In this document: positions 1 through 64,000 of the stretch, piece after piece
Layout of the letters: each line of letters begins with the position of its first letter
Position numbering within the stretch: position 1 is the stretch's first letter
Virus record (IMG/VR): IMGVR_UViG_3300046665_000548
Location: 124,001 to 188,000 of that record
Strand: one strand, 5' to 3'
Length of the DNA stretch: 64,000 nt
Notes under the pieces: generated by a model
Seen by the model: the letters and a program-made list of their open reading frames with translations, nothing else
What the model was told of the DNA's origin: nothing
Database searches by the model: none
Made by a program: the position numbers and the translations under genes

Positions 1-233
1 ACCGCAACTGCAAGCACCTGGGCGCTGTTCAGCCCGCGCTCGCCAAGATCACGGCGCACTGATGACCTCCAACGAGAGAGAATTACTGCTACAGATCGGC
101 CGTTGCATGTCTATGCTTATGGCCGAGGCTTCAAGGGGTCATCCGCACCGAACCCTGTTTGAAGATGTTCGAAACGAGCTAATCGGATCGATGGCGAAGG
201 TGCGTGAAGAATCACCTAAAGAGGTAGGCTGAA

Positions 234-602
234 ATGGGTCGCGCTCGTCTCACCCCGGAAGAACGTGATGCCAAGCGCCGCGAGCGTGCTAAGTTCTCGT
301 TCTCGGACGCCGCCTACACCCATTACAATCCGAAGACCGAAGGCTATGGTTCCTACGAAGAGTGGGTGCACACGGCCGAACAGCTTCTGAACGACAAGGG
401 CATTGCTCGCCCGCAGCGCGCCGATACGCAGTTGCAGCGCGATCTCGCGACGCTGTACTTGGACGCGCTGCCGGAGACTGGCGCGATGCTCAAGACGGCA
501 TTCCGCAACACCCTCAAGATCGTCCATCCGGACGTTGGCGGTTCGAACGAAGCGACGGTCGAGGCCATCAAGGCTTTCGAGCGCCTGTCGAAGCACTATT
601 GA
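234..602 (+). CDS. J-domain (DnaJ-like) protein
   Basis: C-terminal LKTAFRNTLKIVHPDVGGSNE with the HPD motif; GAGG SD upstream. Confidence 0.75.
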   Translation: MGRARLTPEERDAKRRERAKFSFSDAAYTHYNPKTEGYGSYEEWVHTAEQLLNDKGIARPQRADTQLQRDLATLYLDALPETGAMLKTAFRNTLKIVHPDVGGSNEATVEAIKAFERLSKHY

Positions 603-1235
603 AGGATATCCAGATGGTCTCCGCGTCGAGCAAGAAGGAAATGAAGCAGTCGTTCACCAACGTCGCGAAATTTCTGTCCGGTGTACTGGTTGGCGTTGCG
701 ATGCTGAAGTTTGGTTTTGGCGAGCGAGACGCAATCGCGGCGGCGGCGGGCATCCCGCTGATCGTCGGCTTCTTTGTGGATTGAGGACATGGGAATCACT
801 CGCGACAAGTTTCTGCTGAGGCACGTCACGTTCGGAAAGCGTGACGAACACGGCAACTATACTGTCAACTACAAGGGGCAGCGCATCGGTGATGTTGTCG
901 AAGACGGCGGCTACTGGTATGGTTGCCCAACGGGTCAGTCCAAGATCGAAGCGTCTTCGCGCCACAATGCCAGCGAGGCCCTGCTCGACGCCTGGATCGC
1001 GGAGCACGGGGAATAATGGCAAACACTGACGTAACATCTTCATTGAGCCGTTGCCGGTTCAGAGTCATGCTCTGGATTGATCTTCTCCCGGAAGAAGCAA
1101 AGGCAGAAGCGTCGATGGCAATGGATGCACTGATGCATACTGCTATTCGTGAAATCGAGCAGGCGTACCGGGATGGTATGACTCACCGATCCGATGCGGT
1201 GCAGTCTCAAAAGATGAAGAACGGAAAATAGGAGG

Positions 1236-1595
1236 ATGGACCCGTTTTTCTTCTTGACCAGCGATAATCCTCGCGTTCTTACCGAGGACGAGGTTCGGGA
1301 CCTGTTTCTCAAACGTGTGGCGGCTATCTCCAACTACTGGGCTACGAACAAAATCGACGGCGAGCAGGGCTCGGTCAAGGGTCGCTGCGAAGGCGTAGCA
1401 TTCTCCATACTTGCGCTGCTCGATGGCTCCAATGTCGGAATGCCCGGCATGAAGGTTATTCCGAACCCGCACGCCGAGGATGAAGAATATCTTCGGGGCG
1501 ATGGTAAGAATTGGTTTCCGGATGACGTGGATATCGCCGGAGGTCTTCACGAGCATATCCACAAATATTTCAACAACACTCCAGGGGATAAGTGA
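1236..1595 (+). CDS. hypothetical phage protein
   Basis: Strong GGAGG SD; part of a co-oriented gene string. Confidence 0.6.
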   Translation: MDPFFFLTSDNPRVLTEDEVRDLFLKRVAAISNYWATNKIDGEQGSVKGRCEGVAFSILALLDGSNVGMPGMKVIPNPHAEDEEYLRGDGKNWFPDDVDIAGGLHEHIHKYFNNTPGDK

Positions 1596-2050
1596 TGGGC
1601 GAGTATGCACGCAAGCTTCGAGCACGGACGCTCGGCAACACACAAGCCCCAACGGCGGCAGCCGATGCGCCGAAGCAAATGACCAACAGCGAATTTCTCC
1701 ATCAGCGCCAGATGTTCTGCGTGATCGATGGTATTCCATACGTGGCCGCGCCAAACGATTCGCGCTACCATCGGGAATGGATGAACGAACTTGTCGATGG
1801 CGGCCACATTGATGATCGAACCTACAATCAGTCGCCGCGTGGTTTCTACCTTGCGCCAGACATGGTTTGGTATCGCGGGCCGATGCAGCCCGTTGGTATG
1901 CGTGACATTACCGAAAAAATTGCGGTCCTCACGCTGATGATGGCGTTGCCGCAAGAGACCATGGTTTATTCGGGCGCGCGGTCGGGGCACGACGACGTGC
2001 TCAAGGGCGTCAACATGATCGGTACAATTCAGGATATTTCGGAGTATTAA
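1592..2050 (+). CDS. hypothetical phage protein
   Basis: Abuts the previous gene; co-oriented. Confidence 0.55.
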   Translation: MMGEYARKLRARTLGNTQAPTAAADAPKQMTNSEFLHQRQMFCVIDGIPYVAAPNDSRYHREWMNELVDGGHIDDRTYNQSPRGFYLAPDMVWYRGPMQPVGMRDITEKIAVLTLMMALPQETMVYSGARSGHDDVLKGVNMIGTIQDISEY

Positions 2051-2051
2051 G

Positions 2052-2624
2052 ATGCCCCGCTACGTCTGTCAGCATAACGGAATATGGTTCGAATGGTCCA
2101 CCGTCGTGGACGCTCCTGTCACGTATGGGATGAACAAGGAAGAGTTCATCGCTTACTACCAGGAAGAATACGGCAGGCGTGAGCGCGAGCAAGGTGCTCA
2201 GGACGCCGTTGCGGCCCGAATGACTCGCGCCGAGGTGAAAGGCACTTCTGCGTTGAACTATTCATCGCTCGAAGACCTGATCGTGGCCAATCGCGCGGGG
2301 TACCGTGAGAAATATCTCACGCTGAAAGAGATCGAACGCATCTACCTGATCGAGAAGCGTGACCTTGTTGAGGGCGATGGCACGAAGATGTGGCACGAAA
2401 TGCATGACGACAAAATTGAGGTCGCACTCGTTTCTCTCAACAAACATCTGATCGACAATCCAGGCGAAGAGATCGCCCATGTTCGAAATCGCGGCAAGAC
2501 AATCCAAGTCTTCCGCAAGAACGATCAATACGCGGTGTTCGCAGATGGCGTCGAACGTCATCCGAAATGCACCCCCGAAGATGCCATTCGTGCGCTCACC
2601 ACCTACATGCACGACGGAAGCTAA
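2052..2624 (+). CDS. hypothetical phage protein
   Basis: GGAG SD; 190-aa ORF in an operon. Confidence 0.6.
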   Translation: MPRYVCQHNGIWFEWSTVVDAPVTYGMNKEEFIAYYQEEYGRREREQGAQDAVAARMTRAEVKGTSALNYSSLEDLIVANRAGYREKYLTLKEIERIYLIEKRDLVEGDGTKMWHEMHDDKIEVALVSLNKHLIDNPGEEIAHVRNRGKTIQVFRKNDQYAVFADGVERHPKCTPEDAIRALTTYMHDGS

Positions 2625-2914
2625 TCATGGCGATAAACGTGCTTCTTCTAGTACGACTTGATAGTCTTCTAGAAGAAGTAAGCTCGCTCAGGAAAGTTAT
2701 TGCTGAGCAAACTCTCCAAGAGCTAACGGAAGAACCGAAATGCCCTGCGTGCGGAAGCGGTGTGTTGCGGCCGAAATGCATGTTAGCGTCGGACGATTGT
2801 CCTCGCCATCTTATAGTTCAAGAGTTGGGCGGTCACGACCGACTATGGACTCGCGTGCGTGAAGTCACGAAAGTAAAATTCATTCAAGATTTGGACGGAC
2901 GGAAGAAATAATAG

Positions 2915-3883
2915 ATGGCTAATAAGTTTGTAGGCCCGACATTGGCGGCGATCACGATTTTCATGAAGTCAACAAAACTGTTGGCTGTATTGAAATCCGT
3001 CAGCTTCGCCAAGCCTCTGATCACTGTCATATCGATGCTGATCTCGGCCATCGTTTACGGGCTATGGCTCGGACCGTGGTTCGGCATCGGTCTCGTAGGG
3101 ATCATCTTCGTTCACGAGATGGGGCATATCATTGCTTTGCGTCAACGAGGTTATGAGACGCCCGGACCTGTCTTCATCCCGTTTCTCGGCGCGGCTATTT
3201 TCGCCCCGAAATTCGAGGATCGAGACACCGAAGCTTATGTGGCTTTCGGCGGTCCGCTAATCGGGACGCTGTTCGCACTGATCACCTTTATCGCGTGGTA
3301 CGTCACGGGTTCGGAGATTATGATCATGCTGACTTACATTGGTGTGTTCTTAAATCTTTTCAATATGCTTCCAATCAGCCCGCTCGACGGCGGACGAATC
3401 ACACAGGCCGTGGGTTCTTGGTTCAAATGGATCGGCCTCGGTCTGTTATTGGCGTACAGCTTCTTGATGGCGCAGCCGTCTATTCTGCTGATCTGGATTC
3501 TGATCCTTGATAGTTTCGAGAATATGCCACTCCGCGTACGGCCGATCTTGGCGGGATTGATCACTGTTGTGATGGGTGTGTTCATGCTGCTCGGATACGG
3601 CTCTCAGCCACTGTGGGTTAATTGGCTGGATATCTTCCTGGCTTGCTTCTTTGTGTGGATGTTCAACTTTCGCGACAATCAGCGAGTGAAAAATCCAGAG
3701 GAAGAAGAGAAGCCTGACCTCCGACCGGCCGCGACTCCGGCGCAGCGACGGAAATGGCTGGTTTGCTTTATCGGCCTCACTGCCGTGCTTGCAGGTCTGT
3801 TGGTTATCACGGTCGGACATCTTCCTCAGAAGGTGAAGACGGATGCAGCCACGATGGCCGCTCCAACGCCAGAGAAGCAATAA
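2915..3883 (+). CDS. site-2 protease family (M50) membrane metallopeptidase
   Basis: HEMGH zinc motif, GGP, NMLPISPLDGG, multiple TM segments. Confidence 0.9.
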   Translation: MANKFVGPTLAAITIFMKSTKLLAVLKSVSFAKPLITVISMLISAIVYGLWLGPWFGIGLVGIIFVHEMGHIIALRQRGYETPGPVFIPFLGAAIFAPKFEDRDTEAYVAFGGPLIGTLFALITFIAWYVTGSEIMIMLTYIGVFLNLFNMLPISPLDGGRITQAVGSWFKWIGLGLLLAYSFLMAQPSILLIWILILDSFENMPLRVRPILAGLITVVMGVFMLLGYGSQPLWVNWLDIFLACFFVWMFNFRDNQRVKNPEEEEKPDLRPAATPAQRRKWLVCFIGLTAVLAGLLVITVGHLPQKVKTDAATMAAPTPEKQ

Positions 3884-4172
3884 CGCATGTTGCCTGGACA
3901 CCCTTCCCACGGTCTGCCACGACGTTTCGGGTATCTGATGCGTAATTGCGGCCTATCGTATCGCAACTTTTTAGTTGTCACGAGACCGTGGCAAGACTGG
4001 ACCGAGTTGGGGCCGATCAAGAAACGTCTCGGGATCAAGACCAAATACAAGGTGGAGCCTTGGACACCATCAACGACGACAGTTCGTTGGTGGATCGCGC
4101 TAGTATGCGCATTTTTATTTGGACGTTACCTCTAAACTTGACCATTGGGGATGCATCGCTGTAAATAGAGAC

Positions 4173-4211
4173 ATGCGTAACCCTCGAAACCCAATCTTTG
4201 CTGTCGATTGA
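4173..4211 (+). CDS. putative leader peptide MRNPRNPIFAVD
   Basis: ATG 5 nt after TAAATA (4162-4167); its stop lies in a hairpin (4204-4234) abutting the GAGG SD of the next gene. Confidence 0.55.
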   Translation: MRNPRNPIFAVD

Positions 4212-4242
4212 GCGGACTTTCCCGCTTTAATCGAGGTACATC

Positions 4243-4812
4243 TTGTCTAAGAAAGATTGGCGCAATCTGGGCGCTGTAACTGTTTGCGACTACAACAACC
4301 GTCGCTATCAGTTCAACTCTCTTGCCGAAGCTGCTCGTTACTTTGAACGCTACATCCCCGACCTGAAAAAGGGTCACCTGGGATATGAGCAGTTTGAGAC
4401 GCGTCCCTACCGGCGAGTTTTCATCGGCGGCGATAGCCACGTGTTCTACGACGAACTCGGGCTCACCATTCCTGTGTGGAAAGTTCAGGAAGCCTGCCGC
4501 AACCTGCCCTACGAAGCCCGCAGAAGCCGCTGGAGCCGTTTCCCTGATTACGATCATGCCAAGCACTACCGCAACGGTAGCGTGCCTGGAGTGCGTTGTA
4601 GGCGCTGGCATCGCGGCACTGGATCGCCGCGTCTCCACACTCAGTCGGAGATTCGCGAAAATGACTTTGCGAACAACTACGATGAGGACTGCGCGGAATT
4701 CCAAATCAAAACGCGCGGGCGGCGCTCTAAGCTTCCCCACCAGTGGGACGATCCAATGCGCTCGCGGCGCGGCGACGGATGGAAGCAGCACCGCCACAAT
4801 CAGTGGCGGTGA
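4243..4812 (+). CDS. Arg-rich hypothetical protein (TTG start)
   Basis: GAGG SD at 4233; 189 aa; basic C-terminus LPHQWDD...WK...QWR. Confidence 0.65.
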   Translation: MSKKDWRNLGAVTVCDYNNRRYQFNSLAEAARYFERYIPDLKKGHLGYEQFETRPYRRVFIGGDSHVFYDELGLTIPVWKVQEACRNLPYEARRSRWSRFPDYDHAKHYRNGSVPGVRCRRWHRGTGSPRLHTQSEIRENDFANNYDEDCAEFQIKTRGRRSKLPHQWDDPMRSRRGDGWKQHRHNQWR

Positions 4813-5242
4813 CTCAGACTTTTCGGATCATATAGTAGAGGTCCCAGACAAGGACCGAGACTGCGCCATCTTCGTGATCTTCCCACGGCCACGCCTCCTC
4901 ATCTGGAAAGGGCGGAAACGGAAACAGCATCACCGATGGGTCTTTGCGCGCCCAACGCGCAGACGCTTCCATACCGGCATGAAACGCTACCCGTGCTTGG
5001 GCATCAAGGAGAGTGGGAACCTCCGTAAACCCGTTCATCTCTACTAGCGCGTCATTGCAGTGAACAGTGAAACTCATGTGCTCAAATCGATGTCAGGGCG
5101 GACCCGAGTTAGGTATACGAATGCAGTGGCGAAGCCTATTGCCCCCGCCAAGTTATCCACGCGCGGTAGATCAAACATCCAACAAACTGTACCAGCGAGG
5201 GCTAATGCGGCCAAAGCTCCTCCGCATGACAATCTGACCACT

Positions 5243-5629
5243 TCAAGAAACCTGCGCATTTTTCATCATTTCTTGTTCGAGTTGACCCACGTCAAGAACA
5301 GGCATTGCGGTAATGTCTATCACGCCTTTGTATAGAAATACACCAGGAACGTCTATCAGATGAGGATCGTGTCTTAGCATGGTTTCATTCACGCGCGCAT
5401 CATCGATAACAATAACACGAAATTCTTTTAGCTGTTGAGAAGGAATACTATTCTCGTCACCCGCGTCGATATAGTGCTCGATCAGAAAATAGAGACAGAA
5501 TTCTGGCGTAAGACTGAGATAGACGCCGTTGTCACAGTCTGGATAGTTCTTCTCTACCAAAGCTCCGCCCAGCCCAAACCGGCGAATACTCGGGAGCTTC
5601 CAGGAGTGGGTTCCGTGATAGTAGGGCAT
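5243..5629 (-). CDS. ADP-ribosyltransferase-like / KptA-Tpt1-like fold protein
   Basis: YYHGT...IRRFGL...GVYLS pattern typical of the H-type ART/Tpt1 fold. Confidence 0.55.
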   Translation of the reverse strand: MPYYHGTHSWKLPSIRRFGLGGALVEKNYPDCDNGVYLSLTPEFCLYFLIEHYIDAGDENSIPSQQLKEFRVIVIDDARVNETMLRHDPHLIDVPGVFLYKGVIDITAMPVLDVGQLEQEMMKNAQVS

Positions 5630-5705
5630 CCAACGATGGTACCAGAAATATTTGGTTTGACCAGACAAGCATGATACCCAAGTGCATTGACTGGAAAGTT
5701 TTCGC

Positions 5706-6170
5706 ATGCTCGGATATTCGTACGAAGTTGATATCGTCTCAACACCCCTCTCAATCGATGAAATCCGGTCCTGGCTGGACGAATTTTTACCGCCAGAGCG
5801 ATGGAAGCTGATGAAGCATCCTTATGAGGATCGGTGCGTGCTGTTGTGGTTCAGGTTCGAAGCTGACGCTCTCATGTTCGGCTTTGCACATGATCGGAGA
5901 CCGAAAAGCGGTGCACTAGTTTATCTGTCGATGCTATCCCGTCTGGCATCCATATGCGTATTGGCGGGCATGATGCTTTGGTTGTATCTTTGGTCCAGAA
6001 TAGGATATCATATTGCTCGTCTCTTTCGAAGCAAGGATCATCTCGTCTATGAACCGGAGTTTGACGAGTTCGTAGAAGACCTAGTTCACGTTAGATTTCC
6101 ATTTCTACGAGGATTTGGTCAGTGGTTTGAAGATTGGCATAGAACTGCAACAGGAGGAGGCGAACTGTGA
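5706..6170 (+). CDS. hypothetical protein, F-x-F-x3-DA-x2-F paralog family, with TM segment
   Basis: WFRFEADALMF motif shared with other small ORFs in the window. Confidence 0.55.
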   Translation: MLGYSYEVDIVSTPLSIDEIRSWLDEFLPPERWKLMKHPYEDRCVLLWFRFEADALMFGFAHDRRPKSGALVYLSMLSRLASICVLAGMMLWLYLWSRIGYHIARLFRSKDHLVYEPEFDEFVEDLVHVRFPFLRGFGQWFEDWHRTATGGGEL

Positions 6171-6393
6171 TCTGTCAGGCGCTCTGGTTTCTGATCAAAG
6201 AAGGTCTGTTCAACTACGTCAAACATATGGGTTTCATATCCCATGAGGTCTACGTGGTCATAGAAAGCCATGGCTATCAGGAAGGCAACAAAATCTACCT
6301 TCCTAAGACCCGTGTGATCTCCAAGCTGAGGCTGCCAGGATTGAGCAAGATCGTCGGTCGATACCATCACGTCATTGAGCGTGAGTTGGTACT

Positions 6394-6792
6394 GTGACGG
6401 AACAGCTATGGGCGTTCGAAATCGAGCGCATGGGGATGTCTACTGATCTTGATCCCCATATAGATTCCCTCCTCAGTGCTGTTGGAGACGCCATAGATAA
6501 ATTTCGAAACAGTCCTTTTCCGCTGCGTGAGTGGTTACAGAGGTTCGATACGCTCATGGATTGGGTAGAAAAAAACCAAATTGAATGCTCAGTCTCTTAC
6601 GAGCTAATCGGACATGGCGTGAGCCATACCGGAAAGGTCGCGCATGTTCGTCTTATGCTAGTAATGGACGAGAAAACTGCTACGTTGTTTCGCTTATATC
6701 ATCCAGAGACGAAGCACGAACCATTCGAACGCCACTGGAAAGAATGCAAACTCAAATGGCCAAGAGTATCCGATGACGCTGTATGCGTTTAA
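6394..6792 (+). CDS. hypothetical protein, paralog of 6773-7210
   Basis: LVMDEKTATLFRLYHPE vs LVMEEKEASLFRIFFPE. Confidence 0.6.
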   Translation: MTEQLWAFEIERMGMSTDLDPHIDSLLSAVGDAIDKFRNSPFPLREWLQRFDTLMDWVEKNQIECSVSYELIGHGVSHTGKVAHVRLMLVMDEKTATLFRLYHPETKHEPFERHWKECKLKWPRVSDDAVCV

Positions 6793-7210
6793 GCTGGTCG
6801 ATAGAAATCTCTACGTATGGCCAGAGGCCAACATCGTTGATCCATTCGGCAGTTATCTACGAGACGACGCTATACTGCGTAAGAAGAGAAATGTATTTCT
6901 CGCCGCGATGAAGCACGTGGAAGAAAACCAAATCGCTTCTGCCACTGCCTGTCGCATTATTAAGAGCGACAATTGCAGCATTCGTGACGGGCAGCTTTAT
7001 CGGCGTGTCCACGTCTTCTTGGTAATGGAAGAAAAAGAAGCTTCGCTCTTCCGCATCTTTTTTCCAGAATTGAAATGGGAGAAATGGACCAAGACGCGAT
7101 TGAACAATGTGAAAAAACCGAAGCCGTCTAATTTCGAATTCGCTTCTTGGTACGCAACCATGCGCGCAAAGAAGACACTGGCGTCAGCCAAACAGACACC
7201 AGCCCAATAA
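6773..7210 (+). CDS. hypothetical protein, paralog of 6394-6792
   Basis: Shared motif, also VEKNQI/VEENQI. Confidence 0.6.
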   Translation: MTLYAFKLVDRNLYVWPEANIVDPFGSYLRDDAILRKKRNVFLAAMKHVEENQIASATACRIIKSDNCSIRDGQLYRRVHVFLVMEEKEASLFRIFFPELKWEKWTKTRLNNVKKPKPSNFEFASWYATMRAKKTLASAKQTPAQ

Positions 7211-7994
7211 GAATCGCGCAGACTATCCAATAGGTGCTCACCAAGGTATTAAGCCGCGACGCTTCGCATCGTAGTCATCCGCCTCTGCTTGAGTGCTGAG
7301 TTCGCGCACATCAGCCGTAGACCTGCCAGTCACATAATCCGCGAACTTGCCCTGAGCTTCATATGGGCGGATGCGATAACCGTTCGGTTTCACTCCTTCG
7401 ACCTTGCCGAAGCCAACCTCGCCCATACCTTCATAAACCATCACGAAATCACCGACCTCAAATACCGAGTCGGGAGCATCCGAGATAGCCTGGACGATTT
7501 TGGCCGCGTATTCGTCAGTTATCGTCAAGCCTTCATACCTGAGCATTTCGTGCAGGACTTTGATTTTCTGGTTAATCATCTTTGCTCACATTTCGGATCA
7601 GGACCCGCTTGCACGTAGTCCCAACTTTGTCAAATCAAGTTATTGGGTACAGGTTGTAAATTAATGGGTATTGACCCTGGAACAAACGGGAGTTCAAATT
7701 AACGGGCGATGAACGCTAACCACATTTAAGGGGCTTAGTATGATCTGCACCGTTGTCGAAGCTCGCTCCCTGAATAATAACGCAAAGATTCTAAAAAATA
7801 ACATTTCCCCTCACGAAATCGCCTGCCTTTACCACCTGACAGAGGGCGACCTACAACGAATGAAGGCAGAACTAATTCGGGTGGGGATTTATTACGTTAC
7901 GACGAATACCGTCATCACTCTACGACATGCCGTACATTAATATCAAGGTATCCTCTTGATCAGGGGTGTAACCACTCCAGATCAGGGTATCTGA

Positions 7995-8414
7995 TCAAGT
8001 ATCTCCACGGACGCAATTGAAGCCTAGCGGGGCGAGTGACTGCTCGATACGGTCAGCCAGGAAACGAATTTGATTGTGACCGAGGTGATGTTCGGCTGAT
8101 CGGTTGTACTCTTCGAGAGCTTCCTCGATCTGATGCCAATGAATATCATCTCCTTCGTCACACTGTGCCATCAGGCGCTTGACGATCTTACGGCAAATCT
8201 CGTCGTCCGACATCGGCAGACCATCTTCGATTTCATCGATAGTCACGATACGACTATCCAAACTCTTCGCAACGTCAATATACGACCAATCGACGGTAGC
8301 ATTGCTCAGATGAGGATGGATACCCTTGACCTCTAATGCCTCTTGAATGACTTTAGCCAACGTAGTTTTACCGGACCCCTTCGGGCCGCAAATCTTAATC
8401 GTAATGCTCATCAA
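7995..8414 (-). CDS. P-loop-containing small protein
   Basis: Walker A GPKGSGKTT near the N-terminus. Confidence 0.6.
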   Translation of the reverse strand: MMSITIKICGPKGSGKTTLAKVIQEALEVKGIHPHLSNATVDWSYIDVAKSLDSRIVTIDEIEDGLPMSDDEICRKIVKRLMAQCDEGDDIHWHQIEEALEEYNRSAEHHLGHNQIRFLADRIEQSLAPLGFNCVRGDT

Positions 8415-8438
8415 TACTCACAAATGAAAAAGTAGAAA

Positions 8439-8897
8439 TTATTTAACGACTACTGCCTTCAACGCGGATGCTGCACCGTAGAGCGAGAATTCAATCATCT
8501 CACCACCGTCGTTGGAGGTCATAAACGTAATAAACATACGCCTACTCGTTGCCAGCTTCTCTCTAAGATCGGCATCTATGTGGAGAGAACCTTCACACGA
8601 AGTCTGATCGCAGCTATCGTAGAAGCCTAGACCGTACTGCTTGCCGTCGAAACCGAAAGCAAACCTATCCGTGGCGCGCGGCGTCTTAACCTGGAGTTCA
8701 ACCCTGCGATGCTCATCCGACGAAATGACCAGCTTAGTCCACACGCTGTCATTATTCGCGGGTTTTGCCGTTAGGGTTGCTATACAATCGTCGTTTAGGC
8801 AATCAATAGACCACTGACCTGCGCTCTCTTCTGCAACAGACGCCACCGGGGTCGCCATGAGAAGCACCGCAAGACTTTTGAGGATCATCGATTTCAT
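8439..8897 (-). CDS. secreted IalB (invasion-associated locus B)-like protein
   Basis: Signal peptide, GQWSIDC...C, C-x4-C, FSLYGAASAL C-terminus. Confidence 0.55.
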   Translation of the reverse strand: MKSMILKSLAVLLMATPVASVAEESAGQWSIDCLNDDCIATLTAKPANNDSVWTKLVISSDEHRRVELQVKTPRATDRFAFGFDGKQYGLGFYDSCDQTSCEGSLHIDADLREKLATSRRMFITFMTSNDGGEMIEFSLYGAASALKAVVVK

Positions 8898-9088
8898 CTG
8901 TAGACCATAACTCGTTCGAACCGGTGCACGCAATATAAGCAATCAAGCTCGATTGATAGGCGCAGGCGGTCCCGGTCGCTCTAACGTGCCGCCGAAAGCC
9001 TTCCAGCGGCTCAGATCATTCACTCGAAGCCTCCGGCGCGGCGGTGGTGCTAGGAGAAGCGCAAACACCGCAAGACCAACAAGCCAAA

Positions 9089-9349
9089 TCATACCGTTAC
9101 TCCCGGAATATGTGCGACCCAGCCGTGGTTCTCTTCCAACTGCTCAATCCGACGTTCCTCGGCCTGCGCGGCGAGTGGACTCATTGCCATCGAATTCTCA
9201 ATCATCTGCCGCATAAACTCGGCAGGCTTGAGCTTCAATTCAGCAGCACGCCTCTTGACGTAATCTTGATGCTCGCGGCTAACCGCAAAGTTCATCGTGC
9301 ATACGAGAGAAGTTCTTGGGCTTCGCTTCCCCAGGTTGATCTTATACAT
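9089..9349 (-). CDS. possible ribbon-helix-helix DNA-binding protein
   Basis: TMNFAVSREHQDYVKRRAAELKLKPAEFMRQMI pattern. Confidence 0.4.
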   Translation of the reverse strand: MYKINLGKRSPRTSLVCTMNFAVSREHQDYVKRRAAELKLKPAEFMRQMIENSMAMSPLAAQAEERRIEQLEENHGWVAHIPGVTV

Positions 9350-10077
9350 TCACGCTCTCAAGAACAGTCGGGATATTAGCTGTGGACATTTCGCGAATTC
9401 TCTTTCGCTCGGCGGCTCTGTTTCGTGCTTGATACTCGGGCCACACCAGAATGAACAGTGATAGCAATATGCCCGCAGCGATAGCGATCCATGCAGCCGC
9501 AGTGGCCATCTGAGTATGAACCCCATCAGCTAAGACCTTATCTAGAAGCCAATCAATCCCTATCCACGCCACGGCATCAAACGCGAGCGCGTAGAGGAAC
9601 AACTTCCAATACGATGTTGGAATGAAGGTCTCGGGCTTGTCCAGCCGCATGAAGCCCCACTGGGCAAGACCAGATTCTATCTTTGCCTCAGGTCCATTCC
9701 ATCGGCCAAGAATGTTATCGGTTCTCACGATGGTTTCCACCGTGTCGCCCACACCATTTCCGAACAGCATTCGATACTCTGTCATCATATCCCCAACAAC
9801 CAAAGAACGAATTTTCCCCTCTCTATCACCCAAAACGACCTCTAACAAGAGAAACCAAATAACTTTAGAAATCTTTGACAAAATACCAAAGCATGCTACG
9901 CATACCGTGCTCGACGCGGCTCCCAACTGCACTCACTGAACCGTTACGCTTACCTGCTGTGGACGGATACTTGGAATCCCCCTCCAAGGACCAGTGGCGC
10001 GAAGAACAGGGTAGGGGACGGGGCTGCGTGGTGTAGGCTGAAGGCCCCCTTAGCCGCGTCGGGCACAAGGAGATCGC

Positions 10078-10464
10078 ATGAGAACCGAACCGATAGCTGA
10101 AATTTTGAAAAAAGCTTTCGATGAAGAAAGCCCTATTTCAGTTGCCCTGGTTGAAGCCGCTGGCAGAACCAAAGACGATCTGGACAATTTCCTGAACCAG
10201 ATCGCGATCATGATGTGCATCGATGTGGATGGGTATTGCGTCATCTCTCAGAACGATCTCATGAATTTGCGCATTGCGGCCGGACACTACGCAGACCTTA
10301 GCGAAGCCGCTATCCATCAAGTCAGAGAAATCTGTGTCGCTATGGATGCCAACGCGGCCTTCATAGATGACGCCGTGGTCCAGGCAATCCAGATCGCGTA
10401 CAAACGGGGGCAAGCTGGCGAACCATTGCAGCCGCCGCGCCCTACCGAGGAAGCAGCAGGATAA
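10078..10464 (+). CDS. hypothetical protein
   Basis: AAGGAG SD; preceded by a long structured leader. Confidence 0.6.
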   Translation: MRTEPIAEILKKAFDEESPISVALVEAAGRTKDDLDNFLNQIAIMMCIDVDGYCVISQNDLMNLRIAAGHYADLSEAAIHQVREICVAMDANAAFIDDAVVQAIQIAYKRGQAGEPLQPPRPTEEAAG

Positions 10465-10826
10465 TGCAAGGATACCTCTATCTGTCGCAAGAGCGCATAG
10501 AGATGCTTCTAAAGCTCAACATCCCCGATCCGGAGTTGGTCAAAACCTTAGAACATCATCTAGCACGCTATACCGAACAGGATTGGATAACGCTGCGGGT
10601 GAGATTCGGTCTAAGAAGCCGAGATGCAGCAAGTTCAATGTTTCGTTGGTGCAATGAGCATTTTGGAGACAGAAATATGATCGACCGTCGCTGGTATGTC
10701 GCGACAGATCATAAGACTAAGCTCTATCGCCACATCCGAGTTGCTTTCCGCTATCCAGCCGATCAGATGCATTTCAAGATTTACTGGCACGACAATCTGT
10801 GGGAACCGAAGGTGAAAGAAGCATGA
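10464..10826 (+). CDS. hypothetical protein, F-x-F-x3-DA-x2-F-K-L-x-W paralog family
   Basis: WCNEHFG...RW...FRYPADQMHFKIYW. Confidence 0.6.
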   Translation: MQGYLYLSQERIEMLLKLNIPDPELVKTLEHHLARYTEQDWITLRVRFGLRSRDAASSMFRWCNEHFGDRNMIDRRWYVATDHKTKLYRHIRVAFRYPADQMHFKIYWHDNLWEPKVKEA

Positions 10827-11425
10827 CCGCCTTAGTCACTATATCCACGATTATGTTCGCTATTTTGTGGTTCAACCGTAAAACTTGGTGGCCGATTTGA
10901 CGTTCACTGAGAAAGACCTCTCAATGCTACGCCTTCTGAAGCAGAACGCTCGGCGGCTAGACGGCGACGGACGATATATGGATCGTTTCTCAGAGGCTAC
11001 TGTCGGAAAGAAGCTTTTCCGAAAGATGCCCAGAGAATGGATGGTGCAAACTGGCATATTCCTGATGAGCGGGCGGGCCTGCTACCGGCTCACACCGGCC
11101 GGACTGAAAGCCATCGCATGACCATCCTCCCCCTAGACCCCGACAACCGCATGGCCCGTATGGGCTTCGGAAAGAATAAGGGCAACTGGTTCTTCCGAAT
11201 CGATCTGTGGTTTTTCGGATTTCGCTTCGGCGGTGCCAAATCTACAATGGAGATATCCAAATGTCTAAAGACGAAGTGATCGCCATTCTTAATCGTCTCC
11301 ATGAAGCCGCGTTGGATGAAATGAGCAACCTGATGGTCATCGAAACCATACCAGGACAAAGCGATGCGGCCAGCAACATCAGTATAAAAATACAGGAAGA
11401 GATCGACAAACTTAACGCTTGACGA

Positions 11426-11456
11426 AAGCCCCGGTGTAAAAGCCGGGGCTTCTTTC
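11426..11456 (+). terminator. intrinsic terminator
   Basis: AAGCCCCGG/CCGGGGCTT stem followed by CTTTC. Confidence 0.7.
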
Positions 11457-11482
11457 GTGTTGAGGCGGCACATAAATATTTA

Positions 11483-12637
11483 ATGACCCCAACATTCTGT
11501 GCTGCGGCTTGGTCGAACGCCGTTCTCAAAACAAACGGCCGAAGCTCTATCTGCTGCGCAAATTCGGAATCATACGAGGTGCCGCACCTCACCGAATCGC
11601 TTCAACATCCCGTTCGTCTCGCTGCACGCGAAACTATGTTGCTGGGTCAGCCCGCGCGCGGATGCGAATCCTGCTATATGACTGAGGCAAACGGATCAAA
11701 AAGCCTCAGACACGAATACAACAATATGTTCGAGAACTCGCTCGACCGCAAAAGGCTGAACGAGCCCGCATACAGCCCAATCATGTATTACGATCTCTCA
11801 CTGTCGAATACATGCAATCAGAAATGCAGAATGTGCGGCCCCGATTCCTCTACGCACTGGATAAAAGATTACGCCGCTCTCCAAAAAGAGGGAATAGCTC
11901 CGGCTCAGGAAAACCAAGCGCATAGTCAAATCAATTCAATCGATTCAATCATCGATTCGATGAAAAGAAGCCTTGTGATCAGGCTCTCACTGAAAGGGGG
12001 CGAACCCCTATACATGCGCGAGGTAAAAATTCTGCTGCGAAAGATGGTAGAAAATAATCTCCATAGACGAACAACCTTCCTCCAGATCATCACGAACGGA
12101 TCAGTAGCCGATCAAGAAACGCTCGATCTTCTTCGACATTTTCAAATCTGCTATATCACTCTAAGCATCGACGCGTGTGGTCCCCTCTACAATTACATTC
12201 GGGGATTTAACAAGCCGTTCGAAGAAGTCGAAGAATCATTCCGGAAGATCATCGAAGTGCTACCGAGACACGTCACGCCGCGCATCAACACGACTGTCCA
12301 AGCCCTCAACGTCCTGCATCTGAACGATCTCGAAATATGGATCAGAAAATTCTTCAACGGGCCAGTCGATCAATACCTGTCGTTGCTGATATACCCAAAT
12401 TTCCTCAACATCTCTAACCTTCCCCTCATCGTCAAAGAAACAGCCATCGCCCGGCTCCAGCCACTTGGAGCCAGAGCCAATCACATCATCGCTCGTCTGA
12501 ACGAAGAAGAAAATCCGGAACACTTTCGCCAGTTCTTCCCTTATACGAGGGCGCTCGATGCACGCCGCGACGAAAATCTTGAAAACGTAGCACCAGAACT
12601 TGCCGAAATGCTCAGTTACAAAAAAACTGAAAAATAG
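11483..12637 (+). CDS. radical SAM protein with N-terminal twitch/SPASM-like Cys cluster
   Basis: CNQKCRMC (CxxxCxxC), GGEP, N-terminal C...CC...CxxC; TAAATA 4 nt before the ATG. Confidence 0.85.
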   Translation: MTPTFCAAAWSNAVLKTNGRSSICCANSESYEVPHLTESLQHPVRLAARETMLLGQPARGCESCYMTEANGSKSLRHEYNNMFENSLDRKRLNEPAYSPIMYYDLSLSNTCNQKCRMCGPDSSTHWIKDYAALQKEGIAPAQENQAHSQINSIDSIIDSMKRSLVIRLSLKGGEPLYMREVKILLRKMVENNLHRRTTFLQIITNGSVADQETLDLLRHFQICYITLSIDACGPLYNYIRGFNKPFEEVEESFRKIIEVLPRHVTPRINTTVQALNVLHLNDLEIWIRKFFNGPVDQYLSLLIYPNFLNISNLPLIVKETAIARLQPLGARANHIIARLNEEENPEHFRQFFPYTRALDARRDENLENVAPELAEMLSYKKTEK

Positions 12638-12639
12638 TG

Positions 12640-12671
12640 TTGACTTTCGAAACATGGTCTGTGTATAAATA
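12640..12671 (+). promoter_or_regulatory. promoter of tRNA cluster 1 (TTGACT -35 overlapping T4-type late box TATAAATA)
   Basis: TTGACT 12640-12645, TATAAATA 12664-12671. Confidence 0.75.
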
Positions 12672-12674
12672 GAA

Positions 12675-12782
12675 ATGTTCGCGGATGGTCCGCGTCAAAA
12701 GGATTCGATACGTAAGATGTCCAGCTTGTTTAACAAACGCTTTTGGCGGCGCGTGCGCGCTGTCTCGGAGGTCGCAAGCTGA
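12675..12782 (+). CDS. attenuator leader peptide MFADGPRQKDSIRKMSSLFNKRFWRRVRAVSEVAS
   Basis: Codon run TTG TTT AAC AAA CGC TTT TGG CGG CGC GTG CGC matches the downstream tRNAs; 3' end overlaps the antiterminator arm (alternative start ATG at 12717). Confidence 0.75.
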   Translation: MFADGPRQKDSIRKMSSLFNKRFWRRVRAVSEVAS

Positions 12783-12813
12783 TCTGACGCTTTCACGTGT
12801 CATCAGGTTACCG

Positions 12814-12850
12814 AAGCCCTCCGAGGAAAATGATTTCCGGAGGGTTTTTT
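12814..12850 (+). terminator. attenuator terminator T1
   Basis: AAGCCCTCC/GGAGGGTTT stem plus T-tract. Confidence 0.8.
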
Positions 12851-12864
12851 CTTGTCTGCTTTGC

Positions 12865-12906
12865 AGAGCCCTCCCTGGAAAATCCTCGGAGGGCTTTTGT
12901 TGTTTT
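12865..12906 (+). terminator. attenuator terminator T2 (duplicate of T1)
   Basis: AGAGCCCTCC/GGAGGGCTTT stem plus TGTTGTTTT. Confidence 0.8.
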
Positions 12907-12939
12907 AGATAGGAGAAATACACGGGCGAATGCCCACAT

Positions 12940-13015
12940 GCTTCTGTAGCTCAGTTGGTAGAGCACTCGACTGAAAATCGGGGTGTCGGCGGTTCGAGCC
13001 CGCCTGGAAGCACCA
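12940..13015 (+). tRNA. tRNA-Phe(GAA)
   Basis: Cloverleaf, loop CT-GAA-AA, encoded CCA. Confidence 0.95.
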
Positions 13016-13031
13016 ATTCAATGCTGGTCAC

Positions 13032-13115
13032 GCGGGCGTGGCGGAATGGTTTAGACGCGCTGGCTTCAAACCCCAGTTCTTCGGAGTGGGGGTTCAAGTC
13101 CCTCCGCCCGCACCA
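13032..13115 (+). tRNA. tRNA-Leu(CAA)
   Basis: Class II, loop TT-CAA-AC, C31-C39 mismatch, A73, CCA. Confidence 0.85.
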
Positions 13116-13130
13116 GCATATACCAAGTTT

Positions 13131-13206
13131 AAGGGTGTAGCTCAATTGGTAGAGCGTCGGTCTCCAAAACCGAAGGTTGCAGGTTCGATGCCTGTCGCCC
13201 TTGCCA
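13131..13206 (+). tRNA. tRNA-Trp(CCA)
   Basis: Loop CT-CCA-AA, G73, CCA. Confidence 0.95.
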
Positions 13207-13207
13207 C

Positions 13208-13284
13208 GGTCTTATAGCTCAACTGGATAGAGCACCTGACTACGAATCAGGAGGTTTCAGGTTCGAGTCCTGATAAGACCGCCA
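13208..13284 (+). tRNA. tRNA-Arg(ACG)
   Basis: Loop CT-ACG-AA, A20, CCA. Confidence 0.95.
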
Positions 13285-13330
13285 CCTTATAGTCCACTTG
13301 GGCGCATCCACGGGGTGCTCTAGGCCGACT

Positions 13331-13405
13331 GGTCCGTTAGCGCAGCGGTAGCGCATTCGCCTTCGAAGCGACTGGTCGGCGGTTCGAATCCGTCACGGAC
13401 CTCCA
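13331..13405 (+). tRNA. tRNA-Arg(TCG), atypical identity elements
   Basis: Loop CT-TCG-AA, U73, no A20, CCA. Confidence 0.85.
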
Positions 13406-13448
13406 AATACGTGAAGGCTACGATAGTGCCAGCGAGACGATTTTTGAT

Positions 13449-13524
13449 GGGCGTATAACTCAGTTGGTAGAGTAGCTGACTCTTAATCAGTTTGTCGCAG
13501 GTTCGAACCCTGCTGCGCCCACCA
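13449..13524 (+). tRNA. tRNA-Lys(CTT)
   Basis: Loop CT-CTT-AA, A73, CCA. Confidence 0.95.
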
Positions 13525-13535
13525 AAAATCGTTTT

Positions 13536-13622
13536 GAGCCGGTGTCCCGAGTGGCGAAGGGGGCGGACTTTTAATCCGTTGTTGAGAGACCATCGTGGGT
13601 TCGAGTCCCACCCGGCTCCCCA
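13536..13622 (+). tRNA. tRNA with TTT (Lys) anticodon in a class II, Tyr-like body
   Basis: GAGCCGG/CCGGCTC acceptor, loop CT-TTT-AA, 15-nt variable region, C73, CCA. Confidence 0.8.
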
Positions 13623-13673
13623 TCTATCTCAGTTTCGCGAAGCTAAATACTAGTTTAGCTCAGTAGGACTGAA

Positions 13674-14213
13674 ATGTTTTCTTGTGATGTTTGCTCTAAA
13701 GATTTTGCCACTTATCGCGGCTTAAACGGACACAAAAGACTCCATGGAGAATCCAGGGGGACGTATGTTGAAGGCTCTAGAGTTGGCGTTGGAGGGAAGA
13801 AACCGTTTAGACAAAACAAACCGTGCCAACGGTGCGGTCAAGAGTCTTTGAACAGCAAATACTGTTCGAATAAGTGTCAGAACGCTTATGAAAAAAGCTC
13901 TTTGATTGAGGACTGGCTGAACGGAAAAGACTCAGGTCTAGCTGCGGGCAACCGTCTGAAGAAATCAATACGTGATCATCTTCTTGCAGAAGCAGAATAC
14001 AAGTGCTCTTCATGCGGTTGGGACAAGATCAATCCAAAGAGCGGAAAGACTCCGTTAGAGATAGATCACATCGACGGAAATTCGGACAATTGCGTGAAAG
14101 ATAACCTAAGGGTCTTGTGCCCTAACTGTCATTCTCTGACGCCCACATATCGGGCGTTAAATTACGGTCGCGCAAATAAAGGTAGACTAAGATACTCTCG
14201 CCTGTGTAAATAG
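13674..14213 (+). CDS. HNH homing endonuclease with N-terminal C2H2 zinc finger
   Basis: CDVC...H-x3-H, LEIDHIDGN...NLRVLCPNCH; inserted within the tRNA cluster. Confidence 0.9.
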   Translation: MFSCDVCSKDFATYRGLNGHKRLHGESRGTYVEGSRVGVGGKKPFRQNKPCQRCGQESLNSKYCSNKCQNAYEKSSLIEDWLNGKDSGLAAGNRLKKSIRDHLLAEAEYKCSSCGWDKINPKSGKTPLEIDHIDGNSDNCVKDNLRVLCPNCHSLTPTYRALNYGRANKGRLRYSRLCK

Positions 14214-14220
14214 GGGTATT

Positions 14221-14296
14221 GGCCGGTTAGCTCAGCGGTAGTAGCGTTTCCTTTACATGGAAAATGTCGGGAGTTCGATCCTCTCACCGGCTACCA
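14221..14296 (+). tRNA. tRNA-Val(TAC)
   Basis: Loop TT-TAC-AT, A73, CCA. Confidence 0.9.
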
Positions 14297-14565
14297 CAAT
14301 TTCCCAACGAGAATTCCATTGGCCAAATACTGGTATTTCGCAAAGTGCGATAAGTGCAAAGAAGTCGCGCACGTGATGGTGAATAATCCCATCGCTTCTG
14401 CCAGCTATCTTGGCGCGAAGAGCGGAAACATCCAGGCTTGGTTGACGAAGCATTATGCTTGCGAACTAACATTGGGATGGCGCGACGATCATCTCGATCA
14501 GCTTTGGGACGAAGGCTACACCAACGCCGATCTCCGAATGGATGACGACAAACCATAAATATCGG

Positions 14566-14943
14566 ATGAACTTGTCAGAAGTCATCCAGCCCGAACTTTC
14601 AAATGATTTGCTCGCCCAATTCACTGATGAGCTTGAGCAGCGTCTTGGCCTCAAGACCTTTTCCGTTTTCCTGTCCGGCAACGATATCAAGTTGAACCTG
14701 ATAGTCCTAGGAAAGGACAATCAGAGACTTGGGCGCGGCACTCAGGCCGTCTTCGCTCTGTGTGGACTGGCTGACAAGTATCACAAGCGAATCATCCTCA
14801 CGCCCGCTCAGAAGGACACGCACCATGGAACGACTTCCACTGCGCGGCTGGTCAATTTCTATAAGCGTTTCGGCTTCAAAGAGAACCGTGGGCGCAACAA
14901 GGATTTCTCGATTACTGCCGGAATGTATCGCGATCCTATGTAG
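14566..14943 (+). CDS. GNAT-family acetyltransferase-like protein, late leaderless
   Basis: QRLGRGT motif A, RLVNFYKRFGF; TAAATA 14556-14561 then ATG (MNLSEVIQPE). Confidence 0.7.
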   Translation: MNLSEVIQPELSNDLLAQFTDELEQRLGLKTFSVFLSGNDIKLNLIVLGKDNQRLGRGTQAVFALCGLADKYHKRIILTPAQKDTHHGTTSTARLVNFYKRFGFKENRGRNKDFSITAGMYRDPM

Positions 14944-14995
14944 AATTTGACTACACAACGCCGCTTTAGTAGTCACAAAGGACTCTCTAGCGATT

Positions 14996-15754
14996 GTGAA
15001 ACAGATGTCTGCAAAATTCGATAGCCTCGTTGAACGTTTGGTCAAGAAGATGGGTCTGTCTCAGACTCCAGTTCCTGGCTTCATCATTGGCCTCAGCGGC
15101 ACCGATTCAATCATTGCATTCCTCTTGGCTTACCGTGCATGTGAGCGCCTCGACCTCCCTCCTGGTGGGATGGCTGATCGCCTTCTTGGCGTTCACTACA
15201 AATCTGGCGATAAGGTCGATTGGTTCGAGGCTGAGATCATGCCTTGGCTTGCTGCCGAATGTCCCAAAGCTACTTTGATAACTCGCGTGCCACGTGGCGG
15301 AAACGCCGATCCTCAGCGTTGGGCGGATATGCACCTACGTGCGTTAAATTCAAACGTTGATGAGAACACCACGCGATACACGCCGCACGATGCAGGCAAG
15401 AACTATTGGGTTGCCGGGACCATCAACGCTACTGAAAAGGTTCTTGGCAAGTTCAGCATGCTCGCGGAGAGCGTCAGCATCCAACTTATTCAGACCGTGT
15501 GGAAGAGCGAGATCATGGCTCTTTGTGAAGAGTATGGTGTGCCGTCGATTGCGATGGAGATGTCGCGTATTCCTGATTGTCTATGCGGGCGTGACGAGAT
15601 CGCGGCCAACAACATTGAACTTATTGATCAAATCATTCGTCACAAGGTGAAGCCATCTGAGCATCCACCTGAATTGCTCGATACGCTGTTCTCGTACATC
15701 GCGATGGTCAGGTCAGAAAATGACTTTAAGAATCGCATTCCGTACACAATTTGA
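14996..15754 (+). CDS. NAD synthetase (NadE)-like PP-loop protein
   Basis: IIGLSGTDS PP-loop, GTINATE...LG, WKSEIMALCEEYGVP. Confidence 0.65.
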   Translation: MKQMSAKFDSLVERLVKKMGLSQTPVPGFIIGLSGTDSIIAFLLAYRACERLDLPPGGMADRLLGVHYKSGDKVDWFEAEIMPWLAAECPKATLITRVPRGGNADPQRWADMHLRALNSNVDENTTRYTPHDAGKNYWVAGTINATEKVLGKFSMLAESVSIQLIQTVWKSEIMALCEEYGVPSIAMEMSRIPDCLCGRDEIAANNIELIDQIIRHKVKPSEHPPELLDTLFSYIAMVRSENDFKNRIPYTI

Positions 15755-15875
15755 GCAGTCGAGCTTTACGAATTTACTAAAAAACCTTCTCTCGCGCCTT
15801 GACTAACTTCACGTTCTGGTAGACTTTACGCGTGCCGGGCGATTCCGGTGTGGTCAGCAACCAGGACGGGGAAAG

Positions 15876-17276
15876 ATGTCATCACAAGACTTGATCGCGG
15901 CGCGCGATCTTATTCGCGAGCAGGGTGAAATTCTTGAGCGTTACGCCGAGGGTGGATTGACGCTGGCTTCCGTTCTGTCCGTCACGAACGAGCGCGTGTT
16001 GATTTCCACATCGTCGGGAATCATGGAAACCGCTCGTCCCAAGGAGATTTGGGGTAAGAAACTTAAGCCGGGTTCGGCTGTTCTCATAATCGAAGGCGCA
16101 ATCGTCAAGACGTGCGATATGCTTGCCTATGGAAGTATTTCGACAGTCTCTCGGCTTGTGGACGCAACCACGGTCGAGGTTACCTCCGAAGGACAGCCAC
16201 GTTTGGTCTATTCTGGCGTTGCTTGTCAGGTTGGTGATACGGTTTGTCTTGACGCGACCAATCGCGTCGTCGTGCGAGTTCTTCCGCAAGACAGCAAACG
16301 TTTCGAGGTGGCTATTCCGTTCGTCTCTTGGGATCATATCGGCGGCCAAGAACAGGCCAAGATGGAGATGCGCGAGGCGGTCGAATTGCCGCTTCTGCAC
16401 CCGAAGCTTTTCGAAGCATACGGCAAGAAGCCGTCTCACGGCATCATGCTGTACGGTCCTCCCGGCTGCGGCAAGACCAAGATCGGCAAAGCAACGGCAT
16501 CGTCCCTTGCTCAGCGCGGTGATGGCGGCGGCTTCATGTATGTCAAGGGCGCGGAAGTGCTCGATCCTTACGTGGGCGTGGCTGAAGCTACTGTGCGGGC
16601 GATCTTCGACCGGGCGCGAAAATACAAGAACGAGACGGGGCAGCAGGCTGTGGTGTTCGTTGACGAAGCCGATGCTATTCTCGGTCGGCGCGGCGGGCGG
16701 CAGTCTCATATGGAGAAGACAATCGTCCCGACTTTCTTGACCGAAATGGACGGTCTCGAAGAGTCTGGCGCGATGGTGATCCTTTCCACGAATCGTCCGG
16801 ACACGCTCGACTCGGCCATTACTCGTGACGGTCGTATCAGCCGTCAGGTGAAGGTATCTCGACCGACGAAGAAGGATGCGGCTGAAATCTTCAACATCTA
16901 TTTGAAGGACAAGCCGCTGACAGACAAGTCGGCCGAGGTGGCTGAGGCTGCGAGCCACGCGTTGTATGATCCGGCTCTTCGGATTTTCTCGTTGAAGCTT
17001 TCGGACAACACCGATCATGATTTCACTCTCGCCAATCTCGCCAGCGGCGCGATGGTCGAAGGTATCGTGGATCGGGCGGTGTCTCGGGCTATGCGCCGGG
17101 ATATCGAAAACAAGGAACGTAAGGCCACGGGTCTCAAGGCAGAAGATGTGCTGGAGGCCGTTGTTAGCACGTATCGTCAGAACATCTCTGGCGATCACAT
17201 CGAGGCTCTAGTCGATTTCGCGGATGGTCGCGAGATCATGAGAAAGGATAGGTACCATGTTTCAGAAGCAGCGTAA
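15876..17276 (+). CDS. ARC/Mpa-like AAA+ ATPase
   Basis: N-terminal coiled coil and OB-like region, WDHIGG, GPPGCGKT, VFVDEAD, TNRPDTLDSAITRDGR, SGAMVEGIVDRA. Confidence 0.85.
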   Translation: MSSQDLIAARDLIREQGEILERYAEGGLTLASVLSVTNERVLISTSSGIMETARPKEIWGKKLKPGSAVLIIEGAIVKTCDMLAYGSISTVSRLVDATTVEVTSEGQPRLVYSGVACQVGDTVCLDATNRVVVRVLPQDSKRFEVAIPFVSWDHIGGQEQAKMEMREAVELPLLHPKLFEAYGKKPSHGIMLYGPPGCGKTKIGKATASSLAQRGDGGGFMYVKGAEVLDPYVGVAEATVRAIFDRARKYKNETGQQAVVFVDEADAILGRRGGRQSHMEKTIVPTFLTEMDGLEESGAMVILSTNRPDTLDSAITRDGRISRQVKVSRPTKKDAAEIFNIYLKDKPLTDKSAEVAEAASHALYDPALRIFSLKLSDNTDHDFTLANLASGAMVEGIVDRAVSRAMRRDIENKERKATGLKAEDVLEAVVSTYRQNISGDHIEALVDFADGREIMRKDRYHVSEAA

Positions 17277-17466
17277 GGTTGGTGACGGCGGCGGTTCCCC
17301 CAACATGCCGGGGTACGATCCGGCTGGTGGCCGCGAGGCCAAGGATGCTGTTGCCAAGGCAAAGGCGATGATGTCGAAGCTCGACGGCAGCATCAAGTCC
17401 TCGCAAAACGAGGAAAAGGCGCAGAAGAAGAAAGAGGAGTGGACGGGCCGTGGGTGTGTTTGCTGA
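17257..17466 (+). CDS. small disordered protein, Pup-like N-terminus, C-terminal GCVC
   Basis: MFQKQRKVGDGGG...; AAAGGA SD; overlaps the ATPase stop. Confidence 0.6.
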   Translation: MFQKQRKVGDGGGSPNMPGYDPAGGREAKDAVAKAKAMMSKLDGSIKSSQNEEKAQKKKEEWTGRGCVC

Positions 17467-17821
17467 ATACTTTATTCTGTGTGCTCTTGCGGTGTCGGCC
17501 ATCTCTTTGACGGTCGCCCGCACGAAGATCACAATGCAGGCAAGGGACTGGGCATTGGATCGATCTCCAATGCTCGGACACCTTTTGGGTTGCCCTTATT
17601 GCTTGTCGCACTGGGCGGCGTTCTTCGTAGCGTTCACCTTTCCCTACCAGGGCTTGGTGCATTTCGTGATCCTGACGTTCGGCCTCATTGGGGCTAGCGC
17701 GATTATCACTGCACTGGTCGTGCATTTCTTGCTCAAGCAAGAAAACGAGATCGAGTATCTTCGAGAAAAGCTCACGGAGTCTCGTGATATGATCCAGTCG
17801 CTACTCCCCAACGAAGACTAG
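17450..17821 (+). CDS. DUF1360-like membrane protein
   Basis: LGHLLGCPYCLSHW motif, TM helices; GAGGAG SD. Confidence 0.65.
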   Translation: MGVFAEYFILCALAVSAISLTVARTKITMQARDWALDRSPMLGHLLGCPYCLSHWAAFFVAFTFPYQGLVHFVILTFGLIGASAIITALVVHFLLKQENEIEYLREKLTESRDMIQSLLPNED

Positions 17822-18228
17822 CGGTTATCGAATTCGAATTTGGCGTATCCGACTGACTTTCTGCCGGTGATCCTGAATCCTTTGGTGATCCGCAGAAAGT
17901 TTGGTACGTCCTTGATGGCCCAGTCGTGGTCACCGAGTGGAATCCACTCGCACTGGATATCGCCGTCTTTGTCTGGCGTCACGATGATGATAGCCACCTC
18001 TCCATAAATGTGAAGACCCTGGCTCATTGGCGAATGGGTCGCTTCCATAGCATCCCAATAGTATTGATTCCCAGCCTCATCGATCAGACCGCGCAATTCG
18101 GTGTGCATCTTAAGCCCGGCGAGGAATTGCGTTCGGGAAGGGTTCGCGTACACCCTCACGTTCTTGTTGAAGATTTGTATCTGGAGGATTTTACCCTCGG
18201 TGAGGGTCAAGACTTCACGTATACGCAT
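17818..18228 (-). CDS. late leaderless hypothetical protein (paralog of 20176-20601)
   Basis: TAAATA 4 nt upstream; MRIREVLTLTE; NP...LRGL.D. Confidence 0.7.
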   Translation of the reverse strand: MRIREVLTLTEGKILQIQIFNKNVRVYANPSRTQFLAGLKMHTELRGLIDEAGNQYYWDAMEATHSPMSQGLHIYGEVAIIIVTPDKDGDIQCEWIPLGDHDWAIKDVPNFLRITKGFRITGRKSVGYAKFEFDNR

Positions 18229-18235
18229 CCGATAT

Positions 18236-18742
18236 TTAGGCTCTGTATCGATCAATTACCGCGAAGCATCGTGCGAGGTCTGGCATCATCTGCGTGGCCT
18301 CGATTTTGAAGCGGTCGTATTCCATTGGCTTCTGAATCTTGATTGCTCGGATAGCTTTCACGACGCCCTGAACGGGTCCGACAATCCGTTCCTCATATTC
18401 AGAATATGTTGGCGAGCCGCTTTTGAAACCGTCATCGAACGGCACGATCTTATGACGTTGCACGAGAATGTTGCGGTCGAAGACAATCACCGCGCCGCAT
18501 ACAGAATTTCCTGAGGGAAGGCATTGGATCAACTGATCTTCGATGTCGGTATCTTCGAGATCGATGAGCGTTCTGGTTGTTGCGAATTTCGAAGCGATAG
18601 CGGGTGATCGCGTGAGGCTTGCTGATCGAGCGCCTTCTGCGGTCAGTCTATCCGTTTCAATGATACGTACGAGCCATGGTAAACTGGTCCCGTGGTACAA
18701 GACAGATTGTCCAACATCTTCGTTGAGTTCGCGTACTAGCAT
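18236..18742 (-). CDS. ART-like protein, late leaderless
   Basis: LYHGT...SLTRS...EYEE; TAAATA 4 nt upstream; MLVRELNE. Confidence 0.6.
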   Translation of the reverse strand: MLVRELNEDVGQSVLYHGTSLPWLVRIIETDRLTAEGARSASLTRSPAIASKFATTRTLIDLEDTDIEDQLIQCLPSGNSVCGAVIVFDRNILVQRHKIVPFDDGFKSGSPTYSEYEERIVGPVQGVVKAIRAIKIQKPMEYDRFKIEATQMMPDLARCFAVIDRYRA

Positions 18743-18774
18743 CCGATATTTAGGATGTTCGAGTAAATACTTTC

Positions 18775-19041
18775 ATGGATATTCGTGCAATCATGAACCT
18801 CATTGAAGGTTCTTCAATCTACCCGTCGAAGAAGCATGGATCAGACCATGATTACGATGATAAGCATCTCGCTGCGCTAGAAAAAGCAGGCGTCGGTAAG
18901 GGTCCTTCTATTGAGGATCAGAAGAAGGAACGCGACGACGCCAAAGAGCGTGTTGCTGACAAGCGCGAAAAACGCGCCGTTTCCGAAGAAGAGCGCGTCC
19001 AGGTTCGCGAGTGGTTAGATCGGATTCTCGATAACCGCTAA
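18775..19041 (+). CDS. late leaderless small charged protein
   Basis: TAAATA 5 nt upstream; MDIRAIMNLIE. Confidence 0.7.
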   Translation: MDIRAIMNLIEGSSIYPSKKHGSDHDYDDKHLAALEKAGVGKGPSIEDQKKERDDAKERVADKREKRAVSEEERVQVREWLDRILDNR

Positions 19042-20099
19042 GAGACTATCTCTGGCAGCGGCCGACCGATGAACGGGATGTTTTCGAGTTCGAAGACATC
19101 CTTCGCCAAAATCAGGCAGCCGTGTCCGGTCAAATTGAAGCGCCGCGTATTGTGACGCTTTGCCAATTCAACCACCTCCTCAACCTCTTCCAACGCACCG
19201 CACGGCACGAGACTGTTCGTGTAAGGCGCGTCTTCGATATAGACGTGCGCGTGCATCATGTACTGGGCATCATCGAAGCGGCTGAACAGTTCACGCTGTA
19301 TCGGCGCATCGACTGACGGCTTTGCCTCTCCATAGTATTGGATTTGCGGCGTTAGTTCGGCTTCAATAGCCACGAAACCATCTGTGCTGATCTGGCGCTT
19401 GTCGATGTTACGCCGAGAGATGTAGAGCTTGTCTTCGTGTCGGAATGCCGGGAAGCCGCCCTTTGTACAGCGATACGAAGCATTGCCGAGGAAGCGCGAA
19501 GGGTTCACGCCATGGACCAATTCATGGAAGCGATCCGCGTAACCGTGGACGAACCCGAAGAACCGCTCCAGGTCTGCATTAGACGGCGACGCAATGGCTT
19601 CACCAACTTGCTTGGACCCAAGTCGGGTAAAACCCATAAGAGCCTTGGTGCGCCCATACAGGGCTTGCGCGACGGTTTCCACGTTTCCTTCACGCCACGC
19701 GAATGCGTTTCCGAGCGGATCGAGCACCGAAGCGTGGAAGGGAGCGCCGGTATCGATGATCAGGCTCAGGTTGGCGCGGGCCGCCAGCATGCGCCCCACG
19801 ATATCAATCGGCTGATACTTGTCTTGACTGTTGTTCTTTGAGATTACCAGGACGGTTCTCGGTGCATTCTGCTTCAATGATCCGACGAACTTCGGAACCG
19901 AGTTGTCGATCTCCGGCATCCACCAGATTGCCCGATACCGGTGACAGTCGCCAAGGATTCGCGAGAGATCATCGAGAGACCCGCCGTTGATCAGGGTTAT
20001 GTCCGCGTCAGGTAGGGCGGCTGCGATCTTCGCCATATAGCCCGATGGCTTACCGCCTTCATGATCGAAACGACCGGCCACGAACAGAATTTCTGACAT
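19038..20099 (-). CDS. class II aldolase/adducin-domain protein
   Basis: GNAS.R, KPSVDAPIQ, MHAH, GHG motifs. Confidence 0.65.
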   Translation of the reverse strand: MSEILFVAGRFDHEGGKPSGYMAKIAAALPDADITLINGGSLDDLSRILGDCHRYRAIWWMPEIDNSVPKFVGSLKQNAPRTVLVISKNNSQDKYQPIDIVGRMLAARANLSLIIDTGAPFHASVLDPLGNAFAWREGNVETVAQALYGRTKALMGFTRLGSKQVGEAIASPSNADLERFFGFVHGYADRFHELVHGVNPSRFLGNASYRCTKGGFPAFRHEDKLYISRRNIDKRQISTDGFVAIEAELTPQIQYYGEAKPSVDAPIQRELFSRFDDAQYMMHAHVYIEDAPYTNSLVPCGALEEVEEVVELAKRHNTRRFNLTGHGCLILAKDVFELENIPFIGRPLPEIVS

Positions 20100-20175
20100 T
20101 TTGTAATCCCACGGTGTATTGTTTCGACTCAATCTACATCATTTCGATATTCAAGCAAGCGAAGTAAATACTCTC

Positions 20176-20601
20176 ATGAATATGCGAGAGATCATGAACC
20201 TGACCGAACGAGCTTCGGCGGTCAGGGTGACGACCCGATACGGCGACGAGAAAAAGGTTGTGGTTCATCGCAATCCTACCGCTATGGACCTTCATGCGTT
20301 CTTCTCAAATAAGGGCGATCTACGTGGTTTGTTGGACGTATCTAGTGGTACCGTTTTCTGGTGGGCTGCGGAAGAAGCTGTTCATTACGACGTGATCGAC
20401 GCGCTCGGGCTGGATAACTCGAAGGCTCTCTATGTGTATCCGGAGAGTTCTCCCGAAGCCGAATACTACGAACGCAATACTGGACGCCAGCCCCACGAAG
20501 CTGTTCTGTTGTATCCTAATTTGGATCAGAAAGTTGTTTTGAGCAATCGTTTCATCAAGTCTTACATGGAAAGCGGAATGTTTGATCCGCAGCGATACTG
20601 A
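20176..20601 (+). CDS. late leaderless hypothetical protein (paralog of 17818-18228)
   Basis: TAAATA 5 nt upstream; MNMREIMNLTE. Confidence 0.7.
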   Translation: MNMREIMNLTERASAVRVTTRYGDEKKVVVHRNPTAMDLHAFFSNKGDLRGLLDVSSGTVFWWAAEEAVHYDVIDALGLDNSKALYVYPESSPEAEYYERNTGRQPHEAVLLYPNLDQKVVLSNRFIKSYMESGMFDPQRY

Positions 20602-20638
20602 CGCTTGACGAAATTGCAATCTGTCGTAGATTGCGTGA

Positions 20639-21262
20639 GTGAAACATCCCCTGACATTCAAGCGGGCTCTCGATACCGAGGGCGACAAAAATCGCGGTTG
20701 GCGCGTAGACCGGCTCGACGCGTTCCTGCATGGTCAGGAAGTCGGCTATCTAAAAATGTCCTATATTCCAAGTGATCGTTTCCGACGCTATTATCCGACG
20801 ATATTCAACTATATGGATCAAATCCTCGGTAAGCATGTTCTTCCATATGATCGGCGGACTGCTCTTTATGTTGAATTGTTCGCGCCGGAATTGAAGAAGC
20901 TTCTCTGGTATAGCCAGCACGGTTGGTCGTCCACTGAGCCCGAGGGCACACGCGTAGAGCTTCTACGGATGGCCACTCAGCGCGAGCGCGAGCTTCTTGA
21001 GGGGCGCTTAGGAAAGTCCTTCAAGCAATTCAAGGCTTTCCACGTGAACAAGCCGATTGTGGACTATATCAATGTGGATGTGCGTCGCCAGGGTATTGGC
21101 ACGGCGCTGTATTTCGAGGGTGCCCGCTGGATGTCCGAGCGGCGCATGAAGCTGTATCGGTCGGGTATTCAAACCGACGAAGCCAAGATGGCTTGGAACA
21201 AATTTACTCAAGACGGGAACACTGGCGAGGATCGTCGCGGGATGTTCCTGATCGCCCAATAA
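20639..21262 (+). CDS. GNAT-family acetyltransferase-like protein
   Basis: VDYINVDVRRQGIGTALY; TTGACG-N16-TAGATT promoter 6 nt upstream. Confidence 0.7.
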   Translation: MKHPLTFKRALDTEGDKNRGWRVDRLDAFLHGQEVGYLKMSYIPSDRFRRYYPTIFNYMDQILGKHVLPYDRRTALYVELFAPELKKLLWYSQHGWSSTEPEGTRVELLRMATQRERELLEGRLGKSFKQFKAFHVNKPIVDYINVDVRRQGIGTALYFEGARWMSERRMKLYRSGIQTDEAKMAWNKFTQDGNTGEDRRGMFLIAQ

Positions 21263-21782
21263 TTCGATTGACATTCGTCTGAATACTGGTAAATTGCGGC
21301 GAACAGGAGATCGTGATGGAAGAACCCGTCGAGAAACTACATTGGACCGACCGGTTGGTCACCATTCCGATTGTCGTTCTCATGATTTTGGTCTTCGGGA
21401 TCGTCGCGATCAGGTCGGGGATCGTTTGGCTCCTGAACCGAGGTCTGGCTCGTTTTGACTATGAGATCATCGAGCCCGATTTTAAGGGCCGTCACGGATA
21501 TCAGATTGTTCGGCCGAAACTCGATCTTGAGAGGAAGCTGCGTCAGGACGCAGAAGATTCAGCGCAGGTTGCTCGTTTCCGAGAATGGCTCAAGAAGGTT
21601 TAAATGCGCGCGCGGTCAATGGCATTGTATTCACCAGAGCATGAGAAATTCATGCGAGAAGAGTTCTATGGTCATCGATTTAATGACCATAGCAGTCCGT
21701 TGCGCGATGCATTCTACATCGGATTAATTCTGATGAATATTGCTGCTCCAATTGCAATTCTTGTCAAACTGATTGGTGGATA

Positions 21783-22100
21783 ATGTCACACTACCCGACG
21801 TGGAAATCACTCCACCCGCAATACGATCTCAGCTATCTTGGGCCGTTTCTGCCGACGTTCCTAAACGTGTCGGACCCGCGTCCGGCAGCGCAGCAGATCG
21901 ATGATGCGTACGTGTCGGGCTGGAGTCCATTTCCGGGCTTCGAGATGCTGGAGGGCAACCGCCTCAAGTATCCCGGCGATCCCGCGATTGCACCGCTGGC
22001 GACCACCACCCTTCGCGATGAAACGCTTTTCCTTTACGAGGGCGAATGGCTCGCCATCATCCAGAAGGATGGATCGTTCGAAGTCTGTCGGGTAGATTAG
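21783..22100 (+). CDS. hypothetical protein
   Basis: GGA SD; globular-looking 105-aa ORF. Confidence 0.6.
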   Translation: MSHYPTWKSLHPQYDLSYLGPFLPTFLNVSDPRPAAQQIDDAYVSGWSPFPGFEMLEGNRLKYPGDPAIAPLATTTLRDETLFLYEGEWLAIIQKDGSFEVCRVD

Positions 22101-22102
22101 CA

Positions 22103-22549
22103 ATGTATGTGTTGTGGATCATCCTGACATATTGGTTTGGCATCGTCGTCCATGAACTTGGCCACTACGTTGCGGCCAAGTCTATCGGAATGATGGTCTC
22201 GCACGTAGAGATCGGATCGGGAAAGTTGCTTTACCGGTTCACGATGTTTCACGATAACTGGCGTGTCTACATGTTGCCGAATCGGGCGTTCGTGGCGATG
22301 TTCGTGTCCGGAAAGCAATGGAAAAATCTCGTCTCGTTCGCCGCAGGACCATTTGCATCGTTTTCGTTGGCCCTTGTATTGTGGTGGTTTGGTCTTTCGT
22401 ATTTGGCAGTGATCCCGCTCTATCAAGGCGCGTTGAACTGCATCCCGTTCAAGACCAAACATTTCAATTCAGACGGATACAACATCCGCAAGGCATGGCG
22501 GAAGCGTAACGAGAAAGCCTATCCGAAATACATGTATTCGACGGAGTGA
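22103..22549 (+). CDS. M50-family peptidase (short)
   Basis: HELGH, AAGP, NCIP...SDG. Confidence 0.75.
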   Translation: MYVLWIILTYWFGIVVHELGHYVAAKSIGMMVSHVEIGSGKLLYRFTMFHDNWRVYMLPNRAFVAMFVSGKQWKNLVSFAAGPFASFSLALVLWWFGLSYLAVIPLYQGALNCIPFKTKHFNSDGYNIRKAWRKRNEKAYPKYMYSTE

Positions 22550-22733
22550 CAATGGTCGATCAATACGATCAGTATTTCGGAGTAATGCGGCTCTATTCAC
22601 AGTACGACAAAGAGCAGAGCGGGCTCCGCCGATATGACCTTTCGCTGTTCAATTGGGGTCTGACTGATCAGGAGATCGCGCGCGATATCGCCGTGTATTG
22701 TCGTAGTGTCGGTCTAAAGTGGAGAAAGCTTCG

Positions 22734-23024
22734 ATGAGCCTGACGACGATTGTCCGACGATACACGGCAATGATCCGGAACGGACGGACGCCCAAGACCA
22801 TCATCGCGCATATGCGCGGCGAGGTCGAAGAGCTTCAAGCCGAGATCGACGGCACCGGAGACGGCCGGGACGGAATTGTTGGCGAGAACATCGACGTAAT
22901 TGCCTGCGCGCTCGATATGATCTTCGAGGTTCAGCCAAATATTACCGACGAAGAACTCGATGCCATCATGGAAGCGAAATGCGCTAAGTGGGCCAGGAAG
23001 GTCAATGAGGGCGCATACCAGTGA
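22734..23024 (+). CDS. MazG-like nucleotide pyrophosphohydrolase
   Basis: GEVEEL...GENIDVIACALD pattern; ATGA coupling. Confidence 0.6.
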   Translation: MSLTTIVRRYTAMIRNGRTPKTIIAHMRGEVEELQAEIDGTGDGRDGIVGENIDVIACALDMIFEVQPNITDEELDAIMEAKCAKWARKVNEGAYQ

Positions 23025-23546
23025 TGGACTATATCAAAGGCATTTCACTGTTAATCGCTCCAATTGTTTGCGTAATCCTACTATTCTTGGCAGCTATGGG
23101 CATAGATAAAGGATTGGATGCCCAGCTAGGCCCCATGGTGTGCACCGAGAAATCCAAAATCAAAGAAATCACGTCACTCCGTTATAGGAGTGCTACTGTC
23201 CTGCTTGAGAATGGACAAAGTGTAGATGCTTATCAGGCAACGCTAAAGCCTGGAGATTACTGGTGTCTGAAAAGAGAACGAGTAAAGGTAGGTGAATGAC
23301 ATGGACCACGAGCTATTCTTCAACAAAGTCATGGAGCAGTTGCCTCCGGCCGATGGGATGCCGCTTATGCGAGCTTACATTATGAAGCATGGCGTAAACC
23401 CGGCTAACGCGCCTGCGCGATTTATCTCTGATTACGGGGCTCGCGCGTACGTCAACGGCAAACTGAACATTAACGAGCCCGCCGATCCTCACGCGGCGCT
23501 CGAAGAATTTCTTCACAGGAATAACCTAAAGGGCTAAATAAGCCCC

Positions 23547-24068
23547 ATGGACATGCGCACAATCATCGACGCTTCTCGGGCGTCTCCGCTTACAGAGAAA
23601 AAAGTCGGTGGTTCTGCGTGGGTGTTGATTGCCTGTCCAGATACCAGCGAAGTGCTATTGGCCAAGCGAGCCAAGTCAGCAAACAATCCAGGACAGTGGA
23701 ATCTATTTGGCGGCGGGCTCGAATACGGAGAGCAAGCCGTAGATACTGCATTGCGTGAGCTTGGCGAGGAAGCCGGAATAACCATTAACGTGGATATGCT
23801 CAAGTACAAGGGCTCCCACAACGGCATGAGCTTCTTCGTCCTGTATGCGCCACGCAATATGGTCAACTCTGCGATCCGCCCGAACCGCAAAGAAGTAGCG
23901 AAGATCAAGTGGTTTCCTCTCACCGCGCTCCCTAACGATCTGCATAAAAGCACGAAGATGTTCATCAAGGTTTGCACCCGACCAAAGAAGGTTTTCGGAG
24001 AGAGCCTGACAGAGACAATGGACCTGATCGAGTTCGAGAGTATCCTAACGGCCTCTCAGAAGACTTGA
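23547..24068 (+). CDS. Nudix hydrolase, late leaderless
   Basis: Nudix box GGGLEYGEQAVDTALRELGEEAG; TAAATA 6 nt upstream; N-terminal MDMRTII...PLTE. Confidence 0.9.
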   Translation: MDMRTIIDASRASPLTEKKVGGSAWVLIACPDTSEVLLAKRAKSANNPGQWNLFGGGLEYGEQAVDTALRELGEEAGITINVDMLKYKGSHNGMSFFVLYAPRNMVNSAIRPNRKEVAKIKWFPLTALPNDLHKSTKMFIKVCTRPKKVFGESLTETMDLIEFESILTASQKT

Positions 24069-24435
24069 CCAATTAATCATTGTCGGTAGATTGTCGGCCC
24101 GGAGGCCGATATGATCGATTTACTGTTTTACTTCACCGCTGTTCTTCTTTGGCTATTCACGGGATTGATCATCTGGTTCGTATGGGCCGATGGTATTTGG
24201 TTTTTGGCCTGGGGCAGAACCGGGCAAGCTTGCCTGTTGTTTGCGACCTTGGGTCCGGTAAGCATTTTATCATTTCCGGTCGAATGGATAATGTACCGGA
24301 TCATCGATCCGGATCATCCGGAAAAGACGCGCGCTCGTGTCTTGGCCATATTGCTCGGGATGATGCCGTTGCTAATGGCCGCATATCTAGCATTACGTTG
24401 ACAAACATCCTATACATGGTAGATTGGAGATCGAA

Positions 24436-24630
24436 ATGACCGAGCGTTTTTCCGCACATATCGGAAAGCCATACGACGAGATCGAAGACGAAATTAAATC
24501 CGAAAACCCAGGGATGAAGGTACATTTCCTCCCCGAGTTCTCCATCGTGACGATGGATTATAATACGAAACGTATGCGGGTTTGGTACAACAAAGACACG
24601 AAGAAGGTGAGCAGGATCACCATAGGATAA
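24436..24630 (+). CDS. protease inhibitor I78/potato-I family protein
   Basis: IVTMDYNTKRMRV reactive-loop motif. Confidence 0.7.
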   Translation: MTERFSAHIGKPYDEIEDEIKSENPGMKVHFLPEFSIVTMDYNTKRMRVWYNKDTKKVSRITIG

Positions 24631-24642
24631 TCGAGGACCGCC

Positions 24643-24807
24643 GTGGATTATCAAGAGCGTAAAGAAGAGCGCCGTAAGCGCTTCGCTGCCGAGTATGGCA
24701 AGAAGCTCGTGACTTGCACGGCGTGCAGCGGCTCCGGCTACTACGATAATCACGGCTCGCCCCGGTGCGGCGGATGCAATGGCACGGGCAAGGTTCGGGA
24801 ACGTTAG
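24643..24807 (+). CDS. small DnaJ-type zinc-finger protein (54 aa, not in ORF track)
   Basis: CTACSGSG...CGGCNGTG; GAGGA SD, GTG start. Confidence 0.7.
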   Translation: MDYQERKEERRKRFAAEYGKKLVTCTACSGSGYYDNHGSPRCGGCNGTGKVRER

Positions 24808-25066
24808 GTTTGGCTATCGTTAATTTTGAGCACGATTCTCTAAATAGTTTTGTGCCTAGACGACCGCAAACAAGATTTTCTCGATTTATGGTTCACCTTC
24901 GCGGCGCAATGCGTGCCGCTAAGGTGGCCTTCTGCGTTATCGCGGCCTCCGTGGTCCTTTATCGGATCATCTTCACTGAGATCGATATGGCCGAAGCGAT
25001 AACCTCGCTACTTTCGGTCATTGCGGCGATGAACTAAAATAATTCACGTCAAACATGATTTTCTCG

Positions 25067-25098
25067 TTGACATCGAAATAACACCTGTGTGATAAATA
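25067..25098 (+). promoter_or_regulatory. promoter of tRNA cluster 2
   Basis: TTGACA 25067-25072 and TAAATA 25093-25098. Confidence 0.75.
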
Positions 25099-25103
25099 AA
25101 ACC

Positions 25104-25178
25104 ATGAACAAGAATGTCACAACAACCGTCGTTATTATTACGACCGTACGAAGCGGGAGCTTCGAACGAACGATGTGA
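25104..25178 (+). CDS. attenuator leader peptide MNKNVTTTVVIITTVRSGSFERTM
   Basis: 11 consecutive Thr/Val/Ile codons; the 3' half forms the antiterminator 5' arm. Confidence 0.9.
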   Translation: MNKNVTTTVVIITTVRSGSFERTM

Positions 25179-25202
25179 CGCGAGTTCATCAGTTCAGTTT
25201 CG

Positions 25203-25233
25203 AAACTCCCAGGGAAACCTCGGGAGTTTTTTT
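25203..25233 (+). terminator. attenuator terminator directly before tRNA-Ile
   Basis: AAACTCCC-AGG-GAAA-CCT-C-GGGAG-TTTTTTT. Confidence 0.85.
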
Positions 25234-25308
25234 GTGCTTGTAGCTCAGTGGTAGAGCGCTCGGCTGATAACCGAGAGGTCGGAGGTTCGAGCCCTCCCAG
25301 GCACACCA
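25234..25308 (+). tRNA. tRNA-Ile(GAT)
   Basis: Loop CT-GAT-AA, CCA. Confidence 0.95.
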
Positions 25309-25325
25309 CATTTTTTGGAGGGAAG

Positions 25326-25523
25326 ATGAAGATCAGCGCGTTAGAACTACGACTCGCTGAGGCGAGAGAACGATTTGGTGATCTAGATGTCTACGTTGGA
25401 GAGGCAAGCTCTCAGCTTCGATCTCGTATCGACGTGAACGTGGATAGCGCCATCGCCAAAGGCGAAGACGAAACGGGTGAACGAAAAATCTGCATCGTCC
25501 AGGCTTATGTCATTTTCTCCTGA
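25326..25523 (+). CDS. small hypothetical protein within the tRNA cluster
   Basis: GGAGG SD, 65 aa. Confidence 0.6.
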   Translation: MKISALELRLAEARERFGDLDVYVGEASSQLRSRIDVNVDSAIAKGEDETGERKICIVQAYVIFS

Positions 25524-25547
25524 CTAAATTATTGAGTGAAATGGAAT

Positions 25548-25622
25548 GCTGGTGTAGCACAGCGGTAGTGCAGTCGCTTCGTAAGCGAAAGGTCGGGAGT
25601 TCAATCCTCTCCACCAGCACCA
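25548..25622 (+). tRNA. tRNA-Thr(CGT)
   Basis: Loop TT-CGT-AA, CCA. Confidence 0.93.
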
Positions 25623-25632
25623 TTTTCTCAAC

Positions 25633-25707
25633 GCCGGTTTAGCTCAGCGGTAGAGCAGCGGTTTTGTAAACCGAAGGTCGGGAGTTCAATCCTCTCAACC
25701 GGCACCA
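25633..25707 (+). tRNA. tRNA-Thr(TGT)
   Basis: Loop TT-TGT-AA, CCA. Confidence 0.93.
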
Positions 25708-25715
25708 CACGTTTA

Positions 25716-25790
25716 GCTGACTTAGCACAGTGGTAGTGCACCTCATTGGTAATGAGGAGGTCGCCGGTTCGAACCCGGCAGTCAGCACCA
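25716..25790 (+). tRNA. tRNA-Thr(GGT)
   Basis: Loop TT-GGT-AA, CCA. Confidence 0.95.
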
Positions 25791-25791
25791 C

Positions 25792-25866
25792 GGGAACATA
25801 GCTCAGCGGTAGAGCGTCTGCTCGACATGCAGAATGTCCAAGGTTCGATTCCTTGTGTTCCCACCA
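25792..25866 (+). tRNA. tRNA-Val(GAC) with C33
   Basis: Loop TC-GAC-AT, CCA. Confidence 0.9.
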
Positions 25867-25944
25867 CCTTTCACTGATCGATGATTATGGATTGAATTTG
25901 GATTTAGACTTATGGTCTTTCCGAAACCCCATTTTCGTAGGTGA

Positions 25945-26562
25945 TTGGTGAAGAAGAGTAAGATTGCTGACAAAATTTTTCTGGTTCGTACCAAAACACA
26001 ATACGAACTTACGGCGACCTTTTTGCGATTTCAGGAACATTATGAGTCCCCGAAATTTCACGGCAAAATCTTCTCACTCGAAACGTATATGGATTGGTAC
26101 GCCAAGACCTACGGCAATTTTACCTACTATAGCGACTGGTCTGGGTTCAATCTTCCCTCATCAACATTCAAAGCATTCTACGATGGAAAATTTGATCCAT
26201 TGTCAGAAAAAGAACAAGCGTTCTTGCGTCTCTTCGAAAATGAAACGGGATCATTCTACGTAATTGGCGTTTACGGTGACGGCGATGGTGCGCTTATACA
26301 TGAGAAGGCTCACGCTCTGTTCTCTGTCGATGACGAATATAAGAAACAGTCACTTAAGCTTATTCGAAAGTTTGATACAGACGATCTGCGCGAGACATTG
26401 CTTCAAGAAGGCTATACCAAGCATGTCCTTGACGACGAGGTACAAGCATATATGGTAGAAGGTCTCAAATCAGTTACAGATCAACGTTTCAAGATACTGC
26501 GCAAAGAGATGAAATCTCTCTATAAAGAAAGAGCCAAGGTGATCTATGGACCCGCTGTCTGA
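25945..26562 (+). CDS. hypothetical protein with HExxH-like motif
   Basis: LIHEKAHALF...DEVQAY; possible zincin. Confidence 0.55.
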   Translation: MVKKSKIADKIFLVRTKTQYELTATFLRFQEHYESPKFHGKIFSLETYMDWYAKTYGNFTYYSDWSGFNLPSSTFKAFYDGKFDPLSEKEQAFLRLFENETGSFYVIGVYGDGDGALIHEKAHALFSVDDEYKKQSLKLIRKFDTDDLRETLLQEGYTKHVLDDEVQAYMVEGLKSVTDQRFKILRKEMKSLYKERAKVIYGPAV

Positions 26563-27840
26563 CGAAGCTTCTCTTGATGACCGCATGAAAGCGGCTGGTA
26601 TGTTCACGATTGACCAAATGATGGGCATCACCCCGCTCAGTCGTTTCACGATCCATGCCGGGATGACCGATCTCAAGTTCTTCGAAGCATGGCTGGATCG
26701 CCGGGCGCGCGAGATGCTGATGATGCGCGTCAAGTATGAGCTTGGTGATAAGCCGAAAGACGACATGTACGAATGGGTCGTGTCGCATGCCGCCTCGCTC
26801 ATGGAGGTTCGGGCCAATTTCAAAGCGGCGCTGGCAGGGGGAAACCCTAGCCGAGCCGACGATGATCCAATACCAAATAATTGACGTACAGCCGCGTCGT
26901 GATAGACTACGGGCATGAACAACCGTAGTTACGCCATGAAACGCGACAGTTTTGATTATTTCTTTTGGGGGCTTGGTGCTTTCATCGCCTGCCTCTTTGC
27001 TTTGATTATCTTCGTCGTTGTTGACGAGGCTGGCGGCACCGATCAGTCAACCCTGTCCGGCAAGGTTACGGGACGATATTACACCCCGCCTCAGACCCGC
27101 ACCACGGTGGACGGCCAGGGTCGAGTTTCGACCACGACTGATCCGGAAGAGTTTCACGTCTATGTCGAGGTTGAACAGATCGGCAATCAGAACCTCTCCA
27201 CCGATAGCCGCATCTACGGACGCGCACTAATTGGTGCTCCGGCAACGGTCGTCGGACGTGCTGGATGGATGACCGGCAACATCTACTATCGACTGAAAAG
27301 CATCGGCTCGCAGGGCGGCTCTACCGTCCAGTTCTGATGGCTTGACATTTGACAATTTTCTGTTAGTTTTCGTAGACAATTCACAGAGGGTCGGATGGGT
27401 AATTTGGAAAACACGTCGGAACGCATTAAGGCCGTGAAATCGGCCTTTAGTATCCTTGGATACGACGTGACCAGCGATCCCATTGAAGGTGCCGAGGAAG
27501 CCTTTTTGGCTGAGATTTCGCAGGTCTATATCAAGACTGAGAATTTCTATAGGAAGATTCTCAAAAAGAATCGGTACACGATGTTCAGCGACCGGTCTCT
27601 CGCGGACTTGCATAAACAGTTCCCCGAACCCGCTTGGGGGATCGAGGTTCGCCATGCGTCGGAGAAGGAAGCTCTTGAGCAAAAGATCGCTCGCGCCAAG
27701 GTAGACTTAGAGCAAGCGATTGAAGAACGCGATTCGGCTCAGCGTCGGATTGACGAGGCTCGAAGCGCCTTCCATGTGGCCGAACGCGCGCTGTTAAACT
27801 TTGAAGTTAACGCAACTGCGGCAGCTATTACTGCGAGGGC

Positions 27841-28397
27841 GAATGGCATCGAACGGAAAAATTAAGCGCAAGCGCCTCAAGAAGGAATTAGCCAAAGAGC
27901 CTGCTGCTCTCCCGGCTCGTCCTCCAGTGCTGTGCCGCCTGGAAGTGGTCAATGACCATTATAGCCACACCACTCGTCATCCCGACACCAATGACAGGTG
28001 GGATCGCGGCAATACCCATTCAAATTGGACCGTGAGCGGTCTCCGTCTGACTAATCGGGAATATGGCGACGTTACCGCCGATTTCGAGGTCATGGCCGGG
28101 GACGTGCTCTACATGGTCTACGCGATCTATTCGACCGGCGATTCGTTCGGCCGGGACGAGAACGGTCGTATTGACTACATCACTGTCCACAAGAGCGGCG
28201 AGATCGCGCGAGCGAACGAGAAGGCGCTCAACGCCAAGACCACGCTCAAGGGCAAGAACGGCGACTACGAATGGAACGTCAATCTCCAGACCGATTCGGG
28301 GATTGTATTCCCATACCATGTGCCGTGGCTCGGATACTTTGAGTCGTTGACTGGCGTCTACGTCGAGGCGTTCGAGGTCCGACCATCGGAAGATTGA
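27841..28397 (+). CDS. hypothetical phage protein
   Basis: Long ORF in an operon; start approximate (MASNGKIKR). Confidence 0.55.
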
Positions 28398-28531
28398 TTT
28401 GGAACCAAATTTGGTTTACTGCTATCAGTGATCCGCTGGTGGCCACAGTGGAAGAGGACCCCCGGTGCGTGCTGGCCGGTTACAATAACAGTTGCGACCG
28501 GGGGCCTCGATATTTTGAAACAGGGGTTTGA

Positions 28532-29134
28532 TTGATGATTTGGATAGTTTTGATTCTCGCGCTAAACGTCGCGATCTCGTTCTGGAATGCAAAGGTTTGC
28601 GGCGAGGCTTGGGCCGAGTCGAAGGCGGTCGGCGGCTTCATCAGGTGGGTTGTCTGGTCAGGAGCCATCCAATCAGCCGTTGGCTTCTCAATGCTCTACG
28701 TCTTCATGATGGCTGGCGCGGGCTACGTCACGGGTTTTCTCTCACTTAAGGCTATCGAAGCTCTGCTGTCGCTTTGGTACCTCGCGGTCATCATTCCGGT
28801 TCTCGGCACCGGCCTGATCATCACCGTCCATTCATGGATTGTCGCTTATCGCGAACGAAGCCTGCTCAACATGGGCACGGCGGCCTACAACACCTTCGCC
28901 CAGGCCCATAACATGTACAGTGCCGTTGACGGCATCGGAAAGTCATTCGGCAAGGTTGGCGATCTGTTCGATTCGGATAGCGACAATCCTCAGGCCGCGA
29001 TTGTCTTCATTCTAGCGGCTGTGGCGCTTGCTGCCGGGGCTCTCACCACCTACTCGATCATCAACATCTACGCTGGCACGCTGCCGCTTCCGAAGCCCGT
29101 TGCTTCGGTTAGCAACAATCGTCGCTACGCCTAA
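28532..29134 (+). CDS. multi-pass membrane protein
   Basis: Four hydrophobic segments. Confidence 0.65.
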   Translation: MMIWIVLILALNVAISFWNAKVCGEAWAESKAVGGFIRWVVWSGAIQSAVGFSMLYVFMMAGAGYVTGFLSLKAIEALLSLWYLAVIIPVLGTGLIITVHSWIVAYRERSLLNMGTAAYNTFAQAHNMYSAVDGIGKSFGKVGDLFDSDSDNPQAAIVFILAAVALAAGALTTYSIINIYAGTLPLPKPVASVSNNRRYA

Positions 29135-29319
29135 GGCCGCACATGCGTTCGGATTTGATTATCGGAATACTGATGGGGATAGTGCTGCTGGGTGCCGTGT
29201 ATGCTTTGCTATCACACAAACTAGACTGAGACGTGACATGCCGTGGCTGTTGATTACATTCGTAATACTAGTCGCGGCTATGTTGTTCGTTGGAAAAATC
29301 ATTGAACGGAGGGCTGAAC

Positions 29320-29805
29320 ATGGGAAGGGTGATCATGAGTGACAATGCGACGTTTGCAACCATAGGGACGGGGGTGATAGCGGTTTTCTGTGCCTTCTTC
29401 TTCTGGATTTTCTGCCTCAATCATCTGGCAGTCCAAGAGGTCGGGATCACCTACAATTCGTGGACCGGCGATATTGGGGTGCAGCGTCAACCGGGCTGGC
29501 ATATCACTGGCCCGACAGTAAGTGTAGCCACGGTAAGCACGCTACCGACCCAGGTTTGCCTGTACGCGGGCAGTCGAATCACGAACTGTAAGCTCGTGCG
29601 GTTCAAAGCGACCGATGAGGCCGTGGCGGAGTTCGTGATGCAGCAGGGTTTCCACTACTACAATGGTGGGAACAGCAGGTCGAACTGTAACAACGGTGGC
29701 ACCTGCTCGGGAGTTCCGCTCATATTGAAGGGGTATGCGTTTAGCGGCGAGACTCCGAAATTCCTCGAAATTATCCGGGAAGAAAATCCCCTATCGAAAG
29801 GCTGA
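29320..29805 (+). CDS. membrane-anchored SPFH-like protein
   Basis: TM helix followed by EVGITYN...PGWH. Confidence 0.4.
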   Translation: MGRVIMSDNATFATIGTGVIAVFCAFFFWIFCLNHLAVQEVGITYNSWTGDIGVQRQPGWHITGPTVSVATVSTLPTQVCLYAGSRITNCKLVRFKATDEAVAEFVMQQGFHYYNGGNSRSNCNNGGTCSGVPLILKGYAFSGETPKFLEIIREENPLSKG

Positions 29806-30689
29806 ACTGATGGCACAGACGATTAACGATGACGCTGGCGAACCCCAGGCCACTGAACTGCTTGATGCAATTCTGACGCCTGAAATTCAGAACGCCATCG
29901 CAGAAGGGCGTCTCCGTTTCCAACTCAAGTACGAAATGTTTCGGGACGACATGAACGAAGAGACCTGCATGCGGCCCAATATTCTGATCGAACCCGCTTG
30001 ACAATTTGTGTTTCTCTGTTAGATTGAGTGTCTAACAGGGAGACGCTACGATGGCTGATCGACTCCGTATTACTGAGGCGGTTATCGCGAATCAGATCGA
30101 AGCCCATCATTACAAGGGCGACGACGGGTATCCGACCGCCAGCGTATTTTCTCCTGTCGGCGTCACGACCGAAGATGGTCGTGACTTTTTCTTTCCCATG
30201 GGGAAGAAGGTTGTCGATGAAGAGGGGTACGTATTTTACGCGCCGCGTTACGACGCCGTAACTTTTCGCGCCAAGGTCGAAGCGGAAGGCTCTATTGACC
30301 CTGATCTGTGGATCGAGGTTCTTCCAATCGATCTGGAAGCCGAGTTCGGCTGGCAGGCGGCTTGGCGCGAGCGCGAAGAAGATCGATGGGCTCATTGAGG
30401 GAGGATCGACAATGTATGCATGGGTACTAATTCTTACGCTGTACGGCGCAACCCAGCCTATCACGGTTTCAAATATCGAATCGGAGGATGGGTGCAGGAA
30501 GCTAGGCGAGCAGATTCTTAACGATCATTTCTCGGCCACGCCTGTGCCGCGCGCTGATAAGTCACCAATCAACTGTTACCGGTATCGCGCATCATATCGT
30601 TTTTAAACAAACACCTAGATTGGTCTCTTGACAGAGATCGATTTCGTGGGCAGTCTCGCTGATCTAATCTTACAACGGGGCTTTTTTAC

Positions 30690-31727
30690 ATGTTCAGACT
30701 TCTGACGTTTCTCGCAGGTATGTTCGCGGCGACATCTGCTCTTGCCGCAGTTGGCGACGCCTGCCAAGAACTCACCGGACTCCAGGTCGCGGTGGGCTTT
30801 GTCTCGTGGCTTGGCTTTCTCAAGGTCTTAGCCATCGTTATCGGCGTGGCCAGCGTTCTCGTCCTCGGCCGACATTACGTCATGCTTCTCGTGATGGCGT
30901 TCGCGATGATCCCCATCGTGGTCTACGAGGCATTGGGCTACGGCGCGGCTCTTACGCTGCTTTACTTTGCGACCAAGGTCGGGGCGGCCGATCAGTTCTG
31001 GTACGTGTTCGGTGGGGCTCTCTTCCTCGGCGGTATGTTCATGTTGACGTGTCGTCGGTTCGATAGTGAGAACCCGTCCATGTTCTTCGGCGTTCTCACC
31101 GCGCTGTGGGCTCCAATCGCGATCTACTTCAACAGCGATGCCGTGGGTTTCCTGGCCGTGCTATCGTTCATGGGTATGCTTGGCTTCTCAGCCGCAGTAA
31201 TCCCGATGGGCTATGTAGTTGGGTTCACCGACAAAGATTCTGTCGGCCGCGCTACTGCCGCTGCGTTCATCGTTACTGCCATGGCGACGTTCAACCATAT
31301 TATGACGAGCGGTGGAGCCAAGGTTCTGAACGTCACTGGCACGACGTACAACAACCCGTTCCAGTGGGGCGCGCTTTGGATTGGGCCGTTCGTCCTATTC
31401 TTGGGGCTCTTGATCGTGGCAAGCCGCTACTATGACTGGGCGGGCGGACGCGGCGGTCGTAGCAACAACTACATTGCTCGTCAGTTTCTTCCCATCGTGA
31501 TGGGAATCGTGGCGACGATGATCGGCACGACTTACGGGGTGCCTCATCTGGCCGGGATCGGCGGCACATTCTTTGTGCTTTACCTGATTGAAAAAGCCTC
31601 AGACATTCCAATCGATGGCATGGTAGGATATGCCACAGTTGGTTTGGTGACGGCATCCATTCTTGGAGTCGGCGTGTGGTGGGCGCAGCATCATATGGAC
31701 GTGATACAGCCATACTTGCTATTTTAG
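30690..31727 (+). CDS. multi-pass membrane protein
   Basis: About 10 hydrophobic segments, 345 aa. Confidence 0.75.
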   Translation: MFRLLTFLAGMFAATSALAAVGDACQELTGLQVAVGFVSWLGFLKVLAIVIGVASVLVLGRHYVMLLVMAFAMIPIVVYEALGYGAALTLLYFATKVGAADQFWYVFGGALFLGGMFMLTCRRFDSENPSMFFGVLTALWAPIAIYFNSDAVGFLAVLSFMGMLGFSAAVIPMGYVVGFTDKDSVGRATAAAFIVTAMATFNHIMTSGGAKVLNVTGTTYNNPFQWGALWIGPFVLFLGLLIVASRYYDWAGGRGGRSNNYIARQFLPIVMGIVATMIGTTYGVPHLAGIGGTFFVLYLIEKASDIPIDGMVGYATVGLVTASILGVGVWWAQHHMDVIQPYLLF

Positions 31728-31751
31728 GAAAACTAATTTTTGGAGTAATCT

Positions 31752-32333
31752 ATGTTGCGCGGCGTTATTTTAGTGTTTTTGTGTTTCTCTTCGATGGCCA
31801 ATGCGGCCGGTTATTTGAAAGTCGGAGAGGTAACGCGAGCGCCGCGCGGCTGGATAGAATTCTGCTCTGAAAATCCGAAAGAATGTGTCGTGGGCCAATA
31901 TCAGGCCCGCGACATCATTATTACGCAGACGGCGTGGAAGGATTTGGTACGGGTCAATCGTTGGGTCAACGAGACCATCAAGCCAATGACCGACATGGAC
32001 CATTGGGGTGTGATCGAGAAGTGGTCGCTACCGACTGATGGTTACGGCGATTGCGAAGATTACGTCTTGCTCAAGCGCAAAATGCTGATCGACGCTGGCT
32101 GGCCCCGCGAGGCGCTGCTTGTCGCCGTGGTGCGCGACAAGAAAAACGATGGCCATGCCGTGCTCATCGTGAAAACCGACAAAGGCGAGTATGCTCTGGA
32201 TAACCAGAACGAAAACGTTTTGCCGGTTGGAGAAACAGGGTATCGTTACGTAAAGCGTCAGTCGCAGACTGACGAAAATTCCTGGGTCTCGCTCGGTTAT
32301 TCGACGGGTCCGGAAGCTGTAGGCAGCAACTGA
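31752..32333 (+). CDS. bacterial transglutaminase-like cysteine proteinase (BTLCP, peptidase C93)
   Basis: Signal peptide, GDCEDYVLLKR, GHAVL, LDN catalytic triad. Confidence 0.92.
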   Translation: MLRGVILVFLCFSSMANAAGYLKVGEVTRAPRGWIEFCSENPKECVVGQYQARDIIITQTAWKDLVRVNRWVNETIKPMTDMDHWGVIEKWSLPTDGYGDCEDYVLLKRKMLIDAGWPREALLVAVVRDKKNDGHAVLIVKTDKGEYALDNQNENVLPVGETGYRYVKRQSQTDENSWVSLGYSTGPEAVGSN

Positions 32334-33398
32334 GGATTGCTATGCGAACCACACGGCAAGGCGGGATGATGCACGGTGGCCCATTCGGGGGCAAGGCCAT
32401 GGCCTATAATTCCCATTTGATTCCCGTGATCATCAATGGTCTACGTGTTGGGGCATATGTGTGGGACGAGGACCATTGGGTGTGGGAACGTGAATAATCG
32501 TTTCCAACCATGGCAATGCCAAAAATGCGGAGCACAGATCGGTTATCTCGGTCTGTTCTTCCAGAAATTCTTGGGGTGCTTCCTTTTCGTTGATTGCGAG
32601 AGGAAGAAATAACAACGGGGGTGTCATGTGTCGCAGTTTCTTGACGCGCTTAAGGACTTCTTCTCGTTCGGGAAGAACCGTCCTATTGTAATTTGCGTGA
32701 GGGTCGCTAATACGCGCGTGTGGCCTCCCTACCTTGATGAACGTTGCGAGGCAGTATGCTTTTCTTGCGACACAATGGTATCGTATGAAAAGAAGAATAC
32801 CCGATATAGAAAGCTCTGCTACGAGTGCCACTTGCAGGGGAGAGCTTGAGATTTGATTGGACTATAATGGCTAAGAAGAAGCTCGCGCGGCCTCCCGTGC
32901 GTTCAATTCGCAAGGACCTTCGCGAGTGTTTGAAAGAATGTGCTCACCGAGATGAACTGTATTCGTCTTCGGTGCATTGGGTAAAGATACTCGAAATCGA
33001 ACGTCGCAAAAAGCTAGCCAAGCTTCTCAGGCTGCAAATCAAAACATTCGCGAGAAAATCGTAATCAGCCACGAACCTACTGGTTCTCCAAACATCAGCA
33101 ATACACAAAACACAATGAGAAATGGCACTGCCAGACAACGGGCTTGCACGCGTTTTAGAATGTCCATCATCGCTCCTGTCTAATCATTTTGTTCATAGAT
33201 CGCATAGTGTTTAACTTGCGATCTATCTCTTTCAATTTATTCTGCAATTCGTCATTTTTGGTCAGCGTTGAATTGAAGCTCGCCATGCCGACCAAACACG
33301 TCAAAACGTCCAGTTCCTCGTTTGTGAATTTCGACATCATGTCCTCCCGTTGAAAGAATTTACTCGACTATCTACCAGATTTCGTTCTAAATAGGGTC

Positions 33399-33476
33399 AT
33401 GAAGAAGTTAGCCGTTCAGTTTTTGCGACTTATGAACCCGTCCGCCTTGGCGGCCGGGAACGATTTAGCGCACTGA
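33399..33476 (+). CDS. putative leuS leader peptide MKKLAVQFLRLMNPSALAAGNDLAH
   Basis: TAAATA 5 nt upstream; 5 Leu codons (TTA, TTG, CTT, TTG, TTA); followed by an SD-sequestering hairpin. Confidence 0.7.
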   Translation: MKKLAVQFLRLMNPSALAAGNDLAH

Positions 33477-33485
33477 CGGCATGCT

Positions 33486-33516
33486 CTCAAGAGTGTGTCG
33501 CCCACACACTTTTGAG
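33486..33516 (+). promoter_or_regulatory. 13-bp hairpin sequestering the leuS Shine-Dalgarno
   Basis: CTCAAGAGTGTGT/ACACACTTTTGAG includes GAG of GAGGA. Confidence 0.7.
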
Positions 33517-33522
33517 GACGAA

Positions 33523-34785
33523 ATGGAAAACGATTTTTACTGCACCGTCATGTTTCCGTATCCATCTGGAGCGGGACTGCACCTGGGCCATTACTACAAT
33601 TACGCGATCACCGACTCGTACTGCCGATGGCTGCGCTATCGCGGGCAGTCTGTGTTTCAACCATTCGGCTATGATGCCTTTGGTCTGCCCGCTGAGAACT
33701 ATGCACGCGAGATTGGCGGCGATCCGGCCGATGTGACGCGAGCGAACATTGCGCGTTTTCGCGTGCAAATGGATCGCATGAACACGCAGTTCGATGAGCG
33801 GCTGGTAACATGCGAGCCGCCATATGTGAAATGGACGCAGTGGCTGTTTCTGCGAATGCAGGAGCGCGGACTGGCTTACAAGGCTTGGGGTCGAGTGAAC
33901 TGGTGCCCATCGTGCGAAACCGTACTGGCTAATGAGCAGGTCCAAGACGGCCACTGCGAGCGCTGTAGTTCGGCCGTAGACCCACGAGAGATGAACCAGT
34001 GGTATTTCCGGATCACCGACTACAAAGACCGCCTGATTGCCGGACTGGATCATATCGATTATCCGGAAGGCACAAAGAAAATGCAGCGCGTCTGGCTGGA
34101 GAACCTGCAAGATTGGTGCGTGTCTCGTCAACGTAAATGGGGCTGCCCGATCCCGGTAGAGGGAGAAACGGATACCCTGGATACGTTCGTGGACTCGTCA
34201 TTTTACTTTCTGCGGTATCTGACCGATTCGACGGAGGAGTTTTTGCCAGAGGGTGCGTTCAAACAGGTCGATCTGTACGTGGGCGGGGCCGAGCATGCCT
34301 GTATGCATCTGATCTACGCGCGCTTTGTGCATATGTTTCTGTATGATATCGGCGTCGTTCCAGTTGAGGAGCCATTCAAAAAGGTCATTCACCAGGGCAT
34401 GATCACCAAGGATGGGGCAAAGATGTCCAAGTCCAAGGGAAACGCGGTCAACGCGGATGATTATGATGCGGATGAACTGCGGTTCTACCTGATGTTCCTG
34501 GGACATTACTTCGACGGTGGTGATTGGTCCGATCAACACATCACTGGCGTTCGTCGCTTTTTCGGCAAGATGAAACGTTGGATGAGCGAACCCGGCTCGG
34601 ATCAAATCGACACGTCTAAGTTCGAGGAACTGATCGACCGCAACACGCGAGCGTTCAAGTTCAACAAGGTGGTAAGCGGCTTCATGGAGTTCTATAATCA
34701 GAACAAATCACGTAAGCCTGATGCGGAAAGCTGTCAGAAAATCGAGACACTACTGCGAATATTCGCACCTGGATTCGGTAACTAA
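33523..34785 (+). CDS. leuS: leucyl-tRNA synthetase, minimal (no CP1 editing domain)
   Basis: MFPYPSGAGLHLGH, GYDAFGLPAEN, WCPSCETVLANEQV, DWCVSRQRKWG, DTFVDSS, KMSKS; only 420 aa. Confidence 0.9.
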   Translation: MENDFYCTVMFPYPSGAGLHLGHYYNYAITDSYCRWLRYRGQSVFQPFGYDAFGLPAENYAREIGGDPADVTRANIARFRVQMDRMNTQFDERLVTCEPPYVKWTQWLFLRMQERGLAYKAWGRVNWCPSCETVLANEQVQDGHCERCSSAVDPREMNQWYFRITDYKDRLIAGLDHIDYPEGTKKMQRVWLENLQDWCVSRQRKWGCPIPVEGETDTLDTFVDSSFYFLRYLTDSTEEFLPEGAFKQVDLYVGGAEHACMHLIYARFVHMFLYDIGVVPVEEPFKKVIHQGMITKDGAKMSKSKGNAVNADDYDADELRFYLMFLGHYFDGGDWSDQHITGVRRFFGKMKRWMSEPGSDQIDTSKFEELIDRNTRAFKFNKVVSGFMEFYNQNKSRKPDAESCQKIETLLRIFAPGFGN

Positions 34786-34834
34786 TGTCTGTGAAATTTT
34801 TGAAATACGTGCCGCGATGGCCAAAGCGGGTTGT

Positions 34835-34863
34835 TAGCCGGGCTCCTTTTTGGAGCCCGGTTA
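34835..34863. terminator. 12-bp hairpin downstream of leuS
   Basis: TAGCCGGGCTCC/GGAGCCCGGTTA. Confidence 0.5.
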
Positions 34864-35145
34864 CTCATCCAAGGTTACTGAGTAAAGGTTGGGGGCCGTT
34901 TCGTTCGGAATGGTATTCGTTCTGCTCTCGGCATCCATATCATGACGAGACCTGCGGCGCGTGTCACGCCGGAACATGGAATAACATCTATAAGCTGTGG
35001 ATTTCCAACAAAGTCCACGACTGGGCGTATCCGCTATGGTATTGGTGGAAGAACTCAAGGATATCGAAATGACTTTTGATCTCGGAATACCTCCATTCAC
35101 CCGCGCGCGGCATCGGGCCGCACCACCTCGCGGGTGGAGGATGAC

Positions 35146-35391
35146 ATGGCTAAACGAGCAGAACGACGACACCACCGTGCCCGCCTAAAGCAAGCGCGAA
35201 GCGGCTATCATGGAGCCGGAAAATATTGGACTCCAGACGAAAAGGTACTTTCACGTTGGGTTGACACACCGTGCCCATGTTCGTGCATGGGATGTGGCAA
35301 TCCGCGCCGTACTTCTTGGTCTACCGGAGAACGACTAACGATCCAGGAGCGCCGGTTCTTTTGCGCACCGATTGATCCCATGGAGATGTAA
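35146..35391 (+). CDS. small basic Cys-rich protein
   Basis: MAKRAERRHHRARLK...CSCMGCGNPRR...LTIQERR; GGAGG SD within a hairpin. Confidence 0.7.
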   Translation: MAKRAERRHHRARLKQARSGYHGAGKYWTPDEKVLSRWVDTPCPCSCMGCGNPRRTSWSTGERLTIQERRFFCAPIDPMEM

Positions 35392-36193
35392 TGCAGATCG
35401 AGAACCGCATTAGTATCATCAAGCGTCGCATCAGCGATCTTGAGCAACGATCAGAAGAAAATGGCGATCATGTTTACCAGTTAAGGGATGATATCTTGTC
35501 TGGAAAGATCAGCCAAAGTGAATTTACCGCTAGACTAGATCGGGTTCGCGAAGTACATTCCAGTCTTCGTGTCGAGCTTGATGCTTTGGCGCGCGAAGCT
35601 GGAGCGTTACGTGGAGCAATTACATCGTGATTATCTAGATATCTTGGCGAAGAAGTTTCGCGCCGAGGTAATGATCGTAACTGCCGATGCTTTTATTGAT
35701 AGGCATCTCGACACTGGTCTGACAATCGAAGACATGGCGACGCGGTTGAACACCAGCGCCGATGCGATTCGCCGTATGTTCGACATGAATGACCCCGCTA
35801 CCAAACGGGGTCTCGGTCTGTTGTCCGATATGTGCGCCGCTTTGGGATGCCGCCCGGTCGTTACCATTCGCGATATCGGCAGTCCTCCTGAAATCACTAC
35901 AGATCGCGAAACTCGTACCGGGGACCATCTGCTCCAAGTGGCGAAATCGCTCGGGTGGCCCGACGATGGCGAGGGCGCGCTTGAGTTCGTTATGCGGAGG
36001 ACACGTGAGGTTGCGCTCGAAGATGCAGCAGCCACGACCGCGCTCCGAGAGATCGCGTCTATCGGTGCCCAAATCACTGATCCGGACAACGTATACGGGG
36101 TTCAGATGACGAACCTTGCCATCGCCGCGTTGGCGCGTCCTCCTGGTTCACAAAACACTTGACGTTTTTCTAATTCCTGTCATTGGATACGGC

Positions 36194-38002
36194 ATGCACG
36201 AATATCGTTCCCATACTTGCGACTCGCTGTCGCCATCACAAATCGATCAGACAGTTCGCCTGTCCGGTTGGTGTCACCGTATCCGTAACCATGGTGGTAT
36301 CCTTTTCATCGATCTTCGCGATCACTACGGCATCACGCAGTGCGTGATCGATCCCGCAGTTCTCCCTCAGGCTGAAAGCCTTGGTGAAGAATGGGTGATT
36401 CGCGTCGATGGTACAGTGCGATTTCGACCCCCAGGTACCGAGAATTCAAAACTCTCGACAGGAGAGATCGAGGTAAAGGTAGCTTCGCTTGACGTGCTCG
36501 GACCGGTCGTCGGGGCGCTGCCGATGCCTGTCGCGCATCTCCATTCCACGAGCGACGGTACGTTGCAGGAAGTCGAATATCCAGAAGACCTTCGGTTGAA
36601 ATATCGATTCTTGGACCTTCGCCGCGAACGGCTGCACGAGAACATGATGAAGCGAATGAAAATCATTCGCTGGCTGCGTCATCGCATGGAGGACGAAGGC
36701 TTCTTCGAATTCCAGACGCCCATCCTTACCGCATCGTCCCCAGAAGGGGCGCGAGACTTTCTCGTGCCTGCTCGGTTGCATCCAGGCAAGTTCTACGCGT
36801 TGCCGCAGGCTCCGCAGCAGTTCAAGCAACTTACCATGGTTGCTGGCTTCGACCGATACTTTCAAATTGCGCCATGCTTCCGTGATGAAGCTGCACGTTC
36901 AGATCGGTCACCGGGCGAGTTCTATCAACTCGACATCGAAATGAGTTTCGTAACTCAGGAAGACGTGTTTCGGGTTGTCGAACCGACGATTCGAGATTTG
37001 TTCAAGGAGTTCGGCGGCGACAAAGCCATCACCGAGACCTTCCCGCGTATTCCGTACAAGGAAGCGTTGCTGCGTTTTGGTACCGATAAGCCAGACCTGC
37101 GTAACCCTCTGCGTATTGTGGACGTGTCCAAGGCTCTCCAAGCCGACGACATGACACTCGCCCCTTTCAAGAAAGGCGTCGGCAGAGCTATCGTTGTGCC
37201 AGCCGCGATGCTGGCCGGGAAGTCGCGCAAGTGGTTCAAGGATATGGAAGGCTGGGCACAATCCCAAGGCGCGGCCGGTTTAGGATATCTGAGCGTCATG
37301 CTGACCGATGGTCGCGTGAGCTTCGCTGGACCGCTTGCTAAGTTTTTCGGTGAGCAATCTAGCGAGTTGGTTCGCGTCGCCGCCGACACAATCTTTGACG
37401 AGGGAGATGTCATTTTCTTCGCCGTTGGCGAGGAAAGCTCCACCATCAAATTCAGTGGACTGCTTCGTACAAAGCTCGGAGAGGAGCTTGGTCTGATCGA
37501 GCAAGACCGGTTCGAGTTCTGCTGGATCGTGGATTATCCCATGTTCGAGTGGAATTCTGACGAGAAGAAGATCGACTTCTCCCACAACCCCTTCTCGATG
37601 CCTCAGGGCGGCCTGGAGGCGCTTGAGGGCGATCCATTAGGTGTTCTTGCCTATCAGTACGATATCGTCTGTAATGGCATCGAGCTTTCGTCTGGTGCCA
37701 TCCGGAACCATCGACCAGATATCATGGAGAAGGCGTTCTCCATCGCTGGCTACGACAAGGAGGTGTTGGAAGAAAAGTTCGGCGGCATGCTGAATGCATT
37801 CCGTTGCGGAGCACCACCGCATGGTGGAATTGCACCGGGTATCGACCGCATGGTTATGCTTCTGTGCGAAGCTGAGAACCTGCGCGATGTCGTGCTGTTC
37901 CCAATGAACCAGAAAGGACAAGACCTGATGATGGGCGCTCCGTCTTCAGTAACTGCAAAGCAACTTGACGAGTTGAATATCAGGATCATTCCGAGGAAAT
38001 AA
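36194..38002 (+). CDS. aspS: aspartyl-tRNA synthetase (non-discriminating type)
   Basis: [50 protein letters not shown]. Confidence 0.95.
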
Positions 38003-38014
38003 ACGGAGGATATC

Positions 38015-38176
38015 TTGCCAGCAGCACGTAAATCGAACAACGGACCTAGCTTCTCGAAGAAGTCTCTCACGAAGCCCCGCGCCGAGTATAGTGATCGAGT
38101 CAATCGACGTTGGGGAAACTTGAAGACCAGCAAGAGCACTAAGATCGGCAACCTGAAACGCTGGAGCCGTTGGTAA
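38015..38176 (+). CDS. small basic protein (53 aa, TTG start, not in ORF track)
   Basis: GGAGGA SD; MPAARKSNNG...KRWSRW. Confidence 0.6.
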   Translation: MPAARKSNNGPSFSKKSLTKPRAEYSDRVNRRWGNLKTSKSTKIGNLKRWSRW

Positions 38177-38182
38177 TTCCCA

Positions 38183-38371
38183 ATGGGTGATGGCTCTAAA
38201 AATGGCGTCGGAACGGGCATGCGCAAGCATGGCCGTTCCGGTCATAACGGAAAATCTCCGAAGATGCGTCACCACGAACGTCTCTTAGCTGAACGTAACG
38301 AGGTCAAGGATCGCACACGTCTGAAGGACCCCAAAGAATCGGTCTCTGACCTTTTCCATAAGAAACCCTGA
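38183..38371 (+). CDS. small basic protein
   Basis: K/R/H-rich 62 aa in an operon. Confidence 0.55.
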   Translation: MGDGSKNGVGTGMRKHGRSGHNGKSPKMRHHERLLAERNEVKDRTRLKDPKESVSDLFHKKP

Positions 38372-38652
38372 TGTTGGACAAGGACGAGGCGTCGCTTCTA
38401 AATTCAATCTACACGCGGTCTATGGAGCAGGGTCGTGAGTGGTTTCCTTGCATCTGCAAAAAACAAGCGAGAATGGATGCGAGCGTACGGCTTATCAAAG
38501 CCGGGTTAATTGCTGTCGGAGAACGCGAGCCGCACCATCAGAGACTTCCACATTATTGGAGGATTCTCGGCCTCACCGAACAGGGAAAATTTATCGCCAA
38601 ACTATCTGGTTTCGATCTAGACATTTCAGACGAAGATTGGTAAATAACAACG

Positions 38653-38697
38653 ATGAATTCCACTCTCACCTACTTTGAGGCGATACGCACGCTCTAA
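38653..38697 (+). CDS. putative leader peptide MNSTLTYFEAIRTL with an ATA codon
   Basis: TAAATA 6 nt upstream; ATA at 38683; hairpin and two AUA-type tRNAs directly downstream. Confidence 0.6.
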   Translation: MNSTLTYFEAIRTL

Positions 38698-38714
38698 CCC
38701 CGAAAGGGGCTTTT

Positions 38715-38806
38715 GGGCGTGACCTTAGGTAGGGCGAGGGATTTATATCCCCTTTCAGGCGGTAGATGACCGTTCGGCTGTTGAGGTTCGAATCCTCCCG
38801 CGCTCA
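38715..38806 (+). tRNA. atypical tRNA-Ile(TAT) with long variable arm
   Basis: GGGCGTG/CGCGCTC acceptor, loop TT-TAT-AT, GGTTCGAATCC T-loop; reduced D-arm, ends ACTA rather than ACCA. Confidence 0.65.
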
Positions 38807-38817
38807 CTACATTTTTC

Positions 38818-38892
38818 GGGGGTGTAGCTCAATGGTAGAGCCGTTCACTCATAATGGACCGGTCGCTGGTTCGATTCCAGCCGCCCCCACCA
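38818..38892 (+). tRNA. tRNA(CAT), most likely Ile2 (lysidine type)
   Basis: Loop CT-CAT-AA; CTCATAAT...GGTCGCTGGTTC resembles E. coli Ile2; paired 1-72, so not an initiator. Confidence 0.85.
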
Positions 38893-39365
38893 TAAATGTC
38901 TCAAACGCAGTCTTGGGCGTGTATTCGTTGTCGTGAAACTCAAAGAGAAGTCCCTATGAAGAAGTTTCTGAAGACGATCATCGATCCGAACTGGCGACCG
39001 CATGATGGACCTATTCCGTTCATGAGAAATTACGGCGCGGCAATTGTCGCGATTGATCTGGCAATCATCATCGCTATCTTATTGCGAAAGATAGTAGGGT
39101 TGTCGCTATAGTCGTTTCATGTCAGATCATCTCGCATATGCATTCGTAATGGAAACCTTCCTCAAGCGGGAGCGCATTGGTTACAGCCGCCGTAACGCGG
39201 CGACCTCCAACAGCATTTACTTTCGACTGCAAGGGAAACGCCATCCATACACACTGCGGATCAGCGATCACGCAGCGATAGAAGAGAAATCCGAAACAGG
39301 ATGGGCAAGGTCTCCGGATTTCAACATCCAATCCTTTGCCGATCTAAAACGGGTTCAAACTACTC

Positions 39366-40076
39366 TCAGCGCGTTGATGAGATAGGGTGTAAATCTTCCT
39401 GGTGGAATACAAGGAAGATGGTCTGTGATTCTGGGCTGCTATCCCAATGTCTGCGGTTCCAAATGATCCCGCGTAGACCAGAGCCCTCCAGCAAGGCTCG
39501 ATACGCCTTGCAGTAGTCGGCGCTCTTACAAACCCGCGTGTAGTATTCCCGGCTCTTCTCAAGCGCGCGATACTTAGCAACCTTATCGGGTTGGCTCCAT
39601 CGAAGAACAGCCACTTCCATAGAGTTTTCGCCCTGTCGCTCCGCTTCGCGCTTTGCCTCGATCCTCAGGTCTTTCATGAACTTGATGTTCGCGCCGTTCA
39701 GGGGATACTTGGAGAGATGATCGGCGGCATCTTTGCCTACTGTGTCGCGAATGATCGGCAGACAATTCAGTACAAGCTCCCAGAAATCCTGATCGCGGCG
39801 AGCTAACAGGTATCGGCCTGGAGGAATTTGATAACCCTCAACGTTTGGCCCGTACATAGTCGTGGCCATCTCGCGGTTCGACGTGAGGTAAGTCCCCATA
39901 CTGTCGTAGGTCTTGATCTCGCGATTGGTAAGGACCTTGCCTAGAGCTTCGTGCGTGGCATGATATGCCATGACCGGCTTCTGTAGCGTGATTTCCTGAC
40001 CAAAAGACGAGCGAGAGTTCGGTTCGATAACCCCGCGATAACGTTCTGAAGCCTCTTTGATCTCACTGTAGCGCAT
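39366..40076 (-). CDS. ART-like protein, late leaderless
   Basis: AYHAT...GTYLTSNREMA..YG; TAAATA 4 nt upstream; MRYSEIKE. Confidence 0.55.
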   Translation of the reverse strand: MRYSEIKEASERYRGVIEPNSRSSFGQEITLQKPVMAYHATHEALGKVLTNREIKTYDSMGTYLTSNREMATTMYGPNVEGYQIPPGRYLLARRDQDFWELVLNCLPIIRDTVGKDAADHLSKYPLNGANIKFMKDLRIEAKREAERQGENSMEVAVLRWSQPDKVAKYRALEKSREYYTRVCKSADYCKAYRALLEGSGLRGIIWNRRHWDSSPESQTIFLVFHQEDLHPISSTR

Positions 40077-40136
40077 CACCTATTTAGAACCTTCAACTTA
40101 TTGCGTTTACTCCTCATCTGGCGATATTCTGGTTCG

Positions 40137-41123
40137 ATGCACGAATATACGCACAACGGTCATTTCAAGTGGGGCTTCAACGGCGTGTGGGGGTCGCCGC
40201 CTTCTAAAGAAGCTGGTCCCCAAAGCTACGCTGTGAAGTTTGGCGTGTCGAGTGGGCGCAAGCCGAATTTCGGTAAGGCGTGTCTGTCGGCCGCTCAGTT
40301 GATACGCGACAAAACCGATCTTCCAATCAACGTCGCGTTGTCCGGAGGTTACGACAGCGAAGTCACACTGCGATCTTTCGTTGATAGCGGCATTCCTGTT
40401 ACGGCGTACGTTGCGCGCTTCAAAGATGATGTAAACGTTGAGGAGTTCGAAACAGCCTGTTCGGTAGCAGATCGTTACGGCGTTCCTCTAAAGATTCTTG
40501 ATCTCGATGTGATCAAGTTCTGGGAAGAGAACTGGCGAGACTACGCTGACAGATACCATGTCATCTCTGGTCAATTCATGGTTCACATCTGGATCATGTC
40601 TCAACTCGATGGCTTCCCCGTTATCGGCGGGGGCGATCCCTATTTGGTGCTGACTAATCCGGATGACTATCAGGCGGCGGACGAAGACAAACGCTGGTAT
40701 TGTCGCTTCCTATCGAGGCAGCTTTCGACTACGCATTACCTGACCAGTGTTGATCGTCCAGGCGTCCCATTGTTTTATTACTATACTCCGGAACTTATTC
40801 TGTCATCGTTCGCCAACAATCACGTGGAATCTTTCATCCGTTACTGGGGCGACATCTACGCGAAATACATTACGAACTCACGGATCAAAAAACTCGTCTA
40901 TGGAGATGACTTTCCAACTCACATAGACAGACCGAAGCGAACTGGTTTCGAAGACATCGAGATCGAAGATATGGCCATTCGAAAGAAGTTGCGCACGATC
41001 TCAGAAAACCGAAACCCGCAGGCCATCTATCCGCGTGAGGATTTTGTAGCTGCGCTTCGTGGTGAACGAGAGTATCCAATCGATTGGGCCGCCCACTCCT
41101 ATACAAAGAGACTGTTTCCGTGA
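40137..41123 (+). CDS. PP-loop (asparagine synthase-like) adenine nucleotide alpha-hydrolase
   Basis: VALSGGYDSE; paralog of the next gene. Confidence 0.7.
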   Translation: MHEYTHNGHFKWGFNGVWGSPPSKEAGPQSYAVKFGVSSGRKPNFGKACLSAAQLIRDKTDLPINVALSGGYDSEVTLRSFVDSGIPVTAYVARFKDDVNVEEFETACSVADRYGVPLKILDLDVIKFWEENWRDYADRYHVISGQFMVHIWIMSQLDGFPVIGGGDPYLVLTNPDDYQAADEDKRWYCRFLSRQLSTTHYLTSVDRPGVPLFYYYTPELILSSFANNHVESFIRYWGDIYAKYITNSRIKKLVYGDDFPTHIDRPKRTGFEDIEIEDMAIRKKLRTISENRNPQAIYPREDFVAALRGEREYPIDWAAHSYTKRLFP

Positions 41124-42550
41124 CACGCATTCCTACACTGACGAAAAACAACTATTTCAAATTCGGTTACAACAACGAGTGGTTTCGTCTGAGACAGTCT
41201 CCAGATGAGGTCTTTACGGTTGATTTCGACCGGTGCACGCGCATGCCAAAAGACTGGCGAACGGAGACTATTCAGGCAGCGCGCGACATCTATGATTCCA
41301 CAGACCTTCCGATCCAAGTCATGTTCAGTGGTGGGATCGACAGCGAGGTTGTAGTGCAGGCTTTCCAAGCGGCCGGTGTGCCTTTCTCATGCGCGATCAT
41401 GCGCTTCAACAAGGGATACAATCAGCACGATATCAAGTTCGCGATAGACTATTGCACCACGCACTCAATTCCAAAGCAGATGTACGAACTCGACCTTGAT
41501 GATTTCTACGAGGGCGGACGGCTGCTTGAATATGCGGACGCCGTGAAGGCTTGCTCGTCCCATCAATGTGTGACGATGTGGTTAGCAGATCAGCTTGATG
41601 GATACCCGGTGATCGGCCAGGGCGAAGGCTATCTCTCGCGCATCGATCACGAGGCCACCGCGAAGCTTAGGGAAGACCCTATGAGCGGCGACGACTATGT
41701 TCTGATGGATAGATGGCAATATCGAGAGAAAGAGCGCATGGCCGCTTGGTATCGCTTCTTTCTTCTCCGCGAGCGTGACGGAGCGCCGGGGTTTCATCAG
41801 TATACGCCTGAGCAGCTTCTCAGCTACATTTCTGATCCTGGCGTGATGTCAGTGGTGAGCCGCAATCTCAAATACTCTACTGCGACCTCTAAGCCGGTCA
41901 TTTACGGTCGGCATTTTGGTTTGAGGCCGCGCGACAAATTCACGGGCTTCGAACAGGCTCTTCACCTTACGGAGAAATGGCAACCGTTTCTTCATGAGAG
42001 GCACATATATGCGGATCAAACCGCTTATTTTGAATATCATGAAATTCTCGATAAGCTAGCGGTAGCTCCTCTCATTCCTGATGATCTTCCGTTCGTTCGC
42101 GACGATTATCCGGATGGCGTATCGGAGGTTGACTACGAGGATTGCGTACCACTGCTGCGCAAGCTCTGGCCCGACAAGGTACCGACGCCTCGCTTCGATG
42201 ATACGCTCAAGCGGATCAAGGTGCCAAAGAGCACTCTGAAGCCTACATTCCTGATTCACGCTATCAATGGCATTCCTGTCGGCACCACGCATGCGTATCG
42301 AACTGGCGACGGCGAGGTTCGTATTCGAGGCACCTATGTTGAGCCCGAGTATAGGCGAACCAGTATTGCTAGCGATCTCGTGCTGGAGGTTCTTAAACTA
42401 TTCCCGGATTGTCACACCGCCTATACGTATCCGCGTGTTGGTTCTGAACAGTTCTATCAGAGCCTGGGTTTCGAGATTACAGGCGGACCATTTCCGATCT
42501 ACAAAGGCATCTATGAGGCCGAAAAATCCTTGCGCGGCAAAGTAGAATAA
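41120..42550 (+). CDS. PP-loop protein fused to a C-terminal GNAT domain
   Basis: VMFSGGIDSE; IRGTYVEPEYRRTSIAS...FYQSLGF; GTGA overlap. Confidence 0.75.
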   Translation: MTRIPTLTKNNYFKFGYNNEWFRLRQSPDEVFTVDFDRCTRMPKDWRTETIQAARDIYDSTDLPIQVMFSGGIDSEVVVQAFQAAGVPFSCAIMRFNKGYNQHDIKFAIDYCTTHSIPKQMYELDLDDFYEGGRLLEYADAVKACSSHQCVTMWLADQLDGYPVIGQGEGYLSRIDHEATAKLREDPMSGDDYVLMDRWQYREKERMAAWYRFFLLRERDGAPGFHQYTPEQLLSYISDPGVMSVVSRNLKYSTATSKPVIYGRHFGLRPRDKFTGFEQALHLTEKWQPFLHERHIYADQTAYFEYHEILDKLAVAPLIPDDLPFVRDDYPDGVSEVDYEDCVPLLRKLWPDKVPTPRFDDTLKRIKVPKSTLKPTFLIHAINGIPVGTTHAYRTGDGEVRIRGTYVEPEYRRTSIASDLVLEVLKLFPDCHTAYTYPRVGSEQFYQSLGFEITGGPFPIYKGIYEAEKSLRGKVE

Positions 42551-42968
42551 TATACGAGATTTGGTAGAAACGGAGCTTGTGAAGATGGCGTCAAATTTTT
42601 CAGAGCGAGAAAAACGATTTCTCGGAATTGGCGCGCTCATGGCGGTTGGCCTCGTATTTCTTCTTGCTCGGTCACCAAGCGTTGTGGTGATGCCTGCGTC
42701 GCCACCACCACCACCACCGGCAGCCGCTCCTGAGGTCCCCGTGACGCCTGTGGCCGCAAATATATCGCCCGTGACAAGAGCCCCGCTGGAATACAAAAAA
42801 GAGACAATGGAGGCTCTGAAGCTCCAGGGCGGTGATTTGGAGATCGGTCGATTGATGATCTACATCGATCCCGAAACACGTTGCCAGTATATCCGGGCAT
42901 TTTACCGAGATGGTTTGACGCCGAGGCTCCGTAAAGACGGTCACCCTTGGTGCGATTGAGGAATTAAC

Positions 42969-43391
42969 ATGGCAGCAATCGTAAAAGAAGTTTTGCTCGT
43001 AGAGCCCCATCCGACGCATGCCGGAGTGGACATCTTCCATTTGGACGGGGCGCAGGCAATCGGCGGGAAGAATGATGACGGAACGCCCCGATTCCAAGCT
43101 GGCGATCACGTTTTGTTCGTGTCTGACGGTAGCATTGTGCCCGAATATCTGCTTCGTCCCGGTTTCTGGAACGAAGACAAGAACGAGGGCACGCTCGCCG
43201 GAAACAAGAAAAACCGGGTGAAGGCTGGCCTGTTCAAGGGTGTGCAGAGCGACGGCATCATGCTGTACAAGGTCACCGACGCTGACCCGATCAGAAACGA
43301 TAAGACGAGTATCGAGAACGAACCCGAGACAGTGTTCGCCCAATTGGGATCGGATGTCAGCGAGTTCTTGGGTATTACGGAGCGCGCGTAA
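42969..43391 (+). CDS. tRNA-binding OB-fold protein (like the N-terminus of DRB0094-type RNA ligase / EMAP)
   Basis: VEPHP...GD.V.F...SIVP...RVKA..FKGVQSDGI. Confidence 0.65.
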   Translation: MAAIVKEVLLVEPHPTHAGVDIFHLDGAQAIGGKNDDGTPRFQAGDHVLFVSDGSIVPEYLLRPGFWNEDKNEGTLAGNKKNRVKAGLFKGVQSDGIMLYKVTDADPIRNDKTSIENEPETVFAQLGSDVSEFLGITERA

Positions 43392-43982
43392 TGTGGACTG
43401 TGATCAGTGAATGGGACCTCGGTTTGGGGGACGTTGTGTTCGCCTCCAAAGATGAAGCTAGAGCCGAGGCCAAGACTGCTCTAGAAAGCTGCGGCATCGA
43501 AGAAAGTCTTGAGGAGTGCGAAGGCGACGGTTTGGTTAGCTACAAACAGTTGAAGGCGCGATGATGCACGATTTAAGACCGGGCGACGGGACAACCGCGA
43601 AGAGCTTCACCAAGGTTCTTCGTTCTGATGATGGCCGCGATGCACTCACCTTGACCTTCAAGCCACCACGTGGCCAGGAATTCGTCACCTTGTTTCTCGG
43701 AGTTGTTCAGAAAGGAACAGCGGACGTGGACATTGATGCGATGTTGGAACGATTGGGTTACGTGCCGAAGAGTAAACCATGAGCGAGAAGATCAAATTAT
43801 ACTCGGAATGGTTTCGTGATCCGTCTTATCATGGCAGCTACGCAGACTACGTGCTGCAAATGACGGTCGCCAATCAACGAGCCAACGAGGATAGGTTGGC
43901 AAATAAAATTGCTGATCTCGTTGTCGAGAAATTGAAGAAGAAAAGCATCGCAGATGCGATGTAACGGCCTAAATAACTTTGT

Positions 43983-44057
43983 GAGCGCGTAGTTCAGCGG
44001 AAGAACACCGCCGTCCTAAGGCGGGTGTCGCAGGTTCAAATCCTGCCGTGCTCTCCA
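43983..44057 (+). tRNA. tRNA-Arg(CCT)
   Basis: Loop GT-CCT-AA, A20, U73, CCA; TAAATA at 43970-43975. Confidence 0.9.
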
Positions 44058-44059
44058 CA

Positions 44060-44569
44060 TTAAACGAAAGGCTTTACGCCTTTCATGGCTTTAGCGCGTT
44101 GCTTCTGTTCTTCCCCATCAACGCTACCTTCGTGGCCAAACTCATCACGTGACCATTTCTTCATCGGACCGTAAAGCTTCGCGATGATCTGCTTTTCCTG
44201 CGGGTCCTGCATATCAAGGATCGCATTCCCATGCATTCCTGCGACTTGCGTCAACCAACCATCTACGATGTAACGTCCATCAACCAGCGCAAAATCATGC
44301 CCGCCGTAGTCCTTAGCTATCAAAGATGATGGGTTGTTCTCGTCACTAAAGCCGAACAACTGCACACGATTTCCAAGTAATCGACGCACGTATTTGGCCC
44401 AACTTGTGCAGATTGCCGAAGCATCTCCATTGGGAAACACATGGCATTCTTCGCTGCGATTGAATTTGTCGGGCAGACTTTTAGCATCGTTGAAGTAACG
44501 TTCGAGTGATGCTCGCACCGGGTTGGCGCTTTCGTTCAACGTACTAGCAAGGTCTATCCAATTCCGCAT
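44060..44569 (-). CDS. hypothetical protein with putative capsid-targeting N-terminus; possible papain-like fold
   Basis: MRNWIDLASTLNE; C...H...D pattern (ICTSWA, GHDFALVDGRYIVD). Confidence 0.55.
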   Translation of the reverse strand: MRNWIDLASTLNESANPVRASLERYFNDAKSLPDKFNRSEECHVFPNGDASAICTSWAKYVRRLLGNRVQLFGFSDENNPSSLIAKDYGGHDFALVDGRYIVDGWLTQVAGMHGNAILDMQDPQEKQIIAKLYGPMKKWSRDEFGHEGSVDGEEQKQRAKAMKGVKPFV

Positions 44570-44570
44570 T

Positions 44571-44801
44571 CTAGGCTCCGATTAGTTTGGTGCGCGCCTG
44601 GATCAGTTTGACCCATGGTGTCGCATGAAAAACGCCCATCAGCACGTACATGACCGTCATACCGGTCAATACCGAGCCGGACCCTGCTACGCACAGCAGG
44701 TCAGGCGGTCCCCAGAAGATATTGAACAGAGCCATGAAGGCGAAAGTCGGTGTTGCTGCCAGGGCCAGCAATTCGATTTTTAACCAATTTGGCATAGGCA
44801 A
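44571..44801 (-). CDS. small two-TM membrane protein of proteobacterial type
   Basis: LALAATPTFAFMAL...GMTVMYVLMGVFHATPW. Confidence 0.6.
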   Translation of the reverse strand: MPMPNWLKIELLALAATPTFAFMALFNIFWGPPDLLCVAGSGSVLTGMTVMYVLMGVFHATPWVKLIQARTKLIGA

Positions 44802-44864
44802 ATCTCCAGGAATCGGTTATTTATTAGCGAACGGAACTCGTCTTTACTGGAGCTATCGGCCGAT

Positions 44865-46151
44865 ATGCATGACATTAACTACATTCGCGATAATCCAGAT
44901 GCTTTCGATGCTGGTCTGGCGGCGCGCGGCCTCAAATCTCAGTCCGAAATATTGATCAACATCGATCAGTCGCGTCGGCACGCCCTGACCGAGCTTCAGC
45001 AAAGACAATCCAAGCGCAACGAGTTGTCGGCGCAAATTGGCGCGGCGATGAAGGCTGGTCAACGCGATGAGGCCGAACGCCTTAAGACAGAGGTGGTAAC
45101 GCTTAAGCACGCAATCGAAGATTGGACCGGTCGCGCTGCAACGTCTCAGACCATACTAACGCATGAACTGGAGCGTATCCCGAATCTACCGGCCGCCGAT
45201 GTGCCCGTTGGCAAGGATGAAACTGCAAATCATTTGGAAACAGTTTGGGAGCCGGACGGTGGGAGGCGCGTGATCGCCAATCCGAAGCCTCACTGGGAGC
45301 TAGGCGAGGCCCTGGGGATGATGGACTTCCAAGCTGGCACGATGCTGGCTGGGCCGAGAAGCACTGTTCTCCGTGGTCCTCTGGCCAAGCTAGCGCGGGG
45401 TCTCGGCAACTGGATGATCGACACTATGACGTTGGAGGGATACAGCGAGGTCGATGTGCCTTGTATCGTCAACGGTGAGATCATGCACGGCACAGGCCAA
45501 CTCCCCAAGTTCGAGGCCGACGCTTATCGGCTGAACGATGCCGACCAATATCTGATCCCCACGGCCGAAGTACCTCTCACCAATCTTGTACGAGACCAGA
45601 TCGTAGATGAGGATGCGCTTCCTCTTCTGTATACGGCTCTGACCCCTTGCTTTCGAAAAGAAGCAGGATCGGCTGGCCGCGACGTGCGTGGCATGATGCG
45701 CCAGCACCAGTTCATGAAATGCGAAGTCGTGATGATCACTCAGCCAGAGTTTTCTGAGATCGACCACATGAAAATGCTCATGCATGTAGGCAACCTCCTC
45801 AAACGACTTTTCCTACCTCACCGGTACATGAAGTTGTGCAGCGGGGACATGGGCTTTTCGGCAAAGAAGACTTACGATTTCGAGGTTTGGCTTCCGAGCC
45901 AAGATGCGTATCGTGAGATTTCTTCCGTGTCGAATTGCGGAGATTTCCAGGCTAGGCGAATGAACGCTCGCTTCCGCAAAAAGGATGGCTCGATCCACTA
46001 TCTGCACACTCTCAATGGGTCTGCTATGGCTGTCGGCCGGACGTTGATTGCCGTCATGGAGAACTACCAGAACGACGACGGATCGATCACGATCCCAGAC
46101 GTTCTCATTCCCTATGTTGGTTTCGGTAAAATCGAAGCGGGCATGCGCTGA
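44865..46151 (+). CDS. serS: seryl-tRNA synthetase
   Basis: GTGQLPKF, YLIPTAEVPL, FRKEAGSAGRDVRGMMRQHQF, EISSVSNCGDFQARR, TLNGSAMAVGR. Confidence 0.96.
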   Translation: MHDINYIRDNPDAFDAGLAARGLKSQSEILINIDQSRRHALTELQQRQSKRNELSAQIGAAMKAGQRDEAERLKTEVVTLKHAIEDWTGRAATSQTILTHELERIPNLPAADVPVGKDETANHLETVWEPDGGRRVIANPKPHWELGEALGMMDFQAGTMLAGPRSTVLRGPLAKLARGLGNWMIDTMTLEGYSEVDVPCIVNGEIMHGTGQLPKFEADAYRLNDADQYLIPTAEVPLTNLVRDQIVDEDALPLLYTALTPCFRKEAGSAGRDVRGMMRQHQFMKCEVVMITQPEFSEIDHMKMLMHVGNLLKRLFLPHRYMKLCSGDMGFSAKKTYDFEVWLPSQDAYREISSVSNCGDFQARRMNARFRKKDGSIHYLHTLNGSAMAVGRTLIAVMENYQNDDGSITIPDVLIPYVGFGKIEAGMR

Positions 46152-46561
46152 TGTCGAAATACGTCAACAAACCGCATGGGCTCGTCATAGGGTCGGACAA
46201 CATCTTTTTCATTGTCGGTGACGGCGAGATGCGCTCTGATTATCGCGCTATCGTATCGTCGTACGACTATCAGTTGGACAACATCGATTCGCTTACTGTG
46301 CAGGTGCGAACCCCGGCTCAACAAATTATTTGGACTCGGGTAGACGGCACCGAAGACACCGATTTTAGGCATCACTATTTGTTAACGCGATGGTGTCGCG
46401 GTTGGCTTGACCAGAACGTAGGGGCGGAACGGGATGCTTGGGATGTTCGCTCCAAGAGCGAAAGAACAACTGAGCCTATTTTCTTCAGACGACGAACTGA
46501 TGCTCTTGCATTTGTTCGTCAAATAGATGATCGTCTCAAGGGCATCAGAATAGAGAAATAA
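46151..46561 (+). CDS. hypothetical protein, F-x-F-x3-DA-x2-F paralog family
   Basis: WLDQNVG...W...IFFRRRTDALAF. Confidence 0.55.
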   Translation: MSKYVNKPHGLVIGSDNIFFIVGDGEMRSDYRAIVSSYDYQLDNIDSLTVQVRTPAQQIIWTRVDGTEDTDFRHHYLLTRWCRGWLDQNVGAERDAWDVRSKSERTTEPIFFRRRTDALAFVRQIDDRLKGIRIEK

Positions 46562-48565
46562 TGATGGTCGAAGATACTGTTGAAGCGCGATATGAAAATC
46601 TGCGCGCCGAATTCCTTGACCTTCAAGAGCGCCACGAGGTGCTTAAGAAAACAGGCGTTTCGGTCGAAGCAATGGAGCCAGAGCGCGCGGTCCTCGTAAA
46701 GTGGGCTTGCGCCGAGGCCGCGCGATGGCTTGATCCGCGCGGCGGTAATGGCTCGACTGATGAAATGGGCAAGAAGCTGCTGGCGATGGCGTACCACCTC
46801 GCCCAAGACTCCTCACTCAAGATGAGCGCGGCAAGAAGCGCTGTGGTCGAAGAGTGCGCAACATATGTGGACGACGTTGCGACGTTCTATCCCCCAACTG
46901 GTGGTAGTAAATCGTTGCTGGATATCATTGCAAAGGAAATTCGAACCTTAGCGGCTCGTCCAAACAATCCGCGTATTCGCCAGGAGCGCGAGATACCGAT
47001 TCCGAGTGCCGTTCTCTGGTCTGCGCGCGAGGACATGTTTATTAGCGATTACGGACGCTGGGGCAACGATACGAAGTTTTATCGAAAGTGGTTCTCGCGA
47101 CGAGAGGAATTCCCAGTCCGAGACGGAGCAATTGGTGACCACTCGCAATGATACTAAGCGCAACAACGGCGGTGGTGATGACAATCACCATGTTCACGCC
47201 GAACGGCACCGAGTTGAAGATGGAGTGGCAAAAAGTCGAGCGCGTAACGCTGGAAGAATGCCTTGATACGAATCGAATTTACGGCCAGGGCGGCAAGGCT
47301 CGTGTTGTAACGGTTCAGTGCAAAGTACAGGAATGATCATGTCTATTTTCAAAGCAGAAGCTCTGTCCGGCAACGCCATTGAGGTGCTTGGCCAACTCTA
47401 CACACGAGGCCCGATCTGGGACGGAAACATTTGCAGTAAGGTTGGACGAGGCGAGCTTGTCCGTGCCGGTCTCGCTCATCACGAACACGGCTACGCCTTC
47501 CTAACATCCGAGGGCGTTCGGACTGCCGTGGAGTGGCCTATCGCTGATTTGCGGGTACGAAAAGAAGATCAGTGGATCGAGAAACGGAAACGATCATGAC
47601 CGTAGAATTCGAAGACCCACGCGTACAAGCGGTCTACGCAATACTGTGCGATGACACGATGCCTCCGAACCCGGAAGAACATTGGGAGGGATGGAAGGCT
47701 CGACGGATCGTTGACGCGCTGATTAATTTTCCAGATGTGCCGCGCGAAAAGATCAAGGGCGTCATCGACGGTTACGCGGATAGCTATCGTCGCATGTCTG
47801 GCGACGGCACGGGTACGGTTCATGCGGCGAGCGTTCGCGCCGACCTGATCAACAACATTCTTCCGCAAATTCTCTCTTTGCTCCCAGAACCAGCGCCAAG
47901 TGTCGTTGCATCACCAACAGCCTTGGAGCCCTTCTTAACGTTCGCCAAGGACAATGTAGATTTCGATGGCGAGACCTACACCTGGAAGACAAAATGCCAT
48001 CAAGAGCGCGTCTCGGATTGGTTTGGCCCAACCGATTTCGGATTGCTTGAACAATTTGCAGGCACCGAGACTGCATCGCCGGATGCGGTAAGCGCGCTAG
48101 CATCTATTGCTGAGTTTTGCAGCGGAGACGACAGCAAGCTTGGAGCGATAGCTCGTCTAGCCGAAGTGCAAAAGGTCGCACACGATGCCCTTTCTCGACA
48201 CGGAAAATGGCAAGGAAAAACCGTAAGCATCGAGCACGATGTTTTTACGGGTAGCGTGATTGGCTCTTATGTCACTCACGAAGGAAAGCGCGGTGTCGTA
48301 GTTCAGCAGGATGGCACTCGCGTTGTCCACGTTTACGGCGAAAAATGGCTTACGGAGAAAAAGTAATGGCTACCGATTGGCGCGTCGTCAAACAAGATTG
48401 GGGTGGCCACGCGGCAGGGTGGCCCTCAGTATGGAGCGACGAAGAAGATCGCTCGGTTATTCATACAGACGGCTTCAAGCAGGAATACTGGAGCGGGCCG
48501 ACTCTGAAGGAGGCGATGGAGATCGCCCAGCTTGTAGCTGATTACATGAACAGCAAAGGCGCAAA

Positions 48566-49279
48566 ATGACAACGCGCGTCACAGAGGAAATGGTCATCGC
48601 TGCGATGCGCGCTTTCGAGCCGTTCGCAATGCGTCTGCTTCGATATCCGGAAAAAGATCGTTGGCACCTGAATGACATTCAAGGCATGCGTCATGCTTTG
48701 TGGGCGGCATTCGAGTTGGATAAGAAGGATGACCCTTCGCTTGTCGAAGCGTACAAGATGGCGCGCACTCGTCTTGAGCGATTTGCCGACGAGGCCCAAG
48801 CCGGTCGTGTTCACTATGATGCCCGAGAACTGAAGAGAAAAATCTGGGGCGCTTTTTCCGACGCCGATGCATTGCCGAGTCCAACCGCGTGGCAGGATGT
48901 CAGCACGGCACCTAAGGATGGCTCTGAAATCTATTTTCTGCGAAAGCCTCCATACGGCGGGACGGGCAATATCTGTATCGGTTTCTGGCACGATGGACAG
49001 AACGAGCCGTGTTTCGTAGCGGATGGAACGGGCCATCGTATTGACCTCAATGTTTGGTCGCGATGGAAGCCAGTAGAAACGTTCATCGATTTGGAGTATA
49101 CTGACCGCACCTCTGCCGCTGAACGAGAGTACCGCATATCGCTCGCGACAGATGCTATCATGTCGTGTCCGGCGTTCTCTGATTTCAGCGCTCCTCCAAG
49201 TTTTTGTGCTCGCGATATGGCAATCGCGGTCATTGACGCTATTCAACCTAACACGCCGATGCCGGGCACCGCGCCATGA
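48566..49279 (+). CDS. DUF551-like domain protein
   Basis: WQDVSTAPKDGSEI...WKP. Confidence 0.55.
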   Translation: MTTRVTEEMVIAAMRAFEPFAMRLLRYPEKDRWHLNDIQGMRHALWAAFELDKKDDPSLVEAYKMARTRLERFADEAQAGRVHYDARELKRKIWGAFSDADALPSPTAWQDVSTAPKDGSEIYFLRKPPYGGTGNICIGFWHDGQNEPCFVADGTGHRIDLNVWSRWKPVETFIDLEYTDRTSAAEREYRISLATDAIMSCPAFSDFSAPPSFCARDMAIAVIDAIQPNTPMPGTAP

Positions 49280-50497
49280 CCCGACACCCACCACTCTGGT
49301 TTATCCGACTGATGATCTGGTTGCATGTCTGGTGCGAAGACGAAGGTGATACTCGTCACTGTCGTAAATGCGGAAGGCCATCCGCATGACGCATCCATAT
49401 ACCGAATGCGGTTGTGATCCGCCGCTTGGTAGCCTTTGCGATAGATGCAAAGCGGAGCGTGTCTGCGTTCATGGCGTTTCGCTTCAATCAGCGTGTACAT
49501 CGTGCGAGCTTAGGCGGTTGCGCGAGGTTCTTGTGATAGCCGAAGATGTTCTGTCTCGTGCACCTTTTTCTACTGGTATTTGGCCTAACGGAATGCACCC
49601 CAACGAGGGAATTGAGATTATCAGATCGGCAATAAAGTCTCCCTTGCTTGGTGACCGATCTGAGTAGAGCATGCCGGATATTCCACGCGGAAAATTTATG
49701 GGAAATCCTGTCACCGCGACGGATAATGCGGAGCACTTTATCAAGTGCGAAGAATGCGGCGGTTGGATTGACTGTCGCGACCTGGGATCGGTGTTCGATC
49801 ACGAAGGACCATTGCCACATCCTATTGGGGATCAAGTACAATGACACTGGAACAGCTTCGCGCTTGGCGCGATGGTGAAGCTCTGAAAGACACGGGGCCA
49901 AAGTTCATGAATATACCCGATGCGTGGTACGAAGATCGCCACTGGTTCTGCACAAATGGGCACGTCTCTAGTGCATTCTTGAAGAGCGAAGAGCGCGGTG
50001 ACCGTTGCTTGGGATGTCGCGAGCCTGTACTACTTGGTCCGCCAATCGGTGAAGATGAATTCGCCAGACTGGCTCCCGCTATCACCACGTCGAGAATTCA
50101 AGATGGCGCTTCTACATGAGCGCTTCAGTCGAGGGCATTCACATACACGTTCTCCTTCGTCTGGCTGAGTTGAAGCCGGATGTCGGAACTAAACCCGATC
50201 CGCTCGCAATTGGTATGATCACGGCATTCGATGAAGTACGCGCACACATTGAAAGCCTGTTGAGCCAAAGGACCACCAAATGAGCCTGCAATCGCTAGTA
50301 TTATTGCCGATAACATTACTCTTGTCCGTGGTGTTGATTGCGACAGGCGAAACATACCTAACGCCTCATAATGCGATCATTTTCGCTTGGGTAATCGGAA
50401 CAATTTCTGCGACAATCATCATTCATTGTGCCGAGCACGACGCGCGACTGAGAACAGAGCGCCGGAACAATGACAACCGAACCGGAGGGCCGCGCTC

Positions 50498-51022
50498 ATG
50501 AGCACTACTACGATTTACGTTCTAGGCGCAGAGCCGGGCGAGATAGGAGAATGCCGCAACGCGTGGCGCGGCGCGATGTATGTTTGGAACGACATCGCCA
50601 AGCGCTATTTCAATCTTGAGGGCTTTCCTATGGGCATGAGTGGTCCAGGAGGAAAAGCCAACGAAATTTGGAATGCTGCATCCACGCATCCGCTGTCCAA
50701 GCATGAACAAATCGTTCTGCTCTCGACAATGGACAATGCCATCATCTGGGCAAAGGACATCGAAGAGGCTGCCCAAGCTTTCGACAAGTACGGCGAAGAA
50801 CATCCGAACAGCAGTCTTGCCGAACAGGCAAAAATTATGCGTTCACATTTTATTCGCCCCGACGACGCCGTTGCATGGTTGCAGACATCCGTGTCCGAGT
50901 TTTGGGGGCACGACTGGAACGATGAACGCGAAGACTACGATTGGTATGAACCCGCATCAGGTACGAAGCATTTTGACGTGATGGCGGAAGTGCGATCACG
51001 AGTGTTGGAGGAAGAGACATGA
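50498..51022 (+). CDS. hypothetical phage protein
   Basis: GGAGG SD, 174 aa. Confidence 0.6.
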   Translation: MSTTTIYVLGAEPGEIGECRNAWRGAMYVWNDIAKRYFNLEGFPMGMSGPGGKANEIWNAASTHPLSKHEQIVLLSTMDNAIIWAKDIEEAAQAFDKYGEEHPNSSLAEQAKIMRSHFIRPDDAVAWLQTSVSEFWGHDWNDEREDYDWYEPASGTKHFDVMAEVRSRVLEEET

Positions 51023-51774
51023 AGGTCGATGAACCGTTTACAGGTCTTGGATTTCTGATGTTCTCATGGGCATCATATTGCGATGGTGCGATCTGGGCAT
51101 CCGGCTGCTGCGCAGGAGTCGGGTTGATGTTCACTGCCTGCTGGCTCTCCACAATAGCAGAGCGTCGTAACCTGGAGAAAGCGCAATGATGCCTCCACAT
51201 CACGAAGCCTATTGTAACGCAAACCCTTCTTTGGAAGTTGGTTGCGACGGTTGTTCTTGCCGAGCCGGGCGTGAGATCAAACGGCTACGCCGCTTGTTGT
51301 CCAACACCGATCCCGTCGCGTGGGAGGTCTGGTGGGGCATTGGCGAGATGACCAGAAGTGACCAAGTTTTTCGGAACCGCGTTGACGCTCTGACACATGC
51401 GGCACAGATCAAAAGCGGCACCGATGTTCGGCCGCTATACGATACCCCGGCCGTCTCGCCTGATGATATCGCGTCTCCTCCTCCGGCCGAAAACAGAATG
51501 AATGACGAGCCGCGCCTCGCTCTTTGGTGTGCTCAACATCCTGATGATGCAGCAGCCGAGATCGAGCGATTGCGAGCGATTATATCCTCACAGCACTGGA
51601 CAGAGCCAAGCTTGCTTCAGCAGCGCGTAGACGCGTTGTTCGCCGCGCACGATGCATCTACGGATCACAAAACCCGCGATGCCCTTCGCGCCGCTATGTC
51701 CGCATTAGAGCAGCGACGTGATTAATTCGGATCAAGCCGATTACGATAAGCCTTTGCAAGGACTCGGCTTCATA

Positions 51775-52449
51775 TCATTTCCTGGAAATTGTTCGAACCG
51801 TACGATCCTGCACGTCCTCCGGAAGGATCACGATTTCATCCTCACGGTCTAACAGCGCCAGAACTTTGTTTTTTGGAGCTAACCCCGACGCAAGCCGAGG
51901 ATTCCGGCACTGACCATCTGAAAAGCGACGAGCAAACCATATCGCGGCCTCCTTGTCGAAGCTCCAAGAGAGCCCATCCAAGCCGTCCTTGTGCGTGAAC
52001 CCTCGCCATATCGGGATTAGGTCTGGCATGGAAGAAAGTCGCTGGCGCTGCTCTTTGCTCATCGCGTAATTGATTTCTTCGTCCAGCACCGGCTGCCACG
52101 TATCGCGCCAGTCATCCAAATTCTGCCAGATGTTCTCGCTGTCCACCCATACCTTTCCGACAGCGCTCCAATAAGCCTTGGGATCGCGCTGAGCGAGATC
52201 ATCACCAAGGTACTGGTGCAGAGCGTTGAACCGATAAGGACGCTCATGGAGCCATATAACGGCATCCCATCGTCGTTCTTTGAGAGCTTCCTCCAGAGCA
52301 TCCTTCTTACGAAGATACATCCGGTTGATCAGATCATATTCGTTGGAGAAAATACTCGCGATCACCAAAGGCGAATGGACGAGCCGCCCGAGAACGGTCG
52401 CTTCCTGAACCCAAGGAACGAGGTCATCATGCAGAGCGGCGTCGCTCAT
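51775..52449 (-). CDS. putative R-S-E type ADP-ribosyltransferase-like protein
   Basis: IWRG...GLSWS...REDEIVI. Confidence 0.55.
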   Translation of the reverse strand: MSDAALHDDLVPWVQEATVLGRLVHSPLVIASIFSNEYDLINRMYLRKKDALEEALKERRWDAVIWLHERPYRFNALHQYLGDDLAQRDPKAYWSAVGKVWVDSENIWQNLDDWRDTWQPVLDEEINYAMSKEQRQRLSSMPDLIPIWRGFTHKDGLDGLSWSFDKEAAIWFARRFSDGQCRNPRLASGLAPKNKVLALLDREDEIVILPEDVQDRTVRTISRK

Positions 52450-53231
52450 TTGGGTTCCCATCCAAGAAGAACTGTTTCGGTAACCTCCGGCAACAGGGCA
52501 GCAATTTCAGCGGCCTTGGCTTCTCGAATTGGCTTGTTGTCTTTTACCCAATCTGTCGCCCGGTGCAGAAGCTCGAATACATTGCTGGCCGTGACGCCAC
52601 CGTTGTCTTGCACGTGACGATCTACGAGAATATCGCTCGCAAGACTCCAGGCTCTTGCTTCGATGGTGTCGATGAATGGAAGCACCTCAGACGGCTTAGG
52701 ATAGCCGACAGCGGACAATACGCTAAACTCTAGTCCTGCGTTGCCGGGGCGGCCATCGCGCCCCAGGATGGCATCCCAGGTCTTTTTACGGGCCGTCCAT
52801 TGGCGGGCGGAGATACCGTCTTCGCGATCCGAATTGTCCCAGTACGAGTAATCCTCGATCTCGGGCAACGCCGTGAACCACGTCGTCCACTCACGTTGAT
52901 CGCAATGCAAGATTCCATAGACGCGGCTCTTGTGCGGCATCACACTGATAGAGAATTCAAAATCCACCTGCGGATCGCGATGTCCCGTTGTTTTTATTTC
53001 TTTTTGCCTGTCACGCAATTCGTTTCCAACATGCGACAACGGATGTTCGATTTTCTCGCCACGTCCAATGGAGTTGCGGTCGATAATACCGATTGCGTTG
53101 CTGGCCAAAAACTGCAAATGCGCAGCGCGTTGTTTCTCTTGAACTACCGGCCGCAGTTCCGCCAATAGACGATAGACGCCATCAAGCGTTCTAGGCTTGA
53201 AGCGAAAACCGTTATAGATGCGGGTGCTCAT
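52446..53231 (-). CDS. hypothetical phage protein
   Basis: 261-aa ORF coupled to its neighbours. Confidence 0.65.
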   Translation of the reverse strand: MSTRIYNGFRFKPRTLDGVYRLLAELRPVVQEKQRAAHLQFLASNAIGIIDRNSIGRGEKIEHPLSHVGNELRDRQKEIKTTGHRDPQVDFEFSISVMPHKSRVYGILHCDQREWTTWFTALPEIEDYSYWDNSDREDGISARQWTARKKTWDAILGRDGRPGNAGLEFSVLSAVGYPKPSEVLPFIDTIEARAWSLASDILVDRHVQDNGGVTASNVFELLHRATDWVKDNKPIREAKAAEIAALLPEVTETVLLGWEPK

Positions 53232-53443
53232 CGGCCGGAATCCCACCTGAGTTTGAACAGCAACGCAAGCTGCTGTTCCTTAAAATAGAACATCGTCGCG
53301 TCGCCGGGTTCTTCGACGTGACAGTCATCCCAAAATTCACAATTACCAGTCTGCTGAATCAACCATGCGGTGATTTCAGCAAGCTCTCCGCGCGTGAAGG
53401 AGCGACGAATCATCACTCGTTCTGCATAATCGTCTTTGATCAT
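53228..53443 (-). CDS. paralog family protein (FYFKEQQLALLFKLRW)
   Basis: Shared C-terminal motif. Confidence 0.6.
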   Translation of the reverse strand: MIKDDYAERVMIRRSFTRGELAEITAWLIQQTGNCEFWDDCHVEEPGDATMFYFKEQQLALLFKLRWDSGR

Positions 53444-53444
53444 T

Positions 53445-53909
53445 CTACCTGAACTTTTCGACGGCCCTACAAAGGGCTTCGATTTCGAAGTTGGACATTT
53501 GCGAGCGGAGACGATCACGAACCGCTTCAATAGCGGCACGGGTTTCGTCACGATCCTTTTGCGCCTGTTCGGCGGCGGCGCGGGCCTTCTCGTCTTCAAG
53601 TCGGCGCTTCTCAGAAACGGCGGCTGCGTGAGCAATACGGTCCTCGATGGCCTTAAGACCATCTTCGGTTATCGTGTATAAACGGACAGTCCAAACCCGT
53701 CCATGCTTCTCTGGATCGTACCCAAACGAGTGGCGAGGCGCTGGGATATCTTTTTCCTCAGCGGAGACCAGCCCTCGCTTCATGAGGCTTTCGAGGATGC
53801 TTGCGTGGGTACTGCCCCACAGCCATCCAGCGCCCTGATACCAACCTTTCTCCCTGTACAGGGTCCAGAGAAAGCTCTTCTGTGAGGTGCCGAGTGGGCG
53901 GGTTTTCAT
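53445..53909 (-). CDS. winged-helix-like hypothetical protein
   Basis: LESLMKRGLV...YTITEDG; TTGACG-N16-TAGATT promoter 7 nt upstream. Confidence 0.55.
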   Translation of the reverse strand: MKTRPLGTSQKSFLWTLYREKGWYQGAGWLWGSTHASILESLMKRGLVSAEEKDIPAPRHSFGYDPEKHGRVWTVRLYTITEDGLKAIEDRIAHAAAVSEKRRLEDEKARAAAEQAQKDRDETRAAIEAVRDRLRSQMSNFEIEALCRAVEKFR

Positions 53910-53945
53910 GGTTGCAAATCTACCATGAAACTGAGTTTCGTCAAG

Positions 53946-54608
53946 TCATTTCTTGAACTGGATAGGTTGCTCGGCAGGGTCTATCATGACTAATCCGGCA
54001 TATGCAGCCCAAGTCTTGGGGTCGCCAAGATTCTTTTCCAAAGCCGCAAGATGAATTTCAACCTGGGGGAAATTCATTAGACCAACCTCTACGGCGGCCT
54101 GTCTGGCGTTCCACTGCGCCTCGTTATAGACAGTAAGCGCGGCATGAGCGTTCGCGTAAACTCGACCAGCCTGTTTCAGTTCTTCGAAAAACTGTTCGTA
54201 GGTCCCGTGATAACGTCCGTCTTCTTTTCTGTATTCGAAATTATTACGGATATTGTCCATGATTTCTCGTTCATGGCCGTATTCGTTCCTGAGGTAGCGA
54301 AGAGCTTTCCTGACCTTGGGCGCAACCGTTCCGTAGCCGCAGTTGCCGTGAACAACGTGTTCGCCATCAGCCATGCGATGAGTCAAATCACCGATATGCT
54401 CGGTATCCCAAGCGTAAAGACCTGCGCCGTGGTGAATATTAGGATTGCCGTTACAGGCACCGCCCATATTTTCAGGCTTTCCCAACTGACCTTTCGCGAG
54501 ACCATCGAACGCTTTGATAGCATTTGATTTGGCTGGCTCCGGTAGAGCCAAGATGACGGCCCATCCGCGAATAACCTCTTCTTCATTGATCAGATCACGA
54601 TATCGCAT
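53946..54608 (-). CDS. late leaderless hypothetical protein
   Basis: TAAATA 4 nt upstream; MRYRDLINE. Confidence 0.7.
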   Translation of the reverse strand: MRYRDLINEEEVIRGWAVILALPEPAKSNAIKAFDGLAKGQLGKPENMGGACNGNPNIHHGAGLYAWDTEHIGDLTHRMADGEHVVHGNCGYGTVAPKVRKALRYLRNEYGHEREIMDNIRNNFEYRKEDGRYHGTYEQFFEELKQAGRVYANAHAALTVYNEAQWNARQAAVEVGLMNFPQVEIHLAALEKNLGDPKTWAAYAGLVMIDPAEQPIQFKK

Positions 54609-54822
54609 GCGATATTTAGTGCTTCTCTACCTTGCGAACGAGTTGAGTCAGTTGATCGGATGTAATGTCGTATACGCGTAAATTCGGCGTTGGTGCGAGA
54701 AGCCAGTATTTCGAATCGAACTCGGACGAGCACGAGGAATCAGCGCCCATGGCTGCTGCGAGTAACACGCATCCTGGGCGCATTAGCGTAATGTCAAAGC
54801 ATATTTTCATCTGAACAGTCCA

Positions 54823-55095
54823 TTAGCCCCATCGGAGCTTAAAGAGTGCGGCGTCACGTGCCCGTCTGAAATAGAAACTCGATTTGTACCATGTCCAGTT
54901 AAATCCTTCATCGTACATATCGTGAAAGATTCCACCATCCTGATAATGGATCGATCCGGTAATTGGAGTTTTAAAGATATGCTCACCCCACTCGCCAGCC
55001 TCCTGTAGAGGTCCGAATTCATTGAGCGTTATGACGTGAGGTAAGCGCTTCTTAAGCCAATCATCAAGCTCAGACTGTTTAACCCGCGTCGGCAT
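54823..55095 (-). CDS. paralog family protein (FYFRRARDAALFKLRWG)
   Basis: Shared C-terminal motif. Confidence 0.65.
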   Translation of the reverse strand: MPTRVKQSELDDWLKKRLPHVITLNEFGPLQEAGEWGEHIFKTPITGSIHYQDGGIFHDMYDEGFNWTWYKSSFYFRRARDAALFKLRWG

Positions 55096-55903
55096 GGAAC
55101 ACCGGATCGGCGTCTTCGAAGATCATTTCCACTCGGTTTTTTATCTTTAGTATCTTTGGGAAGTGGAACGTCCGTAGACGACTTCTCACAACGGGACCAG
55201 TCGGCCGTCTTGCCTCTGGAATGAGAACTAATTTCTCAGCAGGAAGCTCAGCCTCGAACACCTCTGAACGAATGAACGTCCCGCGTTTGAACGCTTCGGG
55301 ATAATCCTCGAACGTCACACCCTTCTCGCTCAGCAATTCAACCATTCCCTGACGAGATACGCCATTAAGCCGCTTGTGGCTCAAATGATGATGTGCGGCC
55401 ATCGAAACGGAATTGCGTTCGGCGTCGAGCACTCTCCAGAGAATTGCATTGGCAGCTTCTTCCTTTGACGGAAGCTCAAACACCCGAGCGTCGAAATGCG
55501 GAAGCTTGTCAGCATTCTTCGCGAACTGTTCGCTGCTTGCTAGCACAGCCTGATTGAAACGGGCCGTCGCCATGCCAGCAAGGATCGAGCATAGCTTCTG
55601 CACCTTGCCGCCAAACATCAGTTCCTGAGCCGGGTTCTCGCCATCGAGGTACCAAAGCAGAGAAATTTCATCCGACTGCGTATAGCCGATAACCGCATTT
55701 GTTTTCTGAACCAAATAAGATGCGGTCTCAACCATGCAGGCGTGAAACTCGGCGTCGAACGGGCGGACCATTCCCTTAGTGAACTTAGAGAAACCTCGGC
55801 CGTCAATTCGAGCATAGAGCGGCTGCCGCGCATCGAAACGAAGGGAGGTCTGCGCCGACTCGTACTGTTTCATACGGTCGCCCAAATCATCTTTAAACAT
55901 CAC
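55079..55903 (-). CDS. tRNA(His) guanylyltransferase Thg1-like protein
   Basis: RMKQYE, RIDGRGFSKFT, GYTQSDEISL, FGGKVQK, FDARVF. Confidence 0.93.
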   Translation of the reverse strand: MMFKDDLGDRMKQYESAQTSLRFDARQPLYARIDGRGFSKFTKGMVRPFDAEFHACMVETASYLVQKTNAVIGYTQSDEISLLWYLDGENPAQELMFGGKVQKLCSILAGMATARFNQAVLASSEQFAKNADKLPHFDARVFELPSKEEAANAILWRVLDAERNSVSMAAHHHLSHKRLNGVSRQGMVELLSEKGVTFEDYPEAFKRGTFIRSEVFEAELPAEKLVLIPEARRPTGPVVRSRLRTFHFPKILKIKNRVEMIFEDADPVFHADAG

Positions 55904-56568
55904 TGTCCTCTCGGAGGAGACCTTTTCGTTTCAGTCCGGCAACCTCGTCGTCAGGCACGAATCTTTTCATCCCGTTGATGAACGTGACTTTCGTGTAGCT
56001 GGTTGTCGTCCCACCCGTGTAAAGATCAAGCTCGATCTCGCGCTTGATCTCGTCTAGTACACGCGACCGTTCTTCGTTGAGTTCAACGACAAGCTTTTCA
56101 TTCAGCCGGAGTGCTTCAACGGCAGCAAGAAACTCACTCACGTTGCCTTCATTACGAGGATCAGCGTGTAGGGCTTCGACAGCCTTCCGGTGCCGCTCAC
56201 GCGCCTTCTCGCCATCAACCTTCCACGCTTTCGTGTAGGCTTCGTTAGCAAGGTCGAAACGTTTTCGCTCGTCTTTGGTCTGGGCTCGCATTACTTTACT
56301 CGAAAGCATGTATGATAGGGACGAACTAGCTGAAAATACTCGTCCTTTTTGGGCTCAGATGGCTTCGCGGACTTTTCATCTTTTTCCGCGTCATCTTCTT
56401 CTTCGGTAGCGTGCTCTTGGGCTATACCCGTGTGAGTCTTTACCAAAGCGAGGCCCGCTGCTTCGCACAAGTCCTTGGAAGCGAAACCGTCGAAACGATC
56501 TCGCTCCAAGCGCACGTCAGCACCACTCGATTGCTGGATGAAGAGCAGCGTGAATAGGAGCGTCCACA

Positions 56569-56988
56569 TTAGACGAGCGCATCCTTGACTACCTGCGACG
56601 CAACCTTGCCGTCATAACGACCACCGTAGTTGTCCTTCAGGTGCTTCATCACGATGCCCATGTTCGCGCTGGGGTTCTCTCGGCGGATGACGAGAACGAC
56701 TTCACGAAGCTCATCCTGGCTCATCTGCTGCGGCAGATAAGCTTCGAGAATTTTGATTTCGGCCGCGATCTTGTCCGAGGGGGCAAGACCCATGGTCTCG
56801 CGGGCATTCTTGAGGAACTTTTGAACCATCGCGATAGCCTCCTCCTCGGTGGTCTCGCGATTACCCGCGTCCTTTCCGACGCGATCCGCTTCGCCCTTCA
56901 GGGCGGTAAGCAGACCGATGGCGGTCTCGTCCTTTGCCTTGCGAGCCTGGAGTTGATCGGCGCGAATGCGCTCCATCAGCGTCGTCAT
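56569..56988 (-). CDS. GatB/YqeY domain protein
   Basis: ARKAKD, EIKILEAYLPQQMS, MGIVMKHLK...G.YDGK. Confidence 0.9.
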   Translation of the reverse strand: MTTLMERIRADQLQARKAKDETAIGLLTALKGEADRVGKDAGNRETTEEEAIAMVQKFLKNARETMGLAPSDKIAAEIKILEAYLPQQMSQDELREVVLVIRRENPSANMGIVMKHLKDNYGGRYDGKVASQVVKDALV

Positions 56989-57030
56989 GATACGGTCCTC
57001 TATATTAAAGAATGCGTGTGTACCAGAAAA

Positions 57031-57573
57031 TCAGCTTTTGGCAACATTGTTTCGTGAATTTGGTGCAGAAGAACCACTGCACAGGAGTGGTACCAGAGGG
57101 CGCTTCGCCAGATTGCTGTTGGCATATCGGTTATCGTGAGAGACCTCTTCGCCAAGCCAGTCCGGCGTAACAAAGTCTTCATCCTCTCCCCCAAGCTCGA
57201 TTTCGGCCGTCACAAGCCCGTCGTGCGCACCTTCGAACACATCCACATGCCAGACATGCGAGGGATCATCTTTAACCAACACGTGATATCGCGTCTTGGA
57301 AAGAACGTACTCGCACAATTTGAGCATTTCGTTCGCGTCATCGTATGGCACCTCATATTCGTACTCGGCGCGAGATACCCCGGATGTCTTGCCCTTGACT
57401 GTCAAAAATCCCTGACGCCGGTCGCCGTCCACGACTGTACGAACGCGCACGACCGATGGCTTGGTTTGAAGGTAGCCCTGGCAGAGCTTTTCGCCGTTGG
57501 CGCTTTTCCAGCAGCCAATCTCCCGCCAGCCATCACTCTTAACTAGGAATTTTCTCTCAATCTCTACAGGCAT
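57031..57573 (-). CDS. CYTH-domain triphosphate tunnel metalloenzyme
   Basis: EIERKFLV, QGYL, VRVR, TVKG, EYEY, AEIEL. Confidence 0.92.
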   Translation of the reverse strand: MPVEIERKFLVKSDGWREIGCWKSANGEKLCQGYLQTKPSVVRVRTVVDGDRRQGFLTVKGKTSGVSRAEYEYEVPYDDANEMLKLCEYVLSKTRYHVLVKDDPSHVWHVDVFEGAHDGLVTAEIELGGEDEDFVTPDWLGEEVSHDNRYANSNLAKRPLVPLLCSGSSAPNSRNNVAKS

Positions 57574-57620
57574 TCATTTTCCCCAACTAAAGTAAGTTCT
57601 GATCCCTCCTAAATAGCAGG

Positions 57621-58097
57621 ATGATGACCATTCGGGAAATACTGTTGTTGCTTGAGAGCGAAGAAATTCAGCCTCCGGATCACGTTCGGGCGGCGGAGAT
57701 GGATTCCAGGCTGCGCGACGTTGTGAGCGCTCTCCCACCGGTTACAGAGTGGGTCCCGCTTTTGAGGTCTCAAGCATGGTTCTCTCCGTTGCATTTCAGC
57801 GGCAACGAGGCAAATGCCATGGACTTCCAACCGAACGAATACGTATATTCACCAGTGGTCGATATTAGAACTGACCCGACCGCAAGAAGCGCGCATTATC
57901 GTAGAGGCGTGAAGAAGTATGTCGCGGCATTACGGCGCGGCGATACCTTGCCTCCGATCACGTACGTGTGGAATGCCCATTACTTAAAATGGAACATGCT
58001 CGACGGCAACCACCGTTCACAAGCTTACGCAGAGACAGGCACCTCAAAGATGCCTGCCATCTTTGCTTACCCTATTCGGGCTTTACTCCAACGGTAG
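57621..58097 (+). CDS. ParB/Srx-like domain protein, late leaderless
   Basis: LPPI...MLDGNHR; TAAATA 5 nt upstream; MMTIREILLLLE. Confidence 0.65.
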   Translation: MMTIREILLLLESEEIQPPDHVRAAEMDSRLRDVVSALPPVTEWVPLLRSQAWFSPLHFSGNEANAMDFQPNEYVYSPVVDIRTDPTARSAHYRRGVKKYVAALRRGDTLPPITYVWNAHYLKWNMLDGNHRSQAYAETGTSKMPAIFAYPIRALLQR

Positions 58098-58469
58098 GTC
58101 GCGATCTCGTTCAATAGGGGAATTGAGGAAGGCCGTCTTATCAGGACGAGTCGCTTTGTCCTCACGGGTCTCTCGTTTACGGCGACGCATCTGCTTGGCA
58201 ACCTTCTCCATGGCTACACCAAACGCGACGTAGATATCCTTGTGGGAATGTTCGCCAATGAATGGAGGTATACTTCCAACGTGAACGTTTACTGTGCAAA
58301 CGTAAGACGAGCCTTCTTGGCGGAAATGCACGGATGCAGATGTTATTCGATTGAACCATTTCGAAGCTGTCAGGACGATAGTGCTACGAACATGTTCGGG
58401 GAGAGCATCTCCTAGATCAATATGAGCCCCTTGAACTGTGATCTCTTTATCGACACCTTGAAGCTTCAT
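58083..58469 (-). CDS. hpf: ribosome hibernation promoting factor (HPF/RaiA, S30AE)
   Basis: ITVQGAHIDLGDAL...DIYVAF..AMEKVAKQMRRRKR. Confidence 0.85.
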   Translation of the reverse strand: MKLQGVDKEITVQGAHIDLGDALPEHVRSTIVLTASKWFNRITSASVHFRQEGSSYVCTVNVHVGSIPPFIGEHSHKDIYVAFGVAMEKVAKQMRRRKRETREDKATRPDKTAFLNSPIERDRDLPLE

Positions 58470-58870
58470 GCATTCTCTCCATTGGGTGACATATTTGTGG
58501 TTCGATTCCACGATGCCGTCAAGGACCCCTGAACTAAATATAACCGTGCAGATCATTGGAACAAATCGTCGCGAAGGAATTGACTGGGTTCAAGATAAAC
58601 TCGGTCCTATGTGCCCGCGCACCACGGCCGAAACAACTTTCTTGGGGCTTCTCAAGGAAGGTCAGATCATCGGCTGCAAATCCGCATTCATTCTAGCGGA
58701 AGACATGGGAGACGATGATCTTCGCAACATCGCTACCGATGAAGTAAAAAAGCGAATGTCCGAACAGGACAAGAAGCGACGTAAAGCACCTCGCGCGAAT
58801 AACAATTTCGCAGTAAAGCGAGACGGCAGCGAGGACGATGGTTCTTTGATCACCGTCCAAGTGCCAAACC

Positions 58871-59539
58871 CTACGCCTTCTTCGCAACCTTAATTCGATA
58901 GCTGCGAACCTGCGCGCGGATTTCACCCCGATCATACTTTGCGAACCGCACAAGATTTTCCATCAACGCCAGCACCAGAGCGGGACTGTACTTGTGGCCG
59001 TACAAGGGCCAGAGAGTATCGAGCAGGACGCGCGGGATGGTGGGCTTGGCTTGGACGAACATCACGTACTCAGGAGCGCCGTTCTTATTGAAGCGGCGCT
59101 TGAACTTGCTCTGGCCACCCTTGCCCTGGACGAAAATGGGCGGATGCTTAGAACGATCATTATAGAGCTTGCTCACCACCTTTTGGACCTCAGCCATGGT
59201 TGCAGGCTTCGCCTTGGGCGTAACCTCTTCGTACCACCAACGCCAAATGCGTGAAGATTGATAGTCACGAGGCTTTGACGCCTTGAACCTTTTAGGTCCT
59301 GCTTCTAGCTGAGCGTAAAATCCGACCTCGGCCGAATCATAATCAGTAAAGCTTTGTACCCAACGCAACTGGGTACTAGCGACAACCGTTCGGCCGTTCC
59401 AACCTTCCCAGCCAACAAAGTACCAGTTATTGGCCGCCCGACCCAAGACCAACTTGGCTTCGGTCTGGAGATGAGGAACCCTCATAAGAATTTCGGCTGG
59501 TTGTAGTGTAAGATCAAGAGTTGATCCAAACAAACCCAT
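58871..59539 (-). CDS. hypothetical protein
   Basis: GAGGAG SD, 222 aa. Confidence 0.65.
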   Translation of the reverse strand: MGLFGSTLDLTLQPAEILMRVPHLQTEAKLVLGRAANNWYFVGWEGWNGRTVVASTQLRWVQSFTDYDSAEVGFYAQLEAGPKRFKASKPRDYQSSRIWRWWYEEVTPKAKPATMAEVQKVVSKLYNDRSKHPPIFVQGKGGQSKFKRRFNKNGAPEYVMFVQAKPTIPRVLLDTLWPLYGHKYSPALVLALMENLVRFAKYDRGEIRAQVRSYRIKVAKKA

Positions 59540-59817
59540 GGCAAACTCCTCTGTTATGGGCTCAGATGATGTAAATCACCAACGCATATATTGTACGATA
59601 CTTCACGTATACACACAAGAGCTATGTTATTTGCTCAAACGACTTTGTTGCTTCAACTATTGTTCGTTTTTACTTTGGCTTGTTTTTGGCTTTACTTGTC
59701 TAATCTTAAAGTATGCACGTTTTGAACAGTATTCTCATAGATCAATACAATCATAAAACGAGTGACAAATTCGGAGAATCTGGTAAATACAAGCCATTCC
59801 CAACTATGGAGAAGGAA

Positions 59818-60135
59818 ATGCGTAAGGTGCCCAGGCGAAGGAGCACGACTGCTCGTGCTCTGTCCGACACTCGCTACCGTCAGCGGGTAGTCATCTCGAA
59901 GAAGGTTTATTCCAGGAAGGCTCGATCTCAGAAGGTCGAGCCTTCTGACTTCCGGGGATGCGGAGATTGGGTGGGGTATTCTCCGCATATAGTGCGGAGA
60001 ATGATTGGCACGCCCGGAGAGATTCGAACTCCCGACCTACAGGGTAGAAACCTGCCGCTCTACCGGCTGAGCTACGGGCGCATGCGATTATTTAACATTC
60101 TCGATACCAAAAGAATAGCAAAAATGCTTGCATAA
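59818..60135 (+). CDS. ArfA-like (alternative ribosome-rescue factor) basic protein, probably from a truncated mRNA
   Basis: ARALSDTRYRQRVVISKKVYSRK resembles ArfA [30 protein letters not shown] SD; in-frame hairpins before any stop. Confidence 0.55.
   Translation: MRKVPRRRSTTARALSDTRYRQRVVISKKVYSRKARSQKVEPSDFRGCGDWVGYSPHIVRRMIGTPGEIRTPDLQGRNLPLYRLSYGRMRLFNILDTKRIAKMLA
60006..60081 (-). tRNA. tRNA-Arg(TCT)
   Basis: Reverse-complement cloverleaf, loop TT-TCT-AC, G73, CCA; TAAATA at 60089-60094. Confidence 0.92.
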
Positions 60136-60233
60136 CTTGATATTTTGGTGCATCTTGAATGCTCGTTGTGTGAGCACCGCAGTTCATGAGTCGATCCGAT
60201 GGTTGCATTGCATTGCAGCAGAAGGAGAAGATC

Positions 60234-60608
60234 ATGTATTACGGAGATTTCAGCAACACCGAGGACGTGTGCAGAGCGTTCGACATCGGCTACGTCGATG
60301 GCGTAATCGTCTTTGCGGCCTACGAGATAGACGGGTACGAAGGCTCCGCCGACGTGCTTTATATCAAGGACGGCAAAATCTATCATGTTACGGGCAGTCA
60401 TTGTTCCTGCTACGGCTTGGAAAATCAATGGTCGCCCGACGAGATGCCCATCGAGGCTCTGCGACACGTCGTGGAGAATGGGAGTTACGGCATTATGCAC
60501 GACCACAAGGAGGGCTTGCTCTCACTGTTGGAAGTGTTGCACGAACTGAACCTCGAAGGAGCTAAGCCGGAAACGGTTCAAATGGCTCTAAAGCTCGTCT
60601 ACGGATGA
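60234..60608 (+). CDS. conserved-type hypothetical phage protein
   Basis: YEGSA...GSHCSCYGLE; AAGGAG SD. Confidence 0.65.
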   Translation: MYYGDFSNTEDVCRAFDIGYVDGVIVFAAYEIDGYEGSADVLYIKDGKIYHVTGSHCSCYGLENQWSPDEMPIEALRHVVENGSYGIMHDHKEGLLSLLEVLHELNLEGAKPETVQMALKLVYG

Positions 60609-60612
60609 GACC

Positions 60613-60650
60613 AAACGGCTCCCTCGAAGAGATTCGACGGGGCCGTTTTG
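60613..60650 (+). terminator. intrinsic terminator
   Basis: AAACGGCTCC/GGGGCCGTTTT. Confidence 0.6.
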
Positions 60651-60667
60651 CGTTGGTATACTAGCCT

Positions 60668-60928
60668 ATGGCTTGCAAACGAAATTCAAAACTGACGGAA
60701 GCAATTGCCCCGCATCGCGTAGAGGTACGCGTGGCCGCAGAGTATTCCGGCCGCTGGAGCAAGCAACGCTGGAGGGATGCACAAAACCAGATGTTCTGGC
60801 TCGGTCACCCAGACAATGGCGCGGTTGGTGAATTCAACAACCGCTGGATCAATGAGGACGAAGGGCACGCCTGCTACTTGTTTACGGACGAGCGGACCGC
60901 TCTCCATTTCAAGATGGCGTTCGGCTAA
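60668..60928 (+). CDS. paralog family protein (YLFTDERTALHFKMAFG)
   Basis: Shared C-terminal motif. Confidence 0.6.
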   Translation: MACKRNSKLTEAIAPHRVEVRVAAEYSGRWSKQRWRDAQNQMFWLGHPDNGAVGEFNNRWINEDEGHACYLFTDERTALHFKMAFG

Positions 60929-61093
60929 TCAGCTTTCGAGATTAACTGCGTCGATGCGATACATGCTCTGCTCGACGCCAGCCGCAGCAGCGACAGCCGC
61001 AACCTTCTGCTGAGCTTTGATGTTCGTGGTGTGCACGCTGATCACAGTAACTCCGGTATTGGTCTTGCGGGAGACGACGTATACGATCTTCAT
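60929..61093 (-). CDS. small late leaderless protein (54 aa, not in ORF track)
   Basis: TAAATA 6 nt upstream of the ATG; MKIVYVVSRK. Confidence 0.55.
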   Translation of the reverse strand: MKIVYVVSRKTNTGVTVISVHTTNIKAQQKVAAVAAAAGVEQSMYRIDAVNLES

Positions 61094-61102
61094 GGTGATT
61101 AT

Positions 61103-61324
61103 TTATCCCTGATGTTGATGCGAACGTAAGCTCCTGGCCTTGTCGGCTAGACGCATTACGATGTTTGCTGAGTAGAATGGAAACAGAGCAGGGATTAACG
61201 CGTGTATGATCGAAGCCACCCCGGCAACGACTAATAAAACGCCAGCACTCAATGCGAAACAGGCATGAGCCATATAAGACTTGCCAGCTTCTTTGAGATG
61301 TTTAGCCGCAAAGGTTTCCCACAT
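61103..61324 (-). CDS. DUF6356-like small membrane protein
   Basis: KHLKEAGKSYMAH..FAL...IHALIP; TAAATA 5 nt upstream. Confidence 0.65.
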   Translation of the reverse strand: MWETFAAKHLKEAGKSYMAHACFALSAGVLLVVAGVASIIHALIPALFPFYSANIVMRLADKARSLRSHQHQG

Positions 61325-61354
61325 AACCCTATTTAGAGCGATGTAAATAGTCGC

Positions 61355-62833
61355 ATGACAGACGTTATTACGCGAAACTTGATTTCGCAGACCATTGAAA
61401 TCCATGAGCCATCTGGAGAGATCGTCCGTTACGAAGTCATAATTCGAATGATTGATTTCTATCGGGATTGGCTTGGCAGTGTTGGGATCGTTCGCGGCCA
61501 ACGCGGCATCATCTGCTTGCCCAACAGTGCAAACATGCAGGCATTGTTCTTCGCGTGTTTGGAGCTAGGGATACGGTTCATTGGTGCAGAGGAAAGGGAA
61601 TTCTACAAGTTTCCACGCTATCGAGTAGCCAACGTCGATTTTGCAATCACCTGTTCGGACTGGAAAGAGGAGATGGACGACCTTCCTTACCCTTTGCATG
61701 TTATGCCTGATGTAGCAGATATCAGCGGCATCGAGCTTCGGACACACATTGACCCAGAGGTCGAACCAGATGAGCCAGCCATCTTGGCGATCACCTCCGG
61801 AACGACCGGTGCTCCAAAAATTATTCAACACACGCACCAAACAATTTTGCCAGCAATCCGCCGCGCCATGGAATGGTACGACCCCAAAGATCGAGTTCTG
61901 TTCTACATGAACCTCAACCATCTTGGCGTGCTTACTATCTTTACCCTGCCAGTGCTCCTCACCGGCTGTCGGATCGTTCTCTGTCGCAACAATTTCGTAG
62001 AGCCACTTATCGAGGGGCTAACGACACGAAGCCTTGGCGGAATAGATAAGCTGCTCATGTTTGATTGGTCTTGGGGGCGGATCGTCAACGCGTATAAAGG
62101 CGAGCAGCCGTTGCTCGGTACAAACAAACCAACGGTGATAACTGGCGGAAAACCAATCCCGCCATCGTTCATTGAGAGCTTGCTGATCAACGGGGCAGGA
62201 GAAGTCAAAGTCGCTTATGGAATGACCGAAGCCCCGCCACCAGTGATAGTGAAGTCTGTGACCTCGGTCGAAGGTTACAGTCGTTCATTTCTGGGCCAAC
62301 CCCTGGAAGGCTGGCGTACAATCGTCATGGCAAACGGATCGCTTCTCCTACGAGGAGACGGCATTGGTTTAGACAATCGGGGCAGGTCTTTGAGCGACCC
62401 GCTTGGATGGTTTATGACCCCTGACTTGTGCTGGTTGGAGGGCGATGAGATACACATTCGATCCAGGCGAACGATCAATAAACGAAACGGTCAAACCGTA
62501 TTCCTTGACGACATTATCGCTGAGATGTTTTTCAAGCCGCTCGATGTGCCTTTTGTAATCTGTCCGCTTCAAACGAAAGAGGACGAAGACCTCAAAATAT
62601 GTGCGTTCACGGGTCGCAATCAAATTATGATCGATGGTGGACCCACGAACCTGGAAACGATCAACTCGATAATTCGCTCCACCATGATACCCGAGTACCA
62701 GATCGACCATCTGTTTCTGATGGATGAGATACCCGATAACGGTCTAAAGCCAGATCACACAAAGCTACGAAAGATTGCGCTTCAGACCATTGCGGAACAG
62801 GGAGAAAAAGGGGAATATCTGGTGAAGATTTAA
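61355..62833 (+). CDS. AMP-binding (ANL superfamily) adenylate-forming enzyme
   Basis: TSGTTGAPK, YGMTEA, C-terminal K; TAAATA 5 nt upstream. Confidence 0.85.
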   Translation: MTDVITRNLISQTIEIHEPSGEIVRYEVIIRMIDFYRDWLGSVGIVRGQRGIICLPNSANMQALFFACLELGIRFIGAEEREFYKFPRYRVANVDFAITCSDWKEEMDDLPYPLHVMPDVADISGIELRTHIDPEVEPDEPAILAITSGTTGAPKIIQHTHQTILPAIRRAMEWYDPKDRVLFYMNLNHLGVLTIFTLPVLLTGCRIVLCRNNFVEPLIEGLTTRSLGGIDKLLMFDWSWGRIVNAYKGEQPLLGTNKPTVITGGKPIPPSFIESLLINGAGEVKVAYGMTEAPPPVIVKSVTSVEGYSRSFLGQPLEGWRTIVMANGSLLLRGDGIGLDNRGRSLSDPLGWFMTPDLCWLEGDEIHIRSRRTINKRNGQTVFLDDIIAEMFFKPLDVPFVICPLQTKEDEDLKICAFTGRNQIMIDGGPTNLETINSIIRSTMIPEYQIDHLFLMDEIPDNGLKPDHTKLRKIALQTIAEQGEKGEYLVKI

Positions 62834-62847
62834 CGCCGGGGATTTAA

Positions 62848-63135
62848 ATGACTCTCAGTGAGATGGAAACACTCTTCGAGAAACACGACGGGGAATACGG
62901 CAAATACGACCGTGTGATACCTAAGGCCAGCGGAAGGCCCGATCTCGATGCTTTCATACTCTTGAACACGCTCTGCCCCGGTAGTGGCGACATTATTTCA
63001 GCGGCAGAGCACGACGAATTCTGGATAAGCGTTGACCCTGCCGATTTCGCCAAGGTTGCCGACGAGGGTCACATCCTTACGCTAATCCGCTGCGGCGTCT
63101 TCTTGATAGATGATGGTTTTAAGATGAATGCCTAG
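62848..63135 (+). CDS. hypothetical phage protein
   Basis: 95-aa ORF after the ANL gene. Confidence 0.55.
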   Translation: MTLSEMETLFEKHDGEYGKYDRVIPKASGRPDLDAFILLNTLCPGSGDIISAAEHDEFWISVDPADFAKVADEGHILTLIRCGVFLIDDGFKMNA

Positions 63136-64000
63136 CGGCAGAGTCCATCGCAGTAAGCTGGGCCTGTTCACGTCGTTGGTCAGGTACGGTGCGCTGGAGT
63201 TCTGGATTGAAGATCACGATTTCCATCGATTCTTTCTCATCTGCATATTGGTAGACATCGTTGGTGGAAGTAAACACCACAAAATCGTACTTTCCGAACA
63301 CCGCATCGCTAATCTTCGGAAGAACGTCTTCGTAAGCTTCACCGATCTGCTCACCAAAAATAATTTGTATCAGAGCGGCGCTCTCATAAAGACCCTCGTA
63401 TGGGCTCATGCGTGCGAGAAGCTGGAAAAGTTGGATACGAAACTGGCTGATCTTGCGGCCCTTCTCGTAATCGCGATCCTTGGGGCCAAACTTTACTTTG
63501 TTCTTAAGCTCTGCCAGGAGCGCGGCATCATCGAAGCGAGTCGCGTTCTGTCGGACAGTCTGCTCCATTTGTGGGGACCAGTCGCTGCGAGATTTTTGAA
63601 GGCATGTGATGAGTGCGTTCAGCACATCATCACGAGACATCTTCTTGTTTGCCGTGGAAACGAGCGGCGATCCGTTGTCCCAATGATCGTAGTTCTCACC
63701 GCATCGCTTGAACGCGGCTTTCAAAGCGCGAAGAACTAGGCTGAAACCGGTGTTCTTCCACGAGGCGTCATTGATGCGCTTATATCGGCAGCCCTGGGGG
63801 ATAACAACGCGAAACACGTTCGGGCCAAACTGAGCCGCAAAGCGTGGATTGTTTGTCGCATACATTCCGTTACCGAGGGGATTCCAATACTGCTCGCCTT
63901 TGTCGGCCGCGTGCGGGTTGAACTTATCAAAGGCAGCACTCTTCGTGCCGTGATAAAAAACCCACTCTCTCTTATTGACCTCTTCGTCAATGACAATCTC
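63119..64000 (-). CDS. ART-like protein, 5'-truncated by the window edge
   Basis: Frame open to the window end: EIVIDEE...FYHGT..AFDKF...LGNGMYATNN..FA. Confidence 0.6.
   Translation of the reverse strand, partial: EIVIDEEVNKREWVFYHGTKSAAFDKFNPHAADKGEQYWNPLGNGMYATNNPRFAAQFGPNVFRVVIPQGCRYKRINDASWKNTGFSLVLRALKAAFKRCGENYDHWDNGSPLVSTANKKMSRDDVLNALITCLQKSRSDWSPQMEQTVRQNATRFDDAALLAELKNKVKFGPKDRDYEKGRKISQFRIQLFQLLARMSPYEGLYESAALIQIIFGEQIGEAYEDVLPKISDAVFGKYDFVVFTSTNDVYQYADEKESMEIVIFNPELQRTVPDQRREQAQLTAMDSAARHSS

What the first reader, a model, noticed from the sequence alone, without database searches (positions are those of the whole stretch)
25067..25866. Leader-peptide transcription attenuator controlling a phage tRNA operon (Thr/Val/Ile)
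Seen: a promoter, then a 24-codon ORF (25104-25178, MNKNVTTTVVIITTVRSGSFERTM) whose codons 5-15 are GTC ACA ACA ACC GTC GTT ATT ATT ACG ACC GTA. A strong intrinsic terminator (25203-25233) ends 0 nt before the first tRNA. The five downstream tRNAs are Ile(GAT), Thr(CGT), Thr(TGT), Thr(GGT) and Val(GAC); they read 10 of those 11 codons and every tRNA has a cognate codon. GGGAGCTTCGAA (25155-25166, in the leader's last codons) pairs 11/12 with TTCGAAACTCCC (25199-25210, terminator 5' arm), closing a long hairpin capped by a GCGA tetraloop, which makes a mutually exclusive antiterminator. Established: this is the geometry of thrL/ilvL/pheM attenuators. Inference: here the output is tRNA genes, so the phage would sense slow decoding of specific codons (starvation or host anticodon nucleases) and transcribe its own isoacceptors, a self-limiting feedback loop. 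I know of no described leader-peptide attenuator for phage tRNA arrays, but could not search.
Basis: partly seen in the sequence, partly recalled or inferred. Interest (0 to 1): 0.97.

Follow-up and report, generated by a model that had tools for sequence, protein, structure and literature searches.

The report
Leader-peptide attenuators controlling phage tRNA genes
A 607-kb phage puts a tiny reading frame and a transcription stop signal in front of its tRNA genes, and the frame is built from the very codons those tRNAs read, so the phage probably makes its own tRNAs only when ribosomes decode those codons slowly; the same design turns up in other large phages and seems not to have been described.

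Summary

The 24-codon ORF at 25104-25178 holds the best match in the whole 64-kb window, on both strands and in all frames, to the codons read by the five tRNAs that follow it. A strong terminator abuts tRNA-Ile. A -25 kcal/mol antiterminator forms if a ribosome sits on the Thr/Val/Ile codons and is masked if the ribosome reaches the stop codon.

A second attenuator of the same design (ORF 12675-12782, tandem terminators) precedes the Phe/Leu/Trp/Arg/Lys array of the same window.

The phage has no close relatives, so this leader's own conservation could not be tested. A survey of 354 tRNA arrays found the same design elsewhere: a short ORF, a terminator and tRNAs, with the ORF's codons matching the downstream tRNAs. 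It occurs in unrelated viral contigs and in two GenBank huge-phage genomes. One example is a seven-Gln-codon leader before three tRNA-Gln genes.

Among the 23 arrays with this geometry, 10 match at p<0.1, against 10 of 230 mismatched controls.

I found no description of this in Rfam or in the searched literature. There is no expression evidence. I rate it a new variant of leader-peptide attenuation, and probably a recurrent class.

The parts
25051..25066 (+). 16-nt motif AAACAWGATTTTCTCG directly upstream of the -35 hexamer. A second exact copy lies at 24868-24883. Role unknown; it could be an UP element or a regulator site.
   Evidence: two exact copies, 7 matches at up to 3 mismatches against 1.2 expected.
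25067..25096 (+). Putative sigma-70-type promoter: TTGACA, an 18-nt spacer, then GATAAA preceded by TGT. The ATG follows 7 nt after the -10 hexamer and has no Shine-Dalgarno, so the leader mRNA may be leaderless.
   Evidence: Read. The promoter at 12640 has the same layout. The consensus scan did not list it. This part is inferred.
25104..25178 (+). Leader ORF of 24 codons plus TGA.
   Evidence: It is the best of 427 short ATG-ORFs in the window for the downstream tRNA set, with corrected p of 2.2e-7.
25116..25148 (+). Regulatory codon run (codons 5-15): Val, Thr x3, Val x2, Ile x2, Thr x2, Val. Ten codons are read by the five operon tRNAs. The eleventh (GTA) is read by tRNA-Val(TAC) at 14221.
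25128..25144 (+). Small hairpin GTCGT/ACGAC inside the codon run (-4.9 kcal/mol). A translating ribosome melts it.
25149..25164 (+). Hairpin 1:2 (CGAAGC, GGGA loop, GCTTCG; -10.6 kcal/mol). It ties up part of the antiterminator 5' strand when no ribosome is nearby.
25155..25210 (+). Antiterminator (2:3): 25155-25166 pairs with 25199-25210 around an inner stem capped by GCGA. Energy is -25.0 kcal/mol. It sequesters the terminator 5' arm.
25203..25233 (+). Intrinsic terminator (3:4): 11-pair stem with one bulge and a GAAA loop, followed by T7. Energy is -17.1 kcal/mol. It ends at the base before tRNA-Ile.
25234..25308 (+). tRNA-Ile(GAT), the first gene after the terminator.
25326..25523 (+). 65-codon ORF with a strong Shine-Dalgarno, lying inside the tRNA operon. 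Function unknown.
   Evidence: no Pfam or PHROG match.
25548..25866 (+). tRNA-Thr(CGT), tRNA-Thr(TGT), tRNA-Thr(GGT) and tRNA-Val(GAC).
12640..12669 (+). Second attenuator, putative promoter: TTGACT, an 18-nt spacer, then TATAAA preceded by TGTG. The ATG follows 5 nt after the -10 hexamer.
   Evidence: Inferred.
12675..12782 (+). Second leader ORF (35 codons; alternative start at 12717). Fourteen codons are cognate to the array, and all seven tRNAs are covered.
   Evidence: It ranks first of 427 short ORFs, p of 5.6e-4.
12726..12758 (+). Second regulatory run: Leu(TTG), Phe, Asn, Lys, Arg, Phe, Trp, Arg, Arg, Val, Arg. Nine of 11 codons are cognate, or 10 of 11 if tRNA-Val(TAC) is counted, which makes it the unique maximum of the window.
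12763..12826 (+). Second antiterminator: CTCGGAGG in the last leader codons pairs with CCTCCGAG, the 5' arm of terminator 1. Energy is -29.6 kcal/mol including inner stems.
12813..12907 (+). Tandem intrinsic terminators T1 (12813-12850, -20.0 kcal/mol) and T2 (12863-12907, -21.8 kcal/mol). When the antiterminator holds the T1 5' arm, the T1 3' arm pairs with the T2 5' arm, so both terminators are disabled by relay.
12940..13622 (+). tRNA array: Phe(GAA), Leu(CAA), Trp(CCA), Arg(ACG), Arg(TCG), Lys(CTT) and an 87-nt tRNA with anticodon TTT.
13674..14296 (+). HNH homing-endonuclease gene (13674-14213) followed by tRNA-Val(TAC) at 14221-14296. This is probably the original end of the same array.

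Best explanation
Both elements are ribosome-mediated (leader-peptide) transcription attenuators whose regulated genes are tRNA genes.

Proposed sequence of events at 25067-25233:

- Transcription starts at the promoter. The short ORF is translated at once, probably as a leaderless mRNA.
- If aminoacyl-tRNAs for ACA, ACC, ACG, GTC, GTT and ATT are plentiful, the ribosome runs to the stop codon at 25176.
- There it covers 25155-25166, so the antiterminator cannot form. The terminator at 25203-25233 forms instead, and the transcript ends one base before tRNA-Ile.
- If any of those codons is decoded slowly, the ribosome stays within codons 5 to about 13. Segment 25155-25166 is then free as segment 25199-25210 emerges.
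- The -25 kcal/mol antiterminator forms and RNA polymerase reads into tRNA-Ile, the 65-codon ORF, three tRNA-Thr genes and tRNA-Val.

The products are the tRNAs that read the sensing codons, so the loop limits itself.

The second element works the same way through a five-segment relay that disarms two terminators in tandem.

What is shown: the codon match, the pairings, the geometry and the recurrence in other phages. What is inferred: promoter use, translation of the ORF, termination efficiency and the direction of the response.
For: Codon match:
- It is the unique maximum of the window at all window lengths tested.
- It is unique in 3.39 million background windows.
- It ranks 1 of 427 short ORFs.
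- All five tRNAs have one to three Watson-Crick or wobble codons in the ORF.

Structure:
- The leader folds better than all 200 shuffles, z = -4.1.
- Energies are 1:2 -10.6, 2:3 -25.0 and 3:4 -17.1 kcal/mol.
- With the 3' arm of the terminator not yet made, a ribosome with its A site at 25119-25137 leaves the whole antiterminator formed. A ribosome at the stop codon removes it.
- The antiterminator duplex beats 2000 of 2000 shuffles.
- There is no room for a separate promoter between the terminator and tRNA-Ile, so tRNA-Ile can only be made by readthrough.

Replicate in the same genome:
- The ORF at 12675-12782 has 14 of 35 codons cognate and all seven tRNAs covered. Only 70 of 45,982 stop-free segments do as well.
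- It ranks 1 of 427 short ORFs.
- Its antiterminator is free with the A site at or before 12747 and masked at the stop codon.
- The two terminators are linked by a relay of pairings.
- Its codon set (Phe, Leu, Trp, Arg, Lys) fits no biosynthetic pathway. It fits only the tRNA array.

Class-level evidence:
- Of 354 arrays, 23 have the geometry short ATG-ORF, hairpin plus T-run, tRNA.
- In those 23, the codon match reaches p<0.1 in 10, p<0.01 in 5 and p<0.001 in 4. With mismatched tRNA sets the figures are 10, 2 and 0 of 230.
- In L261, eight consecutive codons correspond one-to-one with the eight downstream tRNAs.
- In L288, 11 of 12 codons cover all seven tRNAs.
- L361 is a further example.
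- LR745206.1 has a seven-Gln-codon leader and terminator before three tRNA-Gln genes, and a Pro/Gln/Asp run before a Pro, Asp x4, Pro, Gln x3 array.
- L261 and L062 share a 23-tRNA array order and a conserved promoter-ATG stretch. Their leader bodies do not align, yet both carry the codons of the first tRNA block.

Context: the window is a translation island with AspRS, SerRS, a LeuRS-like protein, Thg1, YqeY and a ribosome hibernation factor.
Against: - There are no expression, ribosome-occupancy or 3'-end data.
- The -10 hexamer lacks the conserved final T, and the consensus scan missed both promoters.
- Neither leader ORF has a Shine-Dalgarno, so translation rests on the leaderless or A-rich-leader assumption.
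- No relative of this phage was found, so there is no conservation or compensatory-change test for this particular leader.
- Without any ribosome, the co-transcriptional fold also gives the antiterminator. The default state would then be readthrough unless hairpin 1:2 wins kinetically.
- The second leader is only moderately significant on each single measure: corrected p of 7e-3 in the survey and duplex 51 of 2000.
- In the other phages the antiterminator complementarity is weak or absent: L261 40/1000, L288 44/1000, L062 and L289 not significant.
- Extra tRNA cannot relieve a stall caused by amino-acid shortage.
Confidence: 0.75

Rival explanations
1. This is an ordinary amino-acid starvation attenuator of the thrL or ilvL kind. 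It senses Thr, Val and Ile supply and regulates the downstream protein genes (the 65-codon ORF and the 205-residue protein). The tRNAs are passengers.
For: The chassis is the same as thr and ilv leaders, and stalling cannot by itself tell uncharged tRNA from absent tRNA. A protein ORF lies inside the operon.
Against: The first gene after the terminator is a tRNA. Codon choice follows the anticodons present: ACA, ACC and ACG match the three Thr isoacceptors. The second leader and those of L261, L288, L361 and L373 use amino-acid mixtures with no common pathway, and each mixture equals its downstream tRNA set.
Confidence: 0.08
2. The short ORF with its terminator is an independent small gene (a micropeptide or small RNA) with a constitutive, leaky terminator. 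The codon match only reflects the general fit between a phage's tRNAs and its codon usage.
For: The promoter, ORF and terminator form a complete unit. Phage tRNAs are known to follow phage codon usage (own knowledge).
Against: Using the true tRNA set, none of 426, 42, 91, 54 and 37 other short ORFs in the same loci reaches the leader's score, and real genes in 1.7 Mb do not either. Mismatched sets taken from other phage arrays give 10 of 230 at p<0.1, against 10 of 23 for the true sets. The antiterminator overlaps the last codons in both window leaders.
Confidence: 0.07
3. The direction is reversed, or the coupling is general. Leader translation reports overall translation capacity rather than specific codons, or ribosomes reaching the end of the ORF promote readthrough.
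For: Without a ribosome the antiterminator is the favoured co-transcriptional fold, so some effect of translation as such is expected.
Against: The stop codon lies 25 nt before the terminator stem, too far for a terminating ribosome to melt it. That ribosome instead covers the antiterminator 5' strand. General capacity sensing does not explain codon sets that track each array.
Confidence: 0.06
4. It is coincidence: a hydrophobic mini-ORF and an inverted repeat (GTCGT/ACGAC, perhaps a protein-binding site) happen to lie before a terminator.
For: Part of the codon run is a palindrome, which reduces the number of independent codons.
Against: See the statistics, the replicate at 12675, and about ten further loci with other amino-acid sets.
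Confidence: 0.03

Closest known systems
E. coli thr operon leader (thrL) and ilv leaders (ilvL, ivbL): multivalent leader-peptide attenuators
   Same: Short ORF with a run of Thr/Ile or Ile/Leu/Val codons. Alternative 1:2, 2:3 and 3:4 pairings. An intrinsic terminator before the first structural gene. A ribosome stalled on the run favours the antiterminator. (Established knowledge; the principle is reviewed in PMC1183508.)
   Different: Those leaders control amino-acid biosynthetic enzymes and use one pathway's amino acids. Here the output is tRNA genes, and the codon set equals the downstream anticodon set, down to one codon per tRNA in L261. There is no sequence or structure homology: no Thr_leader or other Rfam leader hit. 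The ORF lacks a Shine-Dalgarno.
pheM leader of pheST (phenylalanyl-tRNA synthetase operon)
   Same: Leader-peptide attenuation of a component of the translation apparatus by decoding of the cognate codons (established knowledge). It is the nearest in logic.
   Different: It regulates a synthetase rather than tRNAs, uses a single amino acid, and belongs to a cell rather than a phage.
his operon leader (Rfam His_leader RF00514)
   Same: A relay of several mutually exclusive hairpins. The second element (12763-12907) works through five segments, and it gives a weak sub-threshold His_leader match (21.1 bits, E 0.24, gathering score 49).
   Different: The match is below threshold, there are no His codons, and the output is tRNAs.
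T-box riboswitches
   Same: They sense tRNA status by codon-anticodon recognition in a leader and switch between a terminator and an antiterminator.
   Different: A T-box binds uncharged tRNA directly without translation, has conserved Stem I and T-box sequence, and controls synthetase and amino-acid genes. No T-box hit was found here.
Leaderless polycysteine short ORFs acting as Cys-responsive attenuators in mycobacteria (bioRxiv 10.1101/834739)
   Same: A leaderless short ORF at the 5' end of an operon whose decoding speed sets downstream expression. Here the ATG lies 5-7 nt after the -10 hexamer at both window promoters, and about 6-9 nt after it in L261, L062 and L288.
   Different: Those have a single amino acid, metabolic genes as output, and sit in a cellular genome. 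Their mechanism is not a classical terminator switch.

Membership tests
Ribosome-mediated (leader-peptide) transcription attenuator | Short translatable ORF at the 5' end of the transcript, upstream of the regulated genes | tested here: inconclusive
   ORFs are present at 25104-25178 and 12675-12782. Neither has a Shine-Dalgarno. The ATG lies 5-7 nt after the putative -10, so translation would have to be leaderless. That is plausible but not shown.
Ribosome-mediated (leader-peptide) transcription attenuator | Cluster of regulatory codons whose decoding reports the sensed aminoacyl-tRNAs | tested here: met
   10 of 10 consecutive cognate codons, the unique maximum of the window and of 3.39 million background windows. 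The second leader has 9-10 of 11.
Ribosome-mediated (leader-peptide) transcription attenuator | Intrinsic terminator between the leader ORF and the first regulated gene | tested here: met
   25203-25233, -17.1 kcal/mol plus T7. T1 and T2 at 12813-12907, -20.0 and -21.8 kcal/mol.
Ribosome-mediated (leader-peptide) transcription attenuator | Mutually exclusive antiterminator that is free when the ribosome stalls on the regulatory codons and masked when it reaches the stop codon | tested here: met
   Masked co-transcriptional folds. Duplex against shuffles: 0 of 2000 for leader 1 and 51 of 2000 for leader 2. Relay in leader 2.
Ribosome-mediated (leader-peptide) transcription attenuator | Readthrough rises when the cognate aminoacyl-tRNAs are limiting | not testable with these tools
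   This needs reporter, Term-seq or in-vitro assays.
Rfam amino-acid operon leaders (Thr_leader, Leu_leader, His_leader, Trp_leader) | Match to the family covariance model at or above its gathering score | tested here: not met
   No leader family at gathering threshold in the window. None appears even at E up to 10 in 25040-25260. Only His_leader at 21.1 bits against 49 in 12800-12902.
T-box riboswitch | Stem I with specifier loop and conserved T-box antiterminator sequence (Rfam T-box model) | tested here: not met
   No T-box match.
Proposed class: codon-matched leader ORFs before phage tRNA arrays | Short ORF, then hairpin plus T-run, then tRNA array, with the ORF enriched in codons read by the array's tRNAs | tested here: met
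   Window leader 1 has p of 2.2e-7 under the same test as L288, L261, L361 and L062. Class enrichment is 10 of 23 against 10 of 230 controls.

The most novel reading that the evidence does not exclude
Codon-matched leader ORFs are a widespread, unrecognised switch by which large phages watch the decoding of particular codons and turn on replacement tRNAs only when the host's tRNAs fail. Such failure could come from host shut-off or from anticodon-nuclease and other tRNA-depleting defences. On this reading the leader is a built-in sensor for tRNA-targeting immunity and the tRNA array is an inducible counter-defence.
Probability: 0.3. Interest if true: 0.95.

Novelty: new variant of a known kind. 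Interest (0 to 1): 0.9.

Why it matters
Phage tRNA genes have long been discussed as codon-usage helpers or as spares against host tRNA cleavage. How they are regulated is largely unknown.

A leader ORF that lists the codons of the tRNAs behind it would be a direct feedback controller of tRNA supply. This is a regulatory logic I found described for no tRNA gene in the library searched.

- It makes the question 'when does a phage need its own tRNAs?' testable with a simple reporter.
- It gives a sequence rule for finding tRNA operon boundaries in huge-phage genomes.
- It provides natural, modular sensors of codon-specific ribosome stalling.
- Very different amino-acid sets recur in unrelated phages, which suggests convergent or repeatedly rebuilt design.

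Tried and rejected
Relatives of this phage:
- blastn against 50,697 phage records found only tRNA hits.
- Peptide-seeded scans of IMG/VR with two flanking proteins found only the contig itself.
- Homologues of the 205-residue protein are Bradyrhizobium-type chromosomal genes with no synteny.
- The nearest homologue of the radical-SAM protein is 40% identical, on a 19.8-kb contig without tRNAs.
- A 30-nt tRNA-Ile pattern found only the contig itself in IMG/VR.
- Walking the contig 9 kb beyond each window end found no further tRNAs.

Survey false positives:
- L026 is a membrane-protein gene.
- L050, L083, L054 and others lie in longer coding frames.
- L311 is a repeat protein.
- The Ser-Ser tRNA modules found with a tRNA-Ser pattern have plain promoters and no leaders.
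- Brevundimonas jumbo phage Gurke, found through its SerRS, has no tRNAs near that gene.
- No cultured relative of the L261 or L361 arrays was found.

Other points:
- In an unselected sample of arrays there is no general excess of codon matches, so the design is a minority feature.
- The single tRNAs of the window (Met, Arg-CCT, Arg-TCT) have no such leader.
Full report
**Origin and context.** The window is positions 124001-188000 of IMGVR_UViG_3300046665_000548, a 607,744-bp viral contig that is also JGI 3300046665 Ga0495661_0000003. It is 52% G+C.

The window carries 16 tRNA genes. It also encodes an aspartyl-tRNA synthetase, a seryl-tRNA synthetase, a 434-residue class-I synthetase with LeuRS-like motifs, Thg1, YqeY, a ribosome hibernation factor, a NUDIX hydrolase and a radical-SAM protein. 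An HNH homing endonuclease sits inside a tRNA array. The finding therefore lies in the translation island of a very large phage.

**Checking the observation.** Every item is in the sequence.
- TTGACA lies at 25067-25072. After an 18-nt spacer comes GATAAA at 25091-25096, preceded by TGT.
- The ATG is at 25104 and has no Shine-Dalgarno.
- The 24-codon ORF ends with TGA at 25176-25178.
- An 11-pair stem with one bulge and a GAAA loop is followed by seven T and ends at 25233.
- tRNA-Ile(GAT) starts at 25234.
- The four other tRNAs and their anticodons are confirmed by ARAGORN and Rfam.
- The 11/12 complementarity of 25155-25166 with 25199-25210 is real, and the hairpin it closes has a GCGA tip.

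The tool's consensus scan lists neither this promoter nor the terminator. The -10 hexamer ends in A, which may be why the promoter was missed. The promoter is therefore plausible but unproven. The terminator is clear from the folding: -17.1 kcal/mol.

**Is the codon match more than chance?** I defined the codons read by the five tRNAs with standard wobble rules, giving eight codons that make up 12.3% of all trinucleotides in the window.
- For windows of 6, 8, 10, 11, 12 and 14 codons, on both strands and in all frames, every maximum lies at 25101-25131. The score is 10 of 10; the best elsewhere is 8 of 11.
- In 3.39 million windows from 184 loci (1.7 Mb), the condition '10 of 10 cognate and all five tRNAs represented' is met once, by this site.
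- Among 427 short ATG-ORFs of the window, the leader ranks first. Its corrected p is 2.2e-7, and the next best is 7.4e-3.
- Each tRNA has its own codons in the ORF: ATT twice; ACG twice; ACA twice; ACC twice; GTC twice and GTT once.
- The eleventh codon of the run, GTA, is read by tRNA-Val(TAC) at 14221.

**Structure and geometry.**
- The leader (25100-25240) folds at -47.9 kcal/mol, against -33.0 +/- 3.6 for shuffles (z = -4.1).
- The elements are hairpin 1:2 at 25149-25164 (-10.6), antiterminator 2:3 at 25155-25210 (-25.0) and terminator 3:4 (-17.1).
- I folded the transcript as it exists before the terminator's 3' arm is made, masking everything up to 14 nt beyond the ribosomal A site. With the A site at 25119-25137 the complete antiterminator forms. 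At 25143-25146 only part of it forms. At the stop codon none of it forms.
- The duplex between the leader and the terminator 5' arm (-16.3 kcal/mol) is stronger than in 2000 of 2000 dinucleotide shuffles.
- There is no space for another promoter between the terminator and tRNA-Ile, so tRNA-Ile can only be expressed by reading through this terminator.

**A second attenuator in the same window.** Upstream of the array Phe(GAA), Leu(CAA), Trp(CCA), Arg(ACG), Arg(TCG), Lys(CTT), (TTT) the layout is the same.
- TTGACT, an 18-nt spacer and TATAAA with TGTG upstream are followed by an ATG five bases later at 12675.
- The ORF has 35 codons and ends at 12782. Two terminators follow (-20.0 and -21.8 kcal/mol).
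- Fourteen of its codons are cognate and all seven tRNAs are represented. That includes the rare TTG and TGG.
- The run at 12726-12758 scores 9 of 11, tied for the top of the window. It scores 10 of 11, the unique top, if tRNA-Val(TAC) beyond the HNH insertion is counted. That inclusion was made after seeing the data.
- The ORF ranks first of 427 short ORFs for its own tRNA set.
- CTCGGAGG in its last codons pairs with the 5' arm of terminator 1. This pairing is free with the A site at or before 12747 and masked at the stop codon.
- When it forms, the 3' arm of terminator 1 pairs with the 5' arm of terminator 2, so one event disarms both.
- On single measures this leader is only moderately significant: corrected p of 7e-3 and duplex 51 of 2000. 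As a replicate of a prior hypothesis it is persuasive.
- Phe, Leu, Trp, Arg and Lys share no biosynthetic pathway. The set makes sense only as the list of tRNAs behind it.

**Relatives.** The phage has none close enough to test conservation of these leaders. The one metagenome scan was wasted on a pattern common in cellular tRNA-Ile.

**The same design elsewhere.** I asked instead whether the design recurs. I collected tRNA loci from IMG/VR with tRNA-based patterns. I scored every region upstream of an array against that array's anticodons. The p-value came from an exact calculation, corrected for the windows tried, with controls that used tRNA sets from other arrays.

In an unselected sample there is no general excess, so most arrays lack the feature. 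Three sites stand far outside the controls. They are window leader 1 (4.6e-6), L288 (1.4e-5) and L261 (5.2e-5). None of 846 controls falls below 1e-4.

Requiring the geometry 'hairpin plus T-run next to the first tRNA, and an ATG-ORF of 8-45 codons ending within 70 nt of the hairpin' leaves 23 of 354 arrays. Their codon-match results are below.

| Threshold | True tRNA sets (of 23) | Mismatched sets (of 230) |
|---|---|---|
| p<0.1 | 10 | 10 |
| p<0.01 | 5 | 2 |
| p<0.001 | 4 | 0 |

Individual cases:
- L261:8279-8359 contains eight consecutive codons that correspond one-to-one with the eight tRNAs that follow: Cys, Leu(TAG), Tyr, Trp, Ser(GCT), Leu(TAA), Phe, Ser(TGA). A strong terminator abuts tRNA-Phe. 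That pattern is unique in 3.39 million windows.
- L288:1878-1967 (minus strand) has 11 of 12 codons covering all of Pro, Glu, Gln, His, Leu, Leu, Arg.
- L361:5439-5507 covers Tyr, Gln, Trp, Asn and Phe before an Asn, Phe, Trp, Tyr, Asn, Gln, Asn array, with a -22.9 kcal/mol terminator.
- L062:228-293 precedes an array with the same 23-tRNA order as L261. The promoter-ATG stretch aligns, but the ORF body and terminator do not. Both ORFs nevertheless carry the codons of the first tRNA block. Codon content is kept while sequence is not, which is what selection on decoding predicts and selection on a peptide does not.
- In each of these loci the leader is the best-scoring short ORF for its own tRNA set.

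**GenBank huge-phage genomes.** In LR745206.1 (635 kb):
- An ORF with seven Gln codons (L373:39412-39462) and a terminator abut three tRNA-Gln genes. Its p is 6.9e-8 and it is the best of 402 short ORFs.
- An ORF with the run Pro, Val, Asn, Pro, Gln, Pro, Gln, Asp, Gln, Asp, Pro (L373:38477-38572) and a terminator precede a Pro, Asp x4, Pro, Gln x3 array (p 1.7e-5).
- An Asn/Leu/Thr/Val/Ile/Arg-rich ORF (L373:19474-19590) and a terminator precede an Asn, Arg, Arg, Leu, Asn, Asn, Val, Ile, Thr, Val array (p 2.6e-3).

LR756501.1 (735 kb) has two weaker cases.

**Limits of the comparative evidence.** Antiterminator complementarity in the other phages is weak: L261 40/1000, L288 44/1000, and L062 and L289 not significant. 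The switch is therefore best documented in the window itself.

**Mechanism.** The best-supported reading is a self-limiting feedback. Slow decoding of the listed codons keeps the ribosome on the run, the antiterminator forms, and the tRNA genes are transcribed. Their products speed decoding, the ribosome then reaches the stop codon, and the terminator forms one base before the first tRNA.
- Shown: the codon-anticodon correspondence, the pairings, the ribosome-position logic and the recurrence.
- Inferred: promoter and start-site use, translation without a Shine-Dalgarno, terminator efficiency and the natural signal. The ATG lies 5-7 nt after the -10 hexamer at both window promoters and about 6-9 nt after it in L261, L062 and L288, which suggests leaderless mRNAs.
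- Extra tRNA helps only if tRNA rather than amino acid is limiting. The likely signal is therefore shortage of host tRNA, from a codon-usage mismatch, host shut-off or tRNA-targeting defences. That last link is speculation.

**Comparison with what is known.** The chassis is classical leader-peptide attenuation, as in the thr, ilv, his, trp and pheM leaders. The principle is described in PMC1183508, and a broad computational survey of attenuators (PMC2965389) does not mention tRNA genes.
- The element is not a member of any Rfam leader family or of the T-box family.
- Leaderless short-ORF attenuators are known in mycobacteria (bioRxiv 10.1101/834739).
- Eight full-text searches found nothing on leader-peptide control of tRNA genes.
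- The huge-phage survey paper does not contain the words attenuation, leader or terminator (PMC7162821).

**Verdict.** I rate it a new variant of a known kind of regulation, probably a recurrent class. My confidence in the mechanism is about 0.75, and interest is high.

Noticed in passing
window 38654-38817: A 14-codon ORF (38654-38698) and a terminator-like hairpin (about 38699-38718) are followed directly by a 93-nt tRNA-like element at 38714-38806. That element has an acceptor stem and a T arm, but ARAGORN does not call it. It gives only a weak tRNA-Sec match (21.5 bits, E 0.05). tRNA-Met(CAT) follows at 38818.
   Followed up: partly
window 13536-13622: The tRNA called Lys(TTT) is 87 nt long and has a long variable arm, a body typical of Leu, Ser or Tyr tRNAs. 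Its Rfam tRNA score is only 49.8 bits. Its amino-acid identity is uncertain.
   Followed up: no
window 33399-33476: A 25-codon ORF with five Leu codons (TTA, TTG, CTT, TTG, TTA) ends 4 nt before the ATG of the 434-residue LeuRS-like synthetase gene (33481-34785). There is no terminator between them. This could be translational coupling or a uORF control of a synthetase.
   Followed up: no
window 4138-4245: A third promoter of the same style (TTGACC ... TGTAAATA) is followed a few bases later by an ATG. That ATG opens a 12-codon ORF, followed by a weak hairpin and then a gene starting at 4243. It may be another leaderless mini-ORF leader.
   Followed up: no
window 24868-24883 and 25051-25066: Two exact copies of AAACAWGATTTTCTCG lie 183 nt apart and bracket a 49-codon membrane-like ORF. 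The second copy touches the -35 hexamer of the leader promoter.
   Followed up: partly
window 33481-38002, 44865-46151, 55079-58556: This is a translation island: a LeuRS-like protein, AspRS, SerRS, Thg1, YqeY, a CYTH protein and a ribosome hibernation factor (S30AE). A distant relative (L091, Logan SRR30952582 contig) shares the radical-SAM, Thg1, YqeY and RNA-ligase genes.
   Followed up: partly
window 13674-14213: An HNH homing-endonuclease gene with a C2H2 zinc finger is inserted between the tRNA array and tRNA-Val(TAC).
   Followed up: yes
L373 39138-39211 and L361 6192-6266: ARAGORN calls tRNAs with four-base anticodons (GTAG and TTTT) inside arrays of other large phages. They could be frameshift-suppressor-like tRNAs or miscalls.
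   Followed up: no
L288 295-332 versus 1822-1858 (locus coordinates): The terminator of the L288 leader is repeated at 95% identity near the second tRNA block (Ala, Lys) of the same contig. No convincing codon-matched ORF was seen there.
   Followed up: partly

What the first reader, a model, noticed from the sequence alone, without database searches (positions are those of the whole stretch)
33388..33525. Leu-rich leader peptide and SD-sequestering hairpin before phage leuS
Seen: TAAATA, then a 25-codon ORF with 5 Leu, all T-rich codons (TTA, TTG, CTT, TTG, TTA) and none CTG/CTC. A 13-bp hairpin (33486-33516) then buries GAG of the GAGGA SD for the ATG at 33523. GCGCACT (33468-33474) could alternatively pair with AGTGTGT (33492-33498). 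Established precedent: pheM attenuation of pheST. Inference: translational attenuation turns on phage LeuRS when Leu-tRNA is short, extending the sensing system from tRNAs to a synthetase. The ORF-track start at 33481 is probably wrong.
Basis: partly seen in the sequence, partly recalled or inferred. Interest (0 to 1): 0.8.

Follow-up and report, generated by a model that had tools for sequence, protein, structure and literature searches.

The report
Conserved uORF leader before phage mini-leuS
The short reading frame and hairpins in front of this giant phage's stripped-down leucyl-tRNA synthetase gene form a conserved control region, also found before the same gene in other giant phages and soil bacteria, that keeps the gene's ribosome-binding site folded away; sensing of leucine supply is plausible but unproven.

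Summary
These are the 25-codon ORF (33399-33476), its five Leu codons, the 13-bp hairpin (33486-33516) holding GAG of the GAGGA Shine-Dalgarno (SD), the possible 33468-74:33492-98 pairing, and the true leuS start at 33523.

Comparison with relatives shows a real, conserved leader. It lies upstream of the same ~420-aa minimal LeuRS in at least nine other sequence variants, about six lineages, from huge phages and Microvirga replicons. The shared parts are:
- a short uORF in a fixed frame;
- an invariant CGA-CUU (Arg-Leu) pair, usually preceded by another Leu codon;
- exactly 5 nt later, a GC-rich hairpin inside the uORF with compensatory changes;
- an SD held in RNA structure.

No Rfam family matches. 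The peptide is otherwise unconserved, so the act of translating it, not its product, seems to matter.

The Leu-sensing interpretation is only partly supported. "Leu-rich with T-rich codons" is not conserved (2-4 Leu, and CTG/CTC are used). It does free it partly in some relatives, and one relative (L204) has a textbook four-segment attenuator.

Verdict: a new variant of ribosome-mediated attenuation. The signal is unproven.

The parts
33364..33393 (+). Candidate promoter TCGACT-N18-TAAATA, whose -10 box ends 5 nt before the uORF ATG. It is ambiguous in this copy: TTGAAA-N17-TACCAG (33350-33378) and TCGACA-N17-AAGAAT (33331-33359) score as well or better.
   Evidence: In relatives L012, L064/L066/L120/L206 and L202 the best sigma-70 match ends 5-7 nt before the uORF ATG, which predicts a leaderless uORF. 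Only 2.6% of random positions give a match of score >=8 with a 4-8 nt gap.
33399..33476 (+). Upstream ORF (leader peptide) of 25 codons, MKKLAVQFLRLMNPSALAAGNDLAH, ending in TGA.
   Evidence: An ATG-initiated ORF in the same frame relative to CGACTT is present in all 10 variants tabulated and in L206. L204's copy has its own GAGGAA SD. The peptide is not conserved outside R-L and the hairpin-encoded P...G.
33423..33431 (+). Core codons TTG-CGA-CTT (Leu-Arg-Leu). CGACTT (33426-33431) is invariant in every variant and always lies 5 nt before the P2 hairpin.
   Evidence: Alignments A4 and A5. The first Leu is TTG, TTA, CTT or CTG in different lineages, Glu in L012 and Pro in L120.
33437..33458 (+). 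P2: a GC-rich hairpin inside the uORF, CCCG-U-CCGC / CUUG loop / GCGG-C-CGGG.
   Evidence: Covariation over 10 sequences: 97.5% of cells paired, two pairs with changes on both sides (G-C/A-U and C-G/U-A), U-G/C-G/U-A variation at another pair, and 0 of 500 shuffles reach the observed score. The G.U pairs place the structure on the + strand RNA.
33468..33474 (+). In the free-RNA fold, 33467-33480 instead pairs back to uORF codons 5-10 (33411-33428).
   Evidence: Enforcing the pairing gives -10.5 kcal/mol against -21.9 for the hairpin state. An analogous short pairing in the GC-rich bacterial group (GCGAA:UUCGC) shows one compensatory change in L066, seen by inspecting the sequences.
33485..33517 (+). 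P3: a 13-14 bp hairpin whose 5' arm (CUCUC...) acts as an anti-SD and whose 3' arm carries the leuS SD. Its base lies 8-9 nt after the uORF stop.
   Evidence: Equivalent SD-masking structures occur in L059, L064/65/66/120/206 (CUCUC/GAGAG) and L004 (AACCUC/GAGGUU). In L012 and L202 the 5' part of the uORF itself pairs with the leuS SD/AUG region.
33514..33525 (+). leuS ribosome-binding site: SD GAGGA (33514-33518) and start codon ATG (33523-33525).
   Evidence: The N-termini of all homologues align to this ATG.
33523..34785 (+). Regulated gene: a minimal LeuRS of 420 aa with HIGH = HLGH and KMSKS present. It lacks the CP1 editing domain, the Leu-specific domain and the C-terminal domain.
   Evidence: Pfam PF00133/PF09334. 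TIGR00396 scores 402 bits, below its 548-bit cutoff. It aligns to T. thermophilus LeuRS residues 36-226, 418-436, 487-578 and 636-707 only. More than 6,500 relatives score E < 1e-50.

Best explanation
Positions 33399-33522 form a conserved cis-acting 5' leader that makes translation of the minimal leuS depend on what ribosomes do on a short upstream ORF.

Shown:
- The uORF, an invariant CGA-CUU codon pair, a covarying hairpin (P2) starting exactly 5 nt after it inside the uORF, and an RNA structure that buries the leuS SD all recur upstream of orthologous mini-leuS genes in several diverged phage and bacterial lineages.
- The peptide sequence itself drifts freely.
- By default the SD is closed.

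Inferred:
- With CGA in the P site and CUU in the A site, the base of P2 sits at the ribosome's mRNA entry (about +11). A ribosome therefore tends to dwell on the Leu-dense L-R-L core, and this dwell grows longer when charged tRNA-Leu is scarce.
- A ribosome held there keeps the 5' half of the leader single-stranded and lets the downstream RNA refold, so the SD opens more often and more LeuRS is made.
- A ribosome that runs to the stop lets the leader refold and reclose the SD.
- This is ribosome-mediated translational attenuation of the kind shown for leaderless Cys sORFs in mycobacteria.
- In this copy the SD hairpin is so stable that opening probably also needs the terminating or queued ribosome, whose leading edge reaches the basal pairs that hold A33515-G33517, or needs co-transcriptional kinetics.
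For: - Conservation: the leader was found by eye and with covariance model R1 upstream of leuS in L059/60 (88% LeuRS identity), L004/61/62, L012, L064/65, L066, L120, L202/203, L204 and L206. It was found nowhere else in the window or in about 100 other loci.
- P2 covariation.
- Spacing: CGACTT-N5-CCC is fixed in all variants.
- uORF: it is always ATG-initiated and in frame. It is predicted leaderless in three lineages and SD-led in L204.
- Peptide drift: L064 and L066 differ at 9 nonsynonymous and 2 synonymous codons, counted by hand from the sequences.
- Leu density: the five core codons hold 1-3 Leu (mean about 2.3), and the first Leu is written with four synonymous codons.
- SD masking: accessibility is 0.14 here, rank 0.03 among the window's gene starts.
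- Folding with a stalled ribosome: masking raises SD accessibility in L012, L202, L004, L062 and L204, and L204 has a complete 0:1/2:3 versus 1:2 design.
- Precedents: leaderless Cys sORFs whose stalled ribosomes unmask a downstream RBS (bioRxiv 10.1101/834739), and predicted leuS attenuators in Streptomyces (PMC1262725).
Against: - In the window copy, in L059 and in the GC-rich bacterial group, masking a ribosome at the Leu codons or at the stop leaves P3 intact (SD unpaired 0.13-0.42, unchanged).
- The only candidate anti-sequestor here is 11 kcal/mol worse than P3.
- Only one Leu codon is invariant. The neighbouring Leu is Glu in L012 and Pro in L120.
- An invariant Arg codon (CGA) has no obvious link to leucine.
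- The invariance of CGACUU at nucleotide level fits an RNA recognition site as well as it fits a codon requirement.
- Frame +2 is also free of stops in most variants, so openness of the frame is not itself evidence of translation.
- The promoter, and therefore leaderless status, is ambiguous for this copy.
- There are no expression data.
Confidence: 0.45

Rival explanations
1. The uORF and SD hairpin couple or damp leuS translation without sensing any amino acid. P3 keeps leuS translation low. Ribosomes that finish the uORF 8-9 nt before P3 melt its basal pairs or re-initiate at leuS, so output simply follows uORF translation.
For: - The stop-to-P3 distance is 7-10 nt in the window, L059, L004 and the GC-rich group.
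- The SD nucleotides pair with the most basal positions of P3.
- In L012 and L202 the 5' part of the uORF pairs directly with the leuS ribosome-binding site, so any passing ribosome opens it.
- Equilibrium folding gives no Leu-specific switch in this copy.
Against: - It does not explain the invariant CGA-CUU, its fixed 5-nt distance to P2, or the Leu density of the core.
- In L204 the stop is 17 nt from the sequestering hairpin, and the design is a classical attenuator.
- In L012 and L202 the uORF ends inside P2, far from the SD.
Confidence: 0.25
2. The conserved CGACUU plus P2 module is an RNA operator or riboswitch-like site bound by a protein (for example LeuRS itself, as ThrRS binds the thrS leader), a tRNA or a ligand. 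On this view the ORF is incidental.
For: - CGACUU is invariant at nucleotide level although both amino acids have six codons.
- P2 covaries as RNA and keeps G.U pairs.
- Two lineages (L012, L202) end the ORF inside the P2 loop, so the C-terminal half of the peptide is dispensable.
- Frame +2 is open as well.
Against: - There is no tRNA-like, T-box or other Rfam match even at E <= 10.
- The base after CUU is C in the GC-rich group, unlike a T-box specifier.
- An in-frame ATG next to a promoter or an SD is kept in every lineage.
- The minimal LeuRS lacks the domains that usually grip tRNA.
Confidence: 0.15
3. The leader has no regulatory role. The small ORF is a chance ORF, and the hairpin is a stability element or leftover terminator in a divergent intergenic region.
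For: - The Leu count and codon bias are only marginally unusual.
- About 15-20 equally strong hairpins occur per strand in the window.
Against: - The module is conserved with covariation across lineages whose LeuRS proteins are only 66-77% identical, and across phage and bacterial replicons.
- It follows leuS whatever the upstream gene is: divergent here, co-directional in L059.
- No U-run follows the hairpin on either strand.
Confidence: 0.05

Closest known systems
Leaderless polycysteine sORF attenuators of mycobacteria (Canestrari et al., bioRxiv 10.1101/834739)
   Same: - A short ORF sits at or near the 5' end of the transcript.
- The product is irrelevant.
[quoted passage not shown]
- Control acts on translation, not termination.
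- Ribosome position on the sORF is the proposed signal.

In L012, L202 and L004 the sORF region itself pairs with the leuS SD, as in that system.
   Different: - There is no long run of cognate codons, only 1-3 Leu around an invariant CGA-CUU.
- A conserved hairpin lies inside the sORF at a fixed distance.
- In this copy the anti-SD lies outside the sORF.
- The target is a synthetase.
- The hosts are huge phages and Alphaproteobacteria.
- Leaderless status is only predicted.
pheM-pheST leader-peptide attenuation in E. coli, and the predicted leuS/trpS attenuators of Streptomyces (PMC1262725)
   Same: A leader peptide containing cognate codons sits upstream of an aminoacyl-tRNA synthetase gene, with homeostatic logic.
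   Different: - Those act by transcription termination, through a hairpin followed by a U-run. Here no U-run follows P3, and the hairpin overlaps the SD.
- Their leader ORF ends before the terminator, and its regulatory codons are more numerous.
erm/cat/cmlA-type translational attenuation
   Same: A short leader ORF is followed by a hairpin that hides the SD of the regulated gene. A paused ribosome is expected to remodel the RNA.
   Different: - Those depend on a specific nascent arrest peptide plus a drug. Here the peptide is not conserved beyond R-L.
- No segment 2:3 pairing strong enough to compete was found here.
T-box riboswitches and the thrS operator (other ways of controlling synthetase genes)
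   Same: They sit in the same place and serve the same purpose: a structured leader before an aaRS gene. Translational T-boxes also mask the SD.
   Different: - No T-box or tRNA-like signal was found (Rfam at E <= 10, ARAGORN).
- The element is much shorter (about 125 nt).
- It contains a conserved translated-looking ORF.

Membership tests
Ribosome-mediated leader-peptide attenuator (general) | A short leader ORF upstream of the regulated gene that is positioned to be translated | tested here: met
   An in-frame ATG ORF covers CGACTT in all 10 variants tabulated and in L206. The -10 box ends 5-7 nt before the ATG in three lineages. L204 has a GAGGAA SD 7 nt before its uORF ATG. Translation itself was not measured.
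Ribosome-mediated leader-peptide attenuator (general) | A cluster of codons for the cognate amino acid at the regulatory position | tested here: inconclusive
   The five core codons hold 1-3 Leu (LRLMN, LRLIN, LRLIL, LRLRL, LRLLS, LRLIV, ERLIN, PRLRL). Only CUU is invariant. The whole-peptide Leu count is 2-5.
Ribosome-mediated leader-peptide attenuator (general) | Mutually exclusive RNA structures selected by ribosome position | tested here: inconclusive
   The feature is met in L204 (0:1 + 2:3 versus 1:2) and partly in L012, L202 and L004. It is not met at equilibrium in the window copy, L059 or the GC-rich group.
pheM/trpL-type transcription attenuator | An intrinsic terminator (hairpin followed by a U-run) between the leader ORF and the gene | tested here: not met
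   P3 is followed by GACGAAATG. The terminator scan finds nothing between 33341 and 33522. Only L204 has a U6 run after its sequestering hairpin.
Leaderless sORF translational attenuator (mycobacterial Cys type) | [quoted passage not shown] | tested here: met
   P3 pairs with G33514-G33517. SD accessibility is 0.14, rank 0.03 in the window.
Leaderless sORF translational attenuator (mycobacterial Cys type) | The transcript begins at the sORF start codon | tested here: inconclusive
   This is predicted from promoter spacing in L012, the GC-rich group and L202. It is ambiguous in the window, L059 and L004, and L204 is SD-led. No transcription start-site data exist.
T-box riboswitch | Stem I with a specifier loop and the conserved T-box sequence, detectable by the Rfam model | tested here: not met
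   cmscan of 33300-33600 at E <= 10 returns only a chance miRNA hit. The gathering-threshold scan of the window finds only tRNAs.
tRNA-mimic operator (thrS type) | A tRNA-like arm recognisable as tRNA | tested here: not met
   ARAGORN and the Rfam tRNA model find nothing in the leader. Binding was not testable.
Drug-dependent arrest-peptide attenuator (erm/cat) | A conserved nascent-peptide arrest motif | tested here: not met
   The peptides share only R-L plus the P...G encoded by the hairpin. An RLR motif occurs only in the GC-rich group.
Bacterial-type LeuRS (the regulated gene) | Full domain set: catalytic core, CP1 editing domain, anticodon-binding domain and C-terminal domain | tested here: not met
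   Only the catalytic core and the start of the helical domain align. TIGR00396 scores below its cutoff. HIGH and KMSKS motifs are present. Activity is not testable here.

The most novel reading that the evidence does not exclude
The leader is a previously undescribed class of charging sensor. Its parts are a 5'-terminal mini-ORF, an invariant CGA-CUU pair held at the ribosome's decoding centre by a hairpin placed exactly one entry-channel length downstream, and a masked ribosome-binding site. It switches on an editing-less accessory LeuRS when Leu-tRNA(Leu) runs short. The sensor-plus-enzyme cassette moves as a unit between huge phages and rhizobial megaplasmids and chromosomes.
Probability: 0.3. 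Interest if true: 0.75.

Novelty: new variant of a known kind. Interest (0 to 1): 0.55.

Why it matters
Huge phages carry many translation genes, but how these are regulated is essentially unknown. This would be a concrete, conserved control element for one of them. It is tied to a very widespread minimal LeuRS (more than 6,500 relatives) whose activity and purpose are unknown.

The same cassette sits on a 1.18-Mb plasmid of a cultured strain, Microvirga lotononidis HAMBI 3237, so the question can be tested by ordinary genetics. If Leu-tRNA sensing is confirmed, leader-peptide attenuation would be extended to a phage-borne synthetase. It would also show a compact geometry in which a codon pair is placed at a fixed distance from an intra-ORF hairpin. 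If sensing is refuted, the conserved CGACUU-hairpin module remains an unassigned RNA motif worth an Rfam entry.

Tried and rejected
1. Rfam at gathering threshold and at E <= 10 gave no family, so T-box, Leu leader and tRNA mimicry were dropped.
2. Megablast of the locus against deposited phages found nothing.
3. A strict DNA pattern scan of IMG/VR returned only the window's and L004's contigs plus three chance hits inside GC-rich coding sequence (L055-L057).
4. An outer helix P1 closing P2 was examined. Each lineage can form one, but the partners differ (ACUUCGC/GCGAAGU, UCGACUUAU/AUGAGUUGA, GACUUA/UGAGUC, GCG/CGC), and the L004-to-L062 changes are not compensated. It is therefore not claimed.
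6. Pairing of the P2 3' strand with the P3 apex (GGCGGC:GUCGCC) was found by eye in this copy. It is not conserved in L059.
7. P2 as an intrinsic terminator was rejected because the U content after it is inconsistent across lineages.
8. -1 or +1 frameshifting at CGA-CUU was rejected because no conserved slippery sequence exists.
9. The MAFFT alignment of whole leaders was not structure-aware. The covariance-model alignment was used instead.
10. The repeat finder missed P3 because the G.U pair breaks the seed. A sliding-window fold was used instead.
11. The ORF overlapping the leuS stop (34785-35072) is not conserved in L059.
12. An analogous leader before the AspRS gene was looked for and not seen.
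13. Openness of the uORF frame was dropped as evidence, because frame +2 is open too.
Full report
**Observation.** The window is part of a 607,744-bp IMG/VR contig. It carries 16 tRNA genes and at least two synthetase genes.

- TAAATA at 33388-93.
- A 25-codon ATG-to-TGA ORF at 33399-33476 (MKKLAVQFLRLMNPSALAAGNDLAH), with Leu codons TTA, TTG, CTT, TTG and TTA.
- A 13-bp hairpin at 33486-33516, 14 bp if U33485.G33517 is counted. Its 3' arm contains GAG of the GAGGA SD that precedes the ATG at 33523.
- GCGCACT (33468-74), which is complementary, with two G.U pairs, to AGTGTGT (33492-98).

The leuS start at 33523 rather than 33481 is confirmed. Every homologue starts 7-11 residues before the MFPYPSG motif.

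**Is it more than chance?** Taken alone, the Leu count is marginal: P = 0.048, and 5.6% of comparable small ORFs in the window are as Leu-rich. The codon choice gives P = 0.016, but that test was chosen post hoc. The hairpin is in the most stable 0.17% of 36-nt windows. The leuS SD is less accessible than at 97% of 68 crude gene starts in the window. The decisive evidence is comparative.

**The gene.** The product is a 420-aa LeuRS-like protein with HIGH and KMSKS motifs. It aligns to Thermus LeuRS only over residues 36-226, 418-436, 487-578 and 636-707. It therefore lacks the CP1 editing domain, the leucine-specific domain and the C-terminal tRNA-binding part. It scores below the NCBIfam leuS cutoff. 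The family is very large: more than 6,500 proteins score E < 1e-50, many on contigs of 0.2-0.6 Mb.

**Relatives.** I collected about 200 loci encoding relatives. In many of them leuS directly follows tRNA genes, often tRNA-Leu. A subset carries the same leader as the window:
- L059/L060 (88% LeuRS identity)
- L004/L011/L061 and L062
- L012
- L064/L065
- L066/L201
- L120/L200 (Microvirga soli)
- L206 (Microvirga lotononidis plasmid)
- L202/L203
- L204

A covariance model (R1) built on the core finds exactly these copies. It finds a single copy in the 64-kb window and none in roughly 100 other loci. On a LeuRS tree the positives fall into two clades, with negatives between them.

The GC-rich subgroup is bacterial:
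- The M. soli contig carries repA/parA-repB/parB genes.
- The L201 contig carries gyrB-dnaN-dnaA-rpsT.
- L206 is a 1.18-Mb plasmid of a cultured strain.

So the leader travels with the gene and is not phage-specific.

**What is conserved.**
1. An ATG-initiated uORF of 15-26 codons, always in the same frame relative to an invariant CGACTT (Arg-Leu).
2. Usually a Leu codon just before it, written as TTG, TTA, CTT or CTG in different lineages. It is Glu in L012 and Pro in L120. There are often further Leu codons just after (LRLIL, LRLRL, LRLLS).
3. Exactly 5 nt after CTT, a GC-rich hairpin P2 (33437-33458 here).
   - 97.5% of cells are paired over 10 sequences.
   - Two pairs change on both sides.
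   - Further pairs change in wobble-compatible ways.
   - 0 of 500 shuffles reach the observed covariation.
   - The G.U pairs place the structure on the leuS-sense RNA.
4. A leuS SD held in structure.
   - It is a local hairpin with a CUCUC-type anti-SD in the window, L059 and the GC-rich group.
   - It is AACCUC/GAGGUU in L004.
   - In L012 and L202 the 5' part of the uORF pairs with the SD/AUG region.

Outside R-L and the Pro...Gly imposed by P2 the peptides are unrelated. L064 and L066 differ at nine nonsynonymous and two synonymous codons. In L012 and L202 the ORF stops inside the P2 loop. The peptide product therefore seems irrelevant, while the start codon, the frame and the core codons are kept.

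In L012, the GC-rich group and L202 the best sigma-70 match ends 5-7 nt before the uORF ATG, which predicts a leaderless uORF. Only 2.6% of random positions give a match of score >=8 with a 4-8 nt gap. L204 has a normal GAGGAA SD before its uORF. For the window, L059 and L004 the promoter is ambiguous.

**Mechanism tests.** I folded each leader free, with a ribosome footprint masked at the first Leu, at CUU and at the stop, and with the whole 5' part masked.
- In the window copy, L059 and the GC-rich group, P3 survives every mask and SD accessibility is unchanged.
- In L012, L202, L004 and L062, masking at the core codons raises SD accessibility.
- L204 behaves as a classical four-segment attenuator. 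The free RNA pairs the 5' uORF with a segment at the stop, and forms an SD-containing hairpin followed by U6. A ribosome at L-R-L releases the alternative pairing.

A comparable short pairing between the uORF end and the P3 apex in the bacterial group (GCGAA:UUCGC) shows one compensatory change in L066. It would disturb only the top of P3.

Two geometric regularities are suggestive:
- With CGA in the P site and CUU in the A site, the P2 base lies at about +11, the ribosome's mRNA entry. This inference rests on the known footprint of the bacterial ribosome.
- In the window, L059, L004 and the GC-rich group the uORF stop lies 7-10 nt before P3. The leading edge of a terminating ribosome would then reach the basal pairs that hold the SD.

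**Conclusion on function.** The best-supported reading is a uORF-dependent translational control element in which ribosome position on a Leu-dense core decides whether the masked SD opens.
- The closest demonstrated analogue is the leaderless Cys sORF attenuators of mycobacteria (10.1101/834739).
- pheM-pheST is a less close analogue, because there is no terminator here.
- Predicted leader-peptide attenuators before leuS already exist for Streptomyces (PMC1262725).

I put 0.45 on Leu-responsive attenuation, 0.25 on signal-independent coupling or damping, 0.15 on an RNA operator recognised by a protein or tRNA, and 0.05 on no function. The remaining 0.10 is unassigned.

The claims of Leu-richness and T-rich codons are specific to this copy and should be dropped. 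The invariant feature is CGA-CUU at a fixed distance from P2.

**Known families.** There is no Rfam match and no tRNA-like fold. The element fails the T-box, thrS-operator, erm-type and pheM-type definitions on tested features. It fits the general definition of a ribosome-mediated attenuator only in part. I rate it a new variant of a known kind, with moderate interest (0.55). It is a genuine, conserved, unannotated leader attached to an unusual and very widespread enzyme, and it is testable in a cultured bacterium. Its signal and switch remain unproven.

Noticed in passing
window 33523-34785; relatives P0001-P0120: The LeuRS is a 420-aa minimal form lacking the CP1 editing, Leu-specific and C-terminal domains. 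More than 6,500 relatives of similar length exist, mostly on very large phage-like contigs. Whether it charges tRNA-Leu, and how accurately without editing, is unknown.
   Followed up: partly
L200 (Microvirga soli NODE_55), L201 (contig with gyrB-dnaN-dnaA-rpsT), L206 (M. lotononidis 1.18-Mb plasmid, 4001-5260): The mini-leuS and its leader also sit on bacterial replicons, presumably as an accessory paralogue. A predicted AAC(3) gene lies about 2 kb downstream in L206, and a PF00144 beta-lactamase-family gene lies upstream in L200. This raises the untested idea of a stress or resistance-type back-up synthetase.
   Followed up: partly
L006 2813-2985, L008 2896-2979, and L017, L021, L024, L027, L028, L034 upstream of leuS: In many relatives the mini-leuS starts a few nucleotides after a tRNA gene, often tRNA-Leu, instead of having the uORF leader. 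This suggests co-transcription with tRNA arrays as an alternative arrangement.
   Followed up: partly
window 36195-38002: A second synthetase gene encodes a bacterial-type AspRS (PF00152, PF01336 and a GAD domain). Its likely start is ATG 36195, not the mechanical TTG at 36116. TTGACG begins 35 nt before that ATG and there is no clear SD, so it may be leaderless. It has no uORF or hairpin like the leuS leader.
   Followed up: partly
window 34835-34865: A very stable GC-rich hairpin (AGCCGGGCTCC TTTTT GGAGCCCGGTT, about -24 kcal/mol) lies 50 nt after the leuS stop, with no U-run after it. It sits inside the mechanical ORF 34785-35072, which has no Pfam or NCBIfam hit and no counterpart after leuS in L059. 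It may mark the end of the leuS transcript.
   Followed up: no
window 31752-32333: This ORF encodes a bacterial transglutaminase-like cysteine proteinase (PF06035, E = 9e-65), two genes upstream of the leuS region.
   Followed up: no
window 13536-13622; L001 5528-5601; L005 4586-4664: ARAGORN reports several odd tRNA calls: an 87-nt tRNA-Lys(ttt) in the window, a tRNA with a four-base anticodon (gtag) in L001, and one with a two-base anticodon in L005. They could be introns, frameshift suppressors or artefacts.
   Followed up: no
H34, H35, H37 (Kovacikia, Nostoc and Aulosira plasmids): Cyanobacterial plasmids encode single-piece LeuRS-like proteins about 39% identical to the mini-LeuRS. One is annotated as a 'class I tRNA ligase family protein', so short LeuRS forms occur in further bacterial lineages.
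   Followed up: no

Follow-up and report, generated by a model that had tools for sequence, protein, structure and literature searches.

Huge phages with genomes above 500 kb carry dozens of tRNAs, several aminoacyl-tRNA synthetases (aaRS), a tmRNA, genes for tRNA modification and repair and, sporadically, Thg1 and CYTH proteins, and their synthetases differ from the host's, to which they are related (Al-Shayeb et al., 2020, PMC7162821; Iyer et al., 2021, PMC7824862). Counts reach 67 tRNAs and 15 aaRS per phage, and a proposed role of the synthetases is to charge variant tRNAs of the phage (PMC7162821); Thg1 is included in the list of jumbo-phage RNA-repair genes (PMC7824862). HPF and YqeY, both encoded at the locus described here, are absent from the main text of PMC7162821 and PMC7824862. 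Single components have cellular counterparts: the LeuRS of Mycoplasma mobile (3ziu) naturally lacks the CP1 editing domain, Aquifex aeolicus has a LeuRS split into alpha and beta chains, Pseudomonas aeruginosa has a non-discriminating (ND) AspRS (4wj3) and Bacillus thuringiensis a Thg1-like protein (TLP; 4kgk).

The locus lies in a 64,000-nucleotide window (the whole stretch of DNA analysed) of a 607,744-bp phage genome rated 100% complete by CheckV in its virus record. The genome encodes 57 tRNAs, including seven tRNA-Leu, six tRNA-Ser and two tRNA-Asn, a tmRNA matching alpha_tmRNA (RF01849) and eight aaRS-type genes, a load that is an already known trait of huge phages; a genome-wide inventory found no AsnRS, GatB, SmpB or Pth. 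The host is probably an alphaproteobacterium, judging from sequence affinities; in a tree the SerRS forms a long branch among alphaproteobacterial enzymes (SH-aLRT 99). The region contains three aaRS, three tRNA genes, an HPF-CYTH-YqeY-x-Thg1 operon, an OB domain and two PP-loop proteins (Table 1).

Table 1. Features of the translation-related region, in window coordinates.
Feature	Position	Strand	Remarks
LeuRS leader	33399..33522	+	uORF and hairpin
Mini-LeuRS	33523..34785	+	420 aa; class Ia catalytic core, truncated helical domain
95-aa ORF	34785..35072	+	ATG overlaps LeuRS stop codon (TAATG)
81-aa basic, Cys-rich protein	35146..35391	+	phrog_4499, E 6.6e-15
AspRS	36194..38002	+	bacterial type, GAD insert; PRK00476, 763.7 bits (cut-off 443)
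53-aa very basic protein, pI 11.9	38015..38176	+	TTG start 5 nt after GGAGG
62-aa basic ORF	38183..38371	+	unconserved; may not be a gene
tRNA, anticodon CAU	38818..38892	+	elongator Met or Ile2 type
PP-loop ATPase paralogue 1, 328 aa	40137..41123	+	phage-only family
PP-loop ATPase paralogue 2 with C-terminal GNAT acyltransferase, 476 aa	41120..42550	+	
Stand-alone PHA02142 (PF21189) OB-fold domain, 140 aa	42969..43391	+	
tRNA-Arg(CCU)	43983..44057	+	same position in closest relative
SerRS	44865..46151	+	full-length; TIGR00414, 469.6 bits (cut-off 301.65)
Thg1-like protein (bacterial TLP type), 3'-5' nucleotidyl transferase	55079..55900	-	PF04446
132-aa ORF between YqeY and Thg1	55893..56291	-	positional counterpart in relative is a 133-aa gene
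YqeY, stand-alone	56569..56988	-	PF09424; resembles GatB C-terminal tail domain
CYTH / triphosphate-tunnel metalloenzyme	57031..57573	-	PF01928
HPF, short HPF/YfiA type	58083..58556	-	PF02482; TIGR00741, 48.7 bits (cut-off 40.9)
tRNA-Arg(UCU)	60006..60081	-	overlaps spurious ORF 59713-60135

The unexpected element of the region is a half-size LeuRS without the proofreading and tRNA-gripping domains. It retains the HIGH (as HLGH) and KMSKS motifs, lacks the CP1 editing domain, the leucine-specific domain (replaced by TKDG) and the C-terminal tRNA-binding domain, and stops near position 745 of the 843-position model. The earlier note listed it as LeuRS; the LeuRS-type gene is real, but it encodes only a minimal enzyme that lacks three domains and, at 406 bits, falls below the NCBIfam family cut-off of 548. 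Its AF2 model (pLDDT 89) best matches the CP1-less M. mobile enzyme, with 34% identity and a TM score of 0.91 normalised to the phage model, and PMC3643597 likewise gives a tetrapeptide, GKDG, in place of the M. mobile leucine-specific domain. The M. mobile protein, however, is 637 aa long and keeps full anticodon-binding and C-terminal tRNA-binding domains, so that the phage enzyme covers only about 63-67% of its chain. The A. aeolicus LeuRS chains also lack the full domain set, but the phage genome encodes neither the missing parts nor a second LeuRS piece elsewhere. The mini-LeuRS belongs to a family of more than 100 clusters with 65-88% identity, on huge-phage contigs of up to 630 kb; LR745206, a 635-kb phage of the 2020 study (PMC7162821), carries the same enzyme at 65% identity. 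We found no description of a domain-minimised LeuRS in PMC7162821, PMC7824862 or further literature searches. Across 28 family members the HIGH and KMSKS motifs and the zinc-binding cysteines are invariant (mean column identity 69%) and the family is under strong purifying selection; several relatives carry tRNA-Leu genes with the mini-LeuRS gene directly 3' of them. Sequence and model together suggest a streamlined, editing-free enzyme that probably still makes Leu-tRNA-Leu. Aminoacylation in E. coli needs the C-terminal domain of bacterial LeuRS; lacking it, such an enzyme may charge poorly, depend on a partner or have another role.

The other two synthetases, also listed in the earlier note, score above their family cut-offs. 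The AspRS best matches the P. aeruginosa ND enzyme (E 7e-138) and carries a non-discriminating (Asp/Asn) signature: its anticodon-domain residues RNHGGILF and RPPGTEN, which include the ND His and Gly, match the enzymes of P. aeruginosa and mycobacteria, and the discriminating AspRS of Thermus thermophilus differs at both sites. In line with the indirect Asn-tRNA pathway, tRNA-Asn genes are present and AsnRS is not, but the phage lacks GatCAB, encoding only two GatB-tail/YqeY-like proteins, and must therefore borrow a host amidotransferase. The three aaRS genes span 12.6 kb, in keeping with the 13 kb that the earlier note regarded as unusual; this holds for ordinary phages but not for huge phages (up to 15 aaRS; PMC7162821).

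Small ORFs accompany the synthetases. The 95-aa ORF downstream of LeuRS, missed by the metagenome gene caller, has a counterpart with 62% amino-acid identity (E 1.5e-35) in the closest relative, Logan contig SRR13312979_8507 (locus L026). Two of the three basic ORFs conjectured to be ribosome binders are conserved genes: the Cys-rich protein is 80% identical in L026, and the 53-aa protein is 73% conserved there, with homologues of about 50 aa elsewhere that share the motifs KxNNGPSFSKK and GNLKRWSRW. One of these homologues sits in a bacterial rpoN...hpf-ptsN neighbourhood. The third, ORF 38183-38371, had no family match, no L026 counterpart and no homologue in anything searched, and none of the three matches a ribosomal or rescue-factor family. 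The last may be the ORF previously described as ArfA-like, a description that we do not support, as a KGKGSY-type motif is absent from every real ORF.

In the LeuRS leader a 25-codon uORF (33399-33476) is followed by a 13-bp hairpin (33487-33517), which overlaps the GAGGA ribosome-binding site with its 3' arm; folding gave a z-score of -2.98, and among 200 shuffled sequences one folded equally well. L026 keeps the uORF frame, stop codon and hairpin, and the more distant relatives L005-L011 do not conserve the element. The uORF contains no stretch of Leu codons, and a terminator U-tract is missing from the leader. The attenuators claimed earlier were not recovered: Rfam, even at E<=1, yielded tRNAs only, and promoter-like and terminator-like sites were not enriched over shuffled sequence. 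The uORF and the hairpin, common to one close relative, are all that speaks for the "inducible system" built on them.

Between AspRS and SerRS lie the PP-loop pair and the OB domain. The SGGxDSE motif of the PP-loop ATPase family is invariant across 27 sequences, and paralogue 1 is 59% identical in L026. In the AF2 model of paralogue 2 the N-terminal domain has a pLDDT above 90, and Foldseek matches are to asparagine-synthetase and beta-lactam-synthetase type domains and to generic GNATs. The OB domain matches TIGR02306 positions 3-94 (E 2.9e-6), the RNA ligase family phrog_968 (E 1.5e-7) and PF21189 clusters (Atlas score 0.97), and is by these matches assigned as a homologue of the Rnl5/DraRnl-type RNA-ligase N-terminal domain. 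A Trbp111-type tRNA binder was considered and rejected: the OB domain noted earlier does stand alone, but is an RNA-ligase N-domain, and the phage genome contains no full-length Rnl5-type ligase. The CAU tRNA has a G1:C72 pair and is therefore of the elongator Met/Ile2 type, not an initiator. The window's tRNAs number 16 by ARAGORN and by Rfam, rather than the 17 counted before; the seventeenth may be a tRNA-like remnant at about 38715-38812.

The identities that the earlier note gave to the four named genes of the minus-strand operon all hold (Table 1). The phage TLP best matches the B. thuringiensis enzyme (E 2.8e-36 over 214 residues), keeps the catalytic RIDG and SDE motifs and is about 50% identical to TLPs of Bradyrhizobium and Enterovirga (Hyphomicrobiales). 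It differs from bacterial TLPs in its linkage to YqeY, CYTH and HPF, which was not found in the literature examined. The CYTH protein keeps the EIERKFL motif and best matches Nitrosomonas europaea NE1496 (2fbl/3typ; E about 1e-13). Gene order is conserved in the closest relative (locus L028), and a distant 576-kb phage contig (L029) has YqeY, an RNA ligase and Thg1 in one operon.

How far these genes act together is a separate question. The relative is syntenic except for AspRS, which differs by an insertion or a deletion and is dispensable there, and the order LeuRS...PP-loop...OB...tRNA-Arg...SerRS is conserved at 60-88% identity. Because the translation genes are spread over both strands in three or more blocks, interspersed with about 40 unrelated ORFs, and AspRS varies, the region is a loose modular island and not one regulated machine; the "translation maintenance kit" proposed earlier stands as regards gene content, which fits translation support (PMC7162821, PMC7824862), but not as a single system. 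The genes do not form one transcription unit and the ORFs between them mostly have no assigned function, so that "kit" may be a label put on an accretion zone. That they are host-derived passengers in a recombination-permissive zone, with little or no coordinated function, would accord with the variable AspRS, the use of both strands, the many ORFans, and mini-LeuRS and AspRS neighbourhoods that share almost nothing else in other huge phages; we consider it unlikely, given the selection on the mini-LeuRS family and the two conserved gene orders.

A tentative reading, possible and no better than that, is a counter-defence island, in which phage tRNAs and aaRS replace host tRNAs destroyed by host anticodon or acceptor-stem nucleases, the Thg1-like protein, YqeY, CYTH and OB domain perform repair, and demand matching is secondary. 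Thg1-like enzymes repair tRNA 5' ends and figure in the jumbo-phage repair list (PMC7824862), the distant phage joins YqeY and Thg1 to an RNA ligase, and the OB domain is itself a module of RNA ligases; yet the genome lacks a full Rnl5-type ligase, aaRS are not repair enzymes, HPF is ill-suited to a repair role and nothing connects the island with any one defence system. Quite improbable, in our view, is a non-translational mini-LeuRS, an aaRS-derived paralogue making Leu-AMP or Leu-tRNA for another purpose: use by the adjacent PP-loop/GNAT enzymes to modify DNA or other molecules in an aminoacyl-tRNA-dependent way, regulation or a decoy function. Its missing domains and sub-threshold score would fit, GNAT-fold enzymes can use aminoacyl-tRNA, as Mom does in modifying DNA with Gly-tRNA (PMC13219725), and two phages keep the PP-loop/GNAT pair between LeuRS and SerRS. 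Against this stand catalytic motifs and a core close to active LeuRS, the adjoining tRNA-Leu genes of several relatives, the lack of a nearby PP-loop/GNAT gene at most mini-LeuRS loci and a GNAT similarity that is only generic.

We favour, at a probability of roughly 0.7, the view that this loose modular island is where translation-support genes lie most densely in a complete 608-kb phage with a probably alphaproteobacterial host, and infer its mechanism as follows. Gene content, in partial support, points to supplying and charging tRNAs, repairing their ends and putting ribosomes into hibernation. The Thg1-like enzyme, together with the tRNA-binding YqeY module, would restore tRNAs damaged at the 5' end, and HPF would modulate ribosome activity, though its normal silencing of ribosomes fits host shut-off as well as "maintenance". 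The mini-LeuRS would serve the seven tRNA-Leu and SerRS the six tRNA-Ser; AspRS would act on tRNA-Asp and, being an ND enzyme, charge the two tRNA-Asn too, with host GatCAB completing Asn-tRNA because the phage lacks AsnRS and GatB. By charging the phage's own tRNAs, the synthetases would match aminoacyl-tRNA supply to phage demand late in infection.

The leucyl-tRNA synthetase (LeuRS) that the earlier note listed among the translation genes of this island is a catalytic core: at 420 residues, the protein (mini-LeuRS) keeps the HIGH (as HLGH) and KMSKS motifs but scores 406.2 bits against TIGR00396, below the family cut-off of 548.4. It aligns to residues 36-226, 418-436, 487-578 and 636-707 of T. 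thermophilus LeuRS. The leap from 226 to 418 marks an entirely missing CP1 editing domain, the leucine-specific domain is absent with TKDG in its place (GKDG in M. mobile LeuRS; PMC3643597), and the protein, which ends before the anticodon-binding domain is complete, also lacks the C-terminal tRNA-binding domain. When the LeuRS model was searched against the whole genome, nothing corresponded to model positions 222-410, 571-603 or 746-843; with no second piece in the genome, a split LeuRS of the Aquifex kind is ruled out. Structural comparison of a confident AF2 model (pLDDT 89) ranks the M. mobile LeuRS, which naturally lacks CP1, first; the TM-score is 0.91 when normalised to the phage model and 0.63-0.67 when normalised to the M. 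mobile enzyme. We infer that mini-LeuRS would charge tRNA-Leu without proofreading, the sole indication for the charging itself being the adjacency of the gene to tRNA-Leu genes in relatives.

Mini-LeuRS belongs to a large family. A protein search returned more than 100 clusters (412-443 aa, 65-88% identity), many of them on contigs of 100-630 kb; seven IMG/VR loci carry the gene, and two phages described by Al-Shayeb et al., of 635 kb and 735 kb, also have LeuRS homologues. Across a 28-member alignment with a mean column identity of 69%, no member departs from HIGH, KMSKS or the zinc-binding cysteines. The gene neighbourhoods of the loci differ almost completely from each other. Strong purifying selection keeps the catalytic core intact. 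In relatives (L007 and L009/L010) mini-LeuRS directly follows tRNA-Leu genes, and several relatives carry unusually short tRNA-Leu genes (74-76 nt) close to it. Transfer RNAs for leucine normally have a long variable arm, where these genes have a short variable loop. Such short genes lie near mini-LeuRS at L009 7949-8654 and L004 4245-5169, and across the phage and its relatives they span 74-77 nt; the phage genome itself has seven tRNA-Leu genes, every one with discriminator A73. The literature searched held no description of the mini-LeuRS family, which does not prove that none exists.

The two other synthetases of the window are complete. The seryl enzyme (SerRS) is full length, as the earlier note had it, and the label of a non-discriminating (ND) aspartyl enzyme (AspRS) is borne out as far as sequence goes. 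The AspRS has the Pfam domains tRNA_anti-codon, tRNA-synt_2 and GAD, and its best solved match is the Asp/Asn enzyme of P. aeruginosa. A His ("H31") and a Gly ("G83") in the anticodon domain were reportedly found by Bernard and colleagues in 2006 to govern tRNA-Asn recognition. Both residues are present: the phage motifs read RNHGG and RPPG, those of the ND chains 4wj3, 5w25 and 4o2d DHGG and RPEG, and in the discriminating T. thermophilus AspRS Leu stands in for the His (DLGG) and the Gly position is a gap. The genome context fits an AspRS that would charge tRNA-Asn besides tRNA-Asp. Because the genome has two tRNA-Asn genes and neither AsnRS, LysRS nor GatB was found in it, such an enzyme would depend on a host amidotransferase. 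In a related huge phage, the AspRS adjoining mini-LeuRS (L011 12912-14315) appears to lack the GAD insert, leaving residues 305-441 of the window AspRS unmatched.

Genome-wide searches with class-representative models found five more aaRS-type genes outside the window, for a total of eight with the densest cluster in the window; Val, Ile, Met, Phe, Asn and Lys enzymes were not found in the genome by these models. ArgRS and TyrRS both score above their cut-offs. Residues 160-462 of the ThrRS align to E. coli ThrRS 322-624, so that in the phage enzyme the TGS domain is missing, as is most of the N-terminal editing region. For the interrupted GluRS, a split gene, decay to a pseudogene and readthrough are all conceivable. 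Together, mini-LeuRS, ThrRS and the AlaRS-like gene suggest that the phage synthetases are generally stripped of editing modules.

Features of the window and of the rest of the phage genome discussed in the text
Feature	Position	Strand	Remarks
mini-LeuRS	window 33523-34785	+	420 aa
81-aa ORF	window 35146-35391		phrog_4499, E 6.6e-15; 80% identical in L026
AspRS	window 36194-38002		bacterial type with GAD insert; PRK00476 763.7 bits against 443
53-aa basic ORF	window 38015-38176		strong GGAGG ahead of TTG start
PP-loop paralogue, first of adjacent pair	window 40137-41123		small phage-only family; SGGxDSE PP-loop motif invariant
PP-loop paralogue, second of pair	window 41120-42550		same family
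OB protein	window 42969-43391		matches N-terminal domain of DraRnl/Rnl5-type RNA ligases, PF21189/TIGR02306
SerRS	window 44865-46151		TIGR00414 469.6 bits against 301.65; residues 1-418 cover model positions 1-418
Adjacent tRNA genes (two), anticodon CUA	genome 4091-4256		locus L022, outside window; amber-suppressor type
AlaRS-like gene	genome 29017-29880	+	locus L023; 287 aa, bare catalytic-core fragment
GluRS	genome 211538-212953	-	locus L018; one in-frame TGA, parts of 295 aa and ~167 aa
Short tRNA-Leu	genome 219040-219116		locus L020; 77 nt, 5-nt variable loop
Second GatB-tail/YqeY-like protein	genome 564388-565191		locus L019 89-892; 267 aa; genome without GatB catalytic part
tmRNA, two-piece, alpha-type	genome about 576372-576749		locus L021; tag ANDNVAVSEYALAA
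ThrRS	genome 592053-593519	-	locus L017; 488 aa

Among the relatives found, the nearest is a Logan contig of 92.5 kb (loci L026 and L028), syntenic at 60-88% amino-acid identity. The shared order runs from LeuRS through a 95-aa ORF, the 81-aa phrog_4499 protein, a 79-aa ORF and the N-terminal half of a 193-aa ORF to the 53-aa basic protein, a 236-aa gene, both PP-loop genes, the OB domain, tRNA-Arg(CCU) and SerRS. At the same place L026 lacks the AspRS, a 62-aa ORF and the tRNA(CAU), so the AspRS represents an insertion or a deletion. Just upstream of this tRNA in the window lies a tRNA-like remnant (~38715-38812) with the T-arm-like sequence GGTTCGAATCC; neither ARAGORN nor Rfam calls a tRNA there, and its fold is no better than that of shuffles.

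Among the small ORFs of this block, the 81-aa ORF is, by its sequence conservation, a real gene that the metagenome gene caller overlooked. The 53-aa basic ORF is probably real as well: its frame and stop are kept in L026 at 73% identity, although that locus has no AspRS, and three homologues of ~50 aa have the common motifs KxNNGPSFSKK and GNLKRWSRW. One of these homologues sits on a bacterial contig, with rpoN to one side and an hpf-ptsN pair to the other, and another adjoins a P63C-domain gene, a faint hint that the family may be linked to ribosome hibernation loci. The ORF at 38183-38371 has no homologue in NCBIfam, PHROGs or L026, and the proposal that the small basic proteins bind ribosomes is not supported. 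Nor could the claimed ArfA-like ORF be recovered, as a motif scan found the C-terminal KGKGS-type motif of ArfA in no plausible ORF and the small ORFs have no NCBIfam or PHROGs match to it. The ORF at the end of the island (59713-60135) is probably spurious; it overlaps tRNA-Arg(UCU) on the opposite strand. That tRNA is adjoined by a 131-aa ORF (60213-60608, +) matching phrog_8792 (E 9.5e-26) and phrog_21421, annotated as an integrase (E 2.1e-23), and farther on lie a DUF6356 membrane protein (61103-61324, -) and a 492-aa AMP-binding enzyme of the adenylate-forming, acyl-CoA-ligase-like type (61355-62833, +).

In the LeuRS leader, a 25-codon upstream ORF (uORF, 33399-33476) precedes a 13-bp hairpin, the 3' arm of which extends into the ribosome-binding site. 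Of 200 shuffles, 199 fold less well than this leader, and L026 keeps the uORF frame, its stop codon, an internal hairpin and the SD-proximal hairpin; more distant relatives lack the element and have either tRNA genes or unrelated sequence in its place. No exact match to the leader motif was found in IMG/VR, and the covariation comparison is thus confined to one relative. Translational control of LeuRS by this leader is possible. Classical attenuation is not supported by its sequence, as Leu codons do not form a run in the uORF and there is no U-tract behind the hairpin. Over the whole window Rfam returned tRNAs only, with no T-box or other leader RNA at the gathering score or at E<=1, and promoter-like and terminator-like sites were at or below shuffle expectation. 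The LeuRS leader is the one element that may have prompted the attenuators of the earlier note, and the single inducible system that they were said to control is not supported.

Pfam matches on the contig's own gene calls confirm the Thg1, YqeY, CYTH and HPF assignments, and HPF/YfiA also passes its NCBIfam cut-off (TIGR00741, 48.7 bits against 40.9). The Thg1 gene (PF04446) encodes a protein of the bacterial Thg1-like (TLP) type that is ~50% identical to Bradyrhizobium and Enterovirga proteins; the closest solved structure is the B. thuringiensis TLP (E 2.8e-36), with the catalytic RIDG and SDE kept, and peptide patterns found no Thg1 relatives in IMG/VR. The CYTH protein (PF01928) is nearest to the N. 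europaea triphosphate-tunnel enzyme NE1496, keeping ExExK, with EIERKF aligned. The operon HPF-CYTH-YqeY-(133 aa)-Thg1 keeps its order at L028; searches with the 222-aa basic protein encoded ahead of HPF yielded no lead. On a 576-kb contig of a distant phage, a single operon holds YqeY, an RNA ligase and Thg1, and at a second distant locus checked a linkage of the Thg1-YqeY type is absent.

The window belongs to a single 607,744-bp contig from JGI metagenome 3300046665 (bases 124001-188000), an IMG/VR virus record with a CheckV completeness of 100%; a nucleotide search of GenBank phages with the region returned no match and no near-identical phage. ARAGORN finds 57 tRNAs genome-wide plus a two-piece tmRNA, which scores 65 bits against Rfam alpha_tmRNA (gathering score 50) and 102 bits against tmRNA_permuted; SmpB and peptidyl-tRNA hydrolase were not found by genome search. 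For the window, ARAGORN and Rfam both give 16 tRNAs where 17 had been counted. The two tRNA(CUA) genes raised the question of TAG recoding, for which an ORF-coverage scan gave no regional signal; TAG is merely the rarest stop (68 of the 590 genes of at least 100 aa), and genetic code 11 was therefore used throughout. In a SerRS tree whose bacterial sample was picked by peptide patterns and is biased accordingly, the phage sequence falls among alphaproteobacterial ones (SH-aLRT 99) on a long branch, with the order within Alphaproteobacteria not resolved by the tree. The tmRNA type, this placement and the identity of the TLP all point to a likely alphaproteobacterial host, in agreement with the guess of the earlier note.

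How the synthetases and their neighbours work together admits more than one reading. At a probability of roughly 0.3, mini-LeuRS would be the founding member of a family, widespread among huge phages, of minimal LeuRS that do without editing and aminoacylate phage tRNA-Leu, short-variable-arm ones included, without a C-terminal tRNA-binding domain, perhaps helped in trans by a phage tRNA-binding module (YqeY or the PHA02142 OB protein), within a general set of editing-less phage synthetases in which fidelity is traded for speed or host independence. The OB protein was described earlier as a stand-alone tRNA-binding fold. It is indeed a stand-alone OB domain, a form common among PF21189-type domains in phages, and its family is that of an RNA-ligase N-terminal domain, with no tRNA_bind similarity. 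A Trbp111/CsaA-type tRNA-binding OB is ruled out, PF21189/TIGR02306 being the only match; the genome has no full-length Rnl5/DraRnl-type RNA ligase, and the OB protein has no sequence match in the PDB.

In an alternative of low probability, some of the island would serve a modification outside translation. The second PP-loop paralogue carries a C-terminal GNAT domain, and GNAT enzymes such as Mom are able to use aminoacyl-tRNA (PMC13219725). Foldseek searches with the PP-loop and GNAT folds returned generic hits only (Asn-synthetase and beta-lactam-synthetase type domains, GNATs). A TilS or TtcA identity of the pair is likewise unsupported, with no Pfam match, low-TM Foldseek hits and Atlas leads all below 0.9.

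Of the extensive translation kit proposed earlier, the listed genes are largely real and the theme of translation support is reasonable; the idea of a single system does not hold. Conserved modules are evident from gene order, namely the tRNA-end-repair-like operon and the block from LeuRS to SerRS, and the island as a whole has accreted from modules that lie on both strands amid many ORFans. A load of translation-support genes is already known for huge phages, with as many as 15 aaRS and as many as 67 tRNAs reported (PMC7162821), and the island, from a phage with a likely alphaproteobacterial host, is one more well-annotated example that alone holds no surprise. Its main interest lies in the mini-LeuRS family and the editing-poor state of the other synthetases, and next in the recurring Thg1-YqeY linkage, a lead that could be tested on what bacterial-type Thg1-like proteins do in vivo. 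Mini-LeuRS is a natural LeuRS at about half size, conserved across many otherwise unrelated huge phages. If active, it would set the smallest natural scaffold for tRNA-Leu charging, offer a compact candidate for an orthogonal synthetase, and demonstrate that phages put up with unedited leucine charging or exploit it.
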